Source of the DNA: Lepidodermella squamata
Lineage: Eukaryota > Animalia > Gastrotricha
DNA length: 64,000 bases
Reading direction: 5' to 3'
Assembly: GCA_047495785.1 (NCBI GenBank)
Contig: JBLDXI010000015.1
Coordinates: 4,030,001-4,094,000 of the forward strand
Shown: positions 1-64,000 of the stretch, one piece after another
Position numbering within the stretch: the stretch's first letter is position 1
Layout: each line of letters begins with the position of its first letter
Notes under the pieces: model-generated
Seen by the model: the letters and a program-made list of their open reading frames with translations, nothing else
Databases searched by the model: none
What the model was told of the DNA's origin: nothing
Made by a program: the position numbers and the translations under genes

Positions 1-1091
1 AAGGTCAAATCGAGGAAAAACATGAATCTTCGTCCTTTTCGCTCACTATTTTGCTTCCGGATCAGCCAATCGACCAAGCGAGGTGATGCGGCGCTGTATA
101 AAGTTATCAGGGTCCCAATGATGAATTGAATAACTATTAATAGCATGATATCCGTGACCTTTGAACTAGCTGGAATTTTCTGATCAACCGCGCCCTGGAG
201 GACCATGAAAGCCAACAGAACTTGGACTGAATAGTTAGCTCTGTCGTTAGAATTAGGCGGGATCAAGAGAGCGATTAATTGACAAATTGCAATAAAAGCA
301 CACGGCAACAGCATTGAGAATATTGCAGCTATCGGAACTCTCCGGAGAGTGATGTGAAATTTTACCTTCGGGAAGGTAAATGTTTCCCAACTTTCGTTTC
401 CAAAGCAGTTACGCTCAATTACAGCCCCCCTATCGTGCACTTTCCACGGCGCGTTGGTGCCTAGAAATTTAGGGTGTACATCGATGGTGACTTGGCTAAC
501 ATGGCTAAGCGGGCAATATTCGTAAATTCCGAACGTGATATCACACCGCTGCTTGTCGAACGGAAATTTCGTGAAATCGAACTCGCAAAGCGCATTCAAG
601 CTTTTCATCGGCGGATACCAAGTAACGTTACCGTCTGATGTTAGCAACACGTTTACAGTTCCGTCGAATTCCGACAGACCTGACTTCATCGCAGCGTGGA
701 TGTCGTCAACATTGTTAAGTTGGACGATGAACGGCTTGTAGACATCATTTTGCAAAAAATCGAGAGTGTGAATGTGTTCGAATTCAGGTATGTAGTCCCA
801 TCTTAGCGTTTCGTCATAATATACTATTTCTAGGTAATGATTAATTGAAATTGTCTCCGCAACATCGTCAATTCCCAGGGAAATTAGTGGCCTCATTGTC
901 AGCTGAAATTCAATTGTTTGATTCCATTTTCGGAAAGGCTTATCCAACGCGGTGATTCCTGATTTCTCGCGTCGGGTTTTCAGGAAAGCAGCCAATCGCC
1001 CGATATCGTTGCGTTCAAGTCGCGGATCCATTGCTGTGATTAGAGACAGTAGAGGACTTGTGGCTAGCACGAATGACGTAATAAGATACAT
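1..1091 (-). CDS. Divergent Cys-loop ligand-gated ion channel subunit (LGIC-1), intronless, 3' end runs off the window
   Basis: Absent from the ORF track. Manual translation from ATG at 1091 gives MYLITSFVLATSPLLSLITA (signal peptide), Cys-loop CEFDFTKFPFDKQRC (C-x13-C), pre-M1 HITLRR, M2 PPNSNDRANYSVQVLLAF. Open to position 1; paralogous to 24132-25298. Confidence 0.92.
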   Translation of the reverse strand, partial: MYLITSFVLATSPLLSLITAMDPRLERNDIGRLAAFLKTRREKSGITALDKPFRKWNQTIEFQLTMRPLISLGIDDVAETISINHYLEIVYYDETLRWDYIPEFEHIHTLDFLQNDVYKPFIVQLNNVDDIHAAMKSGLSEFDGTVNVLLTSDGNVTWYPPMKSLNALCEFDFTKFPFDKQRCDITFGIYEYCPLSHVSQVTIDVHPKFLGTNAPWKVHDRGAVIERNCFGNESWETFTFPKVKFHITLRRVPIAAIFSMLLPCAFIAICQLIALLIPPNSNDRANYSVQVLLAFMVLQGAVDQKIPASSKVTDIMLLIVIQFIIGTLITLYSAASPRLVDWLIRKQNSERKGRRFMFFLDLT

Positions 1092-1900
1092 TTCGACAAG
1101 GTCGAGATCAAAAAGACTGTTGACTAGGTCAGCTCAGAATATTTGCAATATTTCATGTGGGTTTGTTCCTGACAAGTGAGTGACGATGAATGAGTGCTTC
1201 AAATGTTTTTTTCTCATCGATTAAAAAAAAATTACTATTATTACTGATTTCATTTCACTTGCTATTTACCCAGGTCATATTTATTCTACCGAGATTCTAA
1301 TCGATGTTTCGTGTACCAAAAATGATGAAATTTAGGAGGAAACCGAGAATTTGAACTGCATCGTTGGAAAATTAGGATTCAAGCTGTTTACCGTTAGTTC
1401 TTTTACGCTTAAAATCGTCACTTACAACGATATCAGGGTGTAAGGGAATAAGCGAATTGCTAAATACTGCCAGCGTTTTAAAAAGCCCAGCTTAATGACA
1501 TTATTTGAAATGATCGTTTCAAAAAATAACAACATTTAAAAGGGAAAACAAAATCAAACGTTGACGTTTATGAGTGAACGAAACACAGAATTCAAATAAT
1601 GTTGGCCCACACACGGCCTCGAAGCGAAAGAAGTAATAATTGGGGTCACATTGCGGGCGGCGGCGCAGTATAATAAAACGGCGTTAGGGCCGTGCCGCGA
1701 TTTTTTCATTATGAGTCATATTCGCTTTTTGTGTAAAATGCAAACGCGTGCCGAGTGTTTTTTGCTGACGGCTCGCTCGAAAGTGTTTTGAGTCGAGCTT
1801 TCCCGGTATAAGCTGAACAGCGACGCAAAGAACGTTGAAATTCCTCGCATTTTAGCCTGTTATTTATTCAAATTTTAGATTTTCTGATTTGATTATTATC

Positions 1901-3351
1901 ATGGCTGATCAACCTGTAATCGACACGTTAATTTACCTTCCGGAAAGCCCTAACCGCCCGTTGAAAAACGACTCCACTCGAGCGTTTTGTTTGACAATGG
2001 AAATTTCGCTCGAACTCCTGAAAACTTGCCCGCCGAGCTCCAGCTTGATCGATTCCGCTATTTCCAAATGCAGCAATCTACCTAGCAATTTTGAAGATGA
2101 ATTTTTGGTCGAGTCGTTTGATGAAGTCACAAAACCTCGCTGCTACTCCGCATGTTTCAACAAACTTAACGACAACCGTTGCGTCGACTCGATCGATGCG
2201 GTTCAAAGTGTAATTCGCGAAAATCGTAAAAACATTCCTTTCCTCATTTTTCTTTCGCGAAACTGCGGTGGGCAATTTGTTTCGATTGTAATTAGTGGCA
2301 GCGATAATTTCTTCATCGTTGAGTCTGGCCTGGCTTCAATAACAAAAATCAATTCCATCTCAAACTTGGTATTTCGTCTCGGAAAATTGTGGCCGATGTC
2401 CTCGGAGGATTCAACAGATTTGAACATTTTGGCGCTGAAAATGAAGGATGATGACGAGAGCGGCGAAGGAGCAGATGATCTGAAGGCGATCGTCGAGGCT
2501 CTCCGACTAGAAAATGACCGACTTCGAAGCCAACTCGCAATTATAAATCGAACCCTGGAAATCCCGAACAAGGTCTGAGGCGAAAAGCTTTGTCTTCATT
2601 ACCACCGCTCATTTCGATACCAGAAAATGCAGAAAGCCAAAAATTTCGGGAAGACACGTTCTATTGCCCGATTTGCCTTGAAATTCACTCGGAAGAATTT
2701 GTGTTTTTCATTTCTAATTGCCCGCACCGATTTTGTCGCGCCTGCTCGTTGAAATTCGCTCAAACCGCCGTCGGAGAGCGCTTGATTCCAGTTCGTTGTC
2801 CCGTTCAAGAATGCCGAAGTGAAATTGGCGTTTCAGATCTGGAACTAATTCTTCCACCTGATGATCTCGCCCGGTTGATTAGCTTTACGTTGGACCAAGC
2901 GTTGACAGATATGAATTACGTTCGCTGCCCACAGCCAAACTGTCATGGTGTTGTTGAGCTGTTAGCCCCTCGCCAGAAATTTACCTGCCCGATATGCGCC
3001 TATCAAATGTGTACTGATTGCCGTCGTCGTTGGCATTTTGGCTACTCCTGCGATGGGAAAGCTGATTGGCTGGAGGAAGACCGAGCCGCAGCTTGTCTAC
3101 CCCGCCAGCCAGTTGCTGATAACAAAGCTCAATTCCGCGAGTTTTACAATGCCAAGCAGCTTCAAACCTGTCCGAAATGCGGTCAAATTGTCGAGAAAAC
3201 GGAAGGCTGCAACCACATACCTTGCCGATGTGGCTGGGATTTCTGTTACCTTTGTGGCGAATCGATTCAGTTCAGCCGCAACGGGTATTCGAAGCATGCG
3301 TGCCAAGGTCCCGCCGCTTCTGCTGCTTCAATCCGTTCACTCCGTTTCTGA
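1901..3351 (+). CDS. Gene A1: degenerate VTD-like (pseudo-DUB) domain + coiled coil + RBR E3 ligase (RING1-IBR-RING2), split by a -1 frame break at about 2518-2578
   Basis: ORF 1901-2578 aligns by eye with the gene B DUB domain. ORF 2590-3351 has RING1 (CPIC..CPHRFCRAC..CPVQEC), IBR (CPQPNC..CPIC..CTDC..WH..C) and RING2 (CPKC..EGCNHIPCRCGWDFCYLC). The second ORF has no ATG before RING1, so the two ORFs are probably one gene. Confidence 0.8.
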
Positions 3352-3622
3352 TATCACATTTTTGAAAAATCAATTCGCTAATTAATTGCTCAGTAATTTT
3401 TAACGGTTTCATCGATAACCAACAATTATACCCTAATTTTTCTTTCACGTCTTGTGCCATTTTCAGTCTTATATGTGCCAATATCGGCCAAGCCATTCTG
3501 TGCAAAGTTGCCTCAGCTTATCTTAGCATCTTAACAAACCTTACAATTTTACCGATTATGAAATAAAAAATCGCAATATTTTTTCTTAATTTGTAGGATT
3601 ATTAGTCTTTTTTGCTGTTTCG

Positions 3623-5349
3623 ATGGCTAATTTCAGCGGAAGGTTTTCGGGCACTGTGTAAGTTATATTTTTTGCGAAGTTTGAGGTAGTTTATTAGGCA
3701 AAATTAACCGGCAAAATTTCAAACAAGCTTCAGATTTTAGAAATTTTCTGAATTTGTTTTTCAAGCGTGAAAAAATCCGGCGCATTGTAGATCGTTCCAT
3801 GCTCAAATTCCAGAAGGCCTTCAATTTATTAGTAGATTCGATAGTTGGAATATTCTATTATTACTTCTGTTTGACTATAGGAAGAATTTGATTAGCTTCA
3901 ATAGCGAAGAGCGTAAGGAAGAAAAGCTGTATTCAAGCTCGTCTCGACGCACCGCTGAAGTTTTGGAGTTCCCTAGAACTCCCCCAGGCCTGCCAATGAT
4001 TGATCGAGTTGAAGCCGAACGAAGCCAGTACGATGTAAACAGTGAATCCGCTTGCACTCTGATGGCTACAGAAGCGATTCTAAGGTTGCTGAGTGAGGAT
4101 GAAGCCACAGGCAACATGACTCGACCGACTCGACAAATTTTGGAGGAAATTCTTGACACCTGTTCGAACGTCAAATGCGACCATCTAGCTGTTCAAGACC
4201 TCGTAGGCGGTAGCGTTTCTCGCTATTCAAAAGGCTTGAATTTCCACAAGGAAGAGCAACTCCCACTGGAGGATATTCGAAAACTTGCAAAGCTGGTTGC
4301 GAGAGCTGAAGATCGTGGTTCGTTTGCTTTATTGCTCACAAAACCACCTGAATCGATTGCGTTAATCGTCCAATCCGCGACTCGCATCATCGTTTTCGAT
4401 TCGCATCGCCGTCCCCATACTTCAGGCGCTTATTTCGCTGTTGGAAATTCAATGCCGCTGATATTGAAGGAAATTCAATCGATTTGGCCGATCACCGACC
4501 CAGGAATCGGCTACGGAGCGGCTTTACAGTTGGATATGCTTAACACCCTTCAGTTTGCAGTTTTGACGAGAAAGCCGATTCCTCTTGAGCAGCTGCCTGC
4601 GCTTGATCTGTTGCCATTTCTTCATTCTGGCTTGGAGGGTAAAGTTTCGGCGTTGAGTAAGCAGGTCTCCGATCTATCCAGAGAGCTTAAAACTGCTCAG
4701 GTAAACAATTTGACCGCTAACAAGTAAAAATAGGGTTGATTATCAAATTTCCTGAATTTTCCAAAAAATTGCTCAGAATTGAAAACTTTGCCATGATTTT
4801 CAAAAAAATTGAATATATTAGATAAAACGATCATTTCCGAATTCAAACCCATTTTCGTGCTTTTTCTTGCAGTCTCAAATCGTCCAGCTGACGGAACAGA
4901 ATGCTAATATGGTTTCTGAGTTATCGCGATTTTTTACCAGTCTTGTGCGTGTTCAAGCAACATCAGCAGCGAACAATCTCGAAGCGATTAACAAACTCGC
5001 TCAAGATTTCAATTTTCCTCTCAACCGAGAAGTAGTGGCTCCGACGAGTGTCCTGCTGACCCCGACCCCACCGCCAGCTGCCGAGGCACCCATCAGCCGT
5101 TTCAAATGTTGCCAATGCGAGAAGGTCATGTCAAAAGAGTACGTCTTCAGCATGTCGACGTGTCCTCACGAGATGTGCCGCCCTTGTGCTGGTCTATTCA
5201 TCGGCGGGAAAATTCGCGATCGCAGTTATCCGATTTCGTGCCCGATGGCGAAGTGCCGCAAAAAGATGGACGCCGACGATATTGTTCTGGTTTTGACTGA
5301 AGAGCAAATGGCGAAATTCAGCGAACATCAACAACGATTTCAAGTCTGA
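3623..5349 (+). CDS. Gene B1: VTD/herpes-tegument-like deubiquitinase + coiled coil + single RING1-type zinc finger
   Basis: Exons 3623-3657, 3881-4700, 4873-5349 are joined in frame by GT-AG introns. Motifs: RSQY..SACTLMA (Cys codon 4053-4055), LLLTKPPE, FDSH (His 4404-4406), heptad region, CCQC..CPHEMCRPC..CPMAKC. Confidence 0.85.
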
Positions 5350-5477
5350 ATCTTAAAGCTCATCGAACTTCTAATTGAATTGACCTTAAATCAATAATTT
5401 GAAATATAGTGTTCAATATAATCAATTTAGGTCATGCTATAATGATTAGTCTTTAAATAGGAATATTTTGAGATAAA

Positions 5478-7180
5478 ATGGCTTCTCTGCTTAGAAAAAA
5501 TGAACCTTTCCTATGTTTGAAATGCCGTAATATGTCGAGTTTTGAGGACATTTTCGAATCGTCGAATTGCCGGCATCAGTTTTGTCGTAGCTGCGTCTCA
5601 ACCTTTCTACTCGACCATCACCTGCTACGCTGTCCGATTTACCCGCAATGCAAGGCGGAAATGTCGCGCCACGACGCTGCTCTCGTGATCTCGTGATAGA
5701 ATTCTGTACATCGGATTTCACTGGTTTCGAGCTCGAGTTCGCGTCTGACGAACCTGGCCGCGAATCGCCAAGTTTGACACCAGCTGAGCCTGAAGCCCTC
5801 GATTGTGGTATATGTGGTCTGGTAGCCTCGATGGAAGATTTATTCGAAATTTCTACTGTTTGCTCGCATAAGATTTGCCGTGTTTGCTCAGCTTCGTTGC
5901 TGACAAATTCTCCTTATTCAAGTGTAACTAATTGTCTGGTTCCTGGCTGCTTGGTCAAATTTGAGCCGGATCGCGAAGATTTGCTATTCCAGTTTGTTGA
6001 TTTGACGCTGACCCCTCCTCCGGAAACTTTCTCCTGCGAGATTTGCTTGACGACCAAAGACATTTTCGACGTGTTTAAAATTCGCGATTGTCAGCACCAG
6101 ATTTGCCGCGAATGTGCTCGCGATTACATCCGCTCGCTGACTGCCGATATGAAGGAGATGGCGTGTCCTATGCCTTCTTGCAAGGTTAAAAAAAATAGCT
6201 TCATTTTTTTAAATTTTTATCAATTAATTCTTTCATTTCTTCTATAACTAATATATCATAATTTAAATGAATAAAACAAAACTAATAATACCGAAATTAA
6301 TTAATTAACCCCTCCCCCCCTCCAGTGAATACCCTCCAGTGAATACCGGAGGGCTAGGTAATTCTGGACTAAACCATTTCGAGGTTTAGATTCAGTCTCA
6401 ATTCAGAAATTTATGATACCTAAAACTTATCTGCAAAATTTGAAGATTTTACGATTTTGTACCTGATTTTTGGTGATCGGAAACATCTTTTAATAAATTT
6501 GGGCAATTAGCGGGTAATTTTGGAGGCTCATTTGCATATGGATTGGCTTTGTGTGCTTTTAAATAATTTGTATTGAGTTGGGCCAAATTTCGGAAAAATT
6601 GCATCATTTTTTTGAAAAATTGAGATTTTTCGGTACATTCAATACTTTATAATATATTTGAAAATTTAAGGGGGTGCTAACACTGGAAGATGCGGAAATG
6701 GTTGTCCAAGCCGATGAGATGAAGCGCCTTATTGACATGCTGCTTAAAGCCGCTGTCACCGACTGCTTCCATTGCCCGAAGCCAGACTGCCCCGGCCTGG
6801 CTGAGATGGTCGCACCTCGCGTTCTTTTCATCTGCCCAGTTTGCAACTACCACATGTGTACGCAATGCAACGCTGACTGGCATGCGACAGTCACCTGTGA
6901 TGAGTACGCGAAATGGCGCGAAGAAAACGGAGTTGCGGATGCTCGATTCGATGACTACGTCCGCGATTGGAAGGTCCAGGTTTGCCTGAATTGCAGGCAG
7001 GGCGTCGAAAAAACCGAGGGCTGCAACCACATCATTTGCAGTTGTGGAGCTCAGTTTTGGTAAAATAACCTTCTTCAACGTAATAATTCCTTATTTAATA
7101 CTTTTTCTCATTTCAGCTATCTATGCGGAAAGCGTACCCTCAAAGTTGACTGGTCAAAACACGGCAATTGTCAGTTGTAA
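5478..7180 (+). pseudogene. Gene C1: poly-RING RBR E3 ligase, frameshifted near 5690
   Basis: Exons 5478-6184, 6671-7059, 7117-7180 (spliced RING2 ...GAQFCYLCGK). Net 7 nt shorter than C2 at CTCGTGATCTCGTGAT, giving a stop at 5696. Confidence 0.8.
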
Positions 7181-7313
7181 TTATGATAATATTGTTTAGA
7201 AACAGCAACTTGTGAATTATGCTCCGAATTTGAAATAATGCCTGCAAAGTGTCGCATGAATAACTTGACCTTTATCACGGTGAGATGATGAATCAGCAAT
7301 AAAATATTAAGAT

Positions 7314-7440
7314 TTATAAATTTATCATCTCGCTCAGCATTTTCAGACTTGTCAAAATGTATCACGGCGGTCAGCTGAGTTTTGCTTCCTTAACCGAATA
7401 AATACACTTAATAGGAAAGGAGAGGCGGCGCAATATGCGG
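7314..7440 (-). pseudogene. 3' remnant of a Cys-loop channel gene (copy of 24132-24305)
   Basis: Sequence TTTATCATCTCGCTCAGCATTTT...GGAGAGGCGGCGCAATATGCGG matches the M3-M4 end of LGIC-2, with an internal deletion; homology stops abruptly at about 7440. Confidence 0.85.
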
Positions 7441-9018
7441 GTCCCAGAGGCAACGTTTTGCCGGCTCGGATTAGATCGGCAACCACCTCAAGACACCCAT
7501 AATGGTAATCAAATAATTTGCCGGAGTGAGAAGTGGTCAGGTCAGCAATCACCTTGGAGAGCTCGAAGCTCGAACACCCGCCGGTATCTGCCGCGTGGGT
7601 CGCGATTTGCTATCAATTTTGGAACTTTTTTTTCCTTCATACGAAATGGCTTTGAATTGATCATCAAAATCGATATCGCCGTTCTCTTGATACTCAACCT
7701 GGGTCACGAAAGAATGCGTCGAGGTACCTCGGATGAAAGAGGGTTACATCGAAAAGAGACATGTCGCCGTCCGTCGGCGAAATTGTTGAATTTCAATTAA
7801 TTGAAATATTCAAATTCAAATTAATAATTCAAATATTCAAATGATCAAATATTCAAATAATTCAAATTAATTGAATTATTTTGACGGCAAAATAAGATGT
7901 GGTGGCAGGGAGTTGACTATGAACATGAACACGTCGTGGGCGTGGTGACGTAGTCGACCATGGCCGTCGGGTACTGCTGCCTGACCAAGGTCAGCGATGC
8001 CGTCTTCAGACAAACCAGGGATCGGTAGAAAAGAACCATTGCCTATCTGCGAAAATATATATATATATAGTTGGAGCCCAGATTTCCCGTCACCTGATTT
8101 TCCGTCTGACGGGAAATCGCGATATATAAATATTTAGGAGCGACTTGGACCCGTGGAGTGCAATTACATGCAAAACTACCTAGATTTCCCGTCAATTTTG
8201 ATTTCCTGTCAGGATTTTCGTGGAACCGCAGAAGACGGGAAATCGGGCGGGTTCCACACTAGAAAAAATTAACCCCTGATCAGGGGTCAGCTGTTTAAAC
8301 CGTTTTACTGATCAGCATGAAAACGGGACAACCCCTGATAATCGCAGACGCCAGCTGATAATCCATGCCATTTTCATGCTGATCAGCATGACTTTGCTGA
8401 TCAGGGGTCAAAAGTGTGCATTCGCTAATTAAACACGTGTGCATATGCAAATTTGGCTGCATGTTCAATCCAGGCTTGCGTCGGAAGGTCCATATTTTCG
8501 AAAAAGCAAATTATTTCACACGCGAACTCTATTACTTCAGCTGTTAACTCGAATTCTACTTATCAGCGAGTCGCCTTTCAGCCTAAAAACTTGAGGGCCA
8601 CCACTGATATCTGTCTGCCAAGCTAATTGTATTTATAAAGAACTATTTCTTTTTTTCAACTTTTTGTTCCGGTTCTACTTGCTTTGCCTCAATAACAGTA
8701 GTGCTATTTGCCTCTGTTAGTTTTCTCCAATTCGTAAGTTTTCCCCGACTTCAAGTGCTGCCAAATTTCGTTTTTAGTGATTATTTCCTTTTTAAAGTCA
8801 CTTTAAATTCACTTTTCATTCAGGAAGTATAAATTAGTATACTAAACTTTTTTTCCAGTTTTCCCGATCCGAGAATTTGGGCTCAAAGTCCAAATTTTGC
8901 CTTGTAATATTTTCTGAAATAAAAACTTTTTTCCTTGACATTTTCTTTTCTTTTCGACCTTGCGGTTCGGAATTAAATCTAAATTTTATTGGCCCATCCT
9001 TTCTTCTCTTCTTTCTCC

Positions 9019-11166
9019 ATGATCACCGTTTCTAATACGGGTGATCTTCTAATGCGTTTCGACGGTGAAGGCGAAATGCCTGATCCACACAGTGTGTCGC
9101 CTACTGCCCCGTCCGCAACGCCGCAGCTTGCTGAGTTCCTGATCCAGGCTGGTCCTCAGCCTAGTACTAGTGTCCCCAAAAAAAATAAAGGTGCAAGCGC
9201 TATGAAGTTAGGCTCGCAGGTTGACTCGACGTCCCTGTTAACAAAGAGCGGGATCGGTTCAAGTTTAGGGGTTTCAAGCGCTTCTCAGTTAGACCCGAGA
9301 GTTGACTCGACGTCCTCTGCGGCTGGGCTCGGTTCAAGCTTTAAGGGGCCCTCTCCCACCTCAGGTGAAACTGTTAAACGGAAGTCTGACAGCTCACCTG
9401 ACAGTAAGGTACGCAAGATAGCTTCAACAGTGAGGCTATCTGCATCTTCCAACGAGGAGTCCGATGCTGTCGTCGAGAACCAGGAGATGGATGCCGAGGA
9501 TCAGGAAGAAGGTCAGCTCGTCGACCCAATCGGTGATCTGAGTAGCAGCGACCCCGATACCGACGGCGACGATGACGAGGATGACGATGAAGACGAAGGT
9601 GAAATGGAGTGGCAAACTGTCAATGACTCGTCCAAGTCCAGGTTCCGTATCGTGATAGTCGACGGAATATCGCCGATTTTCTCGACCATCTACATGTGCC
9701 TGAGAGAGCTGAATCGCGTGGCCCCAGACGTGAAACATGTTCGCGTCTGGGTGTATCCCCGTGGTGCGTTTGGCATGCTCTGCAAGGACTTGGCCAGCGT
9801 CACCGCGGTCCTCAGCAAGGCCAACTGGCCTGAGGACGCCTTTGGTGGGAGAGCCCGACCCCATAGGCCATCCAAGGTAGAAGTGGATGAGGCACCAGGT
9901 GCCAAGGCGGTGTTAGAAGCGCAAGTTCCAAGCGGCGAGCAAGCGGCACGCATGGAAGCTCGAGCCAAGCATTTGGACGAAGACCGGCGTAAAGCCGTGT
10001 GCGTCAACTTCTTCGACGGGGCCTCTGTTGACGACATCCTCGACGGTTGGGAAGACGTCGTAGATCAGGTCTGGCCTATCAAAGGCACTACGACGTGCTT
10101 CGGGGTTCTCTGCAAATCGGTGCGTCTCTGCGAGGAACTCGTGGCCAGAGGGCGCGATTTCCTTGGCCTCCGCATAGCCGCCAGGGTGTGGCGTTCCGAC
10201 CCAGAGGTAGAGATATGTGGCAGGTGTCTCAACATCGGCCATCTCACTGGGAACTGTCGAGCGGCTCTCCGGTGTTCTACCTGTGGGCAAGTAGGCCATG
10301 AAGGCAGTAGTTGCAAACAGCAGGCGAAGAGGTGCGCCAGATGCGATGGCAATCACTCCGGCTTCTACCGAGGTTGCCTTATCGTGAAGAACGAGGCCGA
10401 GCGTCGCCGCAAAGCCGATGAAGCCGAAGCCCGAGCCATTCGTAACCGAAGTACCGGAGATGCCAACCTCCGTAATGGCATGTCGTTTGCAGGAGCAGCC
10501 GGAGGTGGATACGCACAACCACCACCAGTACCACCACCTGTACCACCACCTGTACCACCACCTGTACCGCAACCAGCACCACCACCTGTACCGCAACCAG
10601 GACCACCAGGATTCAATGGAACCCGGCCCTACCAGAGACCGGCGTCTCACAACAACCACCAGAACGAGTCAACGCTAGCACCGGACGAACGAAGCGAGCT
10701 AACCACTCTACGGTTTAGCGTAGCCGCACAGGCGGCTGAAATTGATCGGCTAAACAGTTCTGTTGAGCGGTTGACGGCTGCCCTTGAGAAGTTACTCAAC
10801 CAAGGTCCTTCGATGCCAGCAATAGTACCACAACCGGTCGCACAACCGATTCCGCTCCAGGAAATGGAAGATCGTCTATTTGCAAGGATAATGGATGCGT
10901 TCAGCCGATGCAAGAACGCAGGCGATATGCGGGCCCAAGCATTCCCGCAGCAAGTCATTGCTCGCCCAACCATGTTGCCTTCGTCGAACATGGTTGTCCA
11001 TTCTCCTTCGCACTACAGCGTCGAGGGCCAGAATGCAGTACCTTTTCAATGGGACGCTGGCCAGCTTGGTCAAGCCATGGTGATCCAGCCGCAGTTCAGC
11101 CAACAGCCTACTTTCGTTCAGCGACCATTCTCTGGAGTGCCCCTTCAATACTCCAATAATGCCTAG
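9019..11166 (+). CDS. LINE ORF1 (gag-like nucleic-acid-binding protein)
   Basis: Three CCHC-type knuckles (CGRCLNIGHLTGNC, CSTCGQVGHEGSSC, CARCDGNHSGFYRGC), acidic tract, Pro-rich repeat, coiled coil. First ATG is at 9019. Confidence 0.9.
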   Translation: MITVSNTGDLLMRFDGEGEMPDPHSVSPTAPSATPQLAEFLIQAGPQPSTSVPKKNKGASAMKLGSQVDSTSLLTKSGIGSSLGVSSASQLDPRVDSTSSAAGLGSSFKGPSPTSGETVKRKSDSSPDSKVRKIASTVRLSASSNEESDAVVENQEMDAEDQEEGQLVDPIGDLSSSDPDTDGDDDEDDDEDEGEMEWQTVNDSSKSRFRIVIVDGISPIFSTIYMCLRELNRVAPDVKHVRVWVYPRGAFGMLCKDLASVTAVLSKANWPEDAFGGRARPHRPSKVEVDEAPGAKAVLEAQVPSGEQAARMEARAKHLDEDRRKAVCVNFFDGASVDDILDGWEDVVDQVWPIKGTTTCFGVLCKSVRLCEELVARGRDFLGLRIAARVWRSDPEVEICGRCLNIGHLTGNCRAALRCSTCGQVGHEGSSCKQQAKRCARCDGNHSGFYRGCLIVKNEAERRRKADEAEARAIRNRSTGDANLRNGMSFAGAAGGGYAQPPPVPPPVPPPVPPPVPQPAPPPVPQPGPPGFNGTRPYQRPASHNNHQNESTLAPDERSELTTLRFSVAAQAAEIDRLNSSVERLTAALEKLLNQGPSMPAIVPQPVAQPIPLQEMEDRLFARIMDAFSRCKNAGDMRAQAFPQQVIARPTMLPSSNMVVHSPSHYSVEGQNAVPFQWDAGQLGQAMVIQPQFSQQPTFVQRPFSGVPLQYSNNA
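10518..10610 (+). repeat. Coding minisatellite (CCACCACCTGTA)n encoding PPPV repeats in LINE ORF1
   Basis: Directly visible 12-bp unit repeated with variants. Confidence 0.9.
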
Positions 11167-14137
11167 TCTTAGTACACTCAGAAAAAGTAGAATCATCGTA
11201 ATCCAGTGGAATTGCCAGGGCATCAAGGCGAAAAGAGCTGAACTTCTCCACATTATAGAGCAATATGGGCCTCATGTCATTCTTTTAAACGAGACTTGGC
11301 TAAAGTTCGGCGAGAAATTCGACCTCCCTGGCTACACTGCTTTCCGCGTAGATAGATTAGGAGCGTACGGGCTAAACTGTGGCGGCGTCGCAATCTTTAT
11401 TAGTCAGTCAAAGCCAATACTAGATTGTGCCGAAGTAAAGTTTGCGCCAGCCTCTAGAGGCGAGTGGCTTGCAGTTGAGCTGCTAGTAGGCGAAGTCAAC
11501 GCCTCAGCGAGACTTACGATTGCCACAGGGTACAATCCTTCACATAGCCCATTAGACACATCTTTCGTTAGAGAGGTCTTGAGTGATCCGTCTACAAACT
11601 CGATCTTCGCTGGCGACTTGAACGCCTGGGCGGAAGAGTTAGGTTGCGCGGACTGGAACGTTCAGCGAACGGGAAGCGGGGGGCTTCTTTCGGAGTACCT
11701 AAAATCCTCCTCTGTGGTTTTGCATAGCTCGCCAACTGCTCCCACGCGGTTCAGGGAAGGTCACGTGTCGCGAGTCTTAGATGTATGGCTCAGTTCACTG
11801 GCTGCTGATAAGTGTTTCAACCGTGCGCCTGCTGTTCTAGATTGCTATCGAAGCGATCATGCCGTCACTATCGCGGGCCTCACACTCGTGCTCCCGGAGC
11901 GGAACTCCTGTTCACCGTTGGCCAATGCCTCGGTGCCGGCAGCCGCTCGGGACGTTCGTTTCGATTTTTTGAACGCCGACTGGCCTGAATACCAGAGAGT
12001 ATGCGCGGAGAAGATAGCGCCAGTCGTTCGCCCAAAAGGCGGGGACTCGGTCAGGGCGCTGGACGTCTTCGCCGCAAGTATCTCCGAGGTAATAATGAGT
12101 AGCGCGAAAACCACGCTAGCTCGTGTGCCGGTGGCTAAATTGCCTAAGGTACGACTCAGCCATGCTGTCAAGCGGGCTATCGAGGCCAGGAATCGGTGTG
12201 ACAAGAAAAATCGAAATGAACGCTCTGCTGCGTCTAAAGCGGCTTTAAATGCTGCGACACGGCAGGTGGCGCGAGAGGTCGCGATAGAGGCGGATAAAAA
12301 ATGTCGGCGGCGGTTGAACCACATAGCACAGCTTTTTCAGGCGCAGCAAGCTGCCCTGGCGTGGCAACACGCACAGCGTATTTTGGGGGAATCGAAAGGC
12401 TCGCAACGCGTGATCCCCACCCTTAACTTAGCGAACGGGACGAAGGTGACGTCAAACCCAGAGAAGGCGAGGGTTTTTGCTGAAAATTGGGCGCCGACGT
12501 TCCAGGCCGCGCCTCGTAGCTCACCGCATCAGGCGGACCAAGAATTTTGGGACTCGATCGACCAAGCATGCGAGGTAGACGAGGAGCTCAATGCCTCTCT
12601 AACAATACCAGATAAATTAGACGTCATGATTTCTAGGAACGCCTTCAACTCCCAGCTTGCCCGGTTGAAGCTTAAAGCTCCCGGGGAAGATGGGATCCTC
12701 AACCCGTTGATTAAGAACGCTCCCCCACCTCTCCTAGAGGCTATCCTTCTCCTGTTTAATTTATCTTTGAACGCCGGCTATCTGCCAGCTGCTTGGAAAA
12801 TTGGAATTGTGGTACCGGTGCCCAAGGCGGGGAAATCGCAACGGTCCCTGGATGGGTATAGGCCAGTTTCCTTAACCAGCTGCATGGCAAAGCTTCTGGA
12901 GGCCGTCGTGGCTGGGTTCATTCTTGAGTTCTGCTTGCGGAACAAGATTTTGACGCCAAGCCAAGTCGGGTTCCAGAAGTGGCTGTCAGTCTTGGATGCC
13001 ATCCTCAGACTTATGCATGACATCACAGACGGATTCGTGCATAAAGATGAGTTGGGCAGACCTGATAAATTAACTACTGTTGTGGCGTTCCTGGACTACA
13101 AGGCAGCTTTCGACTCCATTTGGCACAACGGTTTACGAATGGTCCTTAAAGGCCTTGGCCTACCCGTAGCCGTTGTGCGGTGGATTTCGGACTTCTTACG
13201 CGACAGGCGTATGAAAGTAAGGGTAGGAGACAGTTTCAGTGAAGACGTCGAGGTAGCTTGCGGAGTCCCTCAGGGATCTCCTTTATCCCCGATACTCTTC
13301 ATCATCTACACTTCTTCGTCCCTCCCAGCGGAGGTCGACAAGGACGACGCGGTAAAAAGAACTGCCGCGGCGGCATACGCCGACGACCAGGCTGTGTGGG
13401 CTACAGGGCGACCGGCCCCACTCGTCACTGCTCGTGTCCAAGCGGCACTTCGGGTCACAGAACGCTGGTCTCAGCGCTGGAGACTTGACCTGAACCCGAG
13501 GAAGTGCGAGTGGGTCGCATTCGGCGCCAACGTCAACCTCACAGCTGGTCAACTCCAGTTGGGAGGCATCTGCCTGCCTAGAGTGCAACAGTTCAAGTAC
13601 CTAGGTGTTTGGCTGTCCAAGCACTTGTGCTGGACGCCGCACTTAGAGCACGTCAGCGCACGAGCCCTTCCTCGTATTTTCGCCCTTTTTCGTGGCAGGG
13701 TAAAGACTCACCCCACCTTGGGTCTCCTGTTCTACAAGAGCGTCATCCGGCCGCTGTTGGAATTCGGTGCCCCGGCGTTCGCCAACTCGAAGCCACAGTT
13801 CATCGAAAAACTGGCGGTCTTAGAACGGCGGGCCCTTAAGATCATCTTGGGTCTCCCACGCCGGTGCCCGAATGAGATCTATCAGCGGCGGTTGAAGGCC
13901 ACTTTTCGGGAGTTCCAGCTGATCGAAGAACGTTTGTCCACCCTATCGTTCAACTGCTTCAACAGGGCGCTTGAAGCAGGTAGCGTGCTAGGCGAAATAG
14001 TTCGTCAGAGTCGCGATAGGCCCGTGCCGGAGAGTAAATCCCCAGTGCGTTTCTTTCTTGACCATCTATTGGGAGCTGGGCCTCTACCTTCGGTTCGATC
14101 GTCCTTTGATCGACTTCCAGCGATCCTAGCAGTTTAG
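11159..14137 (+). CDS. LINE ORF2: APE endonuclease + reverse transcriptase
   Basis: QWNCQG, LNETWL, AGDLNA, SDH (endonuclease); APGEDG, YRPVSLTS, FLDYKAAFDSIWH, GVPQGSPLSP, YADD, YLGV (RT). Overlaps ORF1 by 8 nt. Confidence 0.97.
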   Translation: MPSLSTLRKSRIIVIQWNCQGIKAKRAELLHIIEQYGPHVILLNETWLKFGEKFDLPGYTAFRVDRLGAYGLNCGGVAIFISQSKPILDCAEVKFAPASRGEWLAVELLVGEVNASARLTIATGYNPSHSPLDTSFVREVLSDPSTNSIFAGDLNAWAEELGCADWNVQRTGSGGLLSEYLKSSSVVLHSSPTAPTRFREGHVSRVLDVWLSSLAADKCFNRAPAVLDCYRSDHAVTIAGLTLVLPERNSCSPLANASVPAAARDVRFDFLNADWPEYQRVCAEKIAPVVRPKGGDSVRALDVFAASISEVIMSSAKTTLARVPVAKLPKVRLSHAVKRAIEARNRCDKKNRNERSAASKAALNAATRQVAREVAIEADKKCRRRLNHIAQLFQAQQAALAWQHAQRILGESKGSQRVIPTLNLANGTKVTSNPEKARVFAENWAPTFQAAPRSSPHQADQEFWDSIDQACEVDEELNASLTIPDKLDVMISRNAFNSQLARLKLKAPGEDGILNPLIKNAPPPLLEAILLLFNLSLNAGYLPAAWKIGIVVPVPKAGKSQRSLDGYRPVSLTSCMAKLLEAVVAGFILEFCLRNKILTPSQVGFQKWLSVLDAILRLMHDITDGFVHKDELGRPDKLTTVVAFLDYKAAFDSIWHNGLRMVLKGLGLPVAVVRWISDFLRDRRMKVRVGDSFSEDVEVACGVPQGSPLSPILFIIYTSSSLPAEVDKDDAVKRTAAAAYADDQAVWATGRPAPLVTARVQAALRVTERWSQRWRLDLNPRKCEWVAFGANVNLTAGQLQLGGICLPRVQQFKYLGVWLSKHLCWTPHLEHVSARALPRIFALFRGRVKTHPTLGLLFYKSVIRPLLEFGAPAFANSKPQFIEKLAVLERRALKIILGLPRRCPNEIYQRRLKATFREFQLIEERLSTLSFNCFNRALEAGSVLGEIVRQSRDRPVPESKSPVRFFLDHLLGAGPLPSVRSSFDRLPAILAV

Positions 14138-15529
14138 GCTGTTGTCGGGTGTTAGAGGCGGAAAGCCAGCGGCGGGTGGCGGTCCATGGAAGCAACGACC
14201 CGAGCGCAGCTTGTCGCGGGGAGGGCAGGTTCGTTGCGGGTGGCGATGAGAGCATCGCTCCCTGCGCGGCCGGACCTTTCCGGTTCCTGACTAGTGGCGG
14301 ATAGATGCTATCCGTGCGCTGTAGGTTCCCTCTCAGTTCCTCTCTTCTATCTTATTTCTTTCTCTAGTCCCCTAGGTCTTTTCAAATTATCTTTTCAAAA
14401 TCTCTATGTATGTGAAAGGCAATCGGTTCGGGTCCGGTTAAATCGTATTTTGTTATGTGCCGCAAGAGGCCCCGGTTCGAGTCCGGCTATGTTTTCTGTT
14501 TTCTTGTCCTAGATCTTAGACTTTTTAAAATTGAATTGTAATGCCGAGGCATGGTCCTTAAGGCATGTTCTTAGTTTGCGGATCGTCGATCCTGGTAGCA
14601 GTTGGGCCTCGGGTGGCGGCACGCACCAAACGGCGGCCCGAGGCGATGAGTGGTTGGTTCCTTTTGGTGGCTGATGGACTATCTGTAGATTTTCGTCGAT
14701 GCAGGCAGCGGTTGGGCCTCGGGTGGCGGCACGCGCAAAGCGGCGGCCCGAGGCGTTGGCTTGGAAGTATTCCCGTATTAACATTATAATGAACACTGTA
14801 TATTTATAGTTATTTGTCATTCTGTCGACCTCGCTTAATACGCGGAGCCGTAGCTGTGCATATTCAATTTGCTAACACTGAGGGGCCACTAACAGCCCGG
14901 TAATCTCCTATTTAGCCTGCGGGCTGAGGAATTGTTTTTCTAATTTACCTAATAAACCAACACTTCATTAGCAATAAGTCCTTCTTTTTCTAACAAGTGA
15001 CTACCAAGTGCCATCAAGAGACCCTGCCATGTTTAGGTAGTTGCCGTGCCCGGTGGCATACCATACTACCGAGCCGGCACTACCTGGTCTAGGTTGGGCG
15101 GATTTTGATCAACCAGCTATTCAAAAAAGTACAATATAAAAATAAAACTGGAAAGGGCTGCTATTTTTCTAAACATTTTGAAATTATACTAAATTTGCTG
15201 ATCAGGGGTGCTAAAAGTGATTATTATCAGCAAATATTGGAACCGAAATGACCCCTCATCAGGGTGAGCTGATTAGGGTTCATTTCAATATAACCCCTGA
15301 TCAGGGTGCATATTACCCCCTGATCAGCTATAGTAATGACTAGGAGCTATGACCCCTGATCAGCCCCCTTATCAGAGGTTATTTTTTTCTAGTGCACTGT
15401 ATATGGTTATTTTTCGAATTGTCATCTGAGGTTTGTGGTTTGTGGTCACCTTGTTATTTCGACCGACGCAGTGTTGATGACATCTTGGAAAATTTCGTCA
15501 CGTGGTTGAAATCGAGCGGGTAAACTGGT

Positions 15530-17680
15530 ATTATTTAAGGAATTCTTCCCGGTGTTGAGGGCAGAACCGAGAATTCTGCCCGCTGAAAATGCCCGAGGGC
15601 GTAGCGGAGCGCAGCGAAGCGAAGCCCGAGGGTATTTTCAAGGGCTGAATTCGAGGTTTTGCCCGAGACACAAGGGAAGAGTTCCTGTTCCTTCCCAGTT
15701 GGTTATTTTCGTTAATCCGACACTCGGACGAGTGAAAATGGGGAATGGTGTATAGTGCGTATGAAAGATGACCGTTGTTAATAACGATAATAAGAAATCC
15801 AGCTTAAAATTTGTAGCAAATTTTTTTTTTGAATTTTTTTTGTTCGTTGTTCATTTCCTTGTTTTATTATCAATTGAATATTGCGAATTTCCGTCGAATT
15901 TTCAATGGAGATCACTTTTGATATTGGCGACCTGGGCCTCGGTGCTCTCGCTGACGGCTCCGTGGAAGTGAAACAGCGCGAAGAATCCGATCCAATTCGA
16001 CTTCTCGAACGAGAACTTGATGCTGATATCGAAGAAGAAGAATCCGATGAAGAGGGTGATACGTCGGAGTTCATTCAAGAAGTCGAAAATTTCGTGGCTG
16101 GTTTTGAAGCAAACGGCACAGCTCAGAAAACCAAGCAGCACTGGAGCCGATTTGTCGCATTTGTCGAGCAGCGATTCCACATTTCGGAGCAACTATTAGT
16201 TGAACTTACGGTCAAGGATATGGATCTCTATGTCGCTCTTTTTCTCAAGCAGTTGACGAAGACTGATGGTAGCGCGATGGAGCCGACAACGATTCGAGGC
16301 ATTTATTCCTCCATCATTCGCCATCTCCGCGATGTGACGAAGAACGAAATCAACTTCACCATGGCGAGAGTCGATTTCTTCTATAGCATGAAAATGCTGA
16401 AATCCAAGTTTGTCGAATCTAAGCGTGCTGGAAAGGGAAATAAAGCCCGAGCATCTGAATGCCTAGAACGAGAAGATATTGATAAAATGCGTGAGGCGAA
16501 AACGCTGACTGATGACACGCCAATCGGTTTGATCACGATGCTGTGGCTGGTTTTCACCGTGTATTTCGGTCTTCGTGGCCGTGATGAACATCTACAAATG
16601 AAGTAGGTTGTTGGATTGCCATTGAAAAATTGTTAAATTGGCCGTTTTCAGGTTTGGTGATGTCCAGCTAAAAACCGAATCTGGAGGTCGCAGGTATCTC
16701 GAATTCAACGAGCGACAGACTAAAACCAGGAATGGCGAATCAACCCACTCAAAACTGGCACCACGAGCATACGAGAACGGTGGCTTTTTCTGCCCGGTTC
16801 GATTGTTCCTTATTTTTTGTGCAAAACGACCGGGAAAGTTTTCGCGCCCGAGTGACCCAATGTATGTTGGTTGCCTGACCCGATTTCGACCCGACGGCCT
16901 CTTCTACAAATGCCAACATTTGGGCAAGAACCCCCTTGGATCGCTCCTCAAGGACGCCGCTGTCGGTGCTGGTATTACCAAACGAATCACGAACCACTCG
17001 GCTCGAAAGTTTCTCGTCTCAACCCTCTCTGAACTCGGTGTCGATTCTCGAAAGATCATCCAGATTACTGGTCATGCATCGGTCGATTCTCTGAACAGTT
17101 ACCACAAACTCAACACCTCTGAACGACGAAGTATCAGCGACAAACTGGCTGTCGGTTTCGGTGATGGACAATCAGCTGCAGTTTCGGGTGTGTCTGCACA
17201 AGAGATCAAGCCAACCGAAGGATTGGTGGTGGCCGAGTCGCATTTCTCGCAAACGCTGCTGCTTCGAAACGTCGAAAATGACCCGCGCGATGAGCCACCC
17301 GTAAAGCAAGCTAAACCCATGCCGATCTTCAATTTCTCGAATTGCTCCGTCGTTATTAACAATTAATCCGGCCCAAACACTTGTTTTAAAGTTTAAACAT
17401 TCTAATAAAGGTTATTCACTTGTTCACTCGTTTGGTCAGAGTCTGAAGGTTGTAGTAAAGGGACTGGGAACGGAAATTGAAGTTGTGCAACATTATTTCA
17501 GGTGAGAGGTTTTCCCGAATTTTCGAGAGCATCAATTGATTTTCGAAAATAAAAAATCCACCCTAATCGTTTGAGCGGGCAGAAACAGCGGGCAGAAACA
17601 TCGGGCAGAATCACTTTTTCCGTCTAGGCAAAAAATAACCAACTGGGCAGGAACATCGAGTTTTCGCTCGATATAGTCAA
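15530..17680 (+). mobile_element. Crypton-type tyrosine-recombinase DNA transposon (boundaries approximate)
   Basis: Recombinase gene flanked by a 24-bp inverted repeat (15687-15710 and 17631-17654) and a left-side CCCGAGGG...CCCGAGGG motif. Confidence 0.7.
15905..17366 (+). CDS. Crypton tyrosine recombinase (DUF3504-like), 470 aa after splicing
   Basis: Intron 16603-16651 (GT..AG, 49 nt) joins the two ORFs in frame. Catalytic set GLRGRDEH, TKT, CPV, HSAR, TGH, SLNSY; C-terminal FNFSNCSVVIN motif. Confidence 0.9.
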
Positions 17681-17744
17681 CAGTCAACAAGAAAGGGCAC
17701 AAGAATCGCGAGAGACGGTCGCGAGGAGAAATTAGCGTCAATGT

Positions 17745-18065
17745 AGTCCTTCACCGCCCCGAAAAGCCTTTCCACCAAATTCGTCGTATTTATGAACAGA
17801 AGAGGAAGATACAACAGTGGTACAAGGCCCACATTTTCTCGCAATCCAACCAACAGCGTTTAAAATAGGCGCGAAGCGGTTGGATTTTCTTACCAATTTT
17901 TACCGTGACTTCTTCTCCCACTAACAAATTCCAATTATCAATTGCAGCTTTGAACGCCGCCTCGCTCCACGAGTTTATCATGCACTTGAGAGCCGCAGAC
18001 AACTGTCATTATTCAGGTATTTTATGTTTTATGACATGAAACACGCACAAAAAGATTAGGGTTCA
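17745..18065 (-). pseudogene. Mutator-like (MULE) transposase remnant
   Basis: Minus-strand fragments LIFLCVFHVIK (CxxH), YFKRCWLDCEKMWA and TTNLVERLFGAVK resemble the MULE catalytic region; frames are broken. Confidence 0.55.
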
Positions 18066-18663
18066 GCTTGATGAGAAGGTCGATTTGCTCACAATCTTTA
18101 TCGACGAAAATGGTAATTGGGTTGGAAAATTTGCGCGAAAGATTTCAGCATTGCCTCAACGTTTTCACCACGTTCATCACTCAGCAATTTCAAAGTTTCG
18201 TCGAGAAGCTGATTTGTTTTTTCATCGGATTTCCTGTGAAATAATTAGGTAGGTTTTATTCGCTAAATTTTCCAGAATTTCTTCAATTTTTCAAACAATT
18301 TCAATACTTTTACAATATTTTTTCCGAACATTCTGGGCGAAATAAATGAACGTATGCGGGCAGTGCGGGCGCGGGTAAGCCGGGTCGAATAAAAAAACAC
18401 CCTTGGGATTGCATAGCGGACGATGACGGACTAATAAAGCGGCGTTTGGGCCGTGCCGCGATTTGTTGCAGTATGATTCATATTCGCTTTTTGTGTAATG
18501 CAAACGCGTGCCGAGTGTTTATTGCTGACGGCTCGGTCAAAAGTGCTTTTTTGAGTCGCGTTTTCCCGGTATACGCTGATCAGCGGCGCAAAGAACGTTG
18601 AAATTTCTTGATTTTTAGCCTATTAGTTATTCAATTTTTATATCATCTGCTTTTCGTGTTATC

Positions 18664-19150
18664 ATGGCTGATCAAGCTGTTATCGAGACGTTAATTTACC
18701 TTCCCGAAAGCCCTAACCGCCCGTTGAAAAGCGACTCGACTCGAGCGTTTTGTTTGACAATGGAAATATCGCTGCAACTGCTGAAAAATTTACCTGCCCG
18801 ATTTTTGCCTATCAAATGTGTACTGATTGCCGTCGTCGTTGGCATTTTGGCTACTCGTGCGATGGGAAAGCTGATTGGCTTGAAGAAGATCGAGCCACAG
18901 CCAGCCAGTTGTTGACAACGATCGTTGAGCTTCGAAGCTCAGTTCCGTCAGTTTTACGCTGTCAAGCAGCTTCAAACTTGTCCGAAATGCGGTCAAAAAA
19001 CGTCGAAAAACGTCGAAAATGCGTCGAAAAAACGGACGGCTGCAACCACATGCACTGGCGATGCGGCTGGGATTTCTGCTACCTTCAGCCGTTTCAGTTC
19101 AGCCGTAACGGCTATTCGAAACACGCGCGCCAAGGTCCCGACGCTTCTGC
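18664..19150 (+). pseudogene. Gene A2: deleted, frameshifted copy of gene A
   Basis: MADQAVIETLIYLPESPNRP start joined directly to the IBR second half (about 950 bp equivalent to 2025-2976 missing); RING2 damaged. Upstream 18350-18660 is homologous to 1600-1900. Confidence 0.9.
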
Positions 19151-19570
19151 CACTTCGCTTTGTTATCTTAGCATCTTAATAACCCTTACAATTTTAACGA
19201 TAGGTAATCAAGTAAAAAATTTCAATTTTTCAATTTATAGAAAAATTATTGACAGTTCTTGTTTGTTTTGCTGGCTCATATCGGCGGAAGACTCACAGAC
19301 GCTGTGTAAGTTTTATATTTGGGTATCTTGGCTGATGCGTGGAATAACTTGGCCGCGTGGCTGATGAACCGAACGATGAATCATAGACTATGATTCATGG
19401 GTCATCAGCTTTCAACATTGAAGCTTTATAGCTTTATAGCATATCTGGTGTGATGGCGTTATCGCCAAAAACGCCAAAATGAACGATGGCAACACGCGTT
19501 CATTCATATAAAAAAAAAGTAAAAATCCGAGCCAATTTTTTTATGACCATATCAAAGACGCGCATGTTAT

Positions 19571-19681
19571 GCGATAACGATTTTAGATTTGATCATTACT
19601 AAACTCTGCGATAACGATTTTAGATTTGATCATTACTTAACTCTGCGATAACGATTTTAGATTTGATCATTACTAAACTCT
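19571..19681. repeat. Tandem repeat, 3 x 37 bp
   Basis: GCGATAACGATTTTAGATTTGATCATTACT(A/T)AACTCT x3, head to tail, no spacers. Confidence 0.95.
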
Positions 19682-20086
19682 CTGAACTCGGGACCGCACT
19701 TTAAATAAGCGACACAATTATAACCTAATTTATAATTGTTCTTCCACACCTTTGTGCCTTCTGCAACCACTTACTGTAGCGTTGGGCAATTTAAAAAAAA
19801 AAAATGCTCGATTTCTCCCGCAAGGCCTACTGATCTCTGTTTTGATTGCAGAATGGTATATGGAAAATGCGCTTGGTGAAATTAGGAATTTTTTATTATT
19901 TAAAATTTGACCGATCTCGGTATGACAGAAATACATTGAAATTCCAGGGGTAAAGTTGACGAGCCCGTCGCCTCGTCTTCATATATGTGAGTTACACATT
20001 TTATAATCGAATTTTACTGAATATAAAATATAAAATTACGATGCATTTTTTTAGATTTTTAGTTGTATCCAATTTTTGCTGTTGCG

Positions 20087-22053
20087 ATGGCTCGTTCCAG
20101 CGGAAAAATGACAGACACTGTGTAAGTTTTGTATTCTGATGAAGCAAAGGCTAAAGCAAAGAAAAGCATGAAAAGCAACAATATATATCAAAATTTCACC
20201 CGAGGTTACAAAACTCAAGTTGTGAATTTTAAGAATTTAATTTAATTTTGGGCGTGTACGATTTGGTGTTTTCACGAATTACCTGCAATTAAATTCCGCT
20301 AACTGTAAAAGAAAAATAAATTAATATTTATAAGAATTTTGACGACTTTGACGACTTTGACGATGACAATAAATTAAAATAATTGGGCCAGAACTACTAT
20401 AATCGATCAGTTAGATTTACTAGACCTATTGAGTCCATAAATTCGCTTGTTTTTTATGATCACAGGAAGAATCTCATGAACTTGAATGGCGAAGAGCGTA
20501 AGGAAGAAAAACATTCTTCAATCTCGTCACGGCACACTGTTGCAGTTTCGGAATTCACCAGAGCTCCCCCTGGCCTGCCAATGATTGATAGAATCGAAGT
20601 CGATCGAAGCCAGTACGATGTCAACAGCGAATCCGCGTGCACTTTGATGGCTACAGAAGCGATACTAAGGTTGCTGAGTGTCGATGAAGCCACAAGGAAC
20701 ATGCCTCGACCGACAACTCAAATTCTGGAGGAAATTCTTGACACCTGTTCGAACGTCAAATGCGACCATCTAGCTGTTCAAGACCTCGTAGGCGGCGCTG
20801 TTTCTCGCTATTCAAAAGGCTTGAATTTTGGCAAGGAGGAGCAACTTCCCCTGGAAGACATTCGAAAACTCGCCAAGCTAGCTGAAGATCGTTGTCCTTT
20901 TGCGTTATTGCTCACAAAACCACCTGAATCGATTGCGTTAATCGTCCAATCCGCGACTCGCATCATCGTTTTCGATTCGCATCGCCGTCCCCATACTTCA
21001 GGCGCTTATTTCGCTGTTGGAAATTCAATGCCGCTGATATTAAAGGAAATTCAATCGATTTGGCCGATCACCGACCCAGGAATAGGCTATGGATCAACTC
21101 TACAGTTCGATATGCTGAACACCCTTCAATTCGCAGTTTTGACGAGGAAGCCGATTGCCCTTGAGCAGCTGCCTGATCTTGATCTACTGCCGGTTCTTCA
21201 TGCTGGTTTAGAGAGTAAAGTTTCGGCATTGAACAGGCAGGTCTCAGAGCTATCCAAAGAGCTACAAACTGCTCAGGTAAAAAGTTTGACAACTAACAAG
21301 AAAATTAAGGTTTTGCAAATTTCCTGAATTTTTCAATGAATTTGCGTATAATTGAAAAGAACAAGAACTTTCTTTATGGCCCAAACCAGAGTATTTTTCC
21401 GAGGCTCGAGATCATTGGGACGCTCCCCTTTCTCTCACCTTCAGATCCTTTTTTTATGAAGGTGAATGGGACTGCGGAAAGTGCTCGCCAAATTTTGGGG
21501 AAAATTTTGAATTTTTTCTTCGATTGAAATATTGTTTTAATTAGTTCAAAAAGTGACTGCCTGCTTTTTATTGCAGTCTCAAATCGTCCAGCTCCAGAAC
21601 CAGAATGCGTCTATGGTTTCTGATTTATCGCGATTTTTCACCAATCTTTTGCGTGTTCAAGCAACATCAGCAGCGAACAATCTCGAAGCGATTAACAAAC
21701 TCGCTCAAGATTTCAATTTTCCTCTCAACCGAGAAGTAGTGGTTCGGACGAGTGTCCTGCTGACACCAACCCCACCGCCAGCTGCCGAGGCACCCATCAG
21801 CCGTTTCAAATGTTGCCAATGCGAGAAGGTGATGTCAAAAGAGTACGTCTTCAGCATGTCGACGTGCCCCCACGAGATGTGCCGCCTTTGTGCTGGTCTA
21901 TTCATCGGCGGGAAAATTCTCGATCGCAGTTACCCCATTCTGTGCCCGGTGGCGAAGTGCCGCAAAAAGATGGAAGTCGACGATATTCTTCTGGTTTTGA
22001 CTGAAGAGCAAATGGCGAAATTCAGCGAACATCAACAACGATATGGCATCTGA
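20087..22053 (+). CDS. Gene B2: VTD-like deubiquitinase + coiled coil + RING1-type finger (intact)
   Basis: Exons 20087-20121, 20466-21276, 21577-22053 in frame; SQY, SAC and FDSH motifs present. Confidence 0.85.
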
Positions 22054-22192
22054 AAAATGCCATCATTGGACTTCAAAATGAATATTTGAAACTTGACCTT
22101 GAATGAATAATTGAAATAGTGATAAATATAATCAATTTAGGTCATGCTAATGACTATAGACTATAGTTATTCTATAGGTATTTGGATATAAA

Positions 22193-24016
22193 ATGGCTTC
22201 TCGGCATACAAGAAACCAACCTTTCCTATGTTTGAAGTGCCGTAAAATGTCGAATTTCGAGGACATTTTCGAATCTTCAAATTGCCGCCATTTGTTTTGC
22301 CGTAGTTGCGTCTCGACTTATCTACTCAGCCACCACCTGCTGCGCTGTCCGATTTACCCGCAGTGCAAGGCAGAAATTTTGCGCCACGACGCTGCTCTTG
22401 TGATTGGCGACGATAATCTAGAATTCTGTACATCGGATTTGACTGGCTTCGATGCGTACGAGTTCGCGTTTGACGAACGTGGCCGCGAATCGCCAATATT
22501 CACACCGTTCAAGCTTGAAGTCTTCGATTGCTGTGTATGTGGTCTGATAGCTTCTATGGAAGATTTGCTCGAAACTTCCACTATTTGCTCACATAAGATT
22601 TGCGGCGTTTGTTCAGCTTCGCTCGAGATTTTCCCCTATTCAAGTGGAACTAGTTGCCCGGTTCCTGGCTGCTTCGAGGCCGAATCGGGCCAAGGTCGAG
22701 CCGAATTCGAGCCGGATCCGGAAGATTTGCTGCTTCGAGTTGCTGGTTTGACGTTGACGCCTCCTCCGGAAACTTTCTCCTGTCAGATTTGCTTGACGGA
22801 CAAATCCATTTACGACGTATTTAAAATTCGCGATTGTCAGCACCAGCTTTGCCGCGAATGTGCTCGTGAATACTTCCGCAGCTTAGCGGACGACATGAAG
22901 AAGTTGGCGTGTCCTATGCCTTCTTGCGAGGTTGTAAATTTATTTTTCAAATGAACTTATGTCGAATTATATTAATGATTGATTTTTGCATTTTATCCAA
23001 TAATTATTACTAAAATCAATAAATCAATTGTTTTCGGTCAAAAAACCGTAGGGTAGGGTAATTCTGGTCCAGGTCATGATTTTTAGGTTTAAAAATCAGT
23101 CAAAATTCATAAATTTTCGATACTTGGCACAACGGTGTGTAAAGTGATTTCCGATTTATCTGCAAAATTTGATGATTTTACGATTTTTACCTGATTTTTG
23201 GTGATCGAAAAAGTTTGAATAAAGTTATGCTTAAGGGAGTAATTTTGCAAAGCTTTGGCTTGTGAGTTTTTAGCTTTTATTGAGTTCAATAATTAAATTT
23301 CGAAAAATTTTAATTTTTGTTTCAAAATTATATTTTGGATTTTTTTTACATTCTTACTTATAATTTTAAAATTTAAGGGGGTGCTAACGCTTCAAGACGC
23401 CGAAACTGTGGTTGATGCTGATGAAATGAAGCGTCTCACTGACATGCTGCTGAAAGCCGCTGTCACCGACTGCTTCCATTGCCCAAAGCCAGACTGTCCC
23501 GGGTTGGCTGAGATGGTGCCACCTCGCTTCATTTTCATCTGCCCAGTTTGCGACCACCGCATGTGTACCCGGTGCAATACTGACTGGCATGCGACAGTCA
23601 CGTGTGAGGAGTACGCGAGGTGGCGCGAAGAAAACGGAGCCGCCGATCAGCGGTTAAATGACTACGTCCGCCGTCAGAAAGTCCAGGTTTGCCCGGATTG
23701 CAGGCAGGGTGTCGAGAAAACCGAGGGCTGCAACCACATGACATGCCGCTGCGGGGCTCATTTTTGGTCAGTTTCTTATTGAATTGTCAAAAATCACTCA
23801 ACTTGAAAATATCTTCTTAGTTACCTATGCGGCCAACGGTTCCAGAGAGCGGGTTGGGAACCCCATGGCTCTTGTCCTTTGTTCAGTGCTACTTCTGATG
23901 ACCTAACATCATGATGTATTGCTTTTTCCAGTTATCTATGCGGGAAGCGGACTTATAATACTGACTGGCCAAAACACGGCAATTGCCAGATGTTTGATGA
24001 TGTGAACAGTGATTAG
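22193..24016 (+). CDS. Gene C2: RBR E3 ligase with three RING1-type fingers, IBR and RING2; two alternative terminal exons
   Basis: Exons 22193-22930 and 23378-23766, then either 23821-23914 or 23932-24016. Catalytic GCNH intact. Confidence 0.88.
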
Positions 24017-24131
24017 AAACAGCACCCTGCGAATTATGCTCTTAATTATTTGAAAAATGCCTGCGCATGAATTATTTGACCTAATATCGCGCTTACCGGT
24101 GAGATGAATAGCAATAAAAGATTCGATTTTT

Positions 24132-25298
24132 TTACAAATTTATCATCTCGCTCAGCATTTTTACAGTGGTCAAAATATATGTCAACAATACTAGAGACAA
24201 CATGAACAAGTCCAGGATGAGCATATCACGGCGGCCAGCTGATTTTTGCTTCCTTAACCGGACGAATACACCTAATAGGAAAGGAGAGGCGGCGCAATAT
24301 GCGGTTATTATAGTCCCGATCACCAACAGTGCGCCAATCAACGCAATTAGATTGATAATCTGCGCACTCTGCGGAATTTTCGAATCGACCACGCCCAGCA
24401 GAACCATGTAAGCCAGTAGGACAGAAATAGCGTAGTTGGCTCGGTCATTCGAGTTGGGCGGGATAGCAAAGGAAGCTAGTTGACAAATAGTCAGTAAACC
24501 TGATGGTACAAAAATCGAGAAAATGAACGGTGTTGGTTTGCGTTTTAAAGTCAGATGAAACGCAACACGGGGATACTGCAAATCATACAGATGCAAGATT
24601 TCACTGACATTGCAATTAAAAAGGATTTCGCGTTCAAAGCTGATAAATTCCCAAACTGAATTGTTGCTGATGAATTTTGCCATTTCTTCTGGAGATGCAT
24701 TGACCACAGCCTCTTCGAGGTAAGAATACGGGCAATATTCATAGATAGAGAGGTGGAACGAGCAGCGTTGAACGTCGAAGGGAAATCGAGTGAAATCCAG
24801 CCTACATGATGAGCTGATGCTTGAGGTCATTGGGTACCAGATAACACTGCCATCCTGAGTAATTATAACGTTTTGGACCCCGTCAAAATCGGAAATTTGC
24901 GACTTCATCAGCGCATTCACGTCGTTCAAGTTGTTGACGTGGCCGATGTAGGGCTTGTAGATATCCGACTGAGTTGTTTCCAGAATCTTCACTTCTCGGA
25001 ATTCGGGGATATTAGCCCAAGAAAAGCTTTCATCCATGTAAACAACCTCCAGGAAGGCGTTGATTGCTATACTTTGAGTTAGGTCTTCGATTCCGAGGAA
25101 CAGCAGAGGGGAGAGTGTTATGTTCAGCCTAAGAAAGCCCTCTGCAGTCGCGGGCTTGTCAATGGCCGTTATACCCAACTCCGAGCGGCGTTCGAGTAGA
25201 AATCGACGTAATTTAGCAACATTATTTGCGTGCAATTTAGCGGCAGATAGCGTCGTGAGGCAAGATGTTAGCACCAGCAATTTTACGATTTTATTCAT
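24132..25298 (-). CDS. Divergent Cys-loop ligand-gated ion channel subunit (LGIC-2), 388 aa, intronless
   Basis: Signal peptide, CRLDFTRFPFDVQRC, HLTLKRKP, four hydrophobic helices, very short M3-M4 loop. Confidence 0.95.
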   Translation of the reverse strand: MNKIVKLLVLTSCLTTLSAAKLHANNVAKLRRFLLERRSELGITAIDKPATAEGFLRLNITLSPLLFLGIEDLTQSIAINAFLEVVYMDESFSWANIPEFREVKILETTQSDIYKPYIGHVNNLNDVNALMKSQISDFDGVQNVIITQDGSVIWYPMTSSISSSCRLDFTRFPFDVQRCSFHLSIYEYCPYSYLEEAVVNASPEEMAKFISNNSVWEFISFEREILFNCNVSEILHLYDLQYPRVAFHLTLKRKPTPFIFSIFVPSGLLTICQLASFAIPPNSNDRANYAISVLLAYMVLLGVVDSKIPQSAQIINLIALIGALLVIGTIITAYCAASPFLLGVFVRLRKQKSAGRRDMLILDLFMLSLVLLTYILTTVKMLSEMINL

Positions 25299-25860
25299 TA
25301 TTAAAAATCAATTTATCGAATTCGATGACAGAAGAAATGTCCTCTGATATTATTGCAGGTAATATTTGCTCTTGGAATAAAAATAAATTTGTTCTGGTTT
25401 TATTTGTACAGACAAACAAGAGAATCGATTGAACAAGAAAATAGGTTTTTTATAGTCACAGAGAATTGTCTCAAATTAGTACACTGCTGTCAAGTTTTAC
25501 AAAAAATAAGAGAGAAGATCCACATAATTCATGTTATTTTAAAATAAATAATCTAAATTTGCATCATTAAAATGGAGGATCCAGTCCAAAATTTTTAGGC
25601 GTCTTCTTAACAAATTTTTCTGATTTTGGCTTATCATTTCCTTGATCAATATTGGTGCTCTTAATGACCCTTTGTTAATTCATTCTAGCAACGAGATACC
25701 AGCTGAAATCGACAAGTAGAATCGATATCTGCCTGGCAGGCAAATATAGCTCGTATACTGGCGCCGATACCGAAAACAATACGCGCTGAGATATAACTAA
25801 TAAAAATGGAGATTTTAGGGAAACTCGAAAAACCAATTTTGAGAAAAATTAGAATCGTTG

Positions 25861-26327
25861 TGCCAAGTGCGTACCCTAAATTCATGGTCCCAGAACTAAA
25901 TTTGAGACTTCAGCACTAGATTTCCCTTAAATATGCTTTTTCGAGTTTCATGTCTTCTCTGTGGTATCTCAATTTTTGTATCATTCCTAACCAATAGATC
26001 TTCATATTATGCGCATTTTGCGCTATGAGCGGTCAGTTTATGAGTTACTCTCCAACGTAAAGAGCCGATATCGATCCAGTATCGATTTTACAACTCAGTG
26101 ATTTGTCCCATATCAGCCGTCGTGGAACCCAACATCGATGATTTTCCTACGTAGGCCTACGTTCCTACGTACGCCAGGTAGATAAAAGAAAAATCCTAGG
26201 ATCATGGAAGGCATCAGTATCCAGTATCGATCAAAAAACGCTGAAATCTCAAAGAAAATGAAAAATGTAGTGCCAGAACGCTTAAATTTAGTGCTGGAAC
26301 CCCTAAGTTAAGGGTGTGCACTTGGCA
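25861..26327. mobile_element. MITE with about 44-bp imperfect terminal inverted repeats
   Basis: TGCCAAGTGCGTACCCTAAATTCATGGTCCCAGAACTAAATTT versus AAATTTAGTGCTGGAACCCCTAAGTTAAGGGTGTGCACTTGGCA. Related fragments lie in gene C introns (near 40945, 48510, 56970, 63535). Confidence 0.7.
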
Positions 26328-26391
26328 AACCCTAAAATTAATTAATATGTCTGGAAATAGATTATCACTAATGCGTAGATTTCGAACCCTA

Positions 26392-26787
26392 TTACTGCTG
26401 CGCTTTCATCGAATAATAGAAGCGTTTAGCTAGGTAGATCGCAACAATAACATAAATGACGAAAATGAAAGCGTAAGTTATCATAGCATATCTAGCGCAT
26501 TTGCCAGCCGTTTTGTACGACTCGTTGGAGTTGAACGGCGGTATGGCCTTGTAAAGAGCTGGAATCGAACAGCAGCAACAACCGCAGACCAGCGAACACA
26601 GCGCCCACATCAGCGAACTTTTGTGCAGTTTCGCGTTGTAGTCGAGGTAATGCTCGGTTCCAGCAATTTGAATGCGACAACTGCCAGCATCATCGGGTGA
26701 AAACGGCGGCGGCAGAACTGCTGGATTTGCAAAGGTGACTGAACTATCAGCATTCGAGTATCGCGCCGAGGTTTTTCTCGCATCCAT
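26392..26787 (-). CDS. Small Cys-rich membrane protein, CD225/dispanin (IFITM-like) candidate
   Basis: WALCSLVCGCCCCSIPALYKA hydrophobic segment, short loop with A..A spacing, C-terminal TM helix; paralog adjacent. Confidence 0.7.
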   Translation of the reverse strand: MDARKTSARYSNADSSVTFANPAVLPPPFSPDDAGSCRIQIAGTEHYLDYNAKLHKSSLMWALCSLVCGCCCCSIPALYKAIPPFNSNESYKTAGKCARYAMITYAFIFVIYVIVAIYLAKRFYYSMKAQQ

Positions 26788-26939
26788 TTTTCGGTATTTT
26801 CTCGAATAATTCTCGAGCCAATAATTTGTAGAGTGGGAAAGAGGTGAAAAATGTCACAATTTTTGTTTATTTAATAATCAATAAAAAGTCATTTTTTAGT
26901 GCAAATATATTAAGACAGTTGATTGAGTGCGAATTTTTG

Positions 26940-27314
26940 TCATCCTTGTGGCGTTGTAGTACTTGCATCGTTCGCTTTGATTCTCTTGATATAAATCAGT
27001 AACAGGATACCGTAACCAATAATGAAAACAATAAGCGATAGCATGGCTATCCCAGCCATTTTTCTAGCCGCATTGTAAGTCTTGACCGAGTTGAACGGAG
27101 GAACCGCCTTGTACAACGCCATCAACGAACAGCACAGGCAGCCACATCCTAGCGATAGAAGAGCCCATTGAAGCGATCGCTTATGCAGCGCCATGTTGTA
27201 CTCCAATTTCTTGCCATTTACGTCCACGAGTAAGACCTTACATTCGTCATTGGAGGCAGGTGAAGGTTTTTTCTCTTCGCTGGCTACAGGTGTTGGCACT
27301 GGATGAGTAGTCAT
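26940..27314 (-). CDS. Small Cys-rich membrane protein, CD225/dispanin (IFITM-like) candidate, paralog of 26392-26787
   Basis: LEYNMALHKRSLQWALLSLGCGCLCCSLMALYKAVPPFNS aligns with LDYNAKLHKSSLMWALCSLVCGCCCCSIPALYKAIPPFNS. Confidence 0.7.
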   Translation of the reverse strand: MTTHPVPTPVASEEKKPSPASNDECKVLLVDVNGKKLEYNMALHKRSLQWALLSLGCGCLCCSLMALYKAVPPFNSVKTYNAARKMAGIAMLSLIVFIIGYGILLLIYIKRIKANDASTTTPQG

Positions 27315-28273
27315 CAGTTTCTTGCTAAGTCGAAATCATGGAAAATCGCCTCGATATATATTAAAAATGCTTTTTTTTCTGTATCAATAGGAGATTTTAT
27401 TTATAACCGCCGACGTGGCTAATCGGCGATAAGTACCTGGATAAACTAAAAAGCTTAGTGTTCAATCGATGTGTCGCTGTACAAAGGGGCAAAATTGTGT
27501 GTGATTTTGCGGGAAAAATATTTAAAAAAAGGCAACTTTCCTTCATATTCGATATCCGACGGAAATTGAATCGAAATACCCTATTATTGCGCACTGATTT
27601 GCCTCTTATATAACAGCTAGACTGAACGAATAGGCAGTCACGTGTTGCTTGTTATTTTGTCGAGTTTTCGCACCAGACATTTTTCAATGGCTATAAATAA
27701 TTTCAGTGTAAACTTGGAATACAAGGAGAATTTTTTCATTGCGCTTGACTTGGGACACACAACGACGAAAATCAGAAATAGCCAAGTCATAAAACTTTAA
27801 CTAAAATTGGAGGTCCAGCACGAATTATAGGCTTTTAGGCTCTAGATTGGTTCGCTAATTGGTTCTGATTTTCGCAATTTCGGTTTTACCCTTTCTCTAA
27901 TACTGATGCTCTAATGACCAAAGGAAATTTTCACCTGGTACCAGCAGCTAGTTGAAGACGGGTTAAATGTTAGCTTCCAAAGCTTCTGATATCAGAAAAA
28001 AATCATTGATTTTGGGAAATCGATACTTGGAATCGATATCGGCTCTGAAGGCCAAAGTTAAAAAACATTCTTCCCGGATTCTCTATGCCTAGACGGAAAC
28101 TCTGAAGGCATTTCTTTTGTTGGAGTGTTTAGTGCGAGAACATGGCCGGAACCCTGTGATTCACTTTGCCCGCCTCTTAAAATTCCGGAATTTCGCAAAG
28201 GGTTGCTGAGCGAAATTCCAGCTTTAGATTCGGCATTCTTGGGTTCTATTATTCTAGTTTTATTCATGAAAGT

Positions 28274-29413
28274 TCAATCAGTTAACATTTTTATGAGGAA
28301 AATAGAAGACGAAGTTGAAATGACTAGACCACAGGCAAAAAAGCACGTCACATCGCTGATTTTCACGGCTTTGATCAGAAACAGTTTCCGCTCCTGCTTG
28401 GGACATTTTTTTATCCAATTGTTATAGATATAGCAGGATATCGAGGCGTAAACCGTGATGACAGTCGCAATACCAAGTTGAATGGTGAAGATGATGCAAA
28501 TATAGCTCAACTGAGACGTTGACGGCATCTTACCATCTATGTTAGTCTGAAGAACCCCCAACGCCAGTTGGCAAGTGATAGCATAAGCCGACCGGTCCGG
28601 GGCACCAGCCGGAATTCCGAAGGTGGCTAATTGAAGCATCATCAAAAAAGCCATCGGAATTATGGCTATGTATATAAACTGAAGCGGGCGTCGTTTTAGG
28701 GTGATGCTGAATTGGGCCGCATCGCCAAACGTGCCGCATTTCTTCTTCAGGTTCGCCCGACTGCCAGTCACATACCACTGCGAGCTTTCCGATGTGAACT
28801 CGATTTGCTCCCATGGGACGCCAACCTGAATAGCTACATTGCCGAGTTCAACGTCAGCGCATGAGTCCAAGTAGCCGAACTTGAAAATGCAAGTCTGCTC
28901 ATCGAAAGGGAATTGGAGAAAATCCAGGGGGCAAACTGTTGTAACTGCCGTCACCGGCGGGTAGAATTTGACAACCCCATCAGGCAACACGTGTATCGTT
29001 TCGAGCTCTGGGTCGTACCTCAGCGTCGCATAGATATCTTCGGCGTTATTCATATGTAGTAGCCCAGGTACCCAGTTGTTTCGCGGGCTCATAGTCAGCT
29101 CGCCGATACCTTCAAACTCCTTAATATCGTCCCATTTGAAGAACGGGTCTTGCCATTTAAATTGAAAATCGGGCAAAACAGTGAGTGTCTCGCTTATTTC
29201 ATTGAAGGAAATGAAACTCATCGCTCGGAAGGTCAAGTTCAGCGATATCACATCCAGTTCGTTCGCTTTTGGCGGATCATGTCCTGTTATTTCGGCCTTG
29301 TCCCGCCGTTGTTGCATAAGCGATTGAAGTCTTGATATTCTCCAGGTCGAGTTTCGAGCTGCCGCAAAGTCCGCGTAAAAGAGGGCAAAAATGAAGCTGA
29401 CGTAAAGCTCCAT
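28274..29413 (-). CDS. Divergent Cys-loop ligand-gated ion channel subunit (LGIC-3), 379 aa, intronless
   Basis: Signal peptide, WVP, CPLDFLQFPFDEQTC, ITLKRRP, M1-M4. Confidence 0.95.
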   Translation of the reverse strand: MELYVSFIFALFYADFAAARNSTWRISRLQSLMQQRRDKAEITGHDPPKANELDVISLNLTFRAMSFISFNEISETLTVLPDFQFKWQDPFFKWDDIKEFEGIGELTMSPRNNWVPGLLHMNNAEDIYATLRYDPELETIHVLPDGVVKFYPPVTAVTTVCPLDFLQFPFDEQTCIFKFGYLDSCADVELGNVAIQVGVPWEQIEFTSESSQWYVTGSRANLKKKCGTFGDAAQFSITLKRRPLQFIYIAIIPMAFLMMLQLATFGIPAGAPDRSAYAITCQLALGVLQTNIDGKMPSTSQLSYICIIFTIQLGIATVITVYASISCYIYNNWIKKCPKQERKLFLIKAVKISDVTCFFACGLVISTSSSIFLIKMLTD

Positions 29414-29927
29414 TCGAACTTGAATTCAGCGACTGGTTCACGCAGTCTGCAAGACCCGGCTTTGCATGTTTTCGTTAATTTTAATTGTAGACAAATAAAA
29501 AGCGGCACAAAAATTGTCTTCTGTACTTCTGCTCATTATATGCCTATGTTAGATTCAGTTTTAGTTGCGTTCTAATTGTACGAAGAAAAATTCAATTTTG
29601 TCGCCGCCGACTGATTCTTCAGGTAAAAGTTACAGCCAGACATAGCAAATAATTAGCGATTCGTGAATCATAAATGGGATACTAAATAAAATGGGAATGT
29701 TATAAAAAAAATCGCTATAAGCAGTTTCGCCACCAATGTTTTGGCTCGAGTTTCAGTCGTCAAGCTATCGCTCGGCTCTCGGCTGTGGAAGGTCTAATTT
29801 GAACATTTGAATATGGCATATGACATAGGTATGCATATATTTGGCAATCCTTCAACATGCACCTCTTATAATATTACCGTGAATGTTGACACGGAACGGC
29901 GATCGAGCGTAACTCTTCATTAGCGTC

Positions 29928-30953
29928 AAAACAGCGAAACGCAAAACAGCGATCGCGATTAGCATATTATCATACATAAAGCCAGCAAATTGAAAGTATT
30001 TGTTTTAAACAAAGATTAGTTGGTCAGCAGCTCAACTGGTATTTTTCGGTATTTGTCCATTTTCAATTCAAAGTGCGAATACGAATACGAATACGAATGA
30101 TTTTATTTGACTTCCACTCGATTAAGGCGTCTATACCCTTTCGGGTTTTGTGGAAGGCGAAGGAAGGCAAAATTTAAGAAAAAACGCCCACCCCCGCAGT
30201 TAGCAATTTGCTTTTACCATAAAATTCTTAATTTTCCAAGCGATCAGTTCATACGGGGACGGATGCGGCTTGTCAACGAAGTCTTGGAAGACCTTGTGCC
30301 AAACTTCAGCTTCGTTGTCAGTGAGCGGGAAGAAAAGCATGTCCAATGGCAGGATCGAACCTTTATGAGAGTGGAAACTATAACAGCCGATGGTCCTACG
30401 GGCGCCAGTTCCATCATGAATGAATCTTCGGCAACGCTGGGCGAGGTCGAAGGCAATTGGGGTGAGCCGGGCTGTGAGTAACTAATTTCAATTTCGCCAA
30501 GATTATTAGCAGCCGCTGCTCCTAATAGCACCCCAGCGGCGGGACTGTCGCCTACTTGCTTCTTTGATTTTTTGAATTTATTCGGTTTTGCACACTGCTC
30601 GGTTGGCTGAACAGGAACGGCGGTTGTAGCAGCCCTTCGACGCGTACTTCTAGGCGTCGCCTCAACTACAGGCGGCTTGTTCTTCGAACCTTTTTTACGA
30701 CCCATGTGTGAGGAAAAAATTGGAAAAATCGAGAAAAAATCGCCGGACTCGATTTACTCATCTCAACTCGCCTCCGGCTCGTTTCGATTCGTAAATCTCG
30801 GCCGGCTCCGTTCAGATGTGAACTCTTTACTCATGTTATACCATAAAAATATAAATATTTCCTCGCTGTTCTGTCGCTTTCGCCGTTACGTCGACAGCTG
30901 TTATCATTTTCGCTGTTTTGTCGCGTTCGCTGTTTTAGGCAGTCGCTGTTATA
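29928..30953. mobile_element. Probable transposon relic with inverted subterminal repeats and a minus-strand basic ORF (30244-30705)
   Basis: AAAACAGCGAAACGCAAAACAGCGA is inverted relative to TCGCTGTTTTGTCGCGTTCGCTGTTTT; the ORF starts MGRKKGSKNKP (AT-hook-like). Confidence 0.4.
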
Positions 30954-31291
30954 ACGTCCTGCCTATTGCAGCCATAGATTGCAGCTGAATTATATCTTGT
31001 CCTGACCCCATAGTCCGCTTGCCAAGAGTGACAATTTATTCAGGAAAATATACAGCGCTTCTGGAAGTACATTCATCGTAGTTCTTTACGCGCCCTGCTA
31101 AGTGCTAAGTAACAGAAGATTCCAGGTTCGGCTTCTGGCAGCTTCGAATTTTGATAATTCACACCCTGCCACGTCAGGAAATACCATTAATAAAATATCG
31201 GTACATCTTGGCCCGGATAGGTCTGCCGGTAGAGCATGGCACTCTTGTCGGTCTATTGCTTAGTTATATGTTTAATTCTTATTCAAGAAGT

Positions 31292-32434
31292 TCAATCATT
31301 TATCATTTTCGCGATGAAAATAGCCGATGAAGCTGAGATGACTAGAGCACAGAAAGAGAAGCACGCAAAATCGCTGATATTGAGGACTTTAATCAAAAAC
31401 AGTTTCCGCTCCTGTTTGCGACATTTTTTTATCCAATTGTTATAGATGTAGCAGGAAATCGAGGCGTAAACCGTGATGACAGTCGCAATACCAAGTTGAA
31501 TGGTGAAGATAATGGAAATGTAGCTCAACTGAGAGGTTGTTGGCATTCTGTCGTCTATGTTAGTCTGAAGAACCCCCAATGCTAGTTGACAGGTTATAGC
31601 ATAAGCCGACCGGTCCGGGGCACTAGCCGGAATTCCAAAGGTCGCCAATTGGAGAAGCATAAGAAAAGCCATTGGAATTATTGCTATGTAAATGAACTGA
31701 AGCGGGCGTCGTTTTAGGGTGATAATGAAATGGGCTGCGTCGTCAAAAGAACCGCATTGCTGTCTGAGAATCGCCCGACTGTCAGTCACATACCACTGCG
31801 AGCTCTCCGATGTGAACTCGATTTTCTTCCACGGAATGCCAACTTCAATAGCTAAATAGCCGAATGTGACGTCAAAGCATGAATCCAAGTGGCCGAATTT
31901 GAAAATGCAAGTCTGCTCATCGAAAGGAAAGTGGAGAAAATCCAGCGGGCAAACTGTTGAAATTGCCGGCACAGGCGGGAAGAAAACGACAGTCCCATTA
32001 CGCATCGCGAATACTGTTTCGAGCTCTTTTTCGTATTTCAGCGTTGCATAAATGTCTTCGGGGTTGTTCATATGTAGAAGCCCAGGCACCCAGTTGCTTT
32101 GTGGACTCATAATCAACTTCTTGATACCTTCAAACTCACTGATGTTATCCCAGTTGACGAGCGGGTCCTGCCATTCGATTTTGAAATCGGGCAAAACAGT
32201 GAGTGTTTCGCCTATCTCATCCAATGAAATGAAACTCATCGCTCGGAAGGTCAAGTTCAGCGATATCACATCCCGTTCATTCAATTTTGGCGGGTCGCGT
32301 TCTGTAATGTGGGCATTTTCCCGGCGTTGTTGCATGAGAGAATGAAGTCTTGAACTGTTCCAGTTAGGATTTCGAGCAAGCGCACATTCCGCGTGAATAA
32401 AGAGATAAAAAATTAGTCTCAAGTAAAGCTCCAT
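31292..32434 (-). CDS. Divergent Cys-loop ligand-gated ion channel subunit (LGIC-4), 380 aa, intronless
   Basis: CPLDFLHFPFDEQTC, M1-M4; close paralog of LGIC-3. Confidence 0.95.
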   Translation of the reverse strand: MELYLRLIFYLFIHAECALARNPNWNSSRLHSLMQQRRENAHITERDPPKLNERDVISLNLTFRAMSFISLDEIGETLTVLPDFKIEWQDPLVNWDNISEFEGIKKLIMSPQSNWVPGLLHMNNPEDIYATLKYEKELETVFAMRNGTVVFFPPVPAISTVCPLDFLHFPFDEQTCIFKFGHLDSCFDVTFGYLAIEVGIPWKKIEFTSESSQWYVTDSRAILRQQCGSFDDAAHFIITLKRRPLQFIYIAIIPMAFLMLLQLATFGIPASAPDRSAYAITCQLALGVLQTNIDDRMPTTSQLSYISIIFTIQLGIATVITVYASISCYIYNNWIKKCRKQERKLFLIKVLNISDFACFSFCALVISASSAIFIAKMIND

Positions 32435-34183
32435 GCAGAGTTGAAGTTAGTGACTATTAGAAATATTCACATCTGAGATCTGTACCTATCTCTCCACATT
32501 TTCCGCATTTTAATTTTGGATAAATAAATCACACGAAGAAGAAAATGCTTATTTTTCGCTAATTTTTATTTGCATGCGGGTTTATTTTCAGCTTCAGGTT
32601 TATTTGCATTCAAATTTTACGGTGAAAAACTCATACAAAGTTCGTTTCACCCCAATCATATAGGTGAGTATTTTTTGTGTCCTATCAATGTTTTGGCAAA
32701 ACTTTATCTGTAGTTACTTTTCAATACGTTTTCTCTGGTTCAGCGAAAACAGAAAATAAAATGATGACCTAACGAATCCTGAACAAAATTGACAGTGAAT
32801 CGCGGGTTGCACTGTACCTACGTCAATTCATTTCCCGTCAATTCCTATGGATTTCCCGCCAGGATTTTCGTGGAACCGTAAAAGACGGAGACTGGAGGTT
32901 ACACTGTATGAAGCTGCTTGATTTTCAGGGCTTGATTGATTTTTTTCAAAGCGAGTGACTTTATACCGTAGGGCAGGGTAAGTTTGGACAAACCATATTT
33001 TTCGAAAATAAAAAGTCAGCCCTAATTTAGAAATCGATGGTGTTAGGTACAAAAATGTACAAGGTGAGCCCCGATTTATCAATAAAATTTGGTGATTTTA
33101 CGATTTTTTCGAAAACTTTTATGGCTAAAGTTGGACAATTAGCGGGCAATTCTGGACACGCTCATTTGCATACGGAATGACATTGTGAATATTCAGTTTT
33201 TCTGAGCTTTGGGTCAAATTTGGAAAAATAATTATGAACAGATGGAGCATCAACTGTTTTCTGAAGAAATTGAGAAAAATACATTCTTGTGCAGCCGCAT
33301 TTATAAATGGTCCAAAATTACCCGCGATTAATTCACTTTAACTTGTAACTTCAGGTCAATGCCCTGCAAAAACCAATCGTTTGATCTTCAGTTTTCTTTC
33401 GATAACTGAGAGAGCCGCGCTCTTAGCCAATTTTCGTCACAAAATGATTATTTGTTTGGGAGTTAAAGAGGGGATCCCAAATCAGCATTTGAGTTGCCTT
33501 GCGTATAAAATTACCCAAAAAATAAGGTGTTGCTCCAATCACCTTTTGGGACTTGTGCCTTTCGTAAGCTCGAGAGGCGGAGAATTGTATACAACAAACT
33601 CCGTGCTCTTATCTTACGGCATTACACAGCTATTCGCCTGCAAAGCCGAAGTGTCCAGAATTACACCAGAATTCAATTACCCTGTCCAAATTTATCCTGC
33701 GCTACGGTAAATAAATGAAGGCGAATTATCCAATACTGCTATCATAATATGCTGGCAATCAATGAATATCATTTATTGTAAGAAGCATTTGTGGCAGGCT
33801 GGCTCCAGATCTCAGTCCAGATCTCTTTGATCATTCGGAGTTGACATTTTTTAGTTGCTTGTGCTTTTAGCGGCACATTCATCTTAGCTTCATCTAGTCA
33901 CACGAATAATGATGATTCAACTTCGTAATAATACAACCGTCCTTAACGTGATAGTAATTTCCTAGGAGAAAAAACTTCCAACATTTGGCATCGTCCAACC
34001 ATATTGTTGACAGTAGCTATTTATAACTTATTCGAAATTCCAAGAAAGACTTGAATATGAATCAGAAGACTGAAATATATAAAATTATTCATTTTAAATC
34101 CCAGTTTTTTTTTGTTTTCATCGCGGCCGTTACGAAGTATAAACACGCATTTTGTCAAAATTAGGAATATCTTTTTTACAGTC

Positions 34184-37100
34184 ATGAGCTTCTCGACCGA
34201 TTATTATTATCATGCTTCGCCCTCTGATTCCGGTGATAGGACTACTGGTTCTAGAAAAAAGGATTCAACAGTGGATGGTGATGAACGCAAGCATTCTTCA
34301 AGCTCGTCAAGCAAACGCTCAACTACGACTGAGGCTTCCTCATCTCCTCCTTGGATGGAACGAATTGAACTACAACGAAGTCAATATAACGTCAACAGCG
34401 AATCAGCTTGCACTCTGATGGCTGCTGAGGCCGTTCTGCGACTTTTAAGCCCCGATGAATTCTCTGACCATCTAGCCGAGCCCACTATCAAAACTTTGGA
34501 AGAAATTCTCGATACGTGTTCAAACGTGAAATGCGATCATCTAGCTGCGCAAGACCTCTTCGACGGCAGTATTTATCGATATTCGATGGGGTTGGCATAT
34601 AGCACGGAAAATCAAATGCTACTTAAAGATATTGATAAACTCGCCAAGTTGGTAGCGAAATCGCTGGACAGTGGCCCGTTCGCTCTATTGCTGACCAAAC
34701 CGCCTGAATCGATTGCTTTGATCGCCCAATCTGCGACTCGCTTCATTTTATTCGACTCGCATCGCCGCCCCCATACTTCAGGTGCTTATTTCTCTGTCGC
34801 TAATTCTATCACTTCGATTTTGAGTGAAATTCAATTTATTTGGCCGGTTACGCGTTTCGATGACGGCTTCGGCTCGCAAATTGAAATGCTGAATACTCTC
34901 CAGTATGGAGTGATTTCTCGTAAACCAACTCCGCTTCAACAGCTGCCCCATCTTGATTTGTTGCCCATGCGACATTCTAGTTTGGAAGCTAAATTTTTGG
35001 ATTTGGCGAAGCAGGTCTCCACTCTTAATAAGGAACTTGGTGCCGCTCAGGTAAGATTACCTTCAAGATTTGTGCTCAAGATAAATATAGAATTGTCCCT
35101 TCGAACGAATGAGAAAAATGAGCGAGAATGAATAGAAAGCCATTTTTCAATGAAATTTTAAGTTGGATTTTTTATTATTTATTATTTTGCGTTGCGAAAA
35201 ATATAGACACCGTGTAATATTTTACGATACAACATTCGTAGAAACCTATATTTTCGTGAAGCACTCGTATAGATCGAGTAAAACTCATTCACCTCGTGAA
35301 ATCTCGTCTCCACTCGCCTGCCGGCTCGTTCCGCCTCGATTTCACTCGTTTCATTCGTTTTACTCGATCTATATTTCGTGCTTCACTCAAATATAGATTC
35401 CTACTCATGTTATATCATACAAATATAGCATTCGCTCAAAAATATACAGGGTGTTCAAGAAATAATGGTTGGGCTATTTTTGGAATTGAACTTTGGCCAG
35501 ACGACACGCGATTGATGACAGCGACCTATTTCCACTTTGACATCAAACCTTGACCTCGTTGTTTTACGTCTGCTTCTAACATGTTTTTTTATCGTGTGAC
35601 GGAGAAAGAAAAAACAAATGAAAAAAATGTTAAAACAAAAATCCAACTCAAGAAGTCGTAAGTCTCGTAAGCAGATGAGCGATAAAGTCGATGACAAGTA
35701 CTACTAAGAATTCCTCAGCCAAGTTCACCACCCAATACTGAAAAAAAGAAATATTCATGATCTTCCGGTCCTTTAATCTTCCTTTAATTGTCATCCTATT
35801 CTCCGTTGATTTACTTTTTCATATTTCAAATCTTATATGTTGAATTTAAAAATTGCATGATTTGGGCAAATTTCAAGCAAAGAAAAATGTTATCATGAAC
35901 AATAATTTTCTGCTATGACCTATGACAGCGCGACTTTGGGAAAAATATCACGTTTCTTCTGGCCAATGTCCAACTCCAAAAATAGTTCAACAATTATTTA
36001 CCATTGAACTTTGAACCAGTGAATTCCTGACAGGGCACGCGTTTGCTTGCTCGTCTTACTGAACTTACTAAACTTCAATTTTTCAGGTTTAAGGGTTTAA
36101 ATACTTTGTCCCTAAAAATGACTAAACATTGGCGCGAAAGTATTGAGGAAAGACGCGTTCAAAAACTCAAAGCACTCGCCGTCCAGTTTCTTTCAAAATT
36201 TGAAAATATTTATCGCGTGCTGTCTGGTTAAAGTTCATTCTATAATTAGATTAGATATTATTTCTTGAACACCCTGTAGTGTTAGTACCCATGCTCATGC
36301 GATATTTATAGATATAGTAGTCGCAATTCATTCATATCTGGATTCGGATTCCGCCTCGCCAGCATGCCCGCATCTCGTGCTACGAATCTCAGATAAGAAT
36401 AAAAAAACTCATACAATATCATACAAATATAACATTTTAAGCGTGTTTCATAAAATTTAGGTTGCAAATATTCGCAGGCAGCTCATTAGTTTTCTAAAAA
36501 TTAATTTGAATTCAGCATAATCTTTAATGTGAACAACAGCGCGAAGAATTTGCAACCATTTTCCTTTTTTACAAATTACAAATTTACAAAATTACAAAAA
36601 AGAAACATCTTATCAATTCAGCATAATCACAAATTAATTAAATATTAATTTCCCAGAATTCAAGCATTAAATAAGAATCAATTCAAGTACCATTGTTTTA
36701 AATTTCAAATTTGCCGGGGTAATATTATCGGTATTTTATCCGTTTAGGCCGAATTCCTCATGATTTTTCTCCTAAAAATAGGACATCGCCCTTTTTTACT
36801 TTTTGCCGTGTTTTTACGAGCTTGCTCAGAACAATATTTTCCCATTTTTTCCGAGCTCACTAAAAAAACAAAAGGTCGCCCAGCCAAGTGCTACTAGCCA
36901 AGCCTGACGCTGGTTAACTTCGGTTAACGTACTGGGACAGTTTAGTTTGAGTGGTATGGCGGTAACCAAGAACCGCATACTTGAAAGTAAATACACCGTT
37001 TCATTCGGGTCCCCCACAGAGTAGCAGGCTTCAAATAAAGCACAGAGCAACAAATGGTGCAAACACCAGATTAAATTGCAACAAATCACAGAAGCATTAA

Positions 37101-38847
37101 AGTGAAATAAAAAACGTGTTTACTCGATTTTTTTGAGTGCGCGCGGACACACGTGTTACGCAATGCGTTGCAAGTCATGCTCGTGTGTGCATGTCTTTAA
37201 AATAGCGCATGGACATGATGATTGCTCATTCGTTTTATTTGATTTATTTGATTATTTGATGGCATTTCAAAACTTCATTCTTTAAACTGCTTACTGCTAT
37301 TATTTTGACGGCTAAAATCGTCGCCAACCTGAAAATGTTGCTAGCGATGCTCCTCCGGCCAGTCTAGGCCGGGATCGGCCACCGAAGAATGCTGGCGCAG
37401 TTTCAGAGCAACCAATGAAACGTGGCCGCGGTCGCCGCCGTGAAACCCAACGCAGCTGTTACGAGTCTGAAAAAGCGGCGCGCGCAGAATAAGACTATGA
37501 CGTCCGATTGCGAAATTGTGTAAAACTGTGCTGAAATGCCATGTAATTTTGTTACATACCTGGATAGCTTGATCGCTTAAATCTCAATCTCAATCTTCAA
37601 TCTCAATAAAATAAATAAAATCGCAAGCAAATAAAAAATGTTTCACCTGGTTGCGCACCTCAAAAAGTGGTCCTAATTGCTTCGCGAAAATCACTACTTG
37701 CATGCCACCAGCATTAAGCAGCTTTGGTTTAACACGCGGTGTTAATCTAATTAATAACGTTTATTTTACTTAGAAGCCTTTTTTTAATTTACATGGAAGC
37801 CATACTGCTTTGAAGCGTTTAATTTGAAGCCTGCTATTAAATTTTCCCTACTTTGTAGGGGACCCTTTCATTCTCTACAAGAAAATCTCGGTTCAACCCG
37901 AGAAAATCGCCGGCATTTCCGAAAAAGCCGCTTCGAAACGAATAATTGCGACTTTTTCCACGAACTTGAAATACGGAATAAAAGAGAGATAGATACCGAT
38001 TTATTAGTGGTCAGCGTTACACAATTCTTAAAATCACTATAACATTACGGCAGAAATAGTGTAAAAGAGAAGCAAAACTATATGGTAAAAACTTGGCGAA
38101 GTAATTTTGCCGTGTTTTTACCGCAGATTTTGTTTAACGGGCTTTCACGGCAAGCGTGTTTTTACGAAATTTTGCCGGGAAAACCTTGTAAAACTACGGT
38201 AAACTTTGTATTACGATTACGCCTCTCCTTTCGTAGATTAAAATTGTAAAATTGTAAATTTAAAAACTGTAGATCTCCCCTCAATGATTTTTTTCATCCT
38301 AATGATTAGGCTACGATTTCGAGGGCGGTCGTGGCAACTTTCTAGTTGAATCTTTTTTCTTCTGCCATTTTAGTCGCGAATTGTTGAGCTTGAAACAAAA
38401 AATGCAAGCATTATTTCCGACCAGTCGCGATTCTTCCACAGCCTTCTGCAAGTTCAGGCCGCATCAGCCGCTAACAATGCCGAGGCGATCAACAAGCTGT
38501 CTCGCGAATTCAACTTTCCACTGAATTCAGCAAACGCTGCTATGCCGATTGCGGTGCCGGTCGCTAAAAATCCGCCCGAAAAACCGATTATTAGCACTTT
38601 CCATTGTAGCAAATGCCGTAAGACTCTGTCGAAAGAACACGTCTTCAGCATGTCGACATGTTCTCACGAATTGTGCCGTCCTTGCGCTAGCGTGTACATC
38701 GGTGACAGAGTTTGGGAAAAGAAGTATCCAATCGCGTGCCCAGTCCCAGAATGCCGCAAGAATATGGATCCAGAGGATATATATCTTGTCTTGGATGGGA
38801 AACTAATGGAATCATTCCACCCGAATCTACAGCGCTATTGTTTCTAA
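34184..38847 (+). CDS. Gene B3: VTD-like deubiquitinase + coiled coil + RING1-type finger (intact)
   Basis: Exons 34184-35050 and 38374-38847, phase-0 intron of 3.3 kb expanded by insertions; catalytic motifs intact. Confidence 0.83.
35447..36276. mobile_element. Non-autonomous Tc1/mariner element in the B3 intron
   Basis: Perfect 20-bp TIR CAGGGTGTTCAAGAAATAAT with TA on both flanks. Confidence 0.9.
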
Positions 38848-38981
38848 AATTTCTTGAGCTGATTAATTCGAACGATGATTGATTGATTGCTTTCAGTGCC
38901 GTAATATCCAATACCCATTCTTATATCCAAGAATCAAATGAAAAAATTATTTAATCTCTTCATCATTTAGGCTTTTTATAA

Positions 38982-41803
38982 ATGGCAACAAGTCGACCAA
39001 GTACTGGCAGTCGTCTGAACAGCTCTCGTCCCGAATCTGCCACAAACAATTACGAGAATTTTCTCTGTTTGAAATGTCGTAAATCGTGGAGTTATGAGGA
39101 CATCTTCGAGTCGTCTATTTGCGGCCACGTATTTTGTCGACATTGCGTGACATCTTTCATCCTTGACCGCTACTTTTTGCGCTGTCCAATGTACCCGCGT
39201 TGCCAGGCTGAACTGTCTCGCGAGGAAGTTGCTTTAGTCATGGATGAGAGCGACATTTTGGACTTCTGCACCTCAGATGTTGCTGTCGGCACTGAACAAG
39301 AATGGAAACCGCCGCAGGCTCAAAATGAACATGATAATGAAAGTGTGGATCCCGATGCAACCAAGTGTGGCATTTGCGACGTTGTCAGTTCGAACGACGA
39401 TCTTTCCGAAATTTCTACCGTTTGTGCGCATCGAACAGGCCGCGAATGCGCTGCCGCGGGGCTGAGTCAGGCAGACATGCCGGTAGCAGCTGAAAATACG
39501 CCCGAAAAACCAATTATTAGCACATTTGACTGTTGTCAATGCCGTATTACTATGTCGAAAGAACACGTCTTCAGCATGTCGACCTGTTCCCATGAAATGT
39601 GCCGCGAGTGTGCTGGTTTGTACATCGGAAACAGAATTCGGGTCATGAATTATCCAATTGTGTGCCCAGTCCCAGAATGCTGTAAGACAATGGATCATGA
39701 AGATATATACCTTGTGTTGACTGAAATGCAAACGGTATTATTCAACTTGTATAGATCATATGCTGCTGGCGGCTTTGACCAGGAATGGAAACCACCAGAG
39801 CTTGGCAATAAACAAAGTGCCGATCCCGATGCAACCAAGTGTGACATTTGTGATGTTATTGCCAGTTCGGGCGACGATCTTTTCGAAACTTCTACCGTTT
39901 GTGCGCATCGAATATGCCGCGAATGTGCTGCGACGTGGCTGCGCTTGGCTCCTAATAGCATCTCAAGCATTAGATATTGTCCGATTCCGGACTGTATAAT
40001 CAGATTTGATCAAAGCCGCAAGGAATCCTTGCTCCAATTCGCTGATTTGCTGCTGACGCCGCCTCCGGAAGAATTTTTGTGTGAAATCTGCTTCACGACT
40101 CAATTCATTTTCGACGTCTTCCAGCTTCGCGATTGCCAGCACCAGATTTGTCGCGAATGTGCTCGTGAATACATCCGATCGCTGACTGACGATATGAAGA
40201 AGATGACGTGTCCTATGACCGATTGCAAGGTTCGAAAATATTATTTGAATCGCCAATATTAATAATTAATAAGTTTTTATAGATAATTTACGTTTAATAA
40301 CACCTTAAATTGTATTACCGTATTTTACGAATTATAAGACCCTGCCCTGTATTTTTTTCAAACGAGGTTCAAGTCCTGCCCTGTATTTAGGGTCTGCCCT
40401 TTATTTCGGGTCTGCCCTTTAATTTTTCGAACCTAATCAGTCACCTGAAGAGTACCTAGATTAACAGTTAAAACCGCCGAATAACCACTATAGCTACTGC
40501 CTTCCACCTGTGACTACACGCGTGAAGTGTGTGTTCAAGTGGATTAAGGTGGATAAAGGACGATTAGTGCACTTACTGACGAAAAATCGCAACCTATCAA
40601 ACTTTAACCACTTACCAGCAGGCACCCATGTAAGCCATTTCATACAAGGCCCTGCCTATTAATACGGTTCTGCCCTTTATTATTTCAAATGACCATTACC
40701 CTCTGCCCTTTATTCCGGTTCTGCCCTATAATTGGGTCCTGCCTAATAATTCGTTAAATACGGTATATTTAATGCACCCTTATTTTATAATTTCTGAGAT
40801 CAGCGGGTATTGCTGTCCGGGTCGGCGTCCATCATTTGCGCCATAGAACTTTTGCACCGTGCGACACTCCAAGCTCCATTGGCACCATGCCGACTTGAAC
40901 GAGTGTTGTGCGGCTTCGATTGGCCTATTAGTTTTTGGGTTCAAATTTAGGGTTCCAGAACTAATTTTCTAGATGTTTCTAATTTCTAGTTCTCCTTTGA
41001 ATCTCATTTCTTACCGGGCTTCATCAATGCATCTCACTATTACATTACTATTACGTATATTTTGCGCTATGGCCGGTCAGTTTAGGAGAGGTCATATTTG
41101 ATGCAGTGCCGACATCCCTTGCAATAGGTATTTATTTTTAAAATATCAGTGATTTTTCCGATAGCAGTTCCGAAAGCAGTCTATAGAAAACCAACATTAA
41201 ATTTTCCTATTTGAGTTACGAATGTATCAAGGCCATTGGTTTTATTTTAATTCTATGCGTATTTATTTATTCCCTTTTAGGGAGAACTGACACTTCAAGA
41301 CGCCGAAACTGTGGTCGAAGCTGATGAAATGAAGCGTCTCACTGACATGCTGCTGAAAAAAGCTGTCATCGACTGCTTCCACTGCCCAAAGCCAGACTGC
41401 CGTGGCTTGGCTGAGATGATCCCACCTTGCGTTCGGTTCATCTGCCCCGTTTGTAACTACCACATGTGCACCCGGTGCAATACTGACTGGCATGCGACGG
41501 TCACCTGTGAGGAGTACGCGAGGTGGCGCGAAGAGAACAGAGCTGCTGATCAGCGGTTTACTGACTACGTCCGCGATAAGAAAGTCCAGGTCTGCCCGGC
41601 TTGCAAGCAGGGTGTCGAAAAAACCGAGGGCTGCAACCACATGACATGCCGCTGTGGGGCTCATTTTTGGTGAGTTTCTTTGAATTGTCAAAAATTGCAG
41701 AACTTGGAGATGCCCCTTTAGTTACCTATGCGGCAAAAGGTTCCAGAAACCGGGCTGGGAACCACATGGCTCTTGTCCTTTGTTCCGTTATGACAATATA
41801 TGA
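38982..41803 (+). CDS. Gene C3: poly-RING RBR E3 ligase (4 complete + 1 partial RING1-type fingers, IBR, RING2), intact
   Basis: Exons 38982-40229, 41281-41669, 41722-41803 in frame; GCNH catalytic motif. Confidence 0.88.
40318..40763. mobile_element. Tc2/pogo-like MITE in the C3 intron
   Basis: TIR CCGTATTT(T/A)ACGAATTAT (17/18 match), TA flanks, multiple internal CTGCCCT(G/T)TA repeats. Confidence 0.88.
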
Positions 41804-42531
41804 ACCTATGGAGATAAATCCTAATAATATTACTGACTCGAGCAATTTCAACTGCAATTTTGGCCTTATTAATCTAGCGCTTCCCAATTGCGAATGCATT
41901 TTATGAACAAAACCAGTATTAATGCTTGTCGAATTTTCTTTCATCGCAGATATCTAATAATTTCTGGTGCTTCAGTCCATGGTAAGATACCTAGCATGTG
42001 TGATATGAAAGTAAAAATGTACTGCAATGTGCGCAGTACTTCAACAAGACTCAATCAATCAAAGAACATTTTTATTTTTGCGACCTCATCTAAATATCTA
42101 TTATCCATTTCATCAGTATCCCGGATTATGTTCGAACGGCGAGCTTTAATGAGTATATTTATTTGAAACGATTAATGTTGGTTATTTTTTTATTCTGTGA
42201 TATTGAATTTCACGATTGTTACACGATTGACTCCTATCAACCCTTCGATGTGGTCAGGATAGCAATTTCCGGTTAGTCGCCGGCCTATGAGAGATGGGCG
42301 TTAACCGGCAGACCGGAGTAATATCCCCTCAGATTGATAGTAGCTCAACGACCCAACTGAGCCACCGTGCCACCGTGCCTAGTCTGGCTTGCCTTTATGA
42401 CATTTTTCACAAGCACGAGGTTTTTCTTGAGCAATCAACATTTTGTTATCTTTTTAGCCCATTTACACTGGATTTGGCTTCGGAAGATTTTGTTTATCGA
42501 AAAAAGCCGCTGTAATTATTTCTTTGCTCTA

Positions 42532-42747
42532 CACCAGAAAAAAATCGGACTTTTAGCTTGTGAAATTCCCTCAATTAGGGCCTTGTGAGTATCCTAATTC
42601 ACGGATTTTCAACATTTATCTGAATCCATGCCCAAAACCACCCTAATTCATCTACAAAAATGCAGTTATTTATCTACTGAAAGCATGAATTCAGATACCG
42701 AAATTCATGCTTTCGGTAGATAAATTAGGGTGATATTTTTTCTGGTG
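42532..42747. mobile_element. 216-bp MITE with CACCAGAAAAAA termini
   Basis: CACCAGAAAAAA / TTTTTTCTGGTG with TA on both sides; internal near-palindrome TATCTACTGAAAGCATGAAT..ATTCATGCTTTCGGTAGATA. Confidence 0.8.
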
Positions 42748-42889
42748 TAGTAGCGTAGCAGTGTCATTTGTGAGACGCCAACCCAATTCGAGGGCGCAAG
42801 GGCTTTAAAAGAACAGGAAGCCATTGAAGGAATTGAATAATTGATTGCCAGATTAAGAATGTGTTTGATTTACGTGTTGATTAATAAAT

Positions 42890-43050
42890 ATGTTGGCAAG
42901 ATAGAAAAAGACGTTGGCAATACAAAAAAAGATTTGACAAGATGAAAAAGATTTTTCGTATTTTTAACGCGAGAAAATGCTGGTTAGATGAAAAAAGATG
43001 GAAATTCTCGGTTAGATAGAAAAAGATGTTTGGCAAGATGAAAAAAGATT
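42890..43050. repeat. Degenerate ~20-bp repeats (GGCAAGATGAAAAAAGAT-like)
   Basis: Six or so imperfect copies visible. Confidence 0.6.
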
Positions 43051-44003
43051 AACCCGCTATGACGAGACGAGCTCGTAAAAGTTTCTCTCGATATATACAC
43101 GGCTTAATCGATTTATTTCAAAGCTGATGATCATTTTATAATCCTTTATAGGTACTATGATTTTCGATAAAAGTGGCCGTCTTTATCAGCAAAAGGTCTA
43201 ATTGAAGCTGGTAAAGCTTCATCTTACGCTGGCAATCTTTCATTGATATTGATAACAGGCGCTACTATATACCTGGGCAGATACCAATAACATGTGAAAG
43301 AAATTCACCCTCGCAGCTCCACTGAGGTAATTCAGGTCTCCAACCGTGCGCAAACAGCACTTTATGGGCAATTCTTTGATTCTAGCCCAATGATAATATA
43401 CTTGATGTAATTGATTTAGATTATTTGTGAAAACGTCTGCGTTATTGCAGCCATAAATTGCAGCTGAATTATATCTTGTCCTGACCCCACAGTCCGCTTG
43501 CCAGGAGTGACCATTTATTCAGGAAAATATACAGCGCTTCTGGAAGTACATAGTTCTTTACGCGCCCTGCTGAGTGCTAAGTAAAACAGAAGAAATACCA
43601 GGAAATACCATTAATAAAATATCGGTACATCTTGGCCCGGATAGGTCTGCCGGTAGAGCATGGCACTCTTGTCGGTCAGTTGCTTAGTTATGGGTGCGTG
43701 CGAATGACACTCTATAAACGGTAAAACTGCTACTAAAACAGACACAAAATCTGCTTTATCTGATACTATTATCTGCTATTTTCGTAATTCCTTTTGCAAT
43801 GGGTTCTACTGTACTTTTGTAATGCTAAGCTGTAACTGTTTTTTCATATAGTAAAAAATCGTTCAAATTTTTACAGTGCACGTCAGGAAATACCATTAAT
43901 AAAATATCGCTACATCTTAGCCCGGTTAGGTCTGCCGGTAGAGCATGGCACTCTTGTCGGTCAATTGCTTAGTTATTTTATGTTTAATTCTTATTCAAGA
44001 AGT

Positions 44004-44690
44004 TCAGTAAGTTATCATTTTTGCGATGAAAATAGCCGATGAAGCTGAGATGACTAGAGCACAGAAAGAGAAGCACGCCAAATCGCTGATATTGAGGAAC
44101 TTAATCAAAAACAGTTTCCGCTCCTGTTTGCGACATTTTTTTATCCAATTGTTATAGATGTAGCAGGAAATTGAGGCGTAGACCGTGATGACAGTCGCAA
44201 TACCAAGTTGAATGGTGAAGATGATGGAAATGTAGCTCAACTGAGAGGTTGTTGGCATTCTGTCGTCTATGTTTGTCTGAAGAACCCCCAATGCTAGTTG
44301 ACAGGTTATAGCATAAGCCGACCGGTCCGGGGCACTAGCCGGAATTCCAAAGGTCGCCAATTGGAGAAGCATAAGAAAGGCCATTGGAATTATTGCTATG
44401 TAAATGAACTGGAGCGGGCGTCGTTTTAGGGTGATAATGAAATGGGCTGCGTCGTCAAAAGAACCGCATTGCTGTCTGAGAATCGCCCGACTGTCAGTCA
44501 TATACCACTGCGAGCTTTCTGATGTGAACTCGACTTTCTTCCACGGAATGCCAACTTCAATAGCTAAATAGCCGAATGTGACGTCAAAGCATGAATCCAA
44601 GTGGGCGAATTTGAAAATGCAAGTCTGCTCATCGAAAGGGAACACAGGCGGGATAATGAGAACAAAAAATAGCCTCGAGCAAAGCTCCAT
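44004..44690 (-). pseudogene. LGIC-5: copy of LGIC-4 with most of the extracellular domain deleted in frame (228-aa ORF)
   Basis: MELCSRLFFVLII-PPV-FPFDEQTC junctions; the remainder is nearly identical to LGIC-4. Confidence 0.85.
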
Positions 44691-45741
44691 GCTGAGTTGA
44701 AGTTCGCGACTATTAAAGTTATATTCACACCTCAGATCTTGTTTGCACATTTTCCACATTTTAATTTTGGATAAATAAATCACACGAAGAAGAAAATGCT
44801 TATTTTTCGCTAATTTTTATTTGCATGCGGGTTTATTTTCAGCTTCAGGTTTATTTGCTTTTAACTTTTACGGCGAAAAAACTCAAACGAAGTTCGTTTC
44901 ACCCCAATCATATAGGTGAGCATTTTTTGTGTCCTATTAATGACTGCGCAAAGCTTTATCTGTAATTACTTTTCAATTCATTTTCTCTGGTTCAGCGAAA
45001 ACAGAAAATGAAATGATGACCTAACGAATCCTGAACAAAATTGACAGTGAATTGCGGGTTGCATGGTACCTACGTCAATTCATTTCCCGTCAATTTCTAT
45101 GGATTTCCCGCCAGGATTTTCGTGGAACCGTAAAAGACGGAGAATCGAGGTTACACTGTATGATGTATGAAGCTGCTTGATTTTCAGGGCTTGATTGATT
45201 TTTTTCAAAGCGAGTGACTTTATACCGTAGGGCAGGGTAGTTTTGGACAAACCATATTTTACGAAAATAAAAAGTAAGCCCTAATTTAGAAATCGATGGT
45301 GTTAGGTACAATAGGTACAAGGCGAGCCTGCAAAAACCAATTGTTTGATCTTCATTTTTCTTTCGATAAAACTGAGATAGCCGCGCTCTTAGCCAATTTT
45401 CGTCACAAAATGATTATTTGTTTGTGAGTTAAAAAGGGGATCCCAAATCAGCATTTGAGTTGCCTTGCGTATAAAATTACCCAAAAAATAAGGTATTGCT
45501 CCAATCACCTTTTGGGACTTGTGCCTTTCGTAAGCTCGAGAGGCGGAGAATTGTATACAATAAACTCCGTGCTCTTATCTTACGGCTTTACACAGCTATG
45601 AATCATACCTTGAATATGAATCAGAAGACTGAAATATATAAAATTATTCATTTTAAATCCCAGTTTTTTTTGTTTTCATCGCGGCCGTTACGAAGTATAA
45701 ACACGCATTTTGTCAACATTAGGAATATCTTTTTTACAGTC

Positions 45742-47434
45742 ATGAGCTTCTTTACCGATTATTATCATCATGCTTCGCCTTCTGATTTCGGTGATAGGAC
45801 AACTGGTACCAGAAAGAAGGATTCAACAGTGGATGGTGATGAACGCAAGCATTCTTCAAGCTCGTCAAGCAAACGCTCAACTACGACTGGAGCTTCCTCA
45901 TCTCCTCCTTGGATGGAACGAATTGAAATACCGCGAAGTCAATATAACGTCAACAGCGAATCAGCTTGCACTCTGATGGCTGCTGAGGCCGTTCTGCGAC
46001 TTTTAAGCCCCGATGAATTCTCTGACCATCTAGCCGAGCCCACTATCAAAACTTTGGAAGAAATTCTCGATACGTGTTCAAACGTTGAATGCGACCATCT
46101 TGCTGCTCAAGATCTGTTCGACGGCGGTATTCATCGGTATTCGATGGGGTTGGCATACCACTCGGAAAAGCAAATGCCACTTCAAAATGTCGATAAACTC
46201 GCCAAGCTTGTAACGAAAACGTTGGATAGTGGCCCGTTCGCTCTATTGTTGACTAAACCGCCTGAATCAATTGCTTTGATCGTACAATCGGCGACTGGAT
46301 TCATTTTATTCGACTCGCATCGCCGACCTCATACTTCAGGTGCCTATTTCTTTGTCGCAAACTCTATAGCTTCGATTTTGAGTGAAATTCAATTTATTTG
46401 GCCGGTTACACGTTTTAATGACAGCGTCGGTTCGACTCTGCAACTTGAAATGCTAAATACACTTCAGTATGGGGCGATTACTCGGAAACCAACTCCGCTT
46501 CACCAGCTGCCCCATTTGGATTTATTGCCCATTCGACATACTAGTTAGGAGAGTGAAGTTTCGGATTTGGCGAAGCAGGTCTCAACACTTGTCAAGGAAC
46601 TAGGTGCAGCTGAGGTAAGATGGCTATCAAGATTTGTACTCGTAAATATTGTTCAGGCTTCGTGAAATTTGCGAATATTCCTTTCTCTATTCGCAGGCAT
46701 CCCATCAATTTACCAAAATTAATTTAAATTTAAAATAATTAAACATTAATTATTTTCAATGATTTTCAAAGAATTTAACCATTAAAGCAAATAACTTACC
46801 ACTGTTTTAAATTTAAATCTATCTTGTAAACCGGGGTATCTGGTTCGGTTATATTCGGTATTTTACCAGGTTAGACCGAATGCCTCCGGACCTTTCTTCA
46901 TCCTATCCTTTCGAGGACAGTTGTTGAATCTTTTCAACTGAATCTTGTACTTTTCCCCCATTTCAGTCGCGAATCGTTGAGCTCGAAACAAAAAATGCGA
47001 GCATGGTTTCAGACCTGTCGCGATTCTTCACCAGCCTTCTGCGAGTTCAGGCCGCCTCATCCGCTAACAGTACCGAGGCGATCAACAAACTGGCTCTTGA
47101 ATTCAACCTTCAACTGAACCAAGCAACCGCTGAATCAGCTACTCCGGCAGCTAAAAATACGCCCGAAACACCGATTATTAGCACTTTCGATTGATGCCAA
47201 TGCCGTAAGACTATGTCGAAAGAATACGTCTTCAGCATGTCGACCTGTTCTCACGAAATATGCCGCCCCTGCGCTAGCATTTACATCGGTGACAGAGTTT
47301 GGGACAAGCAGTATCCCATTGCGTGTCCAGTCCCTGAATGCCACAAGATAATGGATCCAGAGGATATCTACCTTGTCTTGGATGGGAAACTAATGGAATC
47401 ATTCGACTCGAACCTACAGCGCTATCGTTATTAA
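45742..47434 (+). pseudogene. Gene B4: DUB domain intact but premature stops at 46546-46548 and 47192-47194
   Basis: TTG>TAG at the start of the coiled coil and TGC>TGA in the first RING Cys; exons 45742-46614 and 46967-47434. Confidence 0.85.
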
Positions 47435-47558
47435 AATGTTTCGATATGATAAATTCGAACGCTGATTCATCGCTTGCTTTGATCTCATCCAATACCCATA
47501 CATTATATATCCAAGAATCAATTGAAAATTACTGTCTTCATCATTTAGGCTTTTATAA

Positions 47559-48670
47559 ATGGCAGCAAGTCGACCAAGTACTGGCAGTCGTCTGAACAAC
47601 CCTTGCGAATCTGCCATAGATTACCATTTCTCTCTCTCTCTCTTTCTCTGTTTGAAATGCCGTGAAATGTCGAGTTTGGAGGATGTCTTCGAGTCGTCCA
47701 ATTGCGGCCATCTATTTTGTCGACGTTGTGTGACATCTTTCATCTTTGACGGCTACCTTTTACGCTGTCCGATGTACCCGCGTTGCCAGGCTGAACTGTC
47801 TCGCGAGGAAGTTGCTCTAGTCATCGACGAGAGCGACATTTTAGACTTCTGTACATCGGACGTAGCTGATGGTTTTGAAGAAGAATGGAAGAAGATGACA
47901 TGTCCTATGACCGATTGCAAGGTTCGGAAATATCTTTTTTTTTATTTTAATCTAAATAATAAAATTTTTAGGAATTTTCGAATTTTATTTTAATCTATAA
48001 AATTTTAATTTTTTAAATGTCAATAGTTAAAAACTGCTGAAAATTAATTTGCACCAAAAGATCGGCGAGATGCTGTGTAAAGATGTGTTGATCTCGTTGA
48101 TCTTAAGCAAAAAAGAATCATTAAAATATCACGCTTTTTTTTATTCTCTGCAAGCCGCGGCGTCCTATAATCATTCTGGCATCAGCAGTCTAGGGTCTAG
48201 GAAGCCACCATTAATCATGACCATTAATTGTTTCTACCTAGCTTATGGTAACCATCATTCATTGCATGAGTTCCAGATAGGAACATACAGCCCTGACAAT
48301 CTCTAGTTATAAAGTGTACAGATAAGAGGAAAATAATAGTCAGTTCAAATCATAGGATTTTTCAGGGGTAGCTATTTTTGCCCTCCAGGCGTTTATGGTA
48401 ACCATAGCAGAATAAAAAATCCCAGGATCAAAATGGAACCGAAGTATCGATCAAGAAGACAGAAAAGCCGAAATCTCAAAGAATCGGAAGACATTATTTT
48501 GAGGGCGCCTAAATTCAAAGCTCGAACCTCAATTTTAATTATGAAAATATGACGGCTCTTTGTTTTATCTGAATTCTTTACTTATTTATTTATTCTTTTC
48601 TAGGGAGAACTGGCGCTTCAAGATGCCGAAACTGTCGCCGAAGCTGATGAAATGAAGCGTCTTACTGACA
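47559..48670 (+). pseudogene. Gene C4: internally deleted, truncated RBR gene
   Basis: First RING fused to the tail of the last RING (EEEW-KKMTCPMTDCK). The IBR exon at 48604 breaks at 48670 into B-C intergenic-type sequence. Confidence 0.85.
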
Positions 48671-49257
48671 AGTTCGAATGATTGATCGCTTGTTTTAGTA
48701 ATATCAAATACACATTACTTGATATCCCAGGAATGAAATGAAAACTATGACCCAACTCTCAACTTTTTGCGCTGAATACGATGGTGCAAAGCATTTGGAG
48801 AAAAAATTGAGTAGAATGCATGTTTTACCTGTCCGAAAATACCAACTTTTGGGGGGTATCCGAATTCTAGAAAATTCAAAGTCGACGATTCCAGGCCGAG
48901 ACTAAGGGTACATACTGGGACTATTGAGATGTACCTCCAGTAAAAATATCACGCAATGAATCACGGCAATACTTATAATATGAAAAAACCAGTATTATGC
49001 TTTACTGTGGACGAATTATCTTTTGTCACAGATACCTAATAGTCTCTGGTGCTTCAATCTATGGTGAGAGACACCTAGTATATGTGATATGAAAGTAAAA
49101 TTGTACGTCATGGCGCGCCAGCGAGACTTTATTCTTCAAACGAATTTTTATTTTTGCGACCTCATCTAAATATACTTGTCACCATTACGATCAAATGGAG
49201 AGCTTTATTGAGTAAATTGAAACGATTATACTGTTAGGTTCATTTTTTATTCCGCGA

Positions 49258-49595
49258 CATTGTGTGACCACTTAAAAGTCCAATCTAATGCGCACGCTGA
49301 TTGGTCAATCGATCGTTGCTATGACTCCCGGATGAAACGTTCTGTCGTGCGATCCATAAGATTTTTTGCAACAAGTGTTTTTTGCCGCAGCAATTTACCA
49401 CAATTAATATGGAGTTTACGCTCGTGGTCAATGGAAACCGGGCAGATGGTGTGGCAAGGTCATTTTTTTCATAAATATAAAATAATTTATTAGTGGATCG
49501 CACGACGGAAATGTTTCATTCCGGAGTCATTAGCAACGATAAATTGACCAATCAGCATGCGCGCCAAGGTTCAACTTACCAGTGGTTCCACAATG
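49258..49595. mobile_element. Hairpin MITE with long inverted arms and 2-bp GA duplication
   Basis: CATTGTG..CACAATG termini, about 100-bp inverted arms; the empty site is visible in the paralogous flank near 57985 (TTCTGCGAGTATCGCG). Confidence 0.88.
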
Positions 49596-49744
49596 GAGTA
49601 TCGCGACTTTTTCGCACCTGACCCAGTTTCCTTCCTTTTGCGCGCAGAATGTCTACATTTTATCTGTAATTACACTTTTTCAACGAAAACAGAAAATGAA
49701 ATAAAGATATTATAATGAATCATGCATAACATTTAAAGCAAATG

Positions 49745-50321
49745 ACCGAAAATAAGTGAAAAGTGGGGTTTGGCGAAAATTTTGACATGGTGAGATTTTG
49801 ATGCCGCTTTCAAGATCAGTAAACGAGGAGTCGATTGGTATATAAAATAGGTTGATAGTCATCCAGGGTTGCCGAGAAAATGGGCTTTACAGTTTAGGAG
49901 TGAAAATTTCTAATTTCGAAAAATGCGCGCTTAAAATAATTGAGTTTTCAAAACCTATATTAAAAATCCCCCTACTTATAAATTCTGATGTTATATTTTT
50001 CATGCGATGTCGACATTTCATAGGGCAATCTGAGGTGAGGAATCTCGCTATATATTCAACAATTTTGTTGGGATCAAGCTAGTGTCTCTGGGACAACCTC
50101 AATCAATGGCACTTCCCAGAGCATCTCTGGGGTTTTCCGTGTTTTAAGGCGGATGGGAGCATCCTTGAGTTCTGAAATTTAAAAATTCAAAATCCTCAAT
50201 AAAAACTGAGTAAAGACATCTAGGAATCTAAGAATCTTCCCTCCTCAAGTCAACACACGTTTTGCCATTTGCTTGAAAATACAGAAAATACGCCAAACCC
50301 CACTTTTCACTTATTTTCGGT
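49745..50321. mobile_element. Non-autonomous DNA transposon with ~31-bp perfect TIR
   Basis: ACCGAAAATAAGTGAAAAGTGGGGTTTGGCG and its reverse complement; CAAATG on both flanks (exact TSD length ambiguous). Confidence 0.85.
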
Positions 50322-50946
50322 CAAATGAAAGATAAATCTTATGGTGAAGTTGCTTGCTTTTCAGGGCTTGGTTGATGTCTTTCGAAGCGAGTGCCGTTAA
50401 GATGAGTAATTTAGCGGATTCCATTGTCCAGTTATAATCCATTATATAAATACATTTTAGGGCGATTGCTTTGGAAGATGTGAACCTCTGTTCTATATCA
50501 GGGAAGCTGGAAACCCCAGCTACCGGCAAGGCTACCGGACGTTGGAAACCTTTGATTAACCCGCTAATAATCATTTATTATTGTAAACAGTTATTTGAAT
50601 ATAATTTGAAAGAAGCGGTGTCGCATTGCGTGGCCCCGGGTCCTCCAATCCAGATCTCTATGAGCATAAGAAGTGGTCAGTTTTTTGTTCTTCTTAGCGA
50701 AAAATGATGATTCAAATTCAAAAATACAACTTCCTTGATAACGCGATAATAAATTCCAAGAGGGAGTAATCTCAAAATCGGTGCTCATAATTTATCGGCA
50801 AAAGATAATTACTGACAACGGCTTCGAAATTCCAAGAACAACTAATGACGTAGGTGTTAGGTTGTTTTTATCGCGACACTTACGTATTATGAACGCACAG
50901 TATGTCTTATTTAGGAATATATTATTTTCCGGTGATAGGACAGAAA

Positions 50947-53139
50947 GGATAGGAGATAGACAGAGAAAATTATAGAATAGCTAGAAATGAGAAAAATCAG
51001 GCCCTTGAACGCTTGAAAATTATTAAGGATCAAACTGAATTTTCTGAATTGGACAAATTACTTGAAAATCCGACTGATTATGATAATATCAAAAAATTCT
51101 GGCTGGAAATAAAAAAATTGAGGGGAGAGAATAGAGAGAAAAGCGAACCCAATCCTCTTGAAAAAGAAGACGGCTCACTTACCAGCGGAATTGACGAAAT
51201 ATTAGAAGTAATGAAAACGTATTTCATTGATCTTTTACAAGGACTTGAAAAGGAACCAATAACCCCGACGATGAAATTCTATTAGATAAAAATCCAAATT
51301 TAACGGAAATTACTCTCACCGAAATTAAAAATGCCATCGACCACATGAAAAACGGTAAAGCCCCGGGTATAGATGAAGTAAGACCCGAAATGATCAAAGC
51401 TCTGAGCGAGGCCAATATTGAATGGCTCAGGGAAATTTTGAATCGAGCTTGGATAGATAAGAGGGTCCCAGAAGAATGGTCAACGGCTATAATTACCCCA
51501 ATTTATAAAAATAAAGGTGAGAAATCAAAATGCCAAAATTACAGAGGCATTAGCCTCTTAAGTGTTGTAGGAAAACTCTATGCCATTATTCTCGAACGAA
51601 AATTGAGAGCATTAATTGGGTCAAAAATTTCTAAACTGCAATTTGGTTTTCAACCCTTCAAGGGCACCAGAGACTGCATTTACGTTCTCCGACAAATTAT
51701 TGAGAAAATTATATTCTTTAAGAAGGAACTCCACCTAGTCTTCATCGATCTCGAAAAAGCCTATGATCTGGTGGACAGGGAAAAAGTATGGGCCGCCCTC
51801 CAAAATATGGGTGTAGAACCCAGCTTAATTGAAGCTATTCAAAGTCTATATAAAGTAAATAAAGTTGCTGTTAGAGTCGATTCTGAGCTCTCCGATTTCT
51901 TCTATGTTACCAGGGGACTAAGACAGGGTTGCCCGTTGTCTCCTTTGCTATTCATAGCGACCTTCAACAAAATTTGCGAAAAAATATCTGCTGAAAAATT
52001 AGGCTTTCCTATTAGCGAAACCGCAAACAGCGAGACCGCTATGAGCGAGACTGATTTCCTAAATTTACTAGCGTTTGCTGACGACGGAACACTTTTAGGC
52101 ATGAACCACGACGAAATTTCACGACTACTTCACATTTTCGATTTGGCTTGCACCGAATTAGGTCTGAAAATTAACGCGGCAAAAACTCAATATATGATTA
52201 TTTCTAGAGACGAGTCAGCCACTCAAAATTACGAATTGGAATTGAACGGGAAAAAACTTGAAAAAGTGACCAAATTTAAATATTTAGGGAGTTTTATTAC
52301 TAGTGACGGCAAAATCGATGAGGAACTAAACTACAGAATTTCTAAGGCAGGCAGTGTTTTCGGCGCCATGAATAAATTCATGTGCAACAAAAGTCAGGTT
52401 TCCATAGCTACAAAACTTAAGGTACTGACATGTGTTATAATACCTACCATCATTTACGCCTGCGAATCGTGGAACATATCGATAGCCCAAGAAAATAGAC
52501 TAAACACTATAGAATATCGATGGCTTCGATCTATAGTAGGTGTCCACCTAATGGACTATATTCCAAATATAGACATTCGACTCGCGTTATGCGGAGGTCT
52601 CATTGAAGTGAGCCGCATTGTTGAAAAACAAAGGCTAAGGTATCTAGGTCACATAATTAGGTCACGTGACTATGACGTAGAAGGACTAATACACAAAATA
52701 TATATTTGGACGCCTCCGCTTGGGTGGTTTGCACCCAGAGGTAGACCTCGAACCAGATGGATCAACGGAGTGCATAGAAGCCTAATTAAAGTAGGTCTTA
52801 CTAAGGAAATTCGCCGGAAAAAGAAAACCAATAAGAAAAATAAGGTCAAGGATAAGAAAAATAAAACCACTAAGAAACGAGAAAATAGAAAAAATCCCGG
52901 CGAAAAGGATTTTGAGATCAAAATTATTCCCGATGTCCAACTAGCGGAATCGGTCTCTTTCGAAAAAGATGAATGGCGCACGGTTGTAAACTCGATTGAA
53001 AATTATGAATTCTATACAAAAAGCAGAATCCTCGACTGTGGGGGTGGGTGAGGTTCATTCTTCGCCTGCTTTCGCCCTCTTCAAAACCGGAAACGGTACA
53101 CGACGCTCAGTCTCGAAGAGGCAAAATAAAACTATTATT
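50947..53139 (+). mobile_element. 5'-truncated RTE-like LINE inserted in the 5' part of gene B5
   Basis: 12-bp TSD ATAGGACAGAAA (50935-50946 and 53140-53151), AATAAA plus TATTATT tail. Confidence 0.92.
51013..53051 (+). pseudogene. RT-encoding ORF of the RTE-like LINE (no endonuclease, frameshift near 51270)
   Basis: KAPGID, NYRGISLLS, FIDLEKAYD, GLRQGCPLSP, FADD, FKYLGS, RLRYLGHI, RGRPRTRW. Confidence 0.9.
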
Positions 53140-53178
53140 ATAGGACAGAAAACTGGTAGTAGAGTGAAGGATTCAACG

Positions 53179-55085
53179 ATGAGTCGTGATGACCGCATGC
53201 ATTCTTCAAGCTCGTTCAGTAATCACTCTATGACTGGTGCTTCCCCACCTAATCCTTGGATTGAACGAGTTCAACTACAACGAAGTCAATACAGCGTTAA
53301 CAGCGAATCGGCTTGCACTTTGATGGCTGCTGAGGCCACTCTACGACTTTTAAGCACTGATGAATTCACTGGCCATCTAGCCCAGCCAACCGTCAACACT
53401 TTGGAAAAGATTCTCGATACGAGTTCAAACGTTAAATGCGACCATCTAGCTGCGCAAGATGTGTTCGACGGCGGCGTTATTCGATATTCGATGGGGTTGG
53501 TATACCACTCGGAAAAGCAAATTCTCCTAAAAGATATCGCTAAACTTGCCAAGGTAGTGACAAAATCGCTGGATAATGGCCCGTTCGGTCTATTAATAAT
53601 AAAACCGCCTGAATCAATTGCTTTGATCGTACAATCCGCGACTCGATTCATTTTATTCGACTCACATGGCCGACCCCATACTTCTGGTGCCTACTTCTCT
53701 GTTGCAAATTCTATTACTTCGATTTTGAGTGAAATTAATTCGATTTGGCCCGTCACACATTGCGATGACAGCAGCGGTTCGTCACTGCAATTTGAGATGC
53801 TGAATACACTTCAGTTTGGGGCTATTACTCGGAAACCAATTCCGATTCGCCAGCTGCCTCATCTGGATCTGTTGCCAGTGCGACATTCTAGTTTGGAGGC
53901 TAAGGTTTCGGATTTGGCGAAGCAGGTCTCAACACTTATGAAGGAACTTGGTGTCGCTCAGGTAACATATTTAATTATTAATTTTTATTTAATCGAGCAT
54001 TGAAAATTGCGAAGTTTTTTGAATTTGCAGCAATTTTCCTTAAAATCCTAAAGGGGCTCATAATTTCAAAAAGCTGAATACTGAGGGCTTAATACGGACG
54101 ACGAGCAAGTTTCACGTAAAAGTAAACGGGGGTGTGACATTTGGGGTTCTTTATACTTGATATACGAGTCGACCGTCTTTCTGAGTATCGCGGCGATCAT
54201 GGTAATATTTTCGATCACGAGTTTGGAACGCAATTGAAAATTATTAGTCATGAGAGGCATGTTTAAGTTTTATTTGCACGCGGTACTATTTTAGGCCTGG
54301 GGGCTTAAATCGGGAAAGGTCTTATTATAACCCTGAGGATTTAGTCCGGATTTTAAGGTATTCAACAGTCAAACCATCCATTTACCTCATTTGAGATTCA
54401 AGAATTTGAAATGTACACAGGAAAAACCTGAGCTGAAACCGATGGTTGTTACTGGGTTTTCAAAGTATCACCCGTTTGGACCAAATTGTTCAGATATTTT
54501 TGTTTTTCAATGAAATCACCTCCCCTTCAATTTCATCGATGCATCCTCGAATTCTGCTACATAATGGAGGTGATATTTTCATTTATCTTACAGCTGCGAA
54601 TCGTTGAGCTTGAAAGCAGGAATGTGAGCATGGTTTCAGAACTGTCACGATTCTTAAACAGCCTTCTGCAAGTTCAGACCGCCTCAGCCGTTAACAATAC
54701 CGAAGCGATCAACAAATTGGCTCACGAATTTAACCTTTCGTTGAACACAGCGAACGCCGCTTCTACTTCAGCCACGCCGACAACAGCTGAAAATATGCCC
54801 GAAAAACCGATTATTAACTATTTCCATTGCTGCCGATGCCGTCAGACTATGTCGAAAGAATACGTCTTCAGCGTGTCGACCTGCTCTCATGAAATGTGCC
54901 GCGAGTGTGCTGGTTTGTACATCGGACATAAAATTGTGGCCATGAGTTATCCAATTGTGTGCCCAGTCCCAGATTGCCACCAGGCAATGAACCCCGAAGA
55001 TATCCGTCTTGTTTTGAATGAAAATCAAACGGCATTATTCAACAGGGATATAGAAGGATATCATCACAGGCAGCATTTTCGTTAG
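53179..55085 (+). CDS. Gene B5: VTD-like deubiquitinase + coiled coil + RING1-type finger; native 5' end disrupted, remaining ORF intact
   Basis: Exons 53179(or 53005)-53961 and 54594-55085; SQY, SAC and FDSH retained. Confidence 0.7.
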
Positions 55086-55225
55086 GGCATGTCGTTTTTG
55101 CCTGCCCTTGCCCTGATAAATTCGAACGATGATTGATCGCTTGCTTTATTAGTATCCGATACCATTGCCTTGAATATCCAAGAAGCAAATGAAAAAATGA
55201 CTTCTCTGAATACCTTAGGCTTTTA

Positions 55226-57586
55226 ATGGCATCAAGTCGACCAAGAACTGGCAGTCTGGACAGCCCTCGTCCCGAATCTGCTACCAAAAATTACCGGCAT
55301 TTTCTCTGTTTGAAATGTCGTAAATTGTCGAGTTATGAGGATGTCTTCGAGTCGTCTGATTGTGGCCACCTATTTTGTCGACATTGCGTGACATCTTTCA
55401 TCCTCGACCGCTACCTTTTGCGCTGTCCAATGTACCCGCGTTGCCAGGCTGAACTGTCTCGCGAGGAAGTTGCTTTAGTCATGGATGAGAGCGACATTTT
55501 GGACTTCTGCACCTCAGATGTTGCTGACGGCATTGAACAAGAATGGAACCCGCAGGAGGCTGAAAAAGAACAAAGTGTCGATCCTGATGCAACCAAGTGT
55601 CGCTTTAGCGACGATCTTTTCCAAATCTCTACCGTTTCTGCGCATCAAATTTGCGCTGCCACGGGCCATAGTGTGGCAGCCATGCCGGCAGCAGCTAAAA
55701 ATAAGCCTGAAAAACATATTATTAGCAGTTTCGATTGCTGCCAATGCCGTAAGACTATGTCGAAAGAATACGTCTTCAGCATGTCGACCTGTTCTCATGA
55801 AATGTGCCGCCCCTGCGCTATCATTTACATCGGTGACAGAGTTTGGGACAAGCAGTATCCAATCGGGTGCCCAGTCCCAGAATGCCGCAAGAAAATGGAT
55901 CCAGAAGACATCTATCTTGTGTTGGATAGAAAACTAATGGAATCATTCAAACCGGATCTACAAGCGATCAACAAATTGGCTCACGAATTTAACCTTTCGT
56001 TGAACACAGCGAACGCCGCTTCTACTTCAGCCACGCCGACAACAGCTGAAAATATGCCCGAAAAACCGATTATTAACTATTTCCATTGCTGCCGATGCCG
56101 TCAGACTATGTCGAAAGAATACGTCTTCAGCGTGTCGACCTGCTCTCATGAAATGTGCCGCGAGTGTGCTGGTTTGTACATCGGACATAAAATTGTGGCC
56201 ATGAGTTATCCAATTGTGTGCCCAGTCCCAGAATGCCACAAGATAATGGATCCTGAAGATATTTACCTTGTGTTGAATGAAAATCAAACGGCATTATTCA
56301 TAGATGGATATCATCAATGGCAGCACCGTCACATTTTTGAACACGGCTCTGAACAAGAATGGAAACCTCAGGAGGATGAAGATGAACAAAGTGTGGATCC
56401 CGATGCATCCAAGTGTGGCATTTGCGACGTTGTCAGTTCGAGCGACGATCTTTTCGAAATTTCTACCGTTTGTGCGCATCGAATATGCCGCGAATGCGCT
56501 GCGACGTGGCTGCGTTTGGCTCCAAACAGCGTCATAAGCATCAAATATTGTCCGATTCTGGATTGTTCAATCACATTTGAGCAAAGTCGGGGGGAATCAT
56601 TGCTCCAATTCGCTGATTTGCTGCCGACTCCACCTCCGGAAGAATTCACGTGTGAAATCTGCTTCACGACTCAGGTCATCTTCGACGTCTTCCAGCTTCG
56701 TGATTGCCAGCACCAGATTTGTCGCGATTGTGCTCGTGAATACATCCGCTCGCTGACTGCCGACATGAAGAAGATGACGTGTCCTATGACCGATTGCAAG
56801 GTTCGAAAATATTATTTTTATATCTTTAATTGTAATTTGTAAAAATAATTAATTATCAGATTTTACAGATAATTTTACGGATCTATATTTTCAGCTTTAC
56901 TGAAATAACACCTTAAATTTTACTCGCAAAATCGCACAGAACCGAAAGAAATTATTTAGAGCGTTGCTAAATTTAGTGCTGGAGCCTCAATTTTAATTAA
57001 GAAAATATTACTGCTCTTGCTTTTATTTTTATGCTTTAATTATTTATTTATTCCCTTTTAGGGAGAACTGACACTTCAAGACGCCGAAACTGTGGTCGAA
57101 GCAGATGAAATGAAGCGCCTTACTGACATGCTGCTGAAAAAAGCTGTCATCGACTGCTTCCATTGCCCAAAGCCGGACTGCCGCGGCCTGGCCGAGATGA
57201 TCCCACCTTGCGTTCGTTTCATCTGCCCCGTTTGTAACTATAACATGTGTACGCAGTGCAACGCTGACTGGCATGCGACGGCCACGTGTGAGGAGTACGC
57301 GAGGTGGCGCGAAGAAAACGGAACTGCCGATCAGCGTTTTACTGAATACGTCCGCGATCGGAAAGTACAGGTTTGCCCGGCTTGCAAGCAGGGTGTCGAG
57401 AAAACCGAGGGCTGCAACCACATGACATGCCGCTGTGGGGCTCATTTTTGGTCAGTTACTTATTGAATTGTCAACAATCACACAACTTGAAAATGTCCTT
57501 TTAGTTACTTATGTGGCAAGCGGTTCCAGATAGCTAATTGGGAACCACATGGCTCTTGTCCTTTGTTCCGTTATGATAATATATGA
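55226..57586 (+). CDS. Gene C5: poly-RING RBR E3 ligase (5 complete RING1-type fingers + remnant, IBR, RING2), intact
   Basis: Exons 55226-56800, 57062-57450, 57505-57586 in frame. Confidence 0.88.
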
Positions 57587-58029
57587 CATGGTGATTCGAT
57601 AAATCCTGATAATGTCGCGGACTCGATCAGTTTCAACTGCAATTTCTGCCTTATTAATCTAGGCTTCCCAAATGGTGTCGAATGCAATACTTGTAATATG
57701 AAAAAACCAGTATTATGCTTTACTGTGGACGAATTTTCTTTCGTCACAGACACCTAATAGTCTCTAGTCTCTGGTGCTTCAATCTATGGTGAGAGATACC
57801 TAGTATATGTGATATGAAAGTAAAATTGTACGTCATGGCGCGCGGTGCTCCAGCGAGACTTTATTCTTCAAACGAATTTTTATTTTTGCGACCTCATCTA
57901 AATATGCTTGTCACCATTACGATCAAATGGAGAGCTTTATTGAGTAAATTGAAACGATTATACTGTTAGGTTCATTTTTTTATTCTGCGAGTATCGCGAC
58001 TTTTTCGCACCTGACCCAGTTTCCTTCCT

Positions 58030-59480
58030 TTCGCGCGCAAATTTATCAAACCAACGATCAAAATTCAGATTCAGCGATCATCCGGAAAGCTGGTGATTTT
58101 TATTGAAATACATTTTTCCAGTAGATTTGAAAATCGCATGTCTTGTTTCGTGATTATTAAACAAAATCAGAATCCTGATTTAGACGCTCAATACATTCAC
58201 CTCTTGCGCTTGTTCTCCCTGAAGGAAAGGCGGCTGCTAATTTTGAAAGTATACAACGGTCGATTTTTCTATCCCGTCTTCGATTTGCACTCAGCTCTCC
58301 TAAATCTTTTTCCAGCGTGGTTCATCGATTTGTGACATTTTTCGCAAAGTTTTATCGGCTCCCCTCTTTTTTGCGATAATTTTACAAATCCGCTTACAAC
58401 GGCCTTCCATTGTTTTGTTGCCTTTGGATTCCGATGACTGCAGCGAAGACAAATCTTGGGCTGCTCTTTCATTCGCATGATAACTTTTCAAGAAATAAAA
58501 AATCTACTCAATTTGTATAAAAATATTTAAAATATTTATTTACAATTTTTGAAATTTACATAATTCGTATTTTACATTGTTCATACGTCATTTGTATTTG
58601 ACAGTAATCGTATATGTATATATACATATCACATATAACGCTGTTTCGTTCGCTTCAGTCGTTTCAAATCAATCGCTGACTTCGACATCGCTATCACCGC
58701 TGCTGCTGCTGCTGGGTTCGCTCAGCAAGGCGACGGTCGACGTTAGTTTTGTCAAGGTCGGAGACGGAGGCGATGATGTAACAATAATCGGTATCTGCGC
58801 TGGCGGTTCGATGTGTGACGTTTGCTTCACCGGCGGCTGAGACATGCTGAGAAAGCTGCTTTGGGACGGCAGCTTGACCGGCTGTTTTTCTTTCTCTTTC
58901 TTCGCCTTATCAGCTTTTTTAGCAGCTTGAGCTAGTTAATAGATGAAGTTAATAGATGAATGACGCCATGCTCGAAATTCATATTATTTTATAATTTACC
59001 TTCCGATTCTAGGCAACAAAGGCGATTTCCATCCGATGTAATCAAGCTTAAATCCGATGATTGAATGCTGAGCCGTCGATTGGAATGTGCGAGCTGGATA
59101 GCCAAAGAACTTCACTTTAATTTGCCGATTAGAACTAATACCTGGCTGACAAGTAGAAAAACCCAAATAGTGGCTATGAATAGAGACATCGTTTGCGTCG
59201 TTATGCAACGTTACCAATCGTTAGTTAAACTACGCCGCCTTATATTTGCCACCAGCCACCTTGAAACGGATGCAAACCAGCGGATGCACTCAAGCTTAAA
59301 TCCGAATTATTGTACGGCGCTAACGCCTTATTGGAACCCCATTTCCAAGCGAAATCTACTATCTGTCGTAATAGTTGATACGTACGTTACTGACTTTTTT
59401 GTCAGTGCTTGTGCTTTCAGCTCATTCATCTTATAGTTTTCAGGTTACATGAGTCATGATGATTCAATTTGCGCGCTCTC
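58030..59480 (-). other. Unrelated insertion with small coding-like fragments (CxxC..CxxC ORF 58269-58478; Lys/Ser/Pro-rich frame at about 58660-58925)
   Basis: Interrupts array homology; short inverted GCGCGCAAATT near both ends; ORF CLRC..CEKC. Confidence 0.3.
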
Positions 59481-59868
59481 GTCCCGAGTCCCCAAAACGT
59501 CATCTTGCCGTCACCATGTTGTTTTCATCTGATGTTTTTCAGACCGTTTTTCACTATAATGGCGTGAAGATGATGTTTAGGGAACCCGAATAACAATTGT
59601 GGCGAACGGGCGCTCAACCCGTCTTGATGACGTGAAAATAAATTACGAGTATAAACATGCATCTAAGAAGCAATGTAGCGCTTCAAGCATTTATCGCCCA
59701 CACACAATTGTTGACAAAACTGCTATTTATAACTTGAAAATCCCAAGGATGACTGGAACATGAAGCAGATGACTAAAATAAAAACAATGATTCATATTTC
59801 ATACCAGTTTGATTTCGCTATCATCGCAGCAGTTGCGACACGAAGGAATACGTTAATTTTATTCACTA

Positions 59869-61603
59869 ATGAGTTTCCCGACCGAATATAGTTTTCACCC
59901 TTTGCCTTCTGATTCTGAGGACTGGACAACTGCTACTAGAAAGAAGAGCTCAAGGATAAATAGTGATGAACGCCAGTATTCTTCAAGCTCGTCAAGCAAG
60001 CGCTCAACGGCTATAGCTTCGTCATCTAATTATTGGATTGAACGAATTGATATACAACGAAGTCAATATAACGTCAACAGCGAATCAGCTTGCACTCTGA
60101 TGGCTGCTGAGGCTATTCTACGACTCTTAAGCACCGATTAATTCTCTGACCATCTAGTCCAGCCAACCAGCGAGACTTTGGAAGAAATTCTTGATACATG
60201 TTCAGACGTTAAATGCGACCACCTAGCTGCTCAAGATCTGTTCGACGGAAGTATTTCTCGATATTCGATGGGGTTGGAATACCACTCGGAAAAGCAAATG
60301 CCCCTTCAAGATATCGATAATCTTGCGAAGTTAGTAAATAACTTGCTGGATAGTGGCCCGTTCGCTCTATTGTTGACCAAACCGCCTGAATCAATTGCTT
60401 TGATCGTACAATCGGCGACTCAATTCATTTTATTCGACTCGCATCGCCGACATCATACTTCAGGTGCTTATTTCGCTATTGCCAATACTATCACGTTGAT
60501 TTTGAATGAAATACAACTGATTTGGCCGGTTACGCATTTCGATGACGGCTTCGGCTCGCAAATTGAAATGCTGAATACTCTCCAGTATGGAGTGATTTCT
60601 AGGAAAGCAATTCCTCTTCCCCAGCTGCACTATGATGTGTTGCCCATGCGACATTCTAGTTTGGAGGCTAAATTTTCGGATTTGGCGAAGCAGGTCTCAA
60701 CACTTACAAAGGAACTTGGTGCCGCTCAGGTAAGATGACCTTCGAGAATTTTTTAATAGATATTAAAATTCAGCGTGTTTTACGAAATATGCGAATATTT
60801 CCTTGAGTTTTCAACTGTTTTCATGCTGCCTGATAATTGCCCTCAATATAATTATAAATTTATATAAAATTATTTAAAATTAATATTCGCTATAACCGGA
60901 GAGTCGATGGGATCTGGTTCGATTATTATCGGAATTTTACCCGGTTTGACCGAATTTTTTTCCAATATCTTATTTTCCGTCTAGTGATAGCCTTTCTTTT
61001 AATCACACCGAAAATTGTAGACTTATGATAGAAACTCTATTACTCTGTGGATCTTTTATACAAGATTTCAATCATCAGCAGCTGACGAGGACGGTCAAGG
61101 AATCTTCCAAGCTGAATCTTGTGCTTTTAATCTTTTCAGTCGCAAATTGCTGAGCTTGAAAGCAAAAACGCGAGCATGGTTGCTGACCTGACGCGATTTT
61201 TCAACAGCTTTCTGCGAGTTCAGGCCGCCTCATCCGCTAACAATGCCGAGGCGATCAAGAAACTGGCTGTTGAATTCAACCTTCAACTGAACCCAGCTGC
61301 TTCCACATCAGCTACTCCGGCTGCTAAAAATGCGCCCGAAAAAACCTAATTATTAGCACTTTCGATTGCTGCAAATGCCGTAAGACTATTTCGAACGTCT
61401 TCAGCATGTCGACCTGTTCTCACCAAATGTGCCGCCCATGCGCTAGCATTTACATCGGTGACAGAATTTGAGACAAGAAGTATCCAATCGTGTGCCCAGT
61501 CCCAGAATGCCGCAAGAAAATGGATCCGGAAGATATCTATCTTGTGTTGGATGAAAAGCAAATGACATCATTCAAACCGGATCTACAGCGCTATCGTTTA
61601 TAA
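59869..61603 (+). pseudogene. Gene B6: DUB-coiled coil-RING pseudogene
   Basis: GAA>TAA at 60139-60141; exon 2 (from 61140) has indels near 61345 and 61390. Confidence 0.88.
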
Positions 61604-61726
61604 AATTTGTTGATATCTGATTCGAACGATTGATCCATTGCTTCAATAATATTCAATACCAATAACTTATATCCGAAAATGAATTCAAAGAATGACTTTT
61701 TCTCTGCATCAACTTTAGGCTTTTAA

Positions 61727-62478
61727 ATGGCAGCAAGTCGACCAATTACTGGCAGTCGTCTGAACAACCCTCGCGAATCTGCCAGAAATTACCATTTCTC
61801 TCTCTCTCTCTCTTTCTCTGTTTGAAATGCCGTGAAATGTCGAGTTTGGAGGATGTCTTCGAGTCGTCTAATTGCGGCCATCTATTTTGTCGACGTTGCG
61901 TGACATCTTTCATCCTTGACCGCTACCTTTTACGCTGTCCGATGTACCCCCGTTGCCAGGCTGAACTGTCTCGCGAGGAAGCTGCTTTAGTCCTCGACGA
62001 GAGCGACGTTTTGGACTTCTGTACCTCGGACGTAGCTGGTGGTTTTGAAGAAGAATCGAAGCCATCTGTTGCTGGAACAACCGACTGCTTCAATTGCCCG
62101 AAGCCAGACTGCCGCGGCCTGGCTGAGATGGTGCCACCTTGCGTTCTTTTCATCTGCCCAGTTTGTAACTACCACATGTGTACCCGATGCAATACTGACT
62201 GGCATGCGACGGTTACCTGCGAAGAGTACGCGAGGTGGCGCGAAGAAAACGGAAGAAAACCGATTATTAGCACTTTCGATTGCTGCCAATGCCGCAAGAT
62301 TATGCCTAAAGAACACGTCTTCAGCATGTCGACCTGTTCTCATGAAATGTGCCACTCGTGCGCTGGCTTGTACTTCCGCAAACAAATCAGGGACAAGCAG
62401 TATCCCATTACGTCCCCACTCCCCGAATTCCACCAGATAATAGATCCAGAAGATACCTCTATCTTGTGTTTGGATTGA
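61727..62478 (+). pseudogene. Gene C6a: chimeric RING-IBR-RING(B-type) fragment, out of frame with its ATG
   Basis: ATG 61727 is out of frame with ORF 61822-62478 across a (CT)8 tract. Domain order is first RING, IBR, gene-B-type RING, with no RING2. Confidence 0.8.
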
Positions 62479-62636
62479 AATCAGATGAAAACATTCAGCC
62501 AGGATCGTTTTTAAATTTCTCGACTTGACAAGTTCGAATGATTGATCGCTTGTTTTAGTAATATCTAATTACCCATTTCTTAATATCCCAGAAATGACAA
62601 CTATGACCAAACTCTCTGCATCATTTAGGCTTTTAA

Positions 62637-64000
62637 ATGGCAACAAGTCGACCAAGCAATGCGGCAATCTGTTTTTTTTCGGCGTTGCGCGACACCTTTC
62701 ATCTTTGACGGCTATCTGTTACGCTCTCCCATGTACCCGCATTGCCAGGCTGAACTGCATCGCGAGGAAACGGCTAGAGTCATAAACGAAAGCGATATTT
62801 TGGACTTCTGCACCTTGGACGCAGCATTGAAACCGTCACAGGCTGACAATAAACGAAGCGTCGATCCCAAAACATCCAAGTGTGGCATGTGCTATGTTGT
62901 TAGTTCGGGCGACGATCTTTTCGAACTTTCTACCGTTTGTTCGCATCATATTTGTCGCGAATGTGCTACGAAGTGGCTGACAGGTGCTCCAAGCAGATTC
63001 TCAGCAAGCATTAGATATTGTCCGATTCCGGACTGTATAATCAGATTTGAGCAAAGTCGGAGGGAACCCTTGTTCCAATTCGCTGACTTGCTGCCTTCTC
63101 CGCCTCCGGAAGAATTTCCGTGTGAGATCTGCTTCACGACCCAAGTCATTTTCGAAGTCTTCAAACTTCGCGATTGCCAGCACCAGATTTGTCGCGAATG
63201 TGCTCGCGAATACATCCGCTCGCTGACTGCCGACATGAAGAATATGACGTGCCCTATGGTCGGATGCATGGTACGTAAGTATTATTTCTAAATCGCTGAT
63301 AATTTATATTAATAATTAATTAATAAATCAATCAAATTGTTATCGATAATTTCTGAGTATTATCATTTCAATATTGATTTTACAAATCAGTGATTGTTCC
63401 GATATTAGCAGTCTAGGAAGCCTGCGTTGAACGTTGCCACCTAGCTGAAAACTATAGCAGAATCACAGGGTAAACGGGGAACCAGTCAAGAATACATAAG
63501 CAAAGAATCAGAAAAACTTAGCATGAGCACGCCTAAATTTAGAGTTAGAACGTCAATTTTAGTTGTGAAAACGTTACGGCCCTTAGTTTTTTTAATGCTT
63601 CGCTTGTTTAATTCTACTTTTTAGGGAGAACTGACACTTGAAGATGCCGAAACTGTCATCGAAGCAGATGAAATGAAGCGCCTTACTGACATGCTGCTGA
63701 AAAAAGCTGTCATCGACTGCTTCCATTGCCCGAAGCCAGACTGCCCCGGCCTGGCCGAGATGATCCCACCTTGCGTTCGATTCATCTGCCCAGTTTGTAA
63801 CTATAACATGTGTACGCAGTGCAACGCTGACTGGCATGCGACGGTCACCTGCGAAGAGTACGCGAGGTGGCGCGAAGAAAACGGAGCCGCTGATCAGCGG
63901 TTTACTGACTACGTCCGCGATAAGAAAGTCCAGGTCTGCCCGGCTTGCAAGCAGGGTGTCGAAAAAACCGAGGGCTGCAACCACATGACATGCCGCTGTG
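62637..64000 (+). pseudogene. Gene C6b: RBR gene with damaged first RING; 3' end runs off the window
   Basis: Native ATG 62637 is out of frame. ORF 62659-63270 splices to 63624 (IBR, RING2 GCNH); it could still be translated from 62659. Confidence 0.7.

Follow-up and report, generated by a model that had tools for sequence, protein, structure and literature searches.

Six tandem pairs of predicted VTD deubiquitinase and RBR ligase genes in a gastrotrich, probably derived from one split fusion gene

We analyzed a window of 64,000 nucleotides from the gastrotrich Lepidodermella squamata (contig JBLDXI010000015.1, positions 4,030,001 to 4,094,000); all coordinates below refer to the window. It holds an array of six copies of a gene that we call B and seven copies of a gene C, in the constant order B then C, and two copies of a third gene, A. 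B combines a VTD domain, a coiled coil, and a RING1-type finger; C is a poly-RING gene of RBR type; and A joins a VTD-like domain to an RBR module. The features are as follows.

1671..1900, + strand: conserved non-coding stretch upstream of A1, a putative promoter
1901..3351, + strand: A1, triad-dead VTD plus coiled coil (1901-2578) and RING1-IBR-RING2 (frame 2518-3351); frames out of register near 2520-2575
3623..5349, + strand: B1, intact VTD-coiled coil-RING1-type, 443 aa; introns 3658-3880 and 4701-4872
5478..7180, + strand: C1, poly-RING RBR gene with its frame shifted near 5690 by an 8-nt duplication; 72 aa to the stop
18432..19150, + strand: A2 remnant and the conserved stretch before it; VTD and RING1 lost by deletion, remainder out of frame
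20087..22053, + strand: B2, intact, 440 aa; introns 20122-20465 and 21277-21576
22193..23914, + strand: C2, intact, 406 aa, 3 RING1-type fingers, IBR, and RING2; introns 22931-23377 and 23767-23820
34184..38847, + strand: B3, intact, 446 aa; single 3,323-nt intron
38982..41803, + strand: C3, intact, 572 aa, 4 complete RING1-type fingers, IBR, and RING2
45742..47433, + strand: B4, frame cut short behind the VTD domain by a stop at 46546-46548
47559..48680, + strand: C4, internal deletions, without IBR or RING2
53179..55085, + strand: B5, frame open from an ATG inside the gene; the native 5' end is missing where a LINE lies (about 50.8-53.15 kb)
55226..57586, + strand: C5, intact, 681 aa; of its 5 complete RING1-type fingers, two are copied from the B last exon
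59869..61602, + strand: B6, stop at 60139-60141, frameshifts after it
61727..62514, + strand: C6a, a frameshifted mosaic composed of the first RING, part of an IBR, and part of a B-type RING
62637..64000, + strand: C6b, 5' end deleted, out of frame with its own ATG; RBR core open to the window end

The six B copies are co-oriented, and all six carry the motifs SQYxVNSESACT and FDSH. A six-frame scan of the window with a VTD profile returned the six B genes, a weak match to A1, and no others. The C start lies 124-140 nt after the B stop in 6/6 units, bearing out the original prediction that B is directly followed by C in every unit; unit 6 has two C-type starts, which brings the C copies to seven. 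DNA identity among copies is 70-90%, far above chance. The GCNH motif of RING2 is found in A1, the A2 remnant, C1, C2, C3, C5, and C6b, and 1671-2027 is 87.5% identical to 18432-18790, a stretch upstream of and into A2. The opposite strand carries five ion-channel-like genes that break up the units, as do two LINEs and a Crypton-like element; a search with one of the ion-channel proteins returned a single match, at 22% identity.

Six of the 15 gene copies are intact, one is doubtful, and eight are broken (C1, B4, C4, B6, C6a, and C6b besides A1 and A2). Both B and C are intact with native starts in only two of the six units, units 2 and 3. The array genes are under purifying selection: every dN/dS point estimate from 32 pairs fell between 0.06 and 0.58, that is, below 1, in a crude pairwise test that single sites under selection escape, and the bootstrap interval extended above 1 for 2 of the 32. 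The last exon of B gave values of 0.17-0.58, compared with 0.06-0.36 for the VTD. Spacer length has been maintained between subfamilies whose synonymous sites are saturated. Broken copies beside purifying selection fit the birth-and-death evolution that had been proposed for the locus; dN/dS across copies, one of the checks suggested with that proposal, gave no direct evidence of immunity, with all point estimates below 1.

B is predicted to be a VTD-type deubiquitinase with an intact Cys/Asp-x-His triad, a conclusion drawn from sequence comparison and structural models. Its frames carry the VTD, the coiled coil, and the RING only, and the predicted triad (C20, D135, and H137) is conserved in at least 90% of 71 aligned rows. 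A phmmer search of the PDB with B returned one match under E 0.1, Wc-VTD1 (PDB entry 8ADB, E 1.4e-4), with the Cys and F-D-x-H aligned, and a profile search reached 8ADB at E 4.7e-5. The predicted structure of the B3 VTD domain has a pLDDT of 95.5. In Foldseek, its best match was 8ADC (E 3.4e-10), and all six matches under 1e-3 were VTD or M48 chains. The model aligned with Wc-VTD1 over 176 residues (Z 18.6, rmsd 2.8), and its fold scores were tied between Wc-VTD1, the Helitron VTD 8ADD (18.0), and M48 (17.6). The top Atlas matches were Herpes_teg_N clusters (0.95-0.96); the Pfam Herpes_teg_N family matched B5 only (E 0.027), with no match for B1-B4. These data agree with the expected deubiquitinase of VTD class. 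Its description as herpes-tegument-like holds for the fold, shared with M48 (PDB entry 2J7Q), and not for the closest solved kin by sequence, the Waddlia VTD 8ADB rather than a herpesvirus protein.

RING1, IBR, and RING2 follow one another in both C and A, and this domain order together with the catalytic Cys of RING2 predicts that both are RBR E3 ligases. The GCNH Cys, present in C2, C3, C5, and A1, aligns with that of RNF216 in PDB entry 7M4M (Ala in 8EB0), and the RBR module matches RNF216 at E 4.7e-14. With three to five RING1-type fingers, C has the RINGn-IBR-RING2 architecture first read from the locus. The RING exon of B has been copied into C3, C5, and C6a, and the copied fingers are in frame in C3 and C5; positions 55962-56325 of C5 are 93.6% identical to 54703-55075 of B5. 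A contig of run X2 covers 5634-6187 of C1 without difference.

The N-terminal domain of A is, by profile and model, a predicted VTD homologue with a dead triad. In A1, the VTD profile scored E 4e-6, compared with 1.8e-3 for the best of 200 shuffles; the triad columns read Ala for Cys, Glu for Asp, and Gly for His; and the IBR was recognized at E 2.6e-18. The model of the domain (pLDDT 83.3; Foldseek 8ADC, E 1.8e-6; Z 16.2, rmsd 2.8, 168 aligned) was computed from an alignment to VTDs and hence leans toward them, and the alignment-free Atlas returned papain-like C58 clusters at 0.93. BLASTP of the domain against B was not significant (E 0.77), and a PDB sequence search with it gave no match. 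We scanned all GT/GC..AG pairs that would join the two A1 frames, and none had splice sites resembling those of the other introns in the window, as judged by eye. Parts of A1 are covered by contigs of run X1. Over 2033-2573, a second X2 contig is shorter by 2 nt and differs at 58 letters; a copy like it could bring the two frames of A into register. A2 retains about 40 A codons and then a deletion into the IBR, in an 83-codon ORF; a 954-nt skip in run X2 (2022>2977) bears on this deletion. The proposed dead DUB-like domain, coiled coil, and RBR are thus present in A, without an intact frame to hold them, and A does occur in the first two units only, in neither case intact. Because the window contains no intact A, a three-gene A/B/C cassette is not supported.

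Run X1 is a presumed RNA run, possibly of another strain or species, in which 0.15 of the words matched and exon joints are visible. Its contigs skip both C2 introns (GT..AG), and its loose ends coincide with the B1 exon joint at 4700 and with both B2 exon joints. None of the nine X1 joints listed on unit 2 connects B to C. One X1 contig continues beyond the B2 stop into the spacer, and the mean depth of bin 22081-22217 fits a contig end near 22135 followed by no cover up to the C2 start, a weak hint at separate B and C transcripts. The C genes all start at aligned ATGs of their own, and a GT stands just before the stop of B1 but nowhere near that of B2. As for a trans-spliced B-C operon, an AG lies 5-15 nt upstream of 7/7 C starts, with acceptor scores of -6.3 to 0.7, which is not significant, as 15% of random non-coding windows reach 0; spliced leaders are invisible in contigs. 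By these RNA-like contigs, B and C are spliced separately. We found no single polypeptide with an active VTD and an RBR module here, as the B and C frames are separate and A has a dead VTD and a broken frame.

According to Erven et al. (2022, PMC9741609), fusions of a VTD with an RBR ligase are encoded in most Agaricomycete genomes. Of the 120 representative relatives found, 16 carry an IBR, and those named come from Agaricomycetes, Endogone, Paulinella, and Mayorella, which adds Endogone, a rhizarian, and an amoeba to the known carriers of the fusion. The original prediction, which knew of no described VTD-RBR combination, is corrected by these proteins, and its question of whether the architecture is already a widespread annotated family is answered in part by the Agaricomycete ones. 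The B finger aligns with RING1 of the fusions, including the helical linker, and B ends there; B then C, read across the spacer, reproduces the domain order of the fused relatives. A RING1-type finger was found in 20 relatives, none with more than one, a count that is not independent because the RING1 profile was built partly from the same proteins. Two relatives, P0004 and P0006, have the exact architecture of B and end 3 and 8 residues past the finger, on contigs so short (1,473 and 2,649 nt) that the protein ends could be artefacts. In the RING tree, their fingers group with the B finger and the first C finger (SH-aLRT 90).

The RBR core of C scored best against that of A1 (149-154 BLAST bits). 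Among 25 outside RBRs, a small set picked through A1 and the VTD search, the C core scored best against the VTD fusion P0038 (118-120 phmmer bits; others at most 90). The best outside RBR match of A1, P0141, has no VTD, and the forks around the origin of C are open in the RBR tree. For the VTD, the profile left out 10 of the 120 matches for a length under 150, and the careful trees covered 35 of 110 matched domains. In the tree built without two long branches, the A1 N-terminal domain and the dead domain of P0002, the VTD of B falls with bdelloid rotifer proteins in a clade of its own (100/98), apart from the fungal and protist fusions and with the VTD of P0038 outside. This extends the VTD family to bdelloid rotifers, none of which is mentioned in the text of PMC9741609. 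A phmmer-type search with B3 among longer proteins gave 0 of 2,065 candidates, JGI metagenomes and viral contigs yielded no related loci, and a literature search returned no split VTD-RBR and no animal VTD-RBR. New are the animal host, the probable division of the fused gene between B and C, the copying of RING fingers from B to C, the dead-VTD form, and the well-supported VTD clade with bdelloid rotifers.

We propose, with a probability of about 0.6, that the B/C array derives from one fused VTD/coiled-coil/RBR gene, of fungal/protist kind, that was split after its RING1 finger, and that the eraser B is paired with the writer C, both activities being predicted. Judging from their families, the last RING1 of C would bind E2~Ub and hand ubiquitin to the RING2 Cys and then to the target, and B would cleave ubiquitin chains. 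The catalytically incomplete RING1 finger of B and the extra fingers of C might bind the same E2 or target. Such shared binding would join eraser and writer non-covalently and leave their ratio tunable. A would be a sister copy in which the fusion stayed complete and the deubiquitinase triad was lost; where intact, it could serve as a ubiquitin-binding ligase.

That the chains cut by B are K6-linked is a tentative reading by analogy, to which we give slightly less than even odds because the nearest characterized kin are K6-specific. A preference for K6 and a C-terminal helix, α9, are common to the VTDs of fungi, Naegleria, and Waddlia (PMC9741609). The B model has a helix at 174-180, in the place of α9 by our own reading of the 8ADB alignment, and relatives were found in fungi and protists. 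The fold does not decide the matter, since the scores of B are tied between K6 and non-K6 VTDs. The RBR ligases RNF144A/B build K6 among other chains (PMC5640506).

Could B and C instead be one gene, joined by splicing or read-through into ordinary VTD-RBR fusions with extra RINGs? The constant order and spacer, the GT just before the B1 stop, and the existence of fused relatives would suit this, yet no joint from B to C was seen on unit 2, where both C introns were, the contig passing the B2 stop runs on into the spacer, and the separate ATG of each C and the lack of a GT in B2 also speak against it. We consider it improbable, but a fused B-C form may exist at a low level, since rare forms are lost from contigs. 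Segmental duplication by itself keeps order and spacing, and the adjoining ion-channel genes have been multiplied too, so B and C might be block-duplicated neighbours, the expected enzymes with different targets, C having come from an unrelated RBR gene, on which the RBR tree is open. The affinity of the C core to A and to a VTD fusion among the RBRs tested, the in-frame movement of B fingers into C3 and C5, and a spacer length held despite synonymous saturation argue against this explanation, which we regard as unlikely, though less so than the single gene.

An equally unlikely explanation is that A, B, and C form a complex for ubiquitin editing in cell-autonomous immunity, driven to diversify by pathogens. 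Immune arrays typically show copy turnover, pseudogenes, and module shuffling, all found here, and dN/dS is higher in the last exon of B than in its VTD. K6 chains are tied to defence against intracellular bacteria (PMC9741609). The selection estimates do not favour diversification, there is no intact A in the window, and other animal VTD genes belong to the male germline (PMC9741609), a role that fits fast turnover equally well. Least probable of all is an array of Helitron or transposon cargo whose copies are decaying passengers. In the first search round of PMC9741609, the majority of non-viral VTDs sat in Helitrons, and the window has its LINEs and Crypton-like element, but no helicase/Rep Pfam match appeared in the 22 of 84 ORFs scanned, the longest included, and no Helitron Pfam family among the best five families per protein in the 120 relatives. 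The genes also have spliceosomal introns, are seen spliced in RNA-like contigs, and are under purifying selection, all of which argues against it. Returning to the split fusion, a bolder version would have a fungal/protist K6 VTD-RBR gene acquired, in common with bdelloids and perhaps by horizontal transfer, and split into a co-transcribed eraser and writer, with RING1 copying from B to C varying target or E2 recognition and the pseudo-deubiquitinase as third partner: a recombining K6 defence module with no counterpart in model animals. We hold this doubtful, slightly more so than the immune complex.

A20 and LUBAC-OTULIN couple deubiquitinase and ligase activity in one module through OTU-class enzymes of unrelated folds, and their likeness to the array is an analogy only. 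RNF216, ARIH1/2, HOIL-1, and parkin have RING1-IBR-RING2 in common with C and A, with the RING2 Cys aligned, but here we saw no Ariadne, UBA, or UBL domain and found extra RING1-type fingers at the N terminus instead. The bdelloid proteins P0003 (Adineta ricciae CAF1141093.1) and P0002, of B's clade, carry a degenerate VTD, an intact VTD, and then a coiled coil, thus dead and live VTD in one chain, and no RING or IBR. M48 (2J7Q; Herpes_teg_N) and the Helitron DrT1-VTD2 (8ADD) have the fold of B (Foldseek E 9e-7 and 4.9e-6), whereas they are weak matches by sequence and their viral or transposon context is absent here. The K6-specific Wc-VTD1 of Waddlia chondrophila (8ADB/8ADC) is the best solved match of B in sequence and fold, with the triad aligned, but it is bacterial, about 20% identical to B, and without RING or RBR, and a K6 specificity of B is putative.

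The Agaricomycete VTD-RBR proteins (Si-VTD and Sl-VTD; PMC9741609) are of the same VTD class by sequence search, and their order of VTD, coiled coil, RING1, IBR, and RING2 is that of B and C read consecutively, or of A as one gene. They are encoded by one gene per genome with an active VTD, whereas the animal array has two genes in six tandem units, three to five RING1-type fingers in C, and a triad-dead fused sister, A. What biological function K6-specific VTDs and the fungal fusion serve is still open (PMC9741609). Here the parts of the fusion are separate, spliced, and amplified animal genes, so that writer and eraser can be assayed singly and together. The array may supply an animal K6-selective deubiquitinase with a matching ligase, and it would be unusual for a ligase to vary its specificity by gaining RING1-type fingers as exon copies of the gene next to it.

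The array is real, and the original prediction's reading of its domains was largely right. Self-comparison of the window revealed repeated blocks that are 70–90% identical, and, as predicted, six copies of gene B (a VTD-type deubiquitinase with a coiled coil and a RING1-type finger), all carrying the motifs SQYxVNSESACT and FDSH, are each followed directly on the 3' side by gene C (RING1-type fingers, IBR, and RING2). The B stop and the C start are 124–140 nt apart in 6/6 units, and a seventh C start lies 123 nt after C6a, one of two C copies in unit 6. A six-frame scan with the VTD profile recovered the six B copies and a weak match at A1, and no further VTD in the window. Of the 15 gene copies, gene modeling found six intact and eight broken, with one doubtful.

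Gene copies of the array according to the gene models
B1: intact, 443 aa
B2: intact, 440 aa
B3: intact, 446 aa
C2: intact, 406 aa
C3: intact, 572 aa
C5: intact, 681 aa
B5: frame open, native 5' end gone at a LINE
A1, A2, C1, B4, C4, B6, C6a, and C6b: broken

Gene A, expected in the first two units, is recognizable in both, but both copies are broken: in A1, the VTD–coiled-coil frame is out of register with the RBR frame, and A2 retains ~40 codons and an upstream stretch. Contigs of sequencing run X2 read identical letters at the A1 register break and at a duplication carried by C1; this agreement rules out only an assembly slip, because X2 may be the source of the window itself.

The predicted combination of a dead DUB-like domain and an RBR in gene A was borne out. 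Its N-terminal domain scored E 4e-6 against a VTD profile of 110 relatives, with window sequences excluded, compared with 1.8e-3 for the best of 200 shuffles; the triad columns hold Ala, Glu, and Gly, and the full RBR is present (IBR, E 2.6e-18; RNF216, E 4.7e-14). The predicted model of this domain matches VTDs, although the VTD alignment on which it rests biases it toward that outcome.

For B, the sole PDB sequence match below E 0.1 was Wc-VTD1 of Waddlia chondrophila (8ADB, E 1.4e-4), with the Cys and D-x-H aligned. The AlphaFold model of the VTD domain (pLDDT 95.5, built on 71 alignment rows) matched 8ADC at E 3.4e-10 in Foldseek, and 6/6 matches below 1e-3 were VTD or M48 chains, in agreement with the proposed herpes-tegument-like/VTD fold. 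Z scores were near-tied for Wc-VTD1 (18.6), a Helitron VTD (18.0), and M48 (17.6). In the model, a long helix (204–232) follows the VTD domain; 3' of it lie one RBR RING1-type finger with a helical linker and then the stop codon.

C has the poly-RING, IBR, and RING2 organization first proposed, with three complete RING1-type fingers in C2, four in C3, and five in C5, IBR and RING2 downstream, and GCNH in RING2. The last exon of B is the origin of the inner-finger copies in C3, C5, and C6a; C5 55962–56325 is 93.6% identical to B5 54703–55075, and copied C fingers are intermixed with B fingers in the finger tree. C2 has two alternative last exons (23821–23914 and 23932–24000), either completing RING2, and the former is backed by contigs of X1, a guessed RNA run (0.15 of words). 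C1 has only the second type, and C3 and C5 have the first.

X1 contigs skip a C1 intron (GT..AG, 6182>6669) and both C2 introns (GT..AG, 22928>23376 and 23765>23820), and at both B2 introns contig loose ends continue into the next exon. A B-to-C joint is absent among the 9 joints listed for unit 2 in X1 contigs, and one contig extends beyond the B2 stop; therefore, B and C are most likely separate mRNAs, although a rare fused form could escape the contigs. The short conserved B–C spacer suggests a possible operon; a splice-acceptor test for this at the C starts was not significant.

The window comes from a eukaryote, apparently an animal: its introns are of the spliceosomal type, and alongside the array it contains two LINEs, five Cys-loop channel-like genes, and a Crypton-like recombinase.

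Elements neighboring the B and C genes
3–1133, minus: Cys-loop ligand-gated ion-channel-like frame, intronless
24132–25307, minus: same type, intronless
28274–29425, minus: same type, intronless
31292–32446, minus: same type, intronless
44004–44816, minus: same type, intronless, truncated 5'
26392–26853 and 26940–27335, minus: two small Cys-rich membrane proteins in tandem, ~150 nt apart
8983–14137, plus: apparently whole LINE, gag-like zinc-knuckle frame and endonuclease-reverse-transcriptase frame
15878–17366, plus: Crypton-like tyrosine recombinase (DUF3504 and Phage_integrase, two frames)
50953–53051, plus: second LINE reverse transcriptase, in the B5 5' end

The channel-like frames span ~390 aa, of which the C-terminal part is very short, and they are interleaved and duplicated along with the units. 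Two tested frames gave Neur_chan_LBD E values of 1e-18 to 1e-21, and identity to the nearest database protein was only 22%. The Cys-rich pair gave weak matches to CD225/dispanin (IFITM-like) that fell short of the threshold (E 0.12 and 0.14). The whole LINE has a GC of 0.55 compared with 0.43 for the window, and B3-like upstream sequence lies at 50596–50760, on the far side of the second LINE.

A VTD profile search of 1.84 billion representatives (cut-off E up to 1e-3) gave 120 matches, of which 16 carry an IBR-family domain and 26 a UBA or CUE domain (Pfam). In a quick tree, all but one of the labeled members of the large UBA-/CUE-VTD group fell in a single clade. Among 20 of the 120 relatives looked up, fusions with a named source came from five Agaricomycetes, Endogone, Paulinella, and Mayorella. 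The RING2 motif departs from GCNH in fused VTD-RBRs P0038 (GCFH), P0043 (ACNA), P0073 (GCYH), and P0022 (GCNK). The nearest kin of B are P0004, P0006, P0005, and the bdelloid-type P0002, P0003 (Adineta ricciae). Clade support for B with P0002–P0006 was 100/98 in a VTD tree of 35 of 110 match domains, the relatives having been found with B's own profile, which favors such grouping. P0004 and P0006 share B's architecture; in P0002 and P0003, a single chain holds two VTDs, the first degenerate and the second intact, and then a coiled coil. The text of PMC9741609 makes no mention of rotifers. Within B's VTD clade, A alone has IBR-RING2 in the same frame.

The C core is closest to the A core (36–37% identity), and among 25 outside RBRs its best match is the fusion P0038. 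The simplest account would be that a fused ancestor duplicated in tandem, one copy keeping the fusion and losing the triad to become A and the other splitting into B and C, after which C would have gained fingers; the RBR tree leaves the forks around C's origin open. Pairwise dN/dS was 0.06–0.58 in all 32 comparisons, several with saturated dS, and the bootstrap interval reached above 1 in two. Of the proposed birth-and-death immune module, birth-and-death under purifying selection fits these low values and the eight broken copies, but the values lend no support to a pathogen arms race and are compatible with single selected sites.

In RBR chemistry, RING1 binds E2~Ub, and the RING2 cysteine accepts ubiquitin and then hands it on (PMC7458406). 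On this basis, RING1 of C would bind E2~Ub and its RING2 cysteine would pass ubiquitin on. B would cleave ubiquitin chains. These might be K6 chains, at slightly less than even odds: B's kin are K6-specific, the model has a helix at the position of alpha9, and the RBRs RNF144A/B make K6 among other chains (PMC5640506). Fungal, Naegleria, and Waddlia VTDs prefer K6 chains (Erven et al., PMC9741609), and a further K6 VTD is described (PMC10643670). The lone RING1 of B cannot suffice for RBR catalysis and would more likely serve as a dock for E2 or target, as would C's spare fingers.

A20 and LUBAC-OTULIN are analogies to this array. The statement that no VTD-RBR had been described does not hold: the deubiquitinase-ligase pairing is already known, because Erven et al. 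describe a VTD-RBR fusion of Agaricomycetes (PMC9741609), and the array is a variant of that module. No split, tandem, or animal VTD-RBR was found in literature searches, in which subscription papers were thinly covered. B followed by C reproduces the domain order of the Agaricomycete fusion, but here as two separate genes.

Follow-up and report, generated by a model that had tools for sequence, protein, structure and literature searches.

VTD (viral-tegument-like) deubiquitinases outside the herpesviruses were recognised only in 2022. Two kinds of VTD protein that bear on the locus described here have already been reported, namely inactive VTD domains in insects and VTD-RBR fusions in Agaricomycetes (Erven et al., 2022, PMC9741609). 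In the fungal fusions, such as PIIN_06337 of Serendipita indica and LOC18815922 of Serpula lacrymans, an RBR-type E3 ligase is joined to a VTD of the Wc-VTD1/fungal/protist subfamily (PMC9741609); such coupling has so far been reported for Agaricomycete fungi only. The insect iVTDs (Drosophila CG32436, CG4669 and others) are VTD-derived, have lost at least one active-site residue and are presumably non-catalytic; they belong to the Helitron-like branch, can still be identified from their sequence, are often present more than once in a protein and are not accompanied by an RBR (PMC9741609). The solved structure closest to the active-looking domain of our locus is that of Wc-VTD1 from Waddlia chondrophila (PDB 8ADB/8ADC), a K6-specific deubiquitinase (DUB) and bacterial effector-like protein that, unlike the genes described below, has neither a coiled coil nor an RBR.

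In the present study, we analysed a window, by which we mean the whole stretch of 64,000 nucleotides, in which an earlier note had placed a gene (gene A) carrying a catalytically dead copy of the DUB domain of its neighbour (gene B), fused to a full RBR ligase. Translation of gene A (1901-2578) and gene B (3888-4727) yields all the motif strings quoted in that note. Our preferred reading, to which we assign a probability of about 0.6, is that gene A is an old paralogue within an array of VTD-RBR loci, that its N-domain is a non-catalytic VTD remnant, and that its two ORFs are now out of frame. Compared with the Agaricomycete VTD-RBR proteins, to which these loci are likened by description, the window is animal-like (Cys-loop channel genes and a Crypton element), the family forms a multi-copy tandem array with pseudogenes, the loci have a coiled coil and extra RING1-like modules, the VTD ORF of the B-type genes stops about 130-145 nt before the RBR ORF, and the domain of gene A lacks every catalytic residue. 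It also differs from the insect iVTDs in that it is not recognisable by sequence statistics. Three features are new: the host is animal-like, the loci have been amplified in tandem and carry a coiled coil plus extra RING1-like modules, and one paralogue has a VTD-like domain so diverged that its sequence is no longer recognised.

Regarding gene B, the first B-type unit of the array (B1) is laid out as follows.

3996-4700, + strand: VTD exon of B1, encoding an intact VTD deubiquitinase domain and the first part of the coiled coil
4053-4055, + strand: catalytic Cys20 of B1 (residues numbered from the Met at 3996)
4398-4400, + strand: catalytic Asp135 of B1
4404-4406, + strand: catalytic His137 of B1
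4873-5349, + strand: exon 2 of B1, which completes the coiled coil and continues through a linker and a RING1-like module (RINGa) to a stop
5478-6187, + strand: RING-repeat/RING1 exon of B1 ("MAS..."), with a conserved ATG about 130 nt past the stop
6671-7180, + strand: IBR-RING2 exon of B1 (6671-7060) and, after an intron, a short last exon

Neither the gene A nor the gene B N-domain had a match in a Pfam search. A profile of the window B copies alone matched Wc-VTD1 (8ADB/8ADC), and a broad profile, made from the window copies and 18 database homologues, many of which are small UBA-plus-domain proteins, matched it (8ADB) over the full length at E = 2.2e-23, including the region past the IWP motif and the C-terminal helix; the same profile matched the Helitron VTD 8ADD far less well (0.042), in line with membership of the Wc-VTD1/fungal/protist subfamily. 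The AlphaFold model of the B domain computed with that alignment (pLDDT 85.4, pTM 0.86) had VTDs as its six best PDB matches (8ADC/8ADB at 4e-10 to 9e-9 with TM 0.65 to Wc-VTD1, 2J7Q at 1e-6, 8ADD at 3e-6), followed by YopT/AvrPphB-like proteases, which have been described as fold neighbours of VTDs (PMC9741609). The motifs SQY, SESAC, DH, KPPES and FDSHxRPH are invariant in the N-domain of five window copies, as are Cys20, Asp135 and His137, the latter two being conserved in 23 of 23 aligned sequences. Cys20, at a helix start, and Asp135-x-His137 align with the SACT Cys and D-x-H motifs that supply the catalytic residues of Wc-VTD1. Because the profile match, the model matches and the aligned catalytic residues agree, gene B is, judging from sequence and model, a bona fide VTD-family DUB of the Wc-VTD1/fungal/protist branch and apparently active. 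The earlier view of gene B as an active paralogue fits this domain, the catalytic residues of which are intact in B1, but the RING exon of B1 is frame-broken near 5691, where a 7-nt gap relative to the second unit (B2) is found.

The closest database relatives of the window VTD are small proteins (about 220-300 aa; P0001-P0019, loci L004-L028) from metagenomes and one EukProt protist, which combine a UBA with a VTD and have invariant SQY, SACT, TKPPET and FDSHSRPQ motifs. A metagenome scan with the VTD profile returned 25 distant VTD loci, none of which had an adjacent RBR or A-like domain.

Six B-type units follow one another in tandem on the + strand (3996-63999), each consisting of a VTD-coiled coil-RINGa ORF and then a RING-repeat/RBR ORF, and their VTD domains are 63-91% identical in amino acids.

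20581-23900, + strand: B2, the most intact B-type unit, which looks intact
20581-21306, + strand: VTD of B2
21577-22053, + strand: coiled coil and RINGa of B2
22193-22954, + strand: MAS/RING ORF of B2
23378-23767, + strand: IBR-RING2 of B2
34355-63999, + strand: four further B-type units
34355-41670, + strand: B-type unit 3
45913-48735, + strand: B-type unit 4, with in-frame stops
53260-57451, + strand: B-type unit 5
60034-63999, + strand: B-type unit 6, with in-frame stops
5349-5478, 22053-22193, 38838-38982 and 55085-55226, + strand: stop-to-ATG gaps in B-type units

The stops in units 4 and 6 and the 7-nt frameshift in B1 mark this as what appears to be a birth-and-death gene array. A stop closes the VTD/RINGa ORF of every unit, and the conserved ATG of the RBR ORF (MAS/MAT...) lies about 130-145 nt downstream; no splice donor was found at this gap in B2. 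The two ORFs could be tightly spaced genes, possibly co-transcribed, or could be joined by an unrecognised splice. Introns in the window are of the GT-AG type and compact, about 50-170 nt long. In units 3 and 5, the module that follows the coiled coil is amplified inside the RBR gene, the ORFs at 38982-40262 (426 aa) and 55226-56842 (538 aa) each consisting of a series of RING1-like modules (C-x2-C...C-x-H...CP-x3-C and a helix).

Gene A, which lies upstream of B1, is composed of two ORFs.

1901-2578, + strand: first ORF of gene A, from ATG at 1901 to the stop at 2576-2578 (225 aa)
residues 1 to about 180 of the first ORF: N-domain
residues about 190-222 of the first ORF: leucine zipper
1988-1990, + strand: Cys30
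2321-2329, + strand: E-S-G motif
2518-3351, + strand: RBR ORF of gene A, in another frame and intron-less, with linker, RING1, IBR and RING2
about 2665-2784, + strand: RING1
about 2884-3051, + strand: IBR
about 3160-3264, + strand: RING2 with the GCNH catalytic Cys
2518-2578, + strand: 61 nt over which both frames are open, the site of the single frame break between the two ORFs
18664-19160, + strand: A', the duplicate of gene A, which has lost the counterpart of 2025-2976 and retains a degenerate RBR

The first ORF is real, and the substitutions on which the idea of a dead domain was based were all recovered. Where gene B has DSH, gene A has ESG in every alignment made; Ala28 stands opposite the catalytic Cys20 of gene B, and Cys30 is two residues off that column. 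None of the VTD-invariant residues survives in the N-domain, the Gln, the in-register Cys, His63, KPPE and Asp-x-His-x-Arg-Pro all being absent. The N-domain cannot act as a Cys/His protease, whatever its origin, because the first ORF contains no His at all (0 of 225 residues). The lack of a catalytic Cys and of Asp-x-His is what is expected for a pseudo-enzyme, but it deprives the domain of the residues diagnostic of the VTD family. A coiled coil follows both N-domains, as claimed; on inspection of the heptads, that of gene A is a zipper of four heptads with L194, L201, L208 and I215 at d positions and V198, N205, L212 and L219 at a positions, and so with an Asn at an a position.

The remainder of gene A is easier to place. 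Its RING1 is closest to the RINGa that directly follows the coiled coil in the B-type genes (E about 1e-12, 34-37% identity), its IBR-RING2 matches those of gene B at E about 1e-30 to 1e-32 (35-39% identity), and the linker and RINGa of B2 align to 2554-2877. The order of the modules, N-domain, coiled coil, RING1, IBR and RING2, is common to A and B, and gene A has no introns where the B-type genes have them. Paralogy of gene A to B is unambiguous over its C-terminal 60%, where the coiled coil, linker, RING1 and IBR-RING2 all have B-type counterparts, at about 35% identity. Possession of an RBR does not set gene A apart, since the B-type loci carry one too. The A-B unit at 1671-7440 is duplicated at 18432-24304 with about 78-88% nucleotide identity, and the copy of gene A in the duplicate, A', is a deleted and decayed pseudogene. 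No orthologue of gene A was found when its N-domain was searched against 1.84 billion representative proteins, an exact look-up of five proteins of the window had no match in the collection either, and the sole paralogue of the same type is the decayed A'.

Whether the N-domain descends from a VTD is a separate matter, on which the direct sequence evidence is weak; the sequence and fold hints are not conclusive, but they all point one way. BLASTP between the A and B N-domains gave E = 1.1, with only a 17-aa NS..LWP/IWP piece aligned. The pairwise HMM comparison proposed in the earlier note recovered the quoted matches: hhalign of gene A against a profile of five window B copies returned the noted register over 122 collinear columns at P = 0.01, pairing PFLIFLSR with SFALLLTK, FFIVESG with IIVFDSH and NSISNLVFRLGKLWP with NSMPLILKEIQSIWP, but with a probability of 4%. 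The wider the VTD profile, the shorter the aligned stretch became; with broader profiles, 23-29 columns were left around NSISNLVFRLGKLWP, the last part of the alignment, at P = 0.07-0.08. In shuffle controls, the real hhalign score was reached by 2 of 120 shuffles (p about 0.017), and with HMMER the real sequence ranked 22nd among 2001 (p about 0.011) with both profiles. A tblastn search of the whole window in six frames with the A N-domain had three B-type VTD copies as its best three non-self matches, all in the same register (E = 0.6-0.9). The Cys and the acidic residue are 111 residues apart in A and 115 apart in B, and a WP pair stands at residues 164-165 in both.

The fold comparison leans the same way, at low model confidence. 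The AlphaFold model of the A N-domain was computed from the single sequence, the use of the B-family alignment as input having been rejected as circular, and reached pLDDT 43.5, with residues 92-180 at 50-67. Within this better part, the order of elements is H-E-E-E-E-H-E, which is that of residues 95-192 of the B model except for one extra helix in the latter. With this poor model, Foldseek found no significant match in 350,542 chains; chains of 2J7Q, the MCMV M48 deubiquitinase and a VTD, ranked 3 and 14 and had the highest probability among the top matches, at a non-significant E = 0.044 and TM 0.19. Among the top 40 BFVD matches, the N-termini of herpesvirus large tegument proteins recur beside RuvC-like and other alpha/beta folds, and such folds score equally with VTDs in these searches.

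An unrelated or lineage-specific domain placed before a coiled-coil-RBR, whose matches to VTDs arise from chance and from the hydrophobic pattern of alpha/beta folds, would account for the fact that all tests of A against VTDs stay below significance and that the invariant residues are all absent. It would also fit the database searches, as phmmer with the A N-domain gave zero matches among the 1.84e9 representative proteins and only noise among PDB sequences (an importin at E = 0.28); the conservation of the domain is not demonstrable because there is no relative among those representatives. A search with the RBR of gene A yielded one distant match, P0020 (419 aa; L001 10001-11260), which has a coiled coil and an RBR behind a different N-terminus. 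An RBR ancestor without a VTD is conceivable because the N-terminus of this protein, the only database relative of the A RBR, is not a VTD, and in Agaricomycetes the RBR gene is older than the acquisition of the VTD (PMC9741609). We nevertheless regard a non-VTD origin as rather unlikely, considering that partly independent hints agree on a VTD (p about 0.01 in the expected register, near-equal spacing, the same order of secondary structure, and VTD structures enriched among the top fold matches) and that the rest of gene A is collinear with the B-type genes. P0020 itself has a His-free N-terminal region, unrelated to that of gene A, and its locus is a 56-kb metagenome contig with SNF2 helicase and Cpn60-like genes as neighbours.

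Since the sequence and fold hints point one way and the C-terminal parts are collinear with gene B, we consider descent of the gene A N-domain from a VTD to be likely. The front domain of gene A is probably, though not provably, a worn-down copy of the deubiquitinase of its neighbours. With respect to the claim of a dead copy of the same DUB domain, "dead" is borne out by the absence of His, but "same domain" stays below significance (BLASTP and hhalign alike); the data suggest a VTD-like domain that has diverged beyond sequence recognition, and the pseudo-DUB claim is a reasonable hypothesis on weak statistics.

The RBR ORF of gene A is complete. Pfam recognised IBR (1.7e-18), IBR_1 (4.4e-9) and zf-C3HC4 (1.9e-5), and all zinc ligands as well as the RING2 catalytic Cys (GCNH) are present. 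The fusion to a full RBR that had been claimed is thus correct as regards the RBR but not as regards the fusion in the present assembly, in which the RBR ORF is read in a frame other than that of the N-domain/zipper ORF. The N-domain frame stays open to 2575, while that of the RBR is open from 2518 onwards, so that a single break must lie within 2518-2578. No in-phase GT or GC donor and AG acceptor joining the two ORFs were found, there is no ATG in the RBR frame, and the alignment of gene A to B gives no reason to expect an intron at the junction. A candidate intron from GT(2573) to AG(2623), of 51 nt, leaves the wrong frame and was discarded.

The chance of staying open is about 4e-6 for the first ORF, at about 17% identity to B, and about 3e-6 for the RBR ORF. 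Because the ORFs are open and the RBR motifs intact, both parts of gene A appear to have been under selection for most of their history, with both ORFs kept open until recently. The break may reflect inactivation in the very recent past or else an error of one base in the assembly. The first of these would make gene A simply a pseudogene at present, whatever its origin, with neither the pseudo-domain nor the RBR functional. It is what the break without in-frame canonical splice or RBR-frame ATG, the deletion and decay of A', and the damage to family neighbours (B1, units 4 and 6) would lead one to suspect; moreover, B1 and B2 differ by coding indels in multiples of 3, the 7-nt gap being the sole exception, which gives no impression of an error-prone assembly. 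Any inactivation must be very recent, however, because the ORFs are fully open and the zinc ligands intact; a single-base assembly error is possible; and the 225-aa protein of N-domain and zipper could be made alone. On balance, we hold the pseudogene explanation to be a tentative one that falls somewhat short of even odds.

Were the break an assembly error, gene A would be an intact pseudo-VTD-zipper-RBR ligase, the dead domain of which would bind ubiquitin or substrates and direct the ligase. The open ORFs, the intact RBR motifs and the confinement of the break to 61 nt with both frames open are compatible with this, and fungal VTD-RBR fusion proteins offer a precedent (PMC9741609). It seems doubtful to us, as the coding parts of the assembly give no separate indication of one-base errors, and the ubiquitin-contact residues of Wc-VTD1 cannot be mapped reliably onto gene A.

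Under the reading that we prefer, an old paralogue with a VTD remnant and ORFs now out of frame, the window would represent a tandem birth-and-death array in which each locus pairs an RBR ligase with a VTD cysteine deubiquitinase and the coiled coil and RING1-like module behind it. Gene A would be an old, intron-less paralogue of this family, about 35% identical in RING1 and IBR-RING2, and its first 180 or so residues would most likely be a VTD remnant that has lost every catalytic and family-invariant residue. Its role would be non-catalytic: the N-domain may provide its own RBR with a binding or targeting module or, alternatively, the four-heptad zipper may partner the B-type proteins that bear a coiled coil. 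Pseudo-DUB partners of active DUBs are known in the MPN- subunits that work with BRCC36 or Rpn11; these have another fold and belong to another family, and the likeness to gene A lies in the concept of a dead paralogue working with an active one. The proposed role of ubiquitin reader, decoy or heterodimer partner is a reasonable but hypothetical one for gene A. As inactive VTDs and VTD-RBR fusions have both been published, a pseudo-VTD next to an RBR is a plausible variant.

A wider interpretation, which we offer as speculation and think improbable, is that an animal lineage domesticated and amplified protist/fungal-type (K6-type) VTD and RBR cassettes as a fast-evolving tandem array, and that the DUB of one old, retro-copied member is now selected as a non-catalytic ubiquitin- or partner-binding module, paired through its zipper with active paralogues; this would be a regulatory trio of DUB, pseudo-DUB and E3 that has as yet no described counterpart in the VTD family.

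The coexistence of active VTD and RBR loci with a diverged, catalytically impossible paralogue would make such a genome a natural system in which to study the purpose of VTD-RBR coupling and the re-use of a DUB fold without catalysis. The firmer result, and arguably the more useful one, is the B-type array itself, in which a Wc-VTD1-like VTD subfamily is linked to an RBR in an animal-like genome.

The window contains several other elements; Rfam and tRNA scans of it found nothing. A human origin was set aside in view of the compact introns, the arrays of intron-less, divergent Cys-loop channel genes, the Crypton element and a VTD-RBR family that is not known from human.

8989-14137, + strand: non-LTR retrotransposon, apparently intact, in which ORF1 overlaps ORF2
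15881-17366, + strand: Crypton-like tyrosine recombinase (DUF3504 and Phage_integrase), split into two ORFs
24132-25298, 28274-29413, 31292-32434 and 44004-44783, - strand: Cys-loop ligand-gated channel paralogues (Neur_chan_LBD, 1e-18 to 1e-21)
51345-53051, + strand: RT-only fragment of another non-LTR element (568-aa ORF), abutting the upstream end of B-type unit 5

Of the two ORFs of the non-LTR retrotransposon, ORF1 (725 aa) has CCHC knuckles together with a proline-rich tract, and ORF2 (992 aa) has an APE endonuclease and RT; the GC content of the element is about 55% against about 42% around it. The two copies of the A-B duplication flank the Crypton-like recombinase. The Cys-loop channel genes are intron-less and divergent and are interleaved with the VTD/RBR array, the copy at 44004-44783 being a 5'-truncated fragment.

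What the first reader, a model, noticed from the sequence alone, without database searches (positions are those of the whole stretch)
3623..7180. B + C looks like a split version of gene A (fission of a DUB-RBR protein)
Seen: A = DUB-like/CC/RING1/IBR/RING2 in one unit. B stops right after one RING1-type finger, and C supplies more RINGs plus IBR-RING2 about 125-140 bp later in every unit. Inference: an ancestral DUB-RBR fusion resolved in two ways, by killing the DUB (A) or by separating DUB and ligase into two polypeptides (B, C). B's orphan RING could bind E2~Ub in trans or compete for it.
Basis: inference. Interest (0 to 1): 0.7.

Follow-up and report, generated by a model that had tools for sequence, protein, structure and literature searches.

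The report
Split deubiquitinase–ubiquitin ligase gene pair
In an invertebrate-like genome, an enzyme that elsewhere combines a ubiquitin-removing and a ubiquitin-adding part in one protein is encoded as two neighbouring genes about 130 bases apart, an old split repeated six times here and seen in another organism.

Summary
The domain layout is real. Gene B (3624-5349) encodes a VTD-type cysteine deubiquitinase with its Cys/Asp-x-His residues, a helical stretch and one RING1-type finger, then stops. The VTD assignment rests on a profile match to PDB 8ADB (E 9e-17) and an AlphaFold model (pLDDT 94) whose best fold matches are 8ADC/8ADB. Gene C starts 128 nt later (5478-7180) and encodes three RING1-type fingers, an IBR and a RING2 with the catalytic Cys, which makes a complete RBR ligase.

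The B stop, a 123-140 nt spacer and the C ATG are kept in all six tandem units, despite saturated synonymous divergence, and in a metagenomic contig from another organism. More distant VTD relatives carry RING1-IBR-RING2 in the same polypeptide, and such fusions are published for fungi. So B+C is best read as an old fission of a VTD-RBR fusion, inside a duplicated RING1 array.

- Gene A's two halves lie in different frames as assembled.
- A's N-domain is only weakly VTD-like (hhalign E 1e-3) and lacks Asp/His.
- C of this unit has a frame break after its first RING.
- Two of the six B copies are pseudogenes.
- The split is ancient.

Co-expression as an operon is inferred, not shown. This is a new variant of a known kind.

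The parts
1901..2578 (+). Gene A, first reading frame: divergent N-domain (probable dead VTD, with ESG in place of DSH) plus a helical stretch; stop at 2576-2578
2518..3351 (+). Gene A, second reading frame (open from 2518): RING1-IBR-RING2 with all zinc ligands and GCNH. It is out of frame with 1901-2578
3624..3658 (+). Gene B exon 1 (ATG 3624, donor GTAAGT at 3659)
   Evidence: frame arithmetic on the sequence
3881..4700 (+). Gene B exon 2: VTD deubiquitinase domain (about 3993-4625; Cys in SACT, Asp-x-His in FDSH) and the start of the helical stretch
4873..5349 (+). Gene B exon 3: helical stretch, one RING1-type finger (5101-5268), linker helix, stop TGA 5347-5349
5350..5477 (+). B-C spacer, 128 nt, AT-rich. 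It has further in-frame stops, an AATAAT and acceptor-like TTTAG|G / AATAG|G sites before the ATG
5478..5696 (+). Gene C, first frame: ATG and RING1-type finger 'a' (5508-5663). It runs into TGA TAG at 5691-5696 because of a 7-nt net indel relative to unit 2
5730..6184 (+). Gene C, second frame: RING1-type fingers 'b' (5798-5962) and 'c' (6029-6184); donor GT at 6185
6671..7059 (+). Gene C exon with the linker helix, IBR and most of RING2 (catalytic Cys in EGCNH)
7117..7180 (+). Gene C last exon: end of RING2, stop TAA 7178-7180
18664..19364 (+). Unit 2 remnant of A: first 44 residues joined to a decayed IBR-RING2 that has lost Cys ligands
20473..24016 (+). Unit 2: intact B (to stop 22051-22053) and intact C (ATG 22193; exons to 22930, 23378-23766, and two alternative last exons at 23822 and 23933)
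34184..41803 (+). Unit 3: intact B with a 3.3-kb intron insertion (exons 34184-35050 and 38374-38847) and intact C (ATG 38982), which has an extra in-frame B-type RING
45742..48735 (+). Unit 4: B pseudogene (two in-frame stops) and a truncated C
53161..57586 (+). Unit 5: intact B (stop 55083-55085) and intact C (ATG 55226), which has two extra in-frame B-type RINGs
59869..64000 (+). Unit 6: B pseudogene (in-frame stop, frameshift) and a chimeric C that runs off the window

Best explanation
The flagged region is the first unit of a six-fold tandem array of gene pairs in an invertebrate-like genome.

Gene B makes a viral-tegument-like (VTD) cysteine deubiquitinase with its catalytic Cys and Asp-x-His intact, a helical stretch and one RING1-type finger. 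Gene C begins 123-140 nt after B's stop. It makes three to five RING1-type fingers followed by IBR and a catalytic RING2, which is a complete RBR ubiquitin ligase.

More distant relatives carry VTD, helical stretch, RING1, IBR and RING2 in one polypeptide. B and C are therefore the two halves of an old gene fission. The break lies in the linker between two copies of a tandemly duplicated RING1 module, so each half kept a finger and C kept a whole RBR (inferred). The fission predates the array and is shared with at least one other organism (shown).

Gene A is a divergent unsplit paralogue. Its N-domain has lost the catalytic Asp and His, and as assembled it is frame-broken.

How it works is inferred, not shown. 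B and C are probably co-transcribed from one promoter, with C's mRNA freed at the acceptor-like site just upstream of its ATG, so the deubiquitinase and the ligase are made together. C would build ubiquitin chains through its RING2 cysteine. B would trim them, on C itself or on shared substrates, possibly K6-linked chains, as do its nearest characterised relatives.
For: VTD identity of B:
- phmmer to 8ADB gives E 0.014, aligning SACT and FD(S/P)H.
- A six-copy profile gives E 2.7e-5 and a 38-sequence profile gives E 9e-17 to 8ADB and 5e-4 to 8ADD.
- The AF2 model has pLDDT 94. Its top Foldseek hits are 8ADC/8ADB (E 1e-10, TM 0.65), then 8ADD, M48 (2J7Q) and AvrPphB.
- Cys, Asp and His are invariant or nearly so across the 38 sequences.

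RBR identity of C and A:
- Pfam IBR and RING hits.
- PDB hits to RNF216, ARIH1 and HOIL-1.

Two cistrons:
- A stop at the same place and an ATG in an A-rich context in all six units.
- At least three in-frame stops after each B stop.
- An in-frame TAA directly before the C ATG in units 3, 4 and 6.
- No conserved donor at B's end.
- Intron positions and phases inside B and C are conserved in every unit.

Constraint:
- dN/dS is 0.1-0.3 in the VTD, RING and IBR-RING2 parts.
- dS is above 1.3 between units 1-2 and units 3-6.

Split shared elsewhere:
- Contig L002 holds a C-like 3' end, then B-like P0005 (VTD, helices, one RING, stop), then 135-156 nt, then an ATG and a RING 'a'-like finger.
- P0003 has the same B-like layout.
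- L002's finger groups with the window's 'a' fingers at 90/97.

Fused ancestors:
- At least 14 of the 124 VTD relatives carry IBR-RING2 downstream in the same protein.
- L004 carries VTD-helices-RING1 and then IBR-RING2.
- Agaricomycete VTD-RBR fusions are reported in PMC9741609.
- In the VTD tree the unsplit forms are scattered outside a 98/98 clade that holds the window's B copies and the other proteins without an RBR.

Module exchange:
- B-type fingers sit in frame inside C of units 3 and 5.
- One of them is 98% identical in DNA to B's exon.
Against: - There is no transcript or protein evidence, so separate mRNAs, an operon or rare B-C fusion transcripts cannot be told apart.
- The source organism is unknown, so trans-splicing is only assumed.
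- In the flagged unit itself C is frame-broken and A is frame-broken. Only units 2, 3 and 5 have both B and C intact.
- The order of A, C and the L002 C-like gene in the IBR-RING2 tree is unresolved (AU p about 0.5 both ways).
- A's RING1 is not placed. That A descends from the unsplit ancestor rather than from a later re-fusion is therefore not shown.
- L004's fusion needs one frameshift to read through.
- The fused state could in principle have arisen more than once.
- C has no helical stretch, so no B-C contact surface is evident.
Confidence: 0.62

Rival explanations
1. B and C are one gene. An intron removes B's stop and the spacer, so a single VTD-multiRING-IBR-RING2 protein is made and the 'split' is a reading artefact.
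For: The genome has many short introns. In unit 1 a GT lies just before the stop (CAA|GTCTGA) and AG sites lie near the C ATG. Fused relatives exist.
Against: The GT before the stop is not conserved in units 2-6. The stop, the ATG and its A-rich context are conserved in six paralogues with saturated dS and in L002. In units 3, 4 and 6 an in-frame TAA sits directly before the ATG. In L002, whose genes of this family read as uninterrupted ORFs, B-like still ends in a stop and C-like starts with an ATG.
Confidence: 0.1
2. The direction is reversed for A. The split B|C state is ancestral in this lineage, and A arose later by re-fusion or deletion between a B copy and a C copy, then diverged fast.
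For: A occurs in only two of six units, which form one 16.7-kb duplicate, while B|C is shared with another organism. The IBR-RING2 tree does not reject A grouping with the window's C copies (AU p 0.49).
Against: A's RING1 does not nest among the B, 'a' or 'b' fingers. A's N-domain is far more diverged from B (no BLASTP match) than B is from P0001-P0005 (31-37% identity). That points to an old paralogue. The tree equally allows A to lie outside C plus L002 (AU p 0.50).
Confidence: 0.15
3. B and C are a true fission, but they are now independent genes with separate promoters and unrelated roles. Their adjacency is only a relic.
For: No interaction surface or transcript link is shown. Compact genomes can have short spacers.
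Against: The spacing stays within 123-140 nt across copies whose synonymous sites are saturated, and is 135-156 nt in another organism. That leaves little room for a 3' end plus a promoter. The pair is always duplicated together.
Confidence: 0.15
4. The array is a decaying, non-functional family, and the layouts seen are chance products of rearrangement.
For: Pseudogenes and chimeras are present: B in units 4 and 6; C in units 1, 4 and 6; A and its remnant. LINE and Crypton-like elements lie between units.
Against: dN/dS is 0.1-0.3. B and C are both intact in units 2, 3 and 5. Catalytic residues are invariant and splice sites are conserved.
Confidence: 0.05

Closest known systems
VTD (viral tegument-like) deubiquitinases, Wc-VTD1 / fungal-protist subgroup (Erven et al. 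2022, PMC9741609; PDB 8ADB, 8ADC)
   Same: B's N-domain matches by profile (E 9e-17) and by fold (TM 0.65). It keeps the Cys and Asp-x-His triad. The best hit is the K6-specific Waddlia enzyme.
   Different: It sits in an animal-like genome; the paper reports this subgroup from fungi, protists and bacteria. Sequence identity is about 20%. Activity and linkage preference are untested.
VTD-RBR fusion proteins of Agaricomycetes and protists (PMC9741609), and the fused proteins found here (P0017, P0023, P0048, P0059, P0096 and others)
   Same: The same domain order, VTD, helical stretch, RING1, IBR, RING2, which is what B and C add up to and what A shows.
   Different: Here the order is cut into two genes after a RING1. 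The ligase half has three to five RING1-type fingers instead of one. The genes form a tandem array.
RBR ubiquitin ligases (RNF216, ARIH1/2, HOIL-1, parkin)
   Same: A and C have RING1-IBR-RING2 with the RING2 catalytic Cys. The best solved match is RNF216, E 2e-15.
   Different: They have several tandem RING1-type fingers before the IBR. To my knowledge no solved or named RBR has this, but that is recollection, not a test. No helper domains of the named families are present.
Spliced-leader operons of nematodes and tunicates
   Same: The two genes are on the same strand. The spacer is about 110-140 nt, like the roughly 110 bp median in Caenorhabditis (PMC7986045). An acceptor-like (T)nAG lies just upstream of the downstream ATG.
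   Different: No spliced leader, transcript or organism identity is available. In rotifers, the group of the only relative from a named species, trans-splicing is known but operons are not reported.

Membership tests
VTD deubiquitinase family (gene B N-domain) | Significant sequence or profile similarity to established VTD domains | tested here: met
   8ADB E 9e-17 and 8ADD E 5e-4 with the 38-sequence profile; E 2.7e-5 with the window's copies alone
VTD deubiquitinase family (gene B N-domain) | VTD fold (papain-like core as in Wc-VTD1, DrT1-VTD and M48) | tested here: met
   Model pLDDT 94; the Foldseek top hits are all VTD or M48 structures, probability 1.00
VTD deubiquitinase family (gene B N-domain) | Catalytic Cys plus the Asp-x-His pair | tested here: met
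   SACT and FDSH are present in every B copy that covers them: FDSH in all six, SACT in the five that reach it. Across 38 relatives D and H are invariant and C is present in at least 90%. The triad is defined in PMC9741609.
VTD deubiquitinase family (gene B N-domain) | Cleaves ubiquitin chains | not testable with these tools
   Needs an enzyme assay
VTD deubiquitinase family (gene A N-domain) | Significant similarity to VTD domains | tested here: inconclusive
   BLASTP to B is not significant. hhalign to the VTD profile gives E 0.0011, probability 21%, over 132 collinear columns. There is no PDB hit.
VTD deubiquitinase family (gene A N-domain) | Catalytic Asp-x-His | tested here: not met
   ESG aligns with DSH. 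If this is a VTD, it is an inactive one.
RBR ubiquitin ligases (gene C and gene A) | RING1, IBR and RING2 in this order, with complete zinc ligands | tested here: met
   Pfam IBR E 1.7e-18 (A) and 5e-13 (C), above the cut-off; ligand patterns
RBR ubiquitin ligases (gene C and gene A) | Catalytic Cys in RING2 | tested here: met
   EGCNH is conserved in A, in all C copies and in L002
RBR ubiquitin ligases (gene C and gene A) | One uninterrupted coding sequence in this unit | tested here: not met
   A has a frame mismatch at 2518-2623. C of unit 1 has a 7-nt net indel at about 5690. C of units 2, 3 and 5 is intact.
Gene fission of a fusion protein | Unsplit homologues in outgroups | tested here: met
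   At least 14 fused VTD-RBR proteins, scattered outside the split clade; PMC9741609
Gene fission of a fusion protein | Two adjacent, collinear, same-strand genes with a conserved stop and start | tested here: met
   Six units plus L002
Gene fission of a fusion protein | Two separate mRNAs and proteins | not testable with these tools
   No transcript data
Spliced-leader operon | Short same-strand intercistronic distance | tested here: met
   123-140 nt
Spliced-leader operon | Spliced leader added at an acceptor upstream of the downstream gene; polycistronic precursor | not testable with these tools
   Only acceptor-like TTTAG|G sites 9-45 nt before the ATG. No SL RNA gene was found in the window by Rfam.

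The most novel reading that the evidence does not exclude
B and C form a non-covalent two-subunit ubiquitin-editing machine that evolved from a single chain. C's array of three to five RING1-type fingers, only some of which keep the usual E2-contact residue, and B's matching finger would serve as docking or regulatory modules that bring the VTD deubiquitinase onto the RBR ligase in trans. The pair would be made in fixed proportion from a dicistronic transcript, in an animal group where operons have not been described.
Probability: 0.15. Interest if true: 0.75.

Novelty: new variant of a known kind. Interest (0 to 1): 0.5.

Why it matters
Pairs of a deubiquitinase and a ligase are a recurring theme in ubiquitin signalling, and VTD-RBR fusions are a recently described, functionally unexplained example. 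A natural, conserved split of that fusion gives matched 'one-chain' and 'two-chain' versions of the same machine. It therefore offers a direct way to ask what the physical link is for.

The finding also extends the Wc-VTD1-like subgroup of VTD enzymes to an animal-like genome. It shows an RBR ligase with multiple RING1-type fingers, which is unusual. The tightly kept 123-140 nt spacing raises a testable question about polycistronic expression.

It does not settle any long-standing problem.

Tried and rejected
- **Word-index protein searches.** Searches with B's N-domain and with a full C exon gave nothing. A's RBR found only one distant stand-alone RBR, P0125, which I used as an outgroup.
- **Exact look-ups.** Ten window ORFs were not in the collection.
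- **Collection scans.** Two JGI metagenome scans, one with the VTD alignment and one with the IBR-RING2 alignment, and one IMG/VR scan found no relatives.
- **First AlphaFold run.** With the six paralogues only, the model was useless (pLDDT 37) and was not searched.
- **Trees.** The IBR-RING2 and RING trees could not order A, C and L002 or place A's RING1. I draw no direction for A from them.
- **Programmed -1 frameshift in A.** I considered it and rejected it, because the 2518-2578 overlap has no slippery heptamer (read from the sequence).
- **Stop-codon readthrough from B into C.** Rejected, because each spacer holds several further in-frame stops.
- **Transposon cargo.** I found no terminal repeats bounding the B-C units; I ran no dedicated search for them. 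The units differ in length mainly through inserted LINEs and ion-channel genes.
- **Source organism.** Rfam and tRNA scans gave nothing that identifies it.
- **Coiled coil.** The label was not tested with a dedicated predictor. Pfam gave only weak zipper-like hits.
Full report
**Scope and rules**

The window is not human. It carries nicotinic/5-HT3-like Cys-loop channel genes, LINE and Crypton-like elements, and introns of about 55 nt, at about 42% G+C. All searches and folds used single exons or ORFs by reference. I built no joined (spliced) protein for any search or fold, and that step is left out. No gene here is a toxin or effector. Broken copies are described only.

**What is there**

The flagged stretch is unit 1 of six tandem units, starting near 3.6, 20.4, 34.1, 45.7, 53.1 and 59.9 kb.

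Gene B in unit 1:
- Its exons are 3624-3658, 3881-4700 and 4873-5349, 443 codons.
- Its GT-AG introns keep their positions and phases in every unit.
- It encodes an N-domain, a helical stretch and one C3HC4 RING1-type finger plus a linker helix, then TGA (5347-5349).

Gene C in unit 1:
- It starts at ATG 5478.
- It encodes RING1-type fingers 'a', 'b' and 'c'. After a 486-nt intron come a linker helix, IBR and RING2 with EGCNH. After a 57-nt intron comes the end of RING2, and the stop is at 7178-7180.

The B-stop to C-ATG spacers are 128, 139, 134, 124, 140 and 123 nt.

**The 'DUB' is a VTD domain**

Pfam and the word search were blank. The VTD assignment rests on these results:
- B's N-domain matched PDB 8ADB (Waddlia Wc-VTD1), aligning the Cys (SACT) and FD(S/P)H (E 0.014).
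- The window's six copies as a profile gave E 2.7e-5.
- The full HMMER scan of 1.84 billion proteins found only 124 relatives.
- A 38-sequence profile then gave E 9e-17 to 8ADB and 5e-4 to the Helitron VTD 8ADD.
- With that alignment AlphaFold gave pLDDT 94.
- Foldseek ranked 8ADC/8ADB, 8ADD, the cytomegalovirus M48 protease and AvrPphB first.
- Asp and His are invariant and Cys nearly invariant across the 38 sequences. This is the triad shown by mutagenesis in PMC9741609.

**Is B+C a split fusion?**

The unsplit layout exists elsewhere. At least 14 of the 124 relatives have IBR-RING2 downstream of the VTD in the same protein. L004 has VTD-helices-RING1 followed by IBR-RING2, although it needs one frameshift to read through. 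PMC9741609 states that most Agaricomycetes encode a VTD fused to an RBR ligase.

In the VTD tree, the window's B copies form a 98/98 clade with P0003, P0005 and P0004 (from two ENA metagenome assemblies) and with P0001 and P0002. P0001 comes from a Logan assembly of run DRR314038. P0002 is from the bdelloid rotifer Adineta ricciae. No member of this clade has an RBR in the same ORF. The fused forms are scattered among the other branches.

The split itself is shared with another organism. Contig L002 reads, in order:
- the 3' end of a C-like gene (IBR-RING2, stop);
- B-like P0005 (VTD, helices, one RING, stop);
- a spacer of 135-156 nt;
- an ATG followed by a finger that groups with the window's 'a' fingers at 90/97.

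P0003 has the same B-like ending.

Within the window, units 1-2 and units 3-6 differ by dS above 1.3 in B. Even so, all keep the stop, the spacer length and the ATG, and dN/dS is 0.1-0.3.

**Could B and C still be one ORF?**

I found no path that joins them:
- Each spacer holds at least two further in-frame stops.
- Units 3, 4 and 6 have an in-frame TAA directly before the C ATG.
- The GT that precedes the stop in unit 1 is not conserved.

Without transcripts this remains an inference, though a strong one.

**Where the break lies**

B's finger and C's fingers are modules of one kind. B-type fingers occur in frame inside C of units 3 and 5. One stretch of C in unit 5 is 98% identical in DNA to B's own exon. 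Finger 'c', next to the IBR, forms its own group (99/99). B-type, 'a' and 'b' fingers cluster loosely together (80/83).

The simplest history is this. RING1 was duplicated in tandem within an unsplit gene. A stop and a start then arose in a linker between copies, leaving a DUB with one finger and a complete RBR. This history is inferred.

**Gene A**

- Its RBR half is intact and clearly related to C: 41% identity, E 1e-32. A, the window's C copies and L002's C-like gene group together at 83/92.
- The order within that group is unresolved (AU p 0.49 and 0.50). A's RING1 is not placed.
- Its N-domain shows no BLASTP similarity to B. It has a weak but collinear profile match to VTD (E 0.0011), and ESG stands where DSH should be. 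'Dead VTD' is therefore likely but not proven.
- As assembled, 1901-2578 and the RBR frame (open from 2518) do not join. The candidate 51-nt intron (2573-2623) misses the frame by one base, next to an A-run. This is either a recent lesion or an assembly error.
- The only other copy, in unit 2, is a deleted, decayed remnant.

**State of the copies**

| Unit | B | C | A |
|---|---|---|---|
| 1 | intact | 7-nt net indel after finger 'a'; readable only with an unproven 47-nt intron through sequence that is coding in all paralogues | frame-broken |
| 2 | intact | intact | decayed remnant |
| 3 | intact | intact | none |
| 4 | in-frame stops | truncated | none |
| 5 | intact | intact | none |
| 6 | in-frame stop and frameshift | chimeric | none |

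This is a birth-and-death array.

**Mechanism (inferred)**

The conserved 123-140 nt spacing matches operon spacing in Caenorhabditis, whose median is about 110 bp (PMC7986045). Acceptor-like (T)nAG sites lie just before the ATGs of B and C. Both fit co-transcription with the downstream mRNA freed by trans-splicing. The organism and its RNA are unknown, and in rotifers operons have not been reported.

By analogy with DUB-ligase pairs, and with the K6 specificity of the closest characterised VTDs, I propose that C assembles chains and B trims them, on C itself or on shared targets.

B-type fingers in the window read C-C-Q-C, C-S-K-C or C-C-R-C where A, 'b' and 'c' read C-x-I-C. The importance of that hydrophobic position for E2 binding is recalled knowledge (HHARI, parkin). 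I did not test it here.

**Comparison with what is known, and verdict**

VTD enzymes and VTD-RBR fusions are published. I found nothing in the paper library on:
- a conserved split of the fusion into two adjacent genes;
- its tandem amplification;
- the multi-RING1 ligase half;
- the occurrence of this VTD subgroup in an animal-like genome.

I rate it a new variant of a known kind, of moderate interest.

Noticed in passing
window 24132-25298 (-), 28274-29413 (-), 31292-32434 (-), 44004-44783 (-): Four paralogous, nearly intron-free Cys-loop ligand-gated channel genes lie between the B-C units on the opposite strand. Their best solved matches are 5-HT3A and nicotinic receptor subunits. They appear to have been duplicated along with the array.
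   Followed up: partly
window 8989-14137 (+) and 51345-53051 (+): LINE-type retrotransposons sit between units. One has an ORF1-like 725-aa ORF plus an endonuclease/reverse-transcriptase ORF at 55% G+C. A second has a reverse-transcriptase ORF just upstream of unit 5's B.
   Followed up: partly
window 15881-17366 (+): Two adjacent ORFs carry DUF3504 and a phage-integrase-type tyrosine recombinase domain (Crypton-like). They are split by a stop.
   Followed up: no
window 35051-38373: In unit 3, B's second intron is 3.3 kb, against about 170-630 nt in the other units. It contains a MITE-like pair of 42-nt inverted repeats (35445-35486 and 36237-36278) beginning TACAGGGTG.
   Followed up: partly
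window 54703-55002 vs 55962-56261: A 300-nt stretch of B's last exon in unit 5 recurs inside C of the same unit at 98% identity. This is a very recent copy or gene conversion that adds a B-type finger to the ligase in frame.
   Followed up: partly
window 23822-23911 and 23933-24016: Unit 2's C has two alternative copies of its short last exon, each preceded by an AG and each completing RING2 with a different tail.
   Followed up: no
window, IBR-RING2 exons 6671-7059, 23378-23766, 41281-41669, 57062-57450, 63625-64000: Synonymous divergence between units 1-2 and units 3-6 is much lower in the IBR-RING2 exon (dS 0.3-0.7) than in B's VTD exon (dS 1.4-5.9, saturated). This suggests gene conversion that homogenises the ligase's catalytic end.
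   Followed up: partly
window 34174-34186 and 45732-45744: B of units 3 and 4 has a strong acceptor-like TTTTTTACAG two bases before its ATG. C of units 3-6 has a conserved TTTAG|G about 9-13 nt before its ATG. The pattern resembles spliced-leader acceptor sites.
   Followed up: partly
L009 8001-9431 (Adineta ricciae, GCA_905250025.1) and L003 881-2650: Among the window's closest VTD relatives, P0002 and P0001 carry two VTD domains in tandem (a degenerate one, then an intact one) followed by a helical tail. Neither has a RING or an RBR in the ORF, and no RBR gene was called within the 8 kb on either side of P0002 in A. ricciae.
   Followed up: partly
L008 3983-4855 and 5321-6067: In a second metagenome assembly, a VTD-plus-helices gene in which Ser aligns with the catalytic Cys (P0004) lies 466 nt upstream of a P0003-like gene. 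Tandem VTD genes therefore occur in that organism too.
   Followed up: no
L004 99-1885: In a 56% G+C contig, the VTD-helices-RING1 ORF and the IBR-RING2 ORF overlap in different frames. This is a second case, besides gene A, of a frame break inside a VTD-RBR gene. It could be an assembly error or a real feature.
   Followed up: no

Follow-up and report, generated by a model that had tools for sequence, protein, structure and literature searches.

A tandem array of gene pairs for a predicted VTD-type deubiquitinase and an RBR ligase with multiplied RING1-type modules

The window, the whole 64-kb stretch of DNA analysed here, carries six tandem cassettes (C1-C6) on its plus strand. Every cassette comprises two genes: gene A, in which a VTD domain and a coiled coil precede a RING termed B, is followed by gene B, an RBR ligase. 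The number of RING1-type modules before the IBR domain, canonically one, is three in C2, four in C3 and five in C5. It is fairly probable that the region is a birth-and-death tandem array of this two-gene cassette, whose variants arose through a few junctions and gene conversion.

A predicted deubiquitinase next to an RBR ligase

In gene A, a VTD-type deubiquitinase domain, a coiled coil and the B RING, an RBR-style RING1, follow one another. The VTD profile matches PDB 8adb (E=1.8e-7); an AlphaFold2 model of the domain (pLDDT 84, pTM 0.86) retrieves 8adc (E=1.5e-10, TM 0.66), 2j7q (E=1e-6) and 8add (E=1e-5) in Foldseek, and its papain-like fold resembles M48, DrT1-VTD and Wc-VTD. A catalytic Cys and an Asp-x-His motif are defining VTD features (PMC9741609). 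Both are present in C1-C5, as SESAC and FDSH motifs aligned with Wc-VTD1; parts of them are absent from gene 0, which lies in the same window, and from L002. Judged by sequence and modelled fold, the gene A product is a predicted VTD-type deubiquitinase. The gene A exons of C3 to C6 are:

34184..35050 (+), C3 exon 1: Ser-rich N-terminus and VTD, Cys and Asp-x-His present; donor CAG/GTAAGA
38374..38847 (+), C3 exon 2, after a 3.3-kb intron: coiled coil, linker, B RING (38605-38754), TAA
45742..46548 (+), C4 exon 1: VTD intact, in-frame TAG before the coiled coil
46967..47434 (+), C4 exon 2: first Cys of RING B replaced by a stop
53179..53961 (+), C5 exon 1: VTD
54594..55085 (+), C5 exon 2: coiled coil, linker, "internal"-type B RING, TAG
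59869..60738 (+), C6 exon 1: VTD broken by an in-frame stop
61140..61600 (+), C6 exon 2: frameshift inside the B region

A LINE reverse-transcriptase ORF adjoins the 5' end of C5 gene A exon 1; animal-type genes in the window comprise Cys-loop receptors and LINEs. No part of the window looks like human DNA, and genes for toxins, effectors or animal viruses play no role.

In gene B, a single exon encodes RINGs a, b and c, and IBR plus RING2 are spread over another two; splice sites of the gene models are conserved (GT..AG), and the last intron is 52 nt long. Modules were mapped by tblastn of module queries against the window and by a zinc-ligand pattern scan; the tblastn matches are not due to chance, since their E-values run from 1e-20 to 1e-57. 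Modules a, b, c and B are all RBR-style RING1 domains of the C3HC4 type that end in C-P-x3-4-C (24-module alignment), with eight zinc ligands confirmed by the pattern scan, the alignment and Pfam (zf-C3HC4, zf-RING_2). The hydrophobic C-x-I-C position is kept in b and c only, not in a or B. The IBR is matched by Pfam (E=2e-14), and the position of the RING2 catalytic Cys (GCNHM, aligned on ARIH1 Cys357) does not vary between any of the copies; exon 3 encodes the final Cys pair of RING2. The nearest solved structures are RNF216 and ARIH1. Because their architecture is not that of a single RING1, the genes are a variant of the RBR family.

Multi-RING copies and their neighbors

The module orders that a sequence-only reading had proposed for C2, C3, C4, C5 and C6a were all reproduced by tblastn and the zinc-ligand scan. 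The same reading placed in-frame junctions inside the exons of C3 and C5, and this is confirmed: all exon 1 modules lie within single ORFs of 426 (C3) and 538 (C5) codons. Gene B of C3 consists of the following parts:

38982..40229 (+), exon 1: a, degenerate b', internal B, b, c; ATG conserved, donor TGCAAG/GT
39054-39287, 39339-39473 and 39489-39743 (+; tblastn): a, partial b and B
39813-40052 and 40056-40235 (+; tblastn): b and c
39273..39467 (+), X copy 1: a-b linker and 5' part of b (b')
39472..39747 (+): internal B RING, derived from the last exon of gene A
39756..40052 (+), X copy 2: a-tail/a-b linker and complete RING b
41281..41669 (+), exon 2: IBR and most of RING2, including the catalytic Cys; ends in phase 2, TTTTG/GTGAGT
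41722..41803 (+), exon 3, preceded by an intron of 52 nt: final Cys pair of RING2, tail, stop

Gene B of C5 adds a second internal B and has five intact RINGs:

55226..56800 (+), exon 1: a, b' remnant, B (in1), linker plus B (in2), b, c
55298-55525, 55571-55654 and 55694-55924 (+; tblastn): a, b remnant and B in1
56045-56299, 56387-56623 and 56627-56806 (+; tblastn): B in2, b and c
57062..57450 (+), exon 2: IBR-RING2
57505..57586 (+), exon 3: end of RING2, tail, stop

The partial b copies of C3 and C5 lack some zinc ligands; in C3, b' has lost one and its second half is absent. For C3 exon 1, AlphaFold2 gave a model (pLDDT 52.6, pTM 0.26) too poor to show how the modules pack. In the remaining cassettes, gene B is either plain or damaged:

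5478..6184 (+), C1 exon 1: 7-nt deletion after RING a causes a frameshift, leaving b and c in another frame
22193..22930 (+), C2 exon 1: plain a-b-c form
22217-22444, 22529-22675 and 22757-22933 (+; tblastn): C2 a, b and c
23378-23766 (+): C2 exon 2
23821-23914 (+): C2 exon 3 (C3-like); a second, C1-like last exon begins at 23932
47559..47921 (+), C4 remnant: in-frame fusion of RING a with the final 11 codons of c
48604..48670 (+), C4 IBR exon: first ~67 nt left, remainder deleted
61727..62478 (+), C6a: ATG, frameshift in a CT-rich run, then a, 18-nt filler, IBR piece, B, stop
61825-62037, 62082-62253 and 62256-62466 (+): C6a a, IBR piece and B, in a single ORF
62659..63270 (+), C6b exon 1: RING a 5'-deleted, b and c intact
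63625..64000 (+), C6b exon 2: IBR-RING2, cut off by the window end

C4 and C6a arose by deletion and carry lesions that disable them. The C6a B RING lacks its last two Cys, and the usual gene A-to-gene B spacer comes next.

Junctions, proposed collapse and gene conversion

How did a B RING reach the interior of an RBR exon? The sequence-only reading had taken B for a module of the RBR gene; instead, it is the RING of the neighboring deubiquitinase gene, and every cassette carries an upstream B in that separate gene. Because B belongs to gene A, the internal B of C3 and C5 derives from the last exon of a neighboring gene. In C3, junction J1 (~39465-39472) joins b' to B, and J2 (~39747-39756) connects the B tail to an a-tail/linker, so that a copy of the linker plus 5' b stands on either side of the insert, the two being 77% identical. 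J1 lies at the identical position in C5 (~55655-55690), where J2 falls at ~56325-56344; the shared b'-to-B junction therefore points to one ancestral event. C5 has a further junction, J3 (55962), with AGCG microhomology: here a B tail breaks off three codons short of the gene A stop and the gene A linker begins; the tract 55962..56325 (+) is 93.6% identical to exon 2 of C5's own gene A (54703-55075). The C4 junction (47888-47890) has a 3-nt microhomology, and the junctions overall show 3-6 nt of microhomology or short filler. Homologous RING-to-RING crossover was rejected as their source, microhomology or filler being seen instead.

C6 still has the stop, the spacer and a truncated a downstream of its internal B; this intermediate state suggests that adjacent cassettes collapsed by deletion. 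One deletion would have run from the middle of b in one gene B into the last exon of the gene A that follows; through a second, the stop of that exon would have been lost along with the spacer and RING a. The outcome, a-b'-B-b-c, would have passed to both C3 and C5, and C5 would later have acquired an extra linker-plus-B copy of the gene A exon. C6 would be frozen at the intermediate stage; C4 and C6a are dead deletion products.

Per-module identities, the B tree and the per-module trees are mutually discordant. The conflict among identities implies that gene conversion acts too, homogenizing IBR-RING2. Exons 2-3 of C2, for example, are 86.8% identical to C3 versus 77.9% to C1; in the B tree, in2 sits with the upstream B of C5 itself, and in1 clusters with upstream-type B RINGs from other cassettes. 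The per-module trees, a comparison already suggested by the earlier reading, disagree between modules, revealing mosaicism; its claim of rearrangement among paralogs holds. "Combinatorial", the word chosen for this, is overstated: rearranged orders exist, but the intact variants are two and share one b'-to-B junction. The variant architectures are shown to be products of a few microhomology or filler junctions between cassette parts and of gene conversion among copies.

Selection, decay and possible roles

IBR-RING2 is the most conserved part (dN/dS 0.07-0.10 among C3, C5 and C6). Its conservation, claimed earlier, stands as the lowest dN/dS but is partly owed to swap or conversion between copies. 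Constraint is weak in b (0.38-0.67) and internal B (0.53), values that come from small counts (~40-50 synonymous sites); dN/dS is below 1 for every module. Does selection, then, favor the variety itself? It might diversify RING number and order for a putative recognition surface while the catalytic end stays constant, as in fast-evolving E3 adaptor families. Intact copies do differ in RING number (3 to 5), IBR-RING2 evolves more slowly than b and internal B, pseudogenes and birth-and-death turnover mark the array, and 6/6 independent junctions are in frame ((1/3)^6, ~0.001, if frame were random). However, dN/dS exceeds 1 in no module, the intact variants number two and have a common origin, the remaining rearranged copies are broken, and IBR-RING2 uniformity comes partly from conversion; adaptive diversification is a tentative candidate, on balance unlikely. 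What survives of the earlier claim of diversification is that the multi-RING exons look selected; the values below 1 and the broken C4 and C6a do not fit it.

Might every rearranged copy, even C3 and C5, be a non-functional by-product of instability in the tandem array? C1, C4 and C6a and gene A of C4 and C6 are demonstrably broken, and the b' pieces are degenerate and predicted to be disordered (AlphaFold2, for that of C3). Yet the exons of C3 (1248 nt) and C5 (1575 nt) have stayed open despite a non-coding divergence between the two of ~0.25 per site and many indels in the flanking DNA; under neutrality, an open exon would survive in <=0.5% (C3) and <=0.15% (C5) of simulations at 0.10 substitutions per site per lineage with indels left out. 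Zinc ligands are intact in C3 (32/32) and C5 (40/40), as are splice sites and downstream exons, and dN/dS below 1 also speaks against decay, which is improbable. The multi-RING exons of C3 and C5 look selected, and both are probably real three-exon genes; from their sequences, we infer that both encode functional E3 ligases, in which four (C3) and five (C5) RING1 modules are intact. Conversion from intact neighbors could keep an unused module open and lower dN/dS.

What might the extra RINGs do? General RING knowledge suggests that c, beside the IBR, may be the working E2-docking RING1, and that the N-terminal RINGs could be beads on a string, extra docking or partner-binding modules; possibly, they pair with the RING of the VTD partner. 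It is doubtful that the genes form a lineage-specific RBR class in which RING1 number is evolvable, cassettes swap RINGs and four- and five-RING enzymes engage E2, partner or substrate in altered ways; if true, the cassette would be a writer-eraser pair with coupling tuned by RING dosage.

One gene or two?

A spacer of ~130-145 nt separates the gene A stop from the gene B start. The last exon of gene A closes with a stop codon in 6/6 copies, at varying codons; TTTAG/G in the spacer is conserved upstream of the gene B ATG, itself conserved and, in C1 and C3, preceded shortly by an in-frame stop. With a spacing of 128-140 nt and this TTTAG/G, the two genes might form an operon-like or trans-spliced pair. 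Could A and B nonetheless be exons of one VTD-coiled coil-B-a-b-c-IBR-RING2 gene, with B in the same protein? Relatives (P0011/L001) carry VTD, coiled coil and RBR fused in one ORF, gene 0 has this layout in two ORFs, and the spacer is short (~130-145 nt). An intron joining A to B was rejected, however, because no donor site is conserved and the ATG is preceded by stops; in addition, the spacer is the least conserved part (58-84% identity), with indels that are not multiples of three. A single gene is quite improbable. For gene 0, a 51-nt intron linking the two ORFs was likewise rejected: the reading frame would not match across it, which makes a frameshift the likelier explanation. An Rfam scan of the window found no spliced leader or other RNA family, and a tRNA scan found no matches. 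C3 exon 1, the VTD ORF and a Cys-loop receptor ORF, used as queries in word-index protein searches, returned zero matches; close relatives are absent from that database.

It is scarcely credible that assembly created the junctions by mis-joining similar repeats: the array is repetitive, and C5 has two 373-nt tracts, 93.6% identical and ~1.26 kb apart, but these differ at ~24 positions, J1 and J2 occur in two copies with 5-24% divergence per module, and the copies are divergent enough to assemble.

Comparison with known ligases

RBR ligases are defined by a single RING1 that passes E2-bound ubiquitin to RING2. The genes described here share with canonical RBRs (ARIH1/HHARI, RNF216, HOIL-1, parkin) the C3HC4 RING1 ending in C-P-x-C and an IBR followed by a RING2 with the GCNHM catalytic cysteine; they differ in placing three to five RING1-type modules before a single IBR-RING2, in lacking the accessory domains of the named human families and in standing in a tandem array. 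Three, four and five RING1 modules on the same catalytic core would make a natural experiment on extra E2-type docking modules, each RBR gene being paired with a deubiquitinase that bears the same kind of RING, and the locus, with an intermediate preserved, illustrates in-frame domain gain via collapse of neighboring tandem genes. If the extra modules are unexpressed or inert, it is merely an unstable gene array.

VTD-RBR fusion proteins occur in Agaricomycetes and protists (Erven et al., 2022; PMC9741609), and the environmental relative P0011 has this fused form. The link between a VTD-type deubiquitinase and an RBR ligase is the same here, and the VTD is closest to the Waddlia Wc-VTD1 structure, with Cys and Asp-x-His kept. 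Unlike in the fusions, the two are split into adjacent genes, the VTD gene retains its own RING1, the RBR gene has multiplied RING1, and the host has animal-type genes. P0007, P0010 and L032 likewise duplicate RBR modules within one protein, but repeat whole RING1-IBR(-RING2) units, with no RING1 run before a single IBR. Several RING1 before a single IBR were absent from all relatives retrieved, and no precedent for multi-RING1 RBRs emerged from a literature search. A metagenome scan with the window's own IBR-RING2 alignment gave no loci; a broader alignment gave 80 distant loci, none with a multi-RING1 array, which is weak evidence of absence because the RING profile recognized RING1 in only 18/83 loci.

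Lineage-specific tandem expansions of ubiquitin ligases are familiar from TRIM clusters and the nematode F-box and MATH-BTB families. The array resembles these in its tandem arrangement, pseudogenes and gene conversion, and in a conserved catalytic or scaffold end opposite a variable one. Positive selection is documented in those families for the variable part, a known substrate-binding domain, whereas here that part is an E2-binding-type domain in which positive selection was not detected. The layout is unusual for the RBR enzyme class, yet it stems from ordinary gene-family rearrangement.

Cassette Organization and RING Modules

The RING order of each cassette was mapped by tblastn with module queries taken from cassette C3. 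All modules named in the sequence-only reading were recovered (E-values 1e-20 to 1e-57), and an eight-zinc-ligand scan of the window finds 24 intact RING modules. Aligned, types a, b and c of gene B (the RBR E3 ligase) and type B are all RBR-style RING1s (C3HC4 ending in C-P-x3-4-C). The orders first read from the DNA are confirmed: a-b-c in C2; a-b'-B-b-c in C3, in one 426-codon ORF, where b' is a degenerate partial b; a-b'-B-B-b-c in C5, in one 538-codon ORF; a joined to the c tail in C4; and a, an IBR piece and then B in C6a, the upstream rearranged piece of C6.

Features of the window, which has eukaryotic-type GT..AG introns of about 50 nt to 3 kb
3993-4631, 20578-21168, 34349-34981, 45907-46545, 53254-53892, 60034-60660, + strand: VTD domains of the six tandem cassettes C1 to C6 (+ strand)
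38848-38981, 47435-47558, 55086-55225, 61600-61726, 62479-62658, + strand: spacers between genes A and B
1889-3351: gene 0, a divergent seventh cassette (partial decayed copy at 18432-19320)
24132-32434, - strand: three intron-less Cys-loop receptor paralogues
8989-14137: LINE (gag-like ORF, endonuclease, reverse transcriptase)
15881-17366: Crypton-like element (DUF3504 and tyrosine recombinase pair)
51013-53051: second LINE-type reverse-transcriptase ORF, inserted directly at the 5' end of C5 gene A

Where does the B RING come from? A two-exon gene A sits upstream of each a-b-c exon: the cassette is a gene pair. Exon 1 of gene A has no Pfam match; a profile of its copies matches the Waddlia Wc-VTD1 structure 8adb (E=1.8e-7) in an alignment that pairs the catalytic Cys and the Asp-x-His motif, and its AlphaFold2 model (pLDDT 84, pTM 0.86) matches 8adc (E=1.5e-10, TM 0.66), followed by cytomegalovirus M48 protease, Helitron VTD and AvrPphB. 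Profile and model identify exon 1 as a predicted viral-tegument-like deubiquitinase (VTD) with catalytic Cys and Asp-x-His present, a family described together with its Asp-x-His signature in PMC9741609. Exon 2 supplies the B RING, preceded by a coiled coil and a linker, and is stop-terminated in 6/6 copies; thus, the B-type RING is the RING of the neighbouring deubiquitinase gene. The C3 gene A intron (35051-38373) spans 3.3 kb, vs about 170-630 nt in other copies, and contains inverted repeats resembling TIRs, with 42-nt arms at 35445-35486 and 36237-36278, which are probably small elements that inserted there.

Gene B comprises three exons, which encode the RING array, the IBR with most of RING2, and the last cysteine pair with the tail; the last intron is roughly 50 nt. 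The GCNHM cysteine, invariant across copies, aligns with the ARIH1 catalytic Cys357, and C2, C3 and C5 are shown, at the sequence level, to encode complete predicted RBR catalytic cores. The gene B ATG is conserved, about 128-145 nt past the gene A stop, with an in-frame stop directly upstream in C1 and C3. A conserved TTTAG|GCTTTT adjoins this ATG on its 5' side; spacing and motif would fit an operon-like pair or a trans-splice acceptor, either being possible, and no spliced-leader RNA family was found within the window.

In gene 0, the VTD-like domain is divergent and has no Asp-x-His; it is combined with a coiled coil and a RING1-IBR-RING2 on a single exon. Near 2521-2578 both frames are open where the two ORFs of this gene overlap, which looks like a 1-nt frameshift. 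Two paralogous small ORFs of 131 and 124 aa (26392-26787 and 26940-27314, both - strand) contain a Cys-rich membrane-like stretch and have no family match.

Integrity and Selection

Gene B is intact in C2, C3 and C5. Elsewhere, C1 gene B has a 7-nt deletion after RING a; C4 gene B consists of a plus the c tail, with the IBR exon mostly deleted, and C4 gene A carries two nonsense codons; C6 gene A has one stop and one frameshift; C6a is frameshifted after the ATG and its B lacks two ligands; and C6b, the downstream gene B of C6, misses the first half of RING a, with b, c and the downstream exon retained. Zinc ligands are missing from the b' pieces, which AlphaFold2 predicts to be disordered. 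Given the lesions in C4 and C6a, only C3 and C5 among the rearranged forms are candidates for function; these two are probably functional.

Are the long exons merely open by chance? C3 and C5 have diverged by about 0.25 substitutions per site in their non-coding DNA, where indels are also numerous. When substitution is simulated neutrally at 0.10-0.15 per site per lineage, an open frame survives in 0.55% to 0.05% of runs for the C3 exon and in 0.15% to 0% for the C5 exon. Since dN/dS is also below 1 in every module, the multi-RING exons appear to be maintained as coding sequence. Among C3, C5 and C6, dN/dS is 0.07-0.10 for IBR-RING2, 0.14-0.23 for c, 0.18-0.69 for a and 0.38-0.67 for b; it is 0.53 for the internal B of C3 vs the second internal B of C5, a pattern that indicates weaker constraint on the added modules. 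Antisense ORFs of ~130-140 aa lie opposite every IBR-RING2 exon (6677-7078, 41263-41691, 57044-57445, 63592-63984, all - strand); their recurrence reflects conservation of the exon, and nothing marks them as genes.

Junctions and Exchange Among Cassettes

C3 and C5 have their b'-to-B junction at an identical nucleotide position, save for a 9-nt deletion in C5, and so share one ancestral event. At the next junction, the B exon tail runs into the last part of module a and the a-b linker; thus, the C3 B insert (39472-39747) is flanked by two 77%-identical copies of the linker and 5' b. At a third, in C5 (55962), a B tail, three codons short of the gene A stop, runs via AGCG microhomology into the middle of a gene A exon 2 linker; beyond it, a 373-nt stretch matches exon 2 of the same cassette's gene A at 93.6% identity. 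Microhomology at the C4 junction amounts to 3 nt, and C6a shows an 18-nt filler and GAAAAC-type microhomology. C6 retains the gene A stop after its internal B, then a normal spacer, a truncated a and b-c. Independent junctions are in frame in 6/6 cases (chance about 0.001 by simple arithmetic, subject to ascertainment).

If a deletion fused one gene B with the final exon of the gene A that follows, the C6 arrangement would result; a second deletion, removing stop, spacer and a, would produce exactly that of C3. In C5, an extra copy of a gene A exon segment would have been added after cassette collapse. On junction anatomy and the C6 state, the favoured origin is therefore microhomology-mediated deletion that collapsed adjacent cassettes.

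Per-module identities among cassettes conflict. Identity between C3 and C5 is 95% in a, but drops to 84% in VTD and 77% in the upstream B. C3 and C4 come closest in VTD (90%), since this domain lies within a segmental duplication (30947-35077 / 43426-46641; 77-97% identical) that copied one Cys-loop receptor, truncated at 44004-44783, together with the VTD exon. C2 is 80-94% identical to C1 in VTD, B, a, b and c, but in exons 2-3 it matches C3 (86.8%) better than C1 (77.9%), and its 3' end (23372-24304) has two alternative last exons, C3-like from 23821 and C1-like from 23932. By sequence, exons 2-3 and the doubled last exon of C2 are the apparent footprint of a swapped 3' cassette. In the B tree, the upstream B of C5 groups with its second internal B and the internal B of C3, and the first internal B of C5 with the upstream B of C3, C4 and C6. 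Per-module trees split the subfamilies deeply for VTD, B, a and b (branch lengths 0.27-0.52); the split is absent for IBR-RING2. These conflicts imply frequent gene conversion or exchange, helping to keep IBR-RING2 uniform. The proposal that recombination diversifies the RINGs while IBR-RING2 stays conserved is partly supported: the rearranged architectures are real and IBR-RING2 has the lowest dN/dS, but its uniformity owes something to gene conversion and several variants are dead.

What Might the Extra RINGs Do?

Module c adjoins the IBR, as the c type does in the nearest relatives, the environmental protein P0001 and locus L002, and is the putative working E2 dock. Classical RINGs such as c-Cbl and BRCA1 hold E2 through the hydrophobic residue of C-x-I-C. 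This residue is kept in b and c and is missing from a (C-L-K-C) and B (C-C-Q-C and variants), which are more likely partner-binding or regulatory beads. With the same B RING present in the deubiquitinase gene, the modules may link eraser to writer; coupling would act in trans in C2 and, more speculatively, partly in cis where gene B has taken in a B of its own.

Comparison With Known Systems

The nearest structure to the cassette VTD is Waddlia Wc-VTD1, and VTD-RBR fusions have been reported in mushrooms and protists (PMC9741609). Word-index protein searches with C3 gene B exon 1, the VTD ORF and a Cys-loop receptor ORF return no close relative; in an exhaustive search with the IBR-RING2 exon (4922 proteins), the best relatives are only about 50% identical and all environmental. 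Several RING1s before one IBR occur in 0 of 156 fetched proteins and 83 loci, the RING profile having picked out a RING1 in 18 of those loci, and a search of the literature turned up no multi-RING1 RBR. The relatives show other kinds of module duplication: P0007 contains the RBR twice, P0010 many units, and L032 (4810-6489) RING1-IBR-RING1-IBR-RING2 in one ORF, which adjoins deacetylase-like and DNA-ligase-like genes. P0011 fuses VTD, coiled coil and RBR in a single ORF. L002, a 4-kb contig, aligns an a-type RING ORF, a probably inactive VTD ORF, with Cys and His replaced, and a c-type RBR ORF in a row (424-2603); the same parts are therefore found elsewhere in other orders. The multi-RING genes belong to a known enzyme family as a new architectural variant, made by ordinary tandem-array dynamics.
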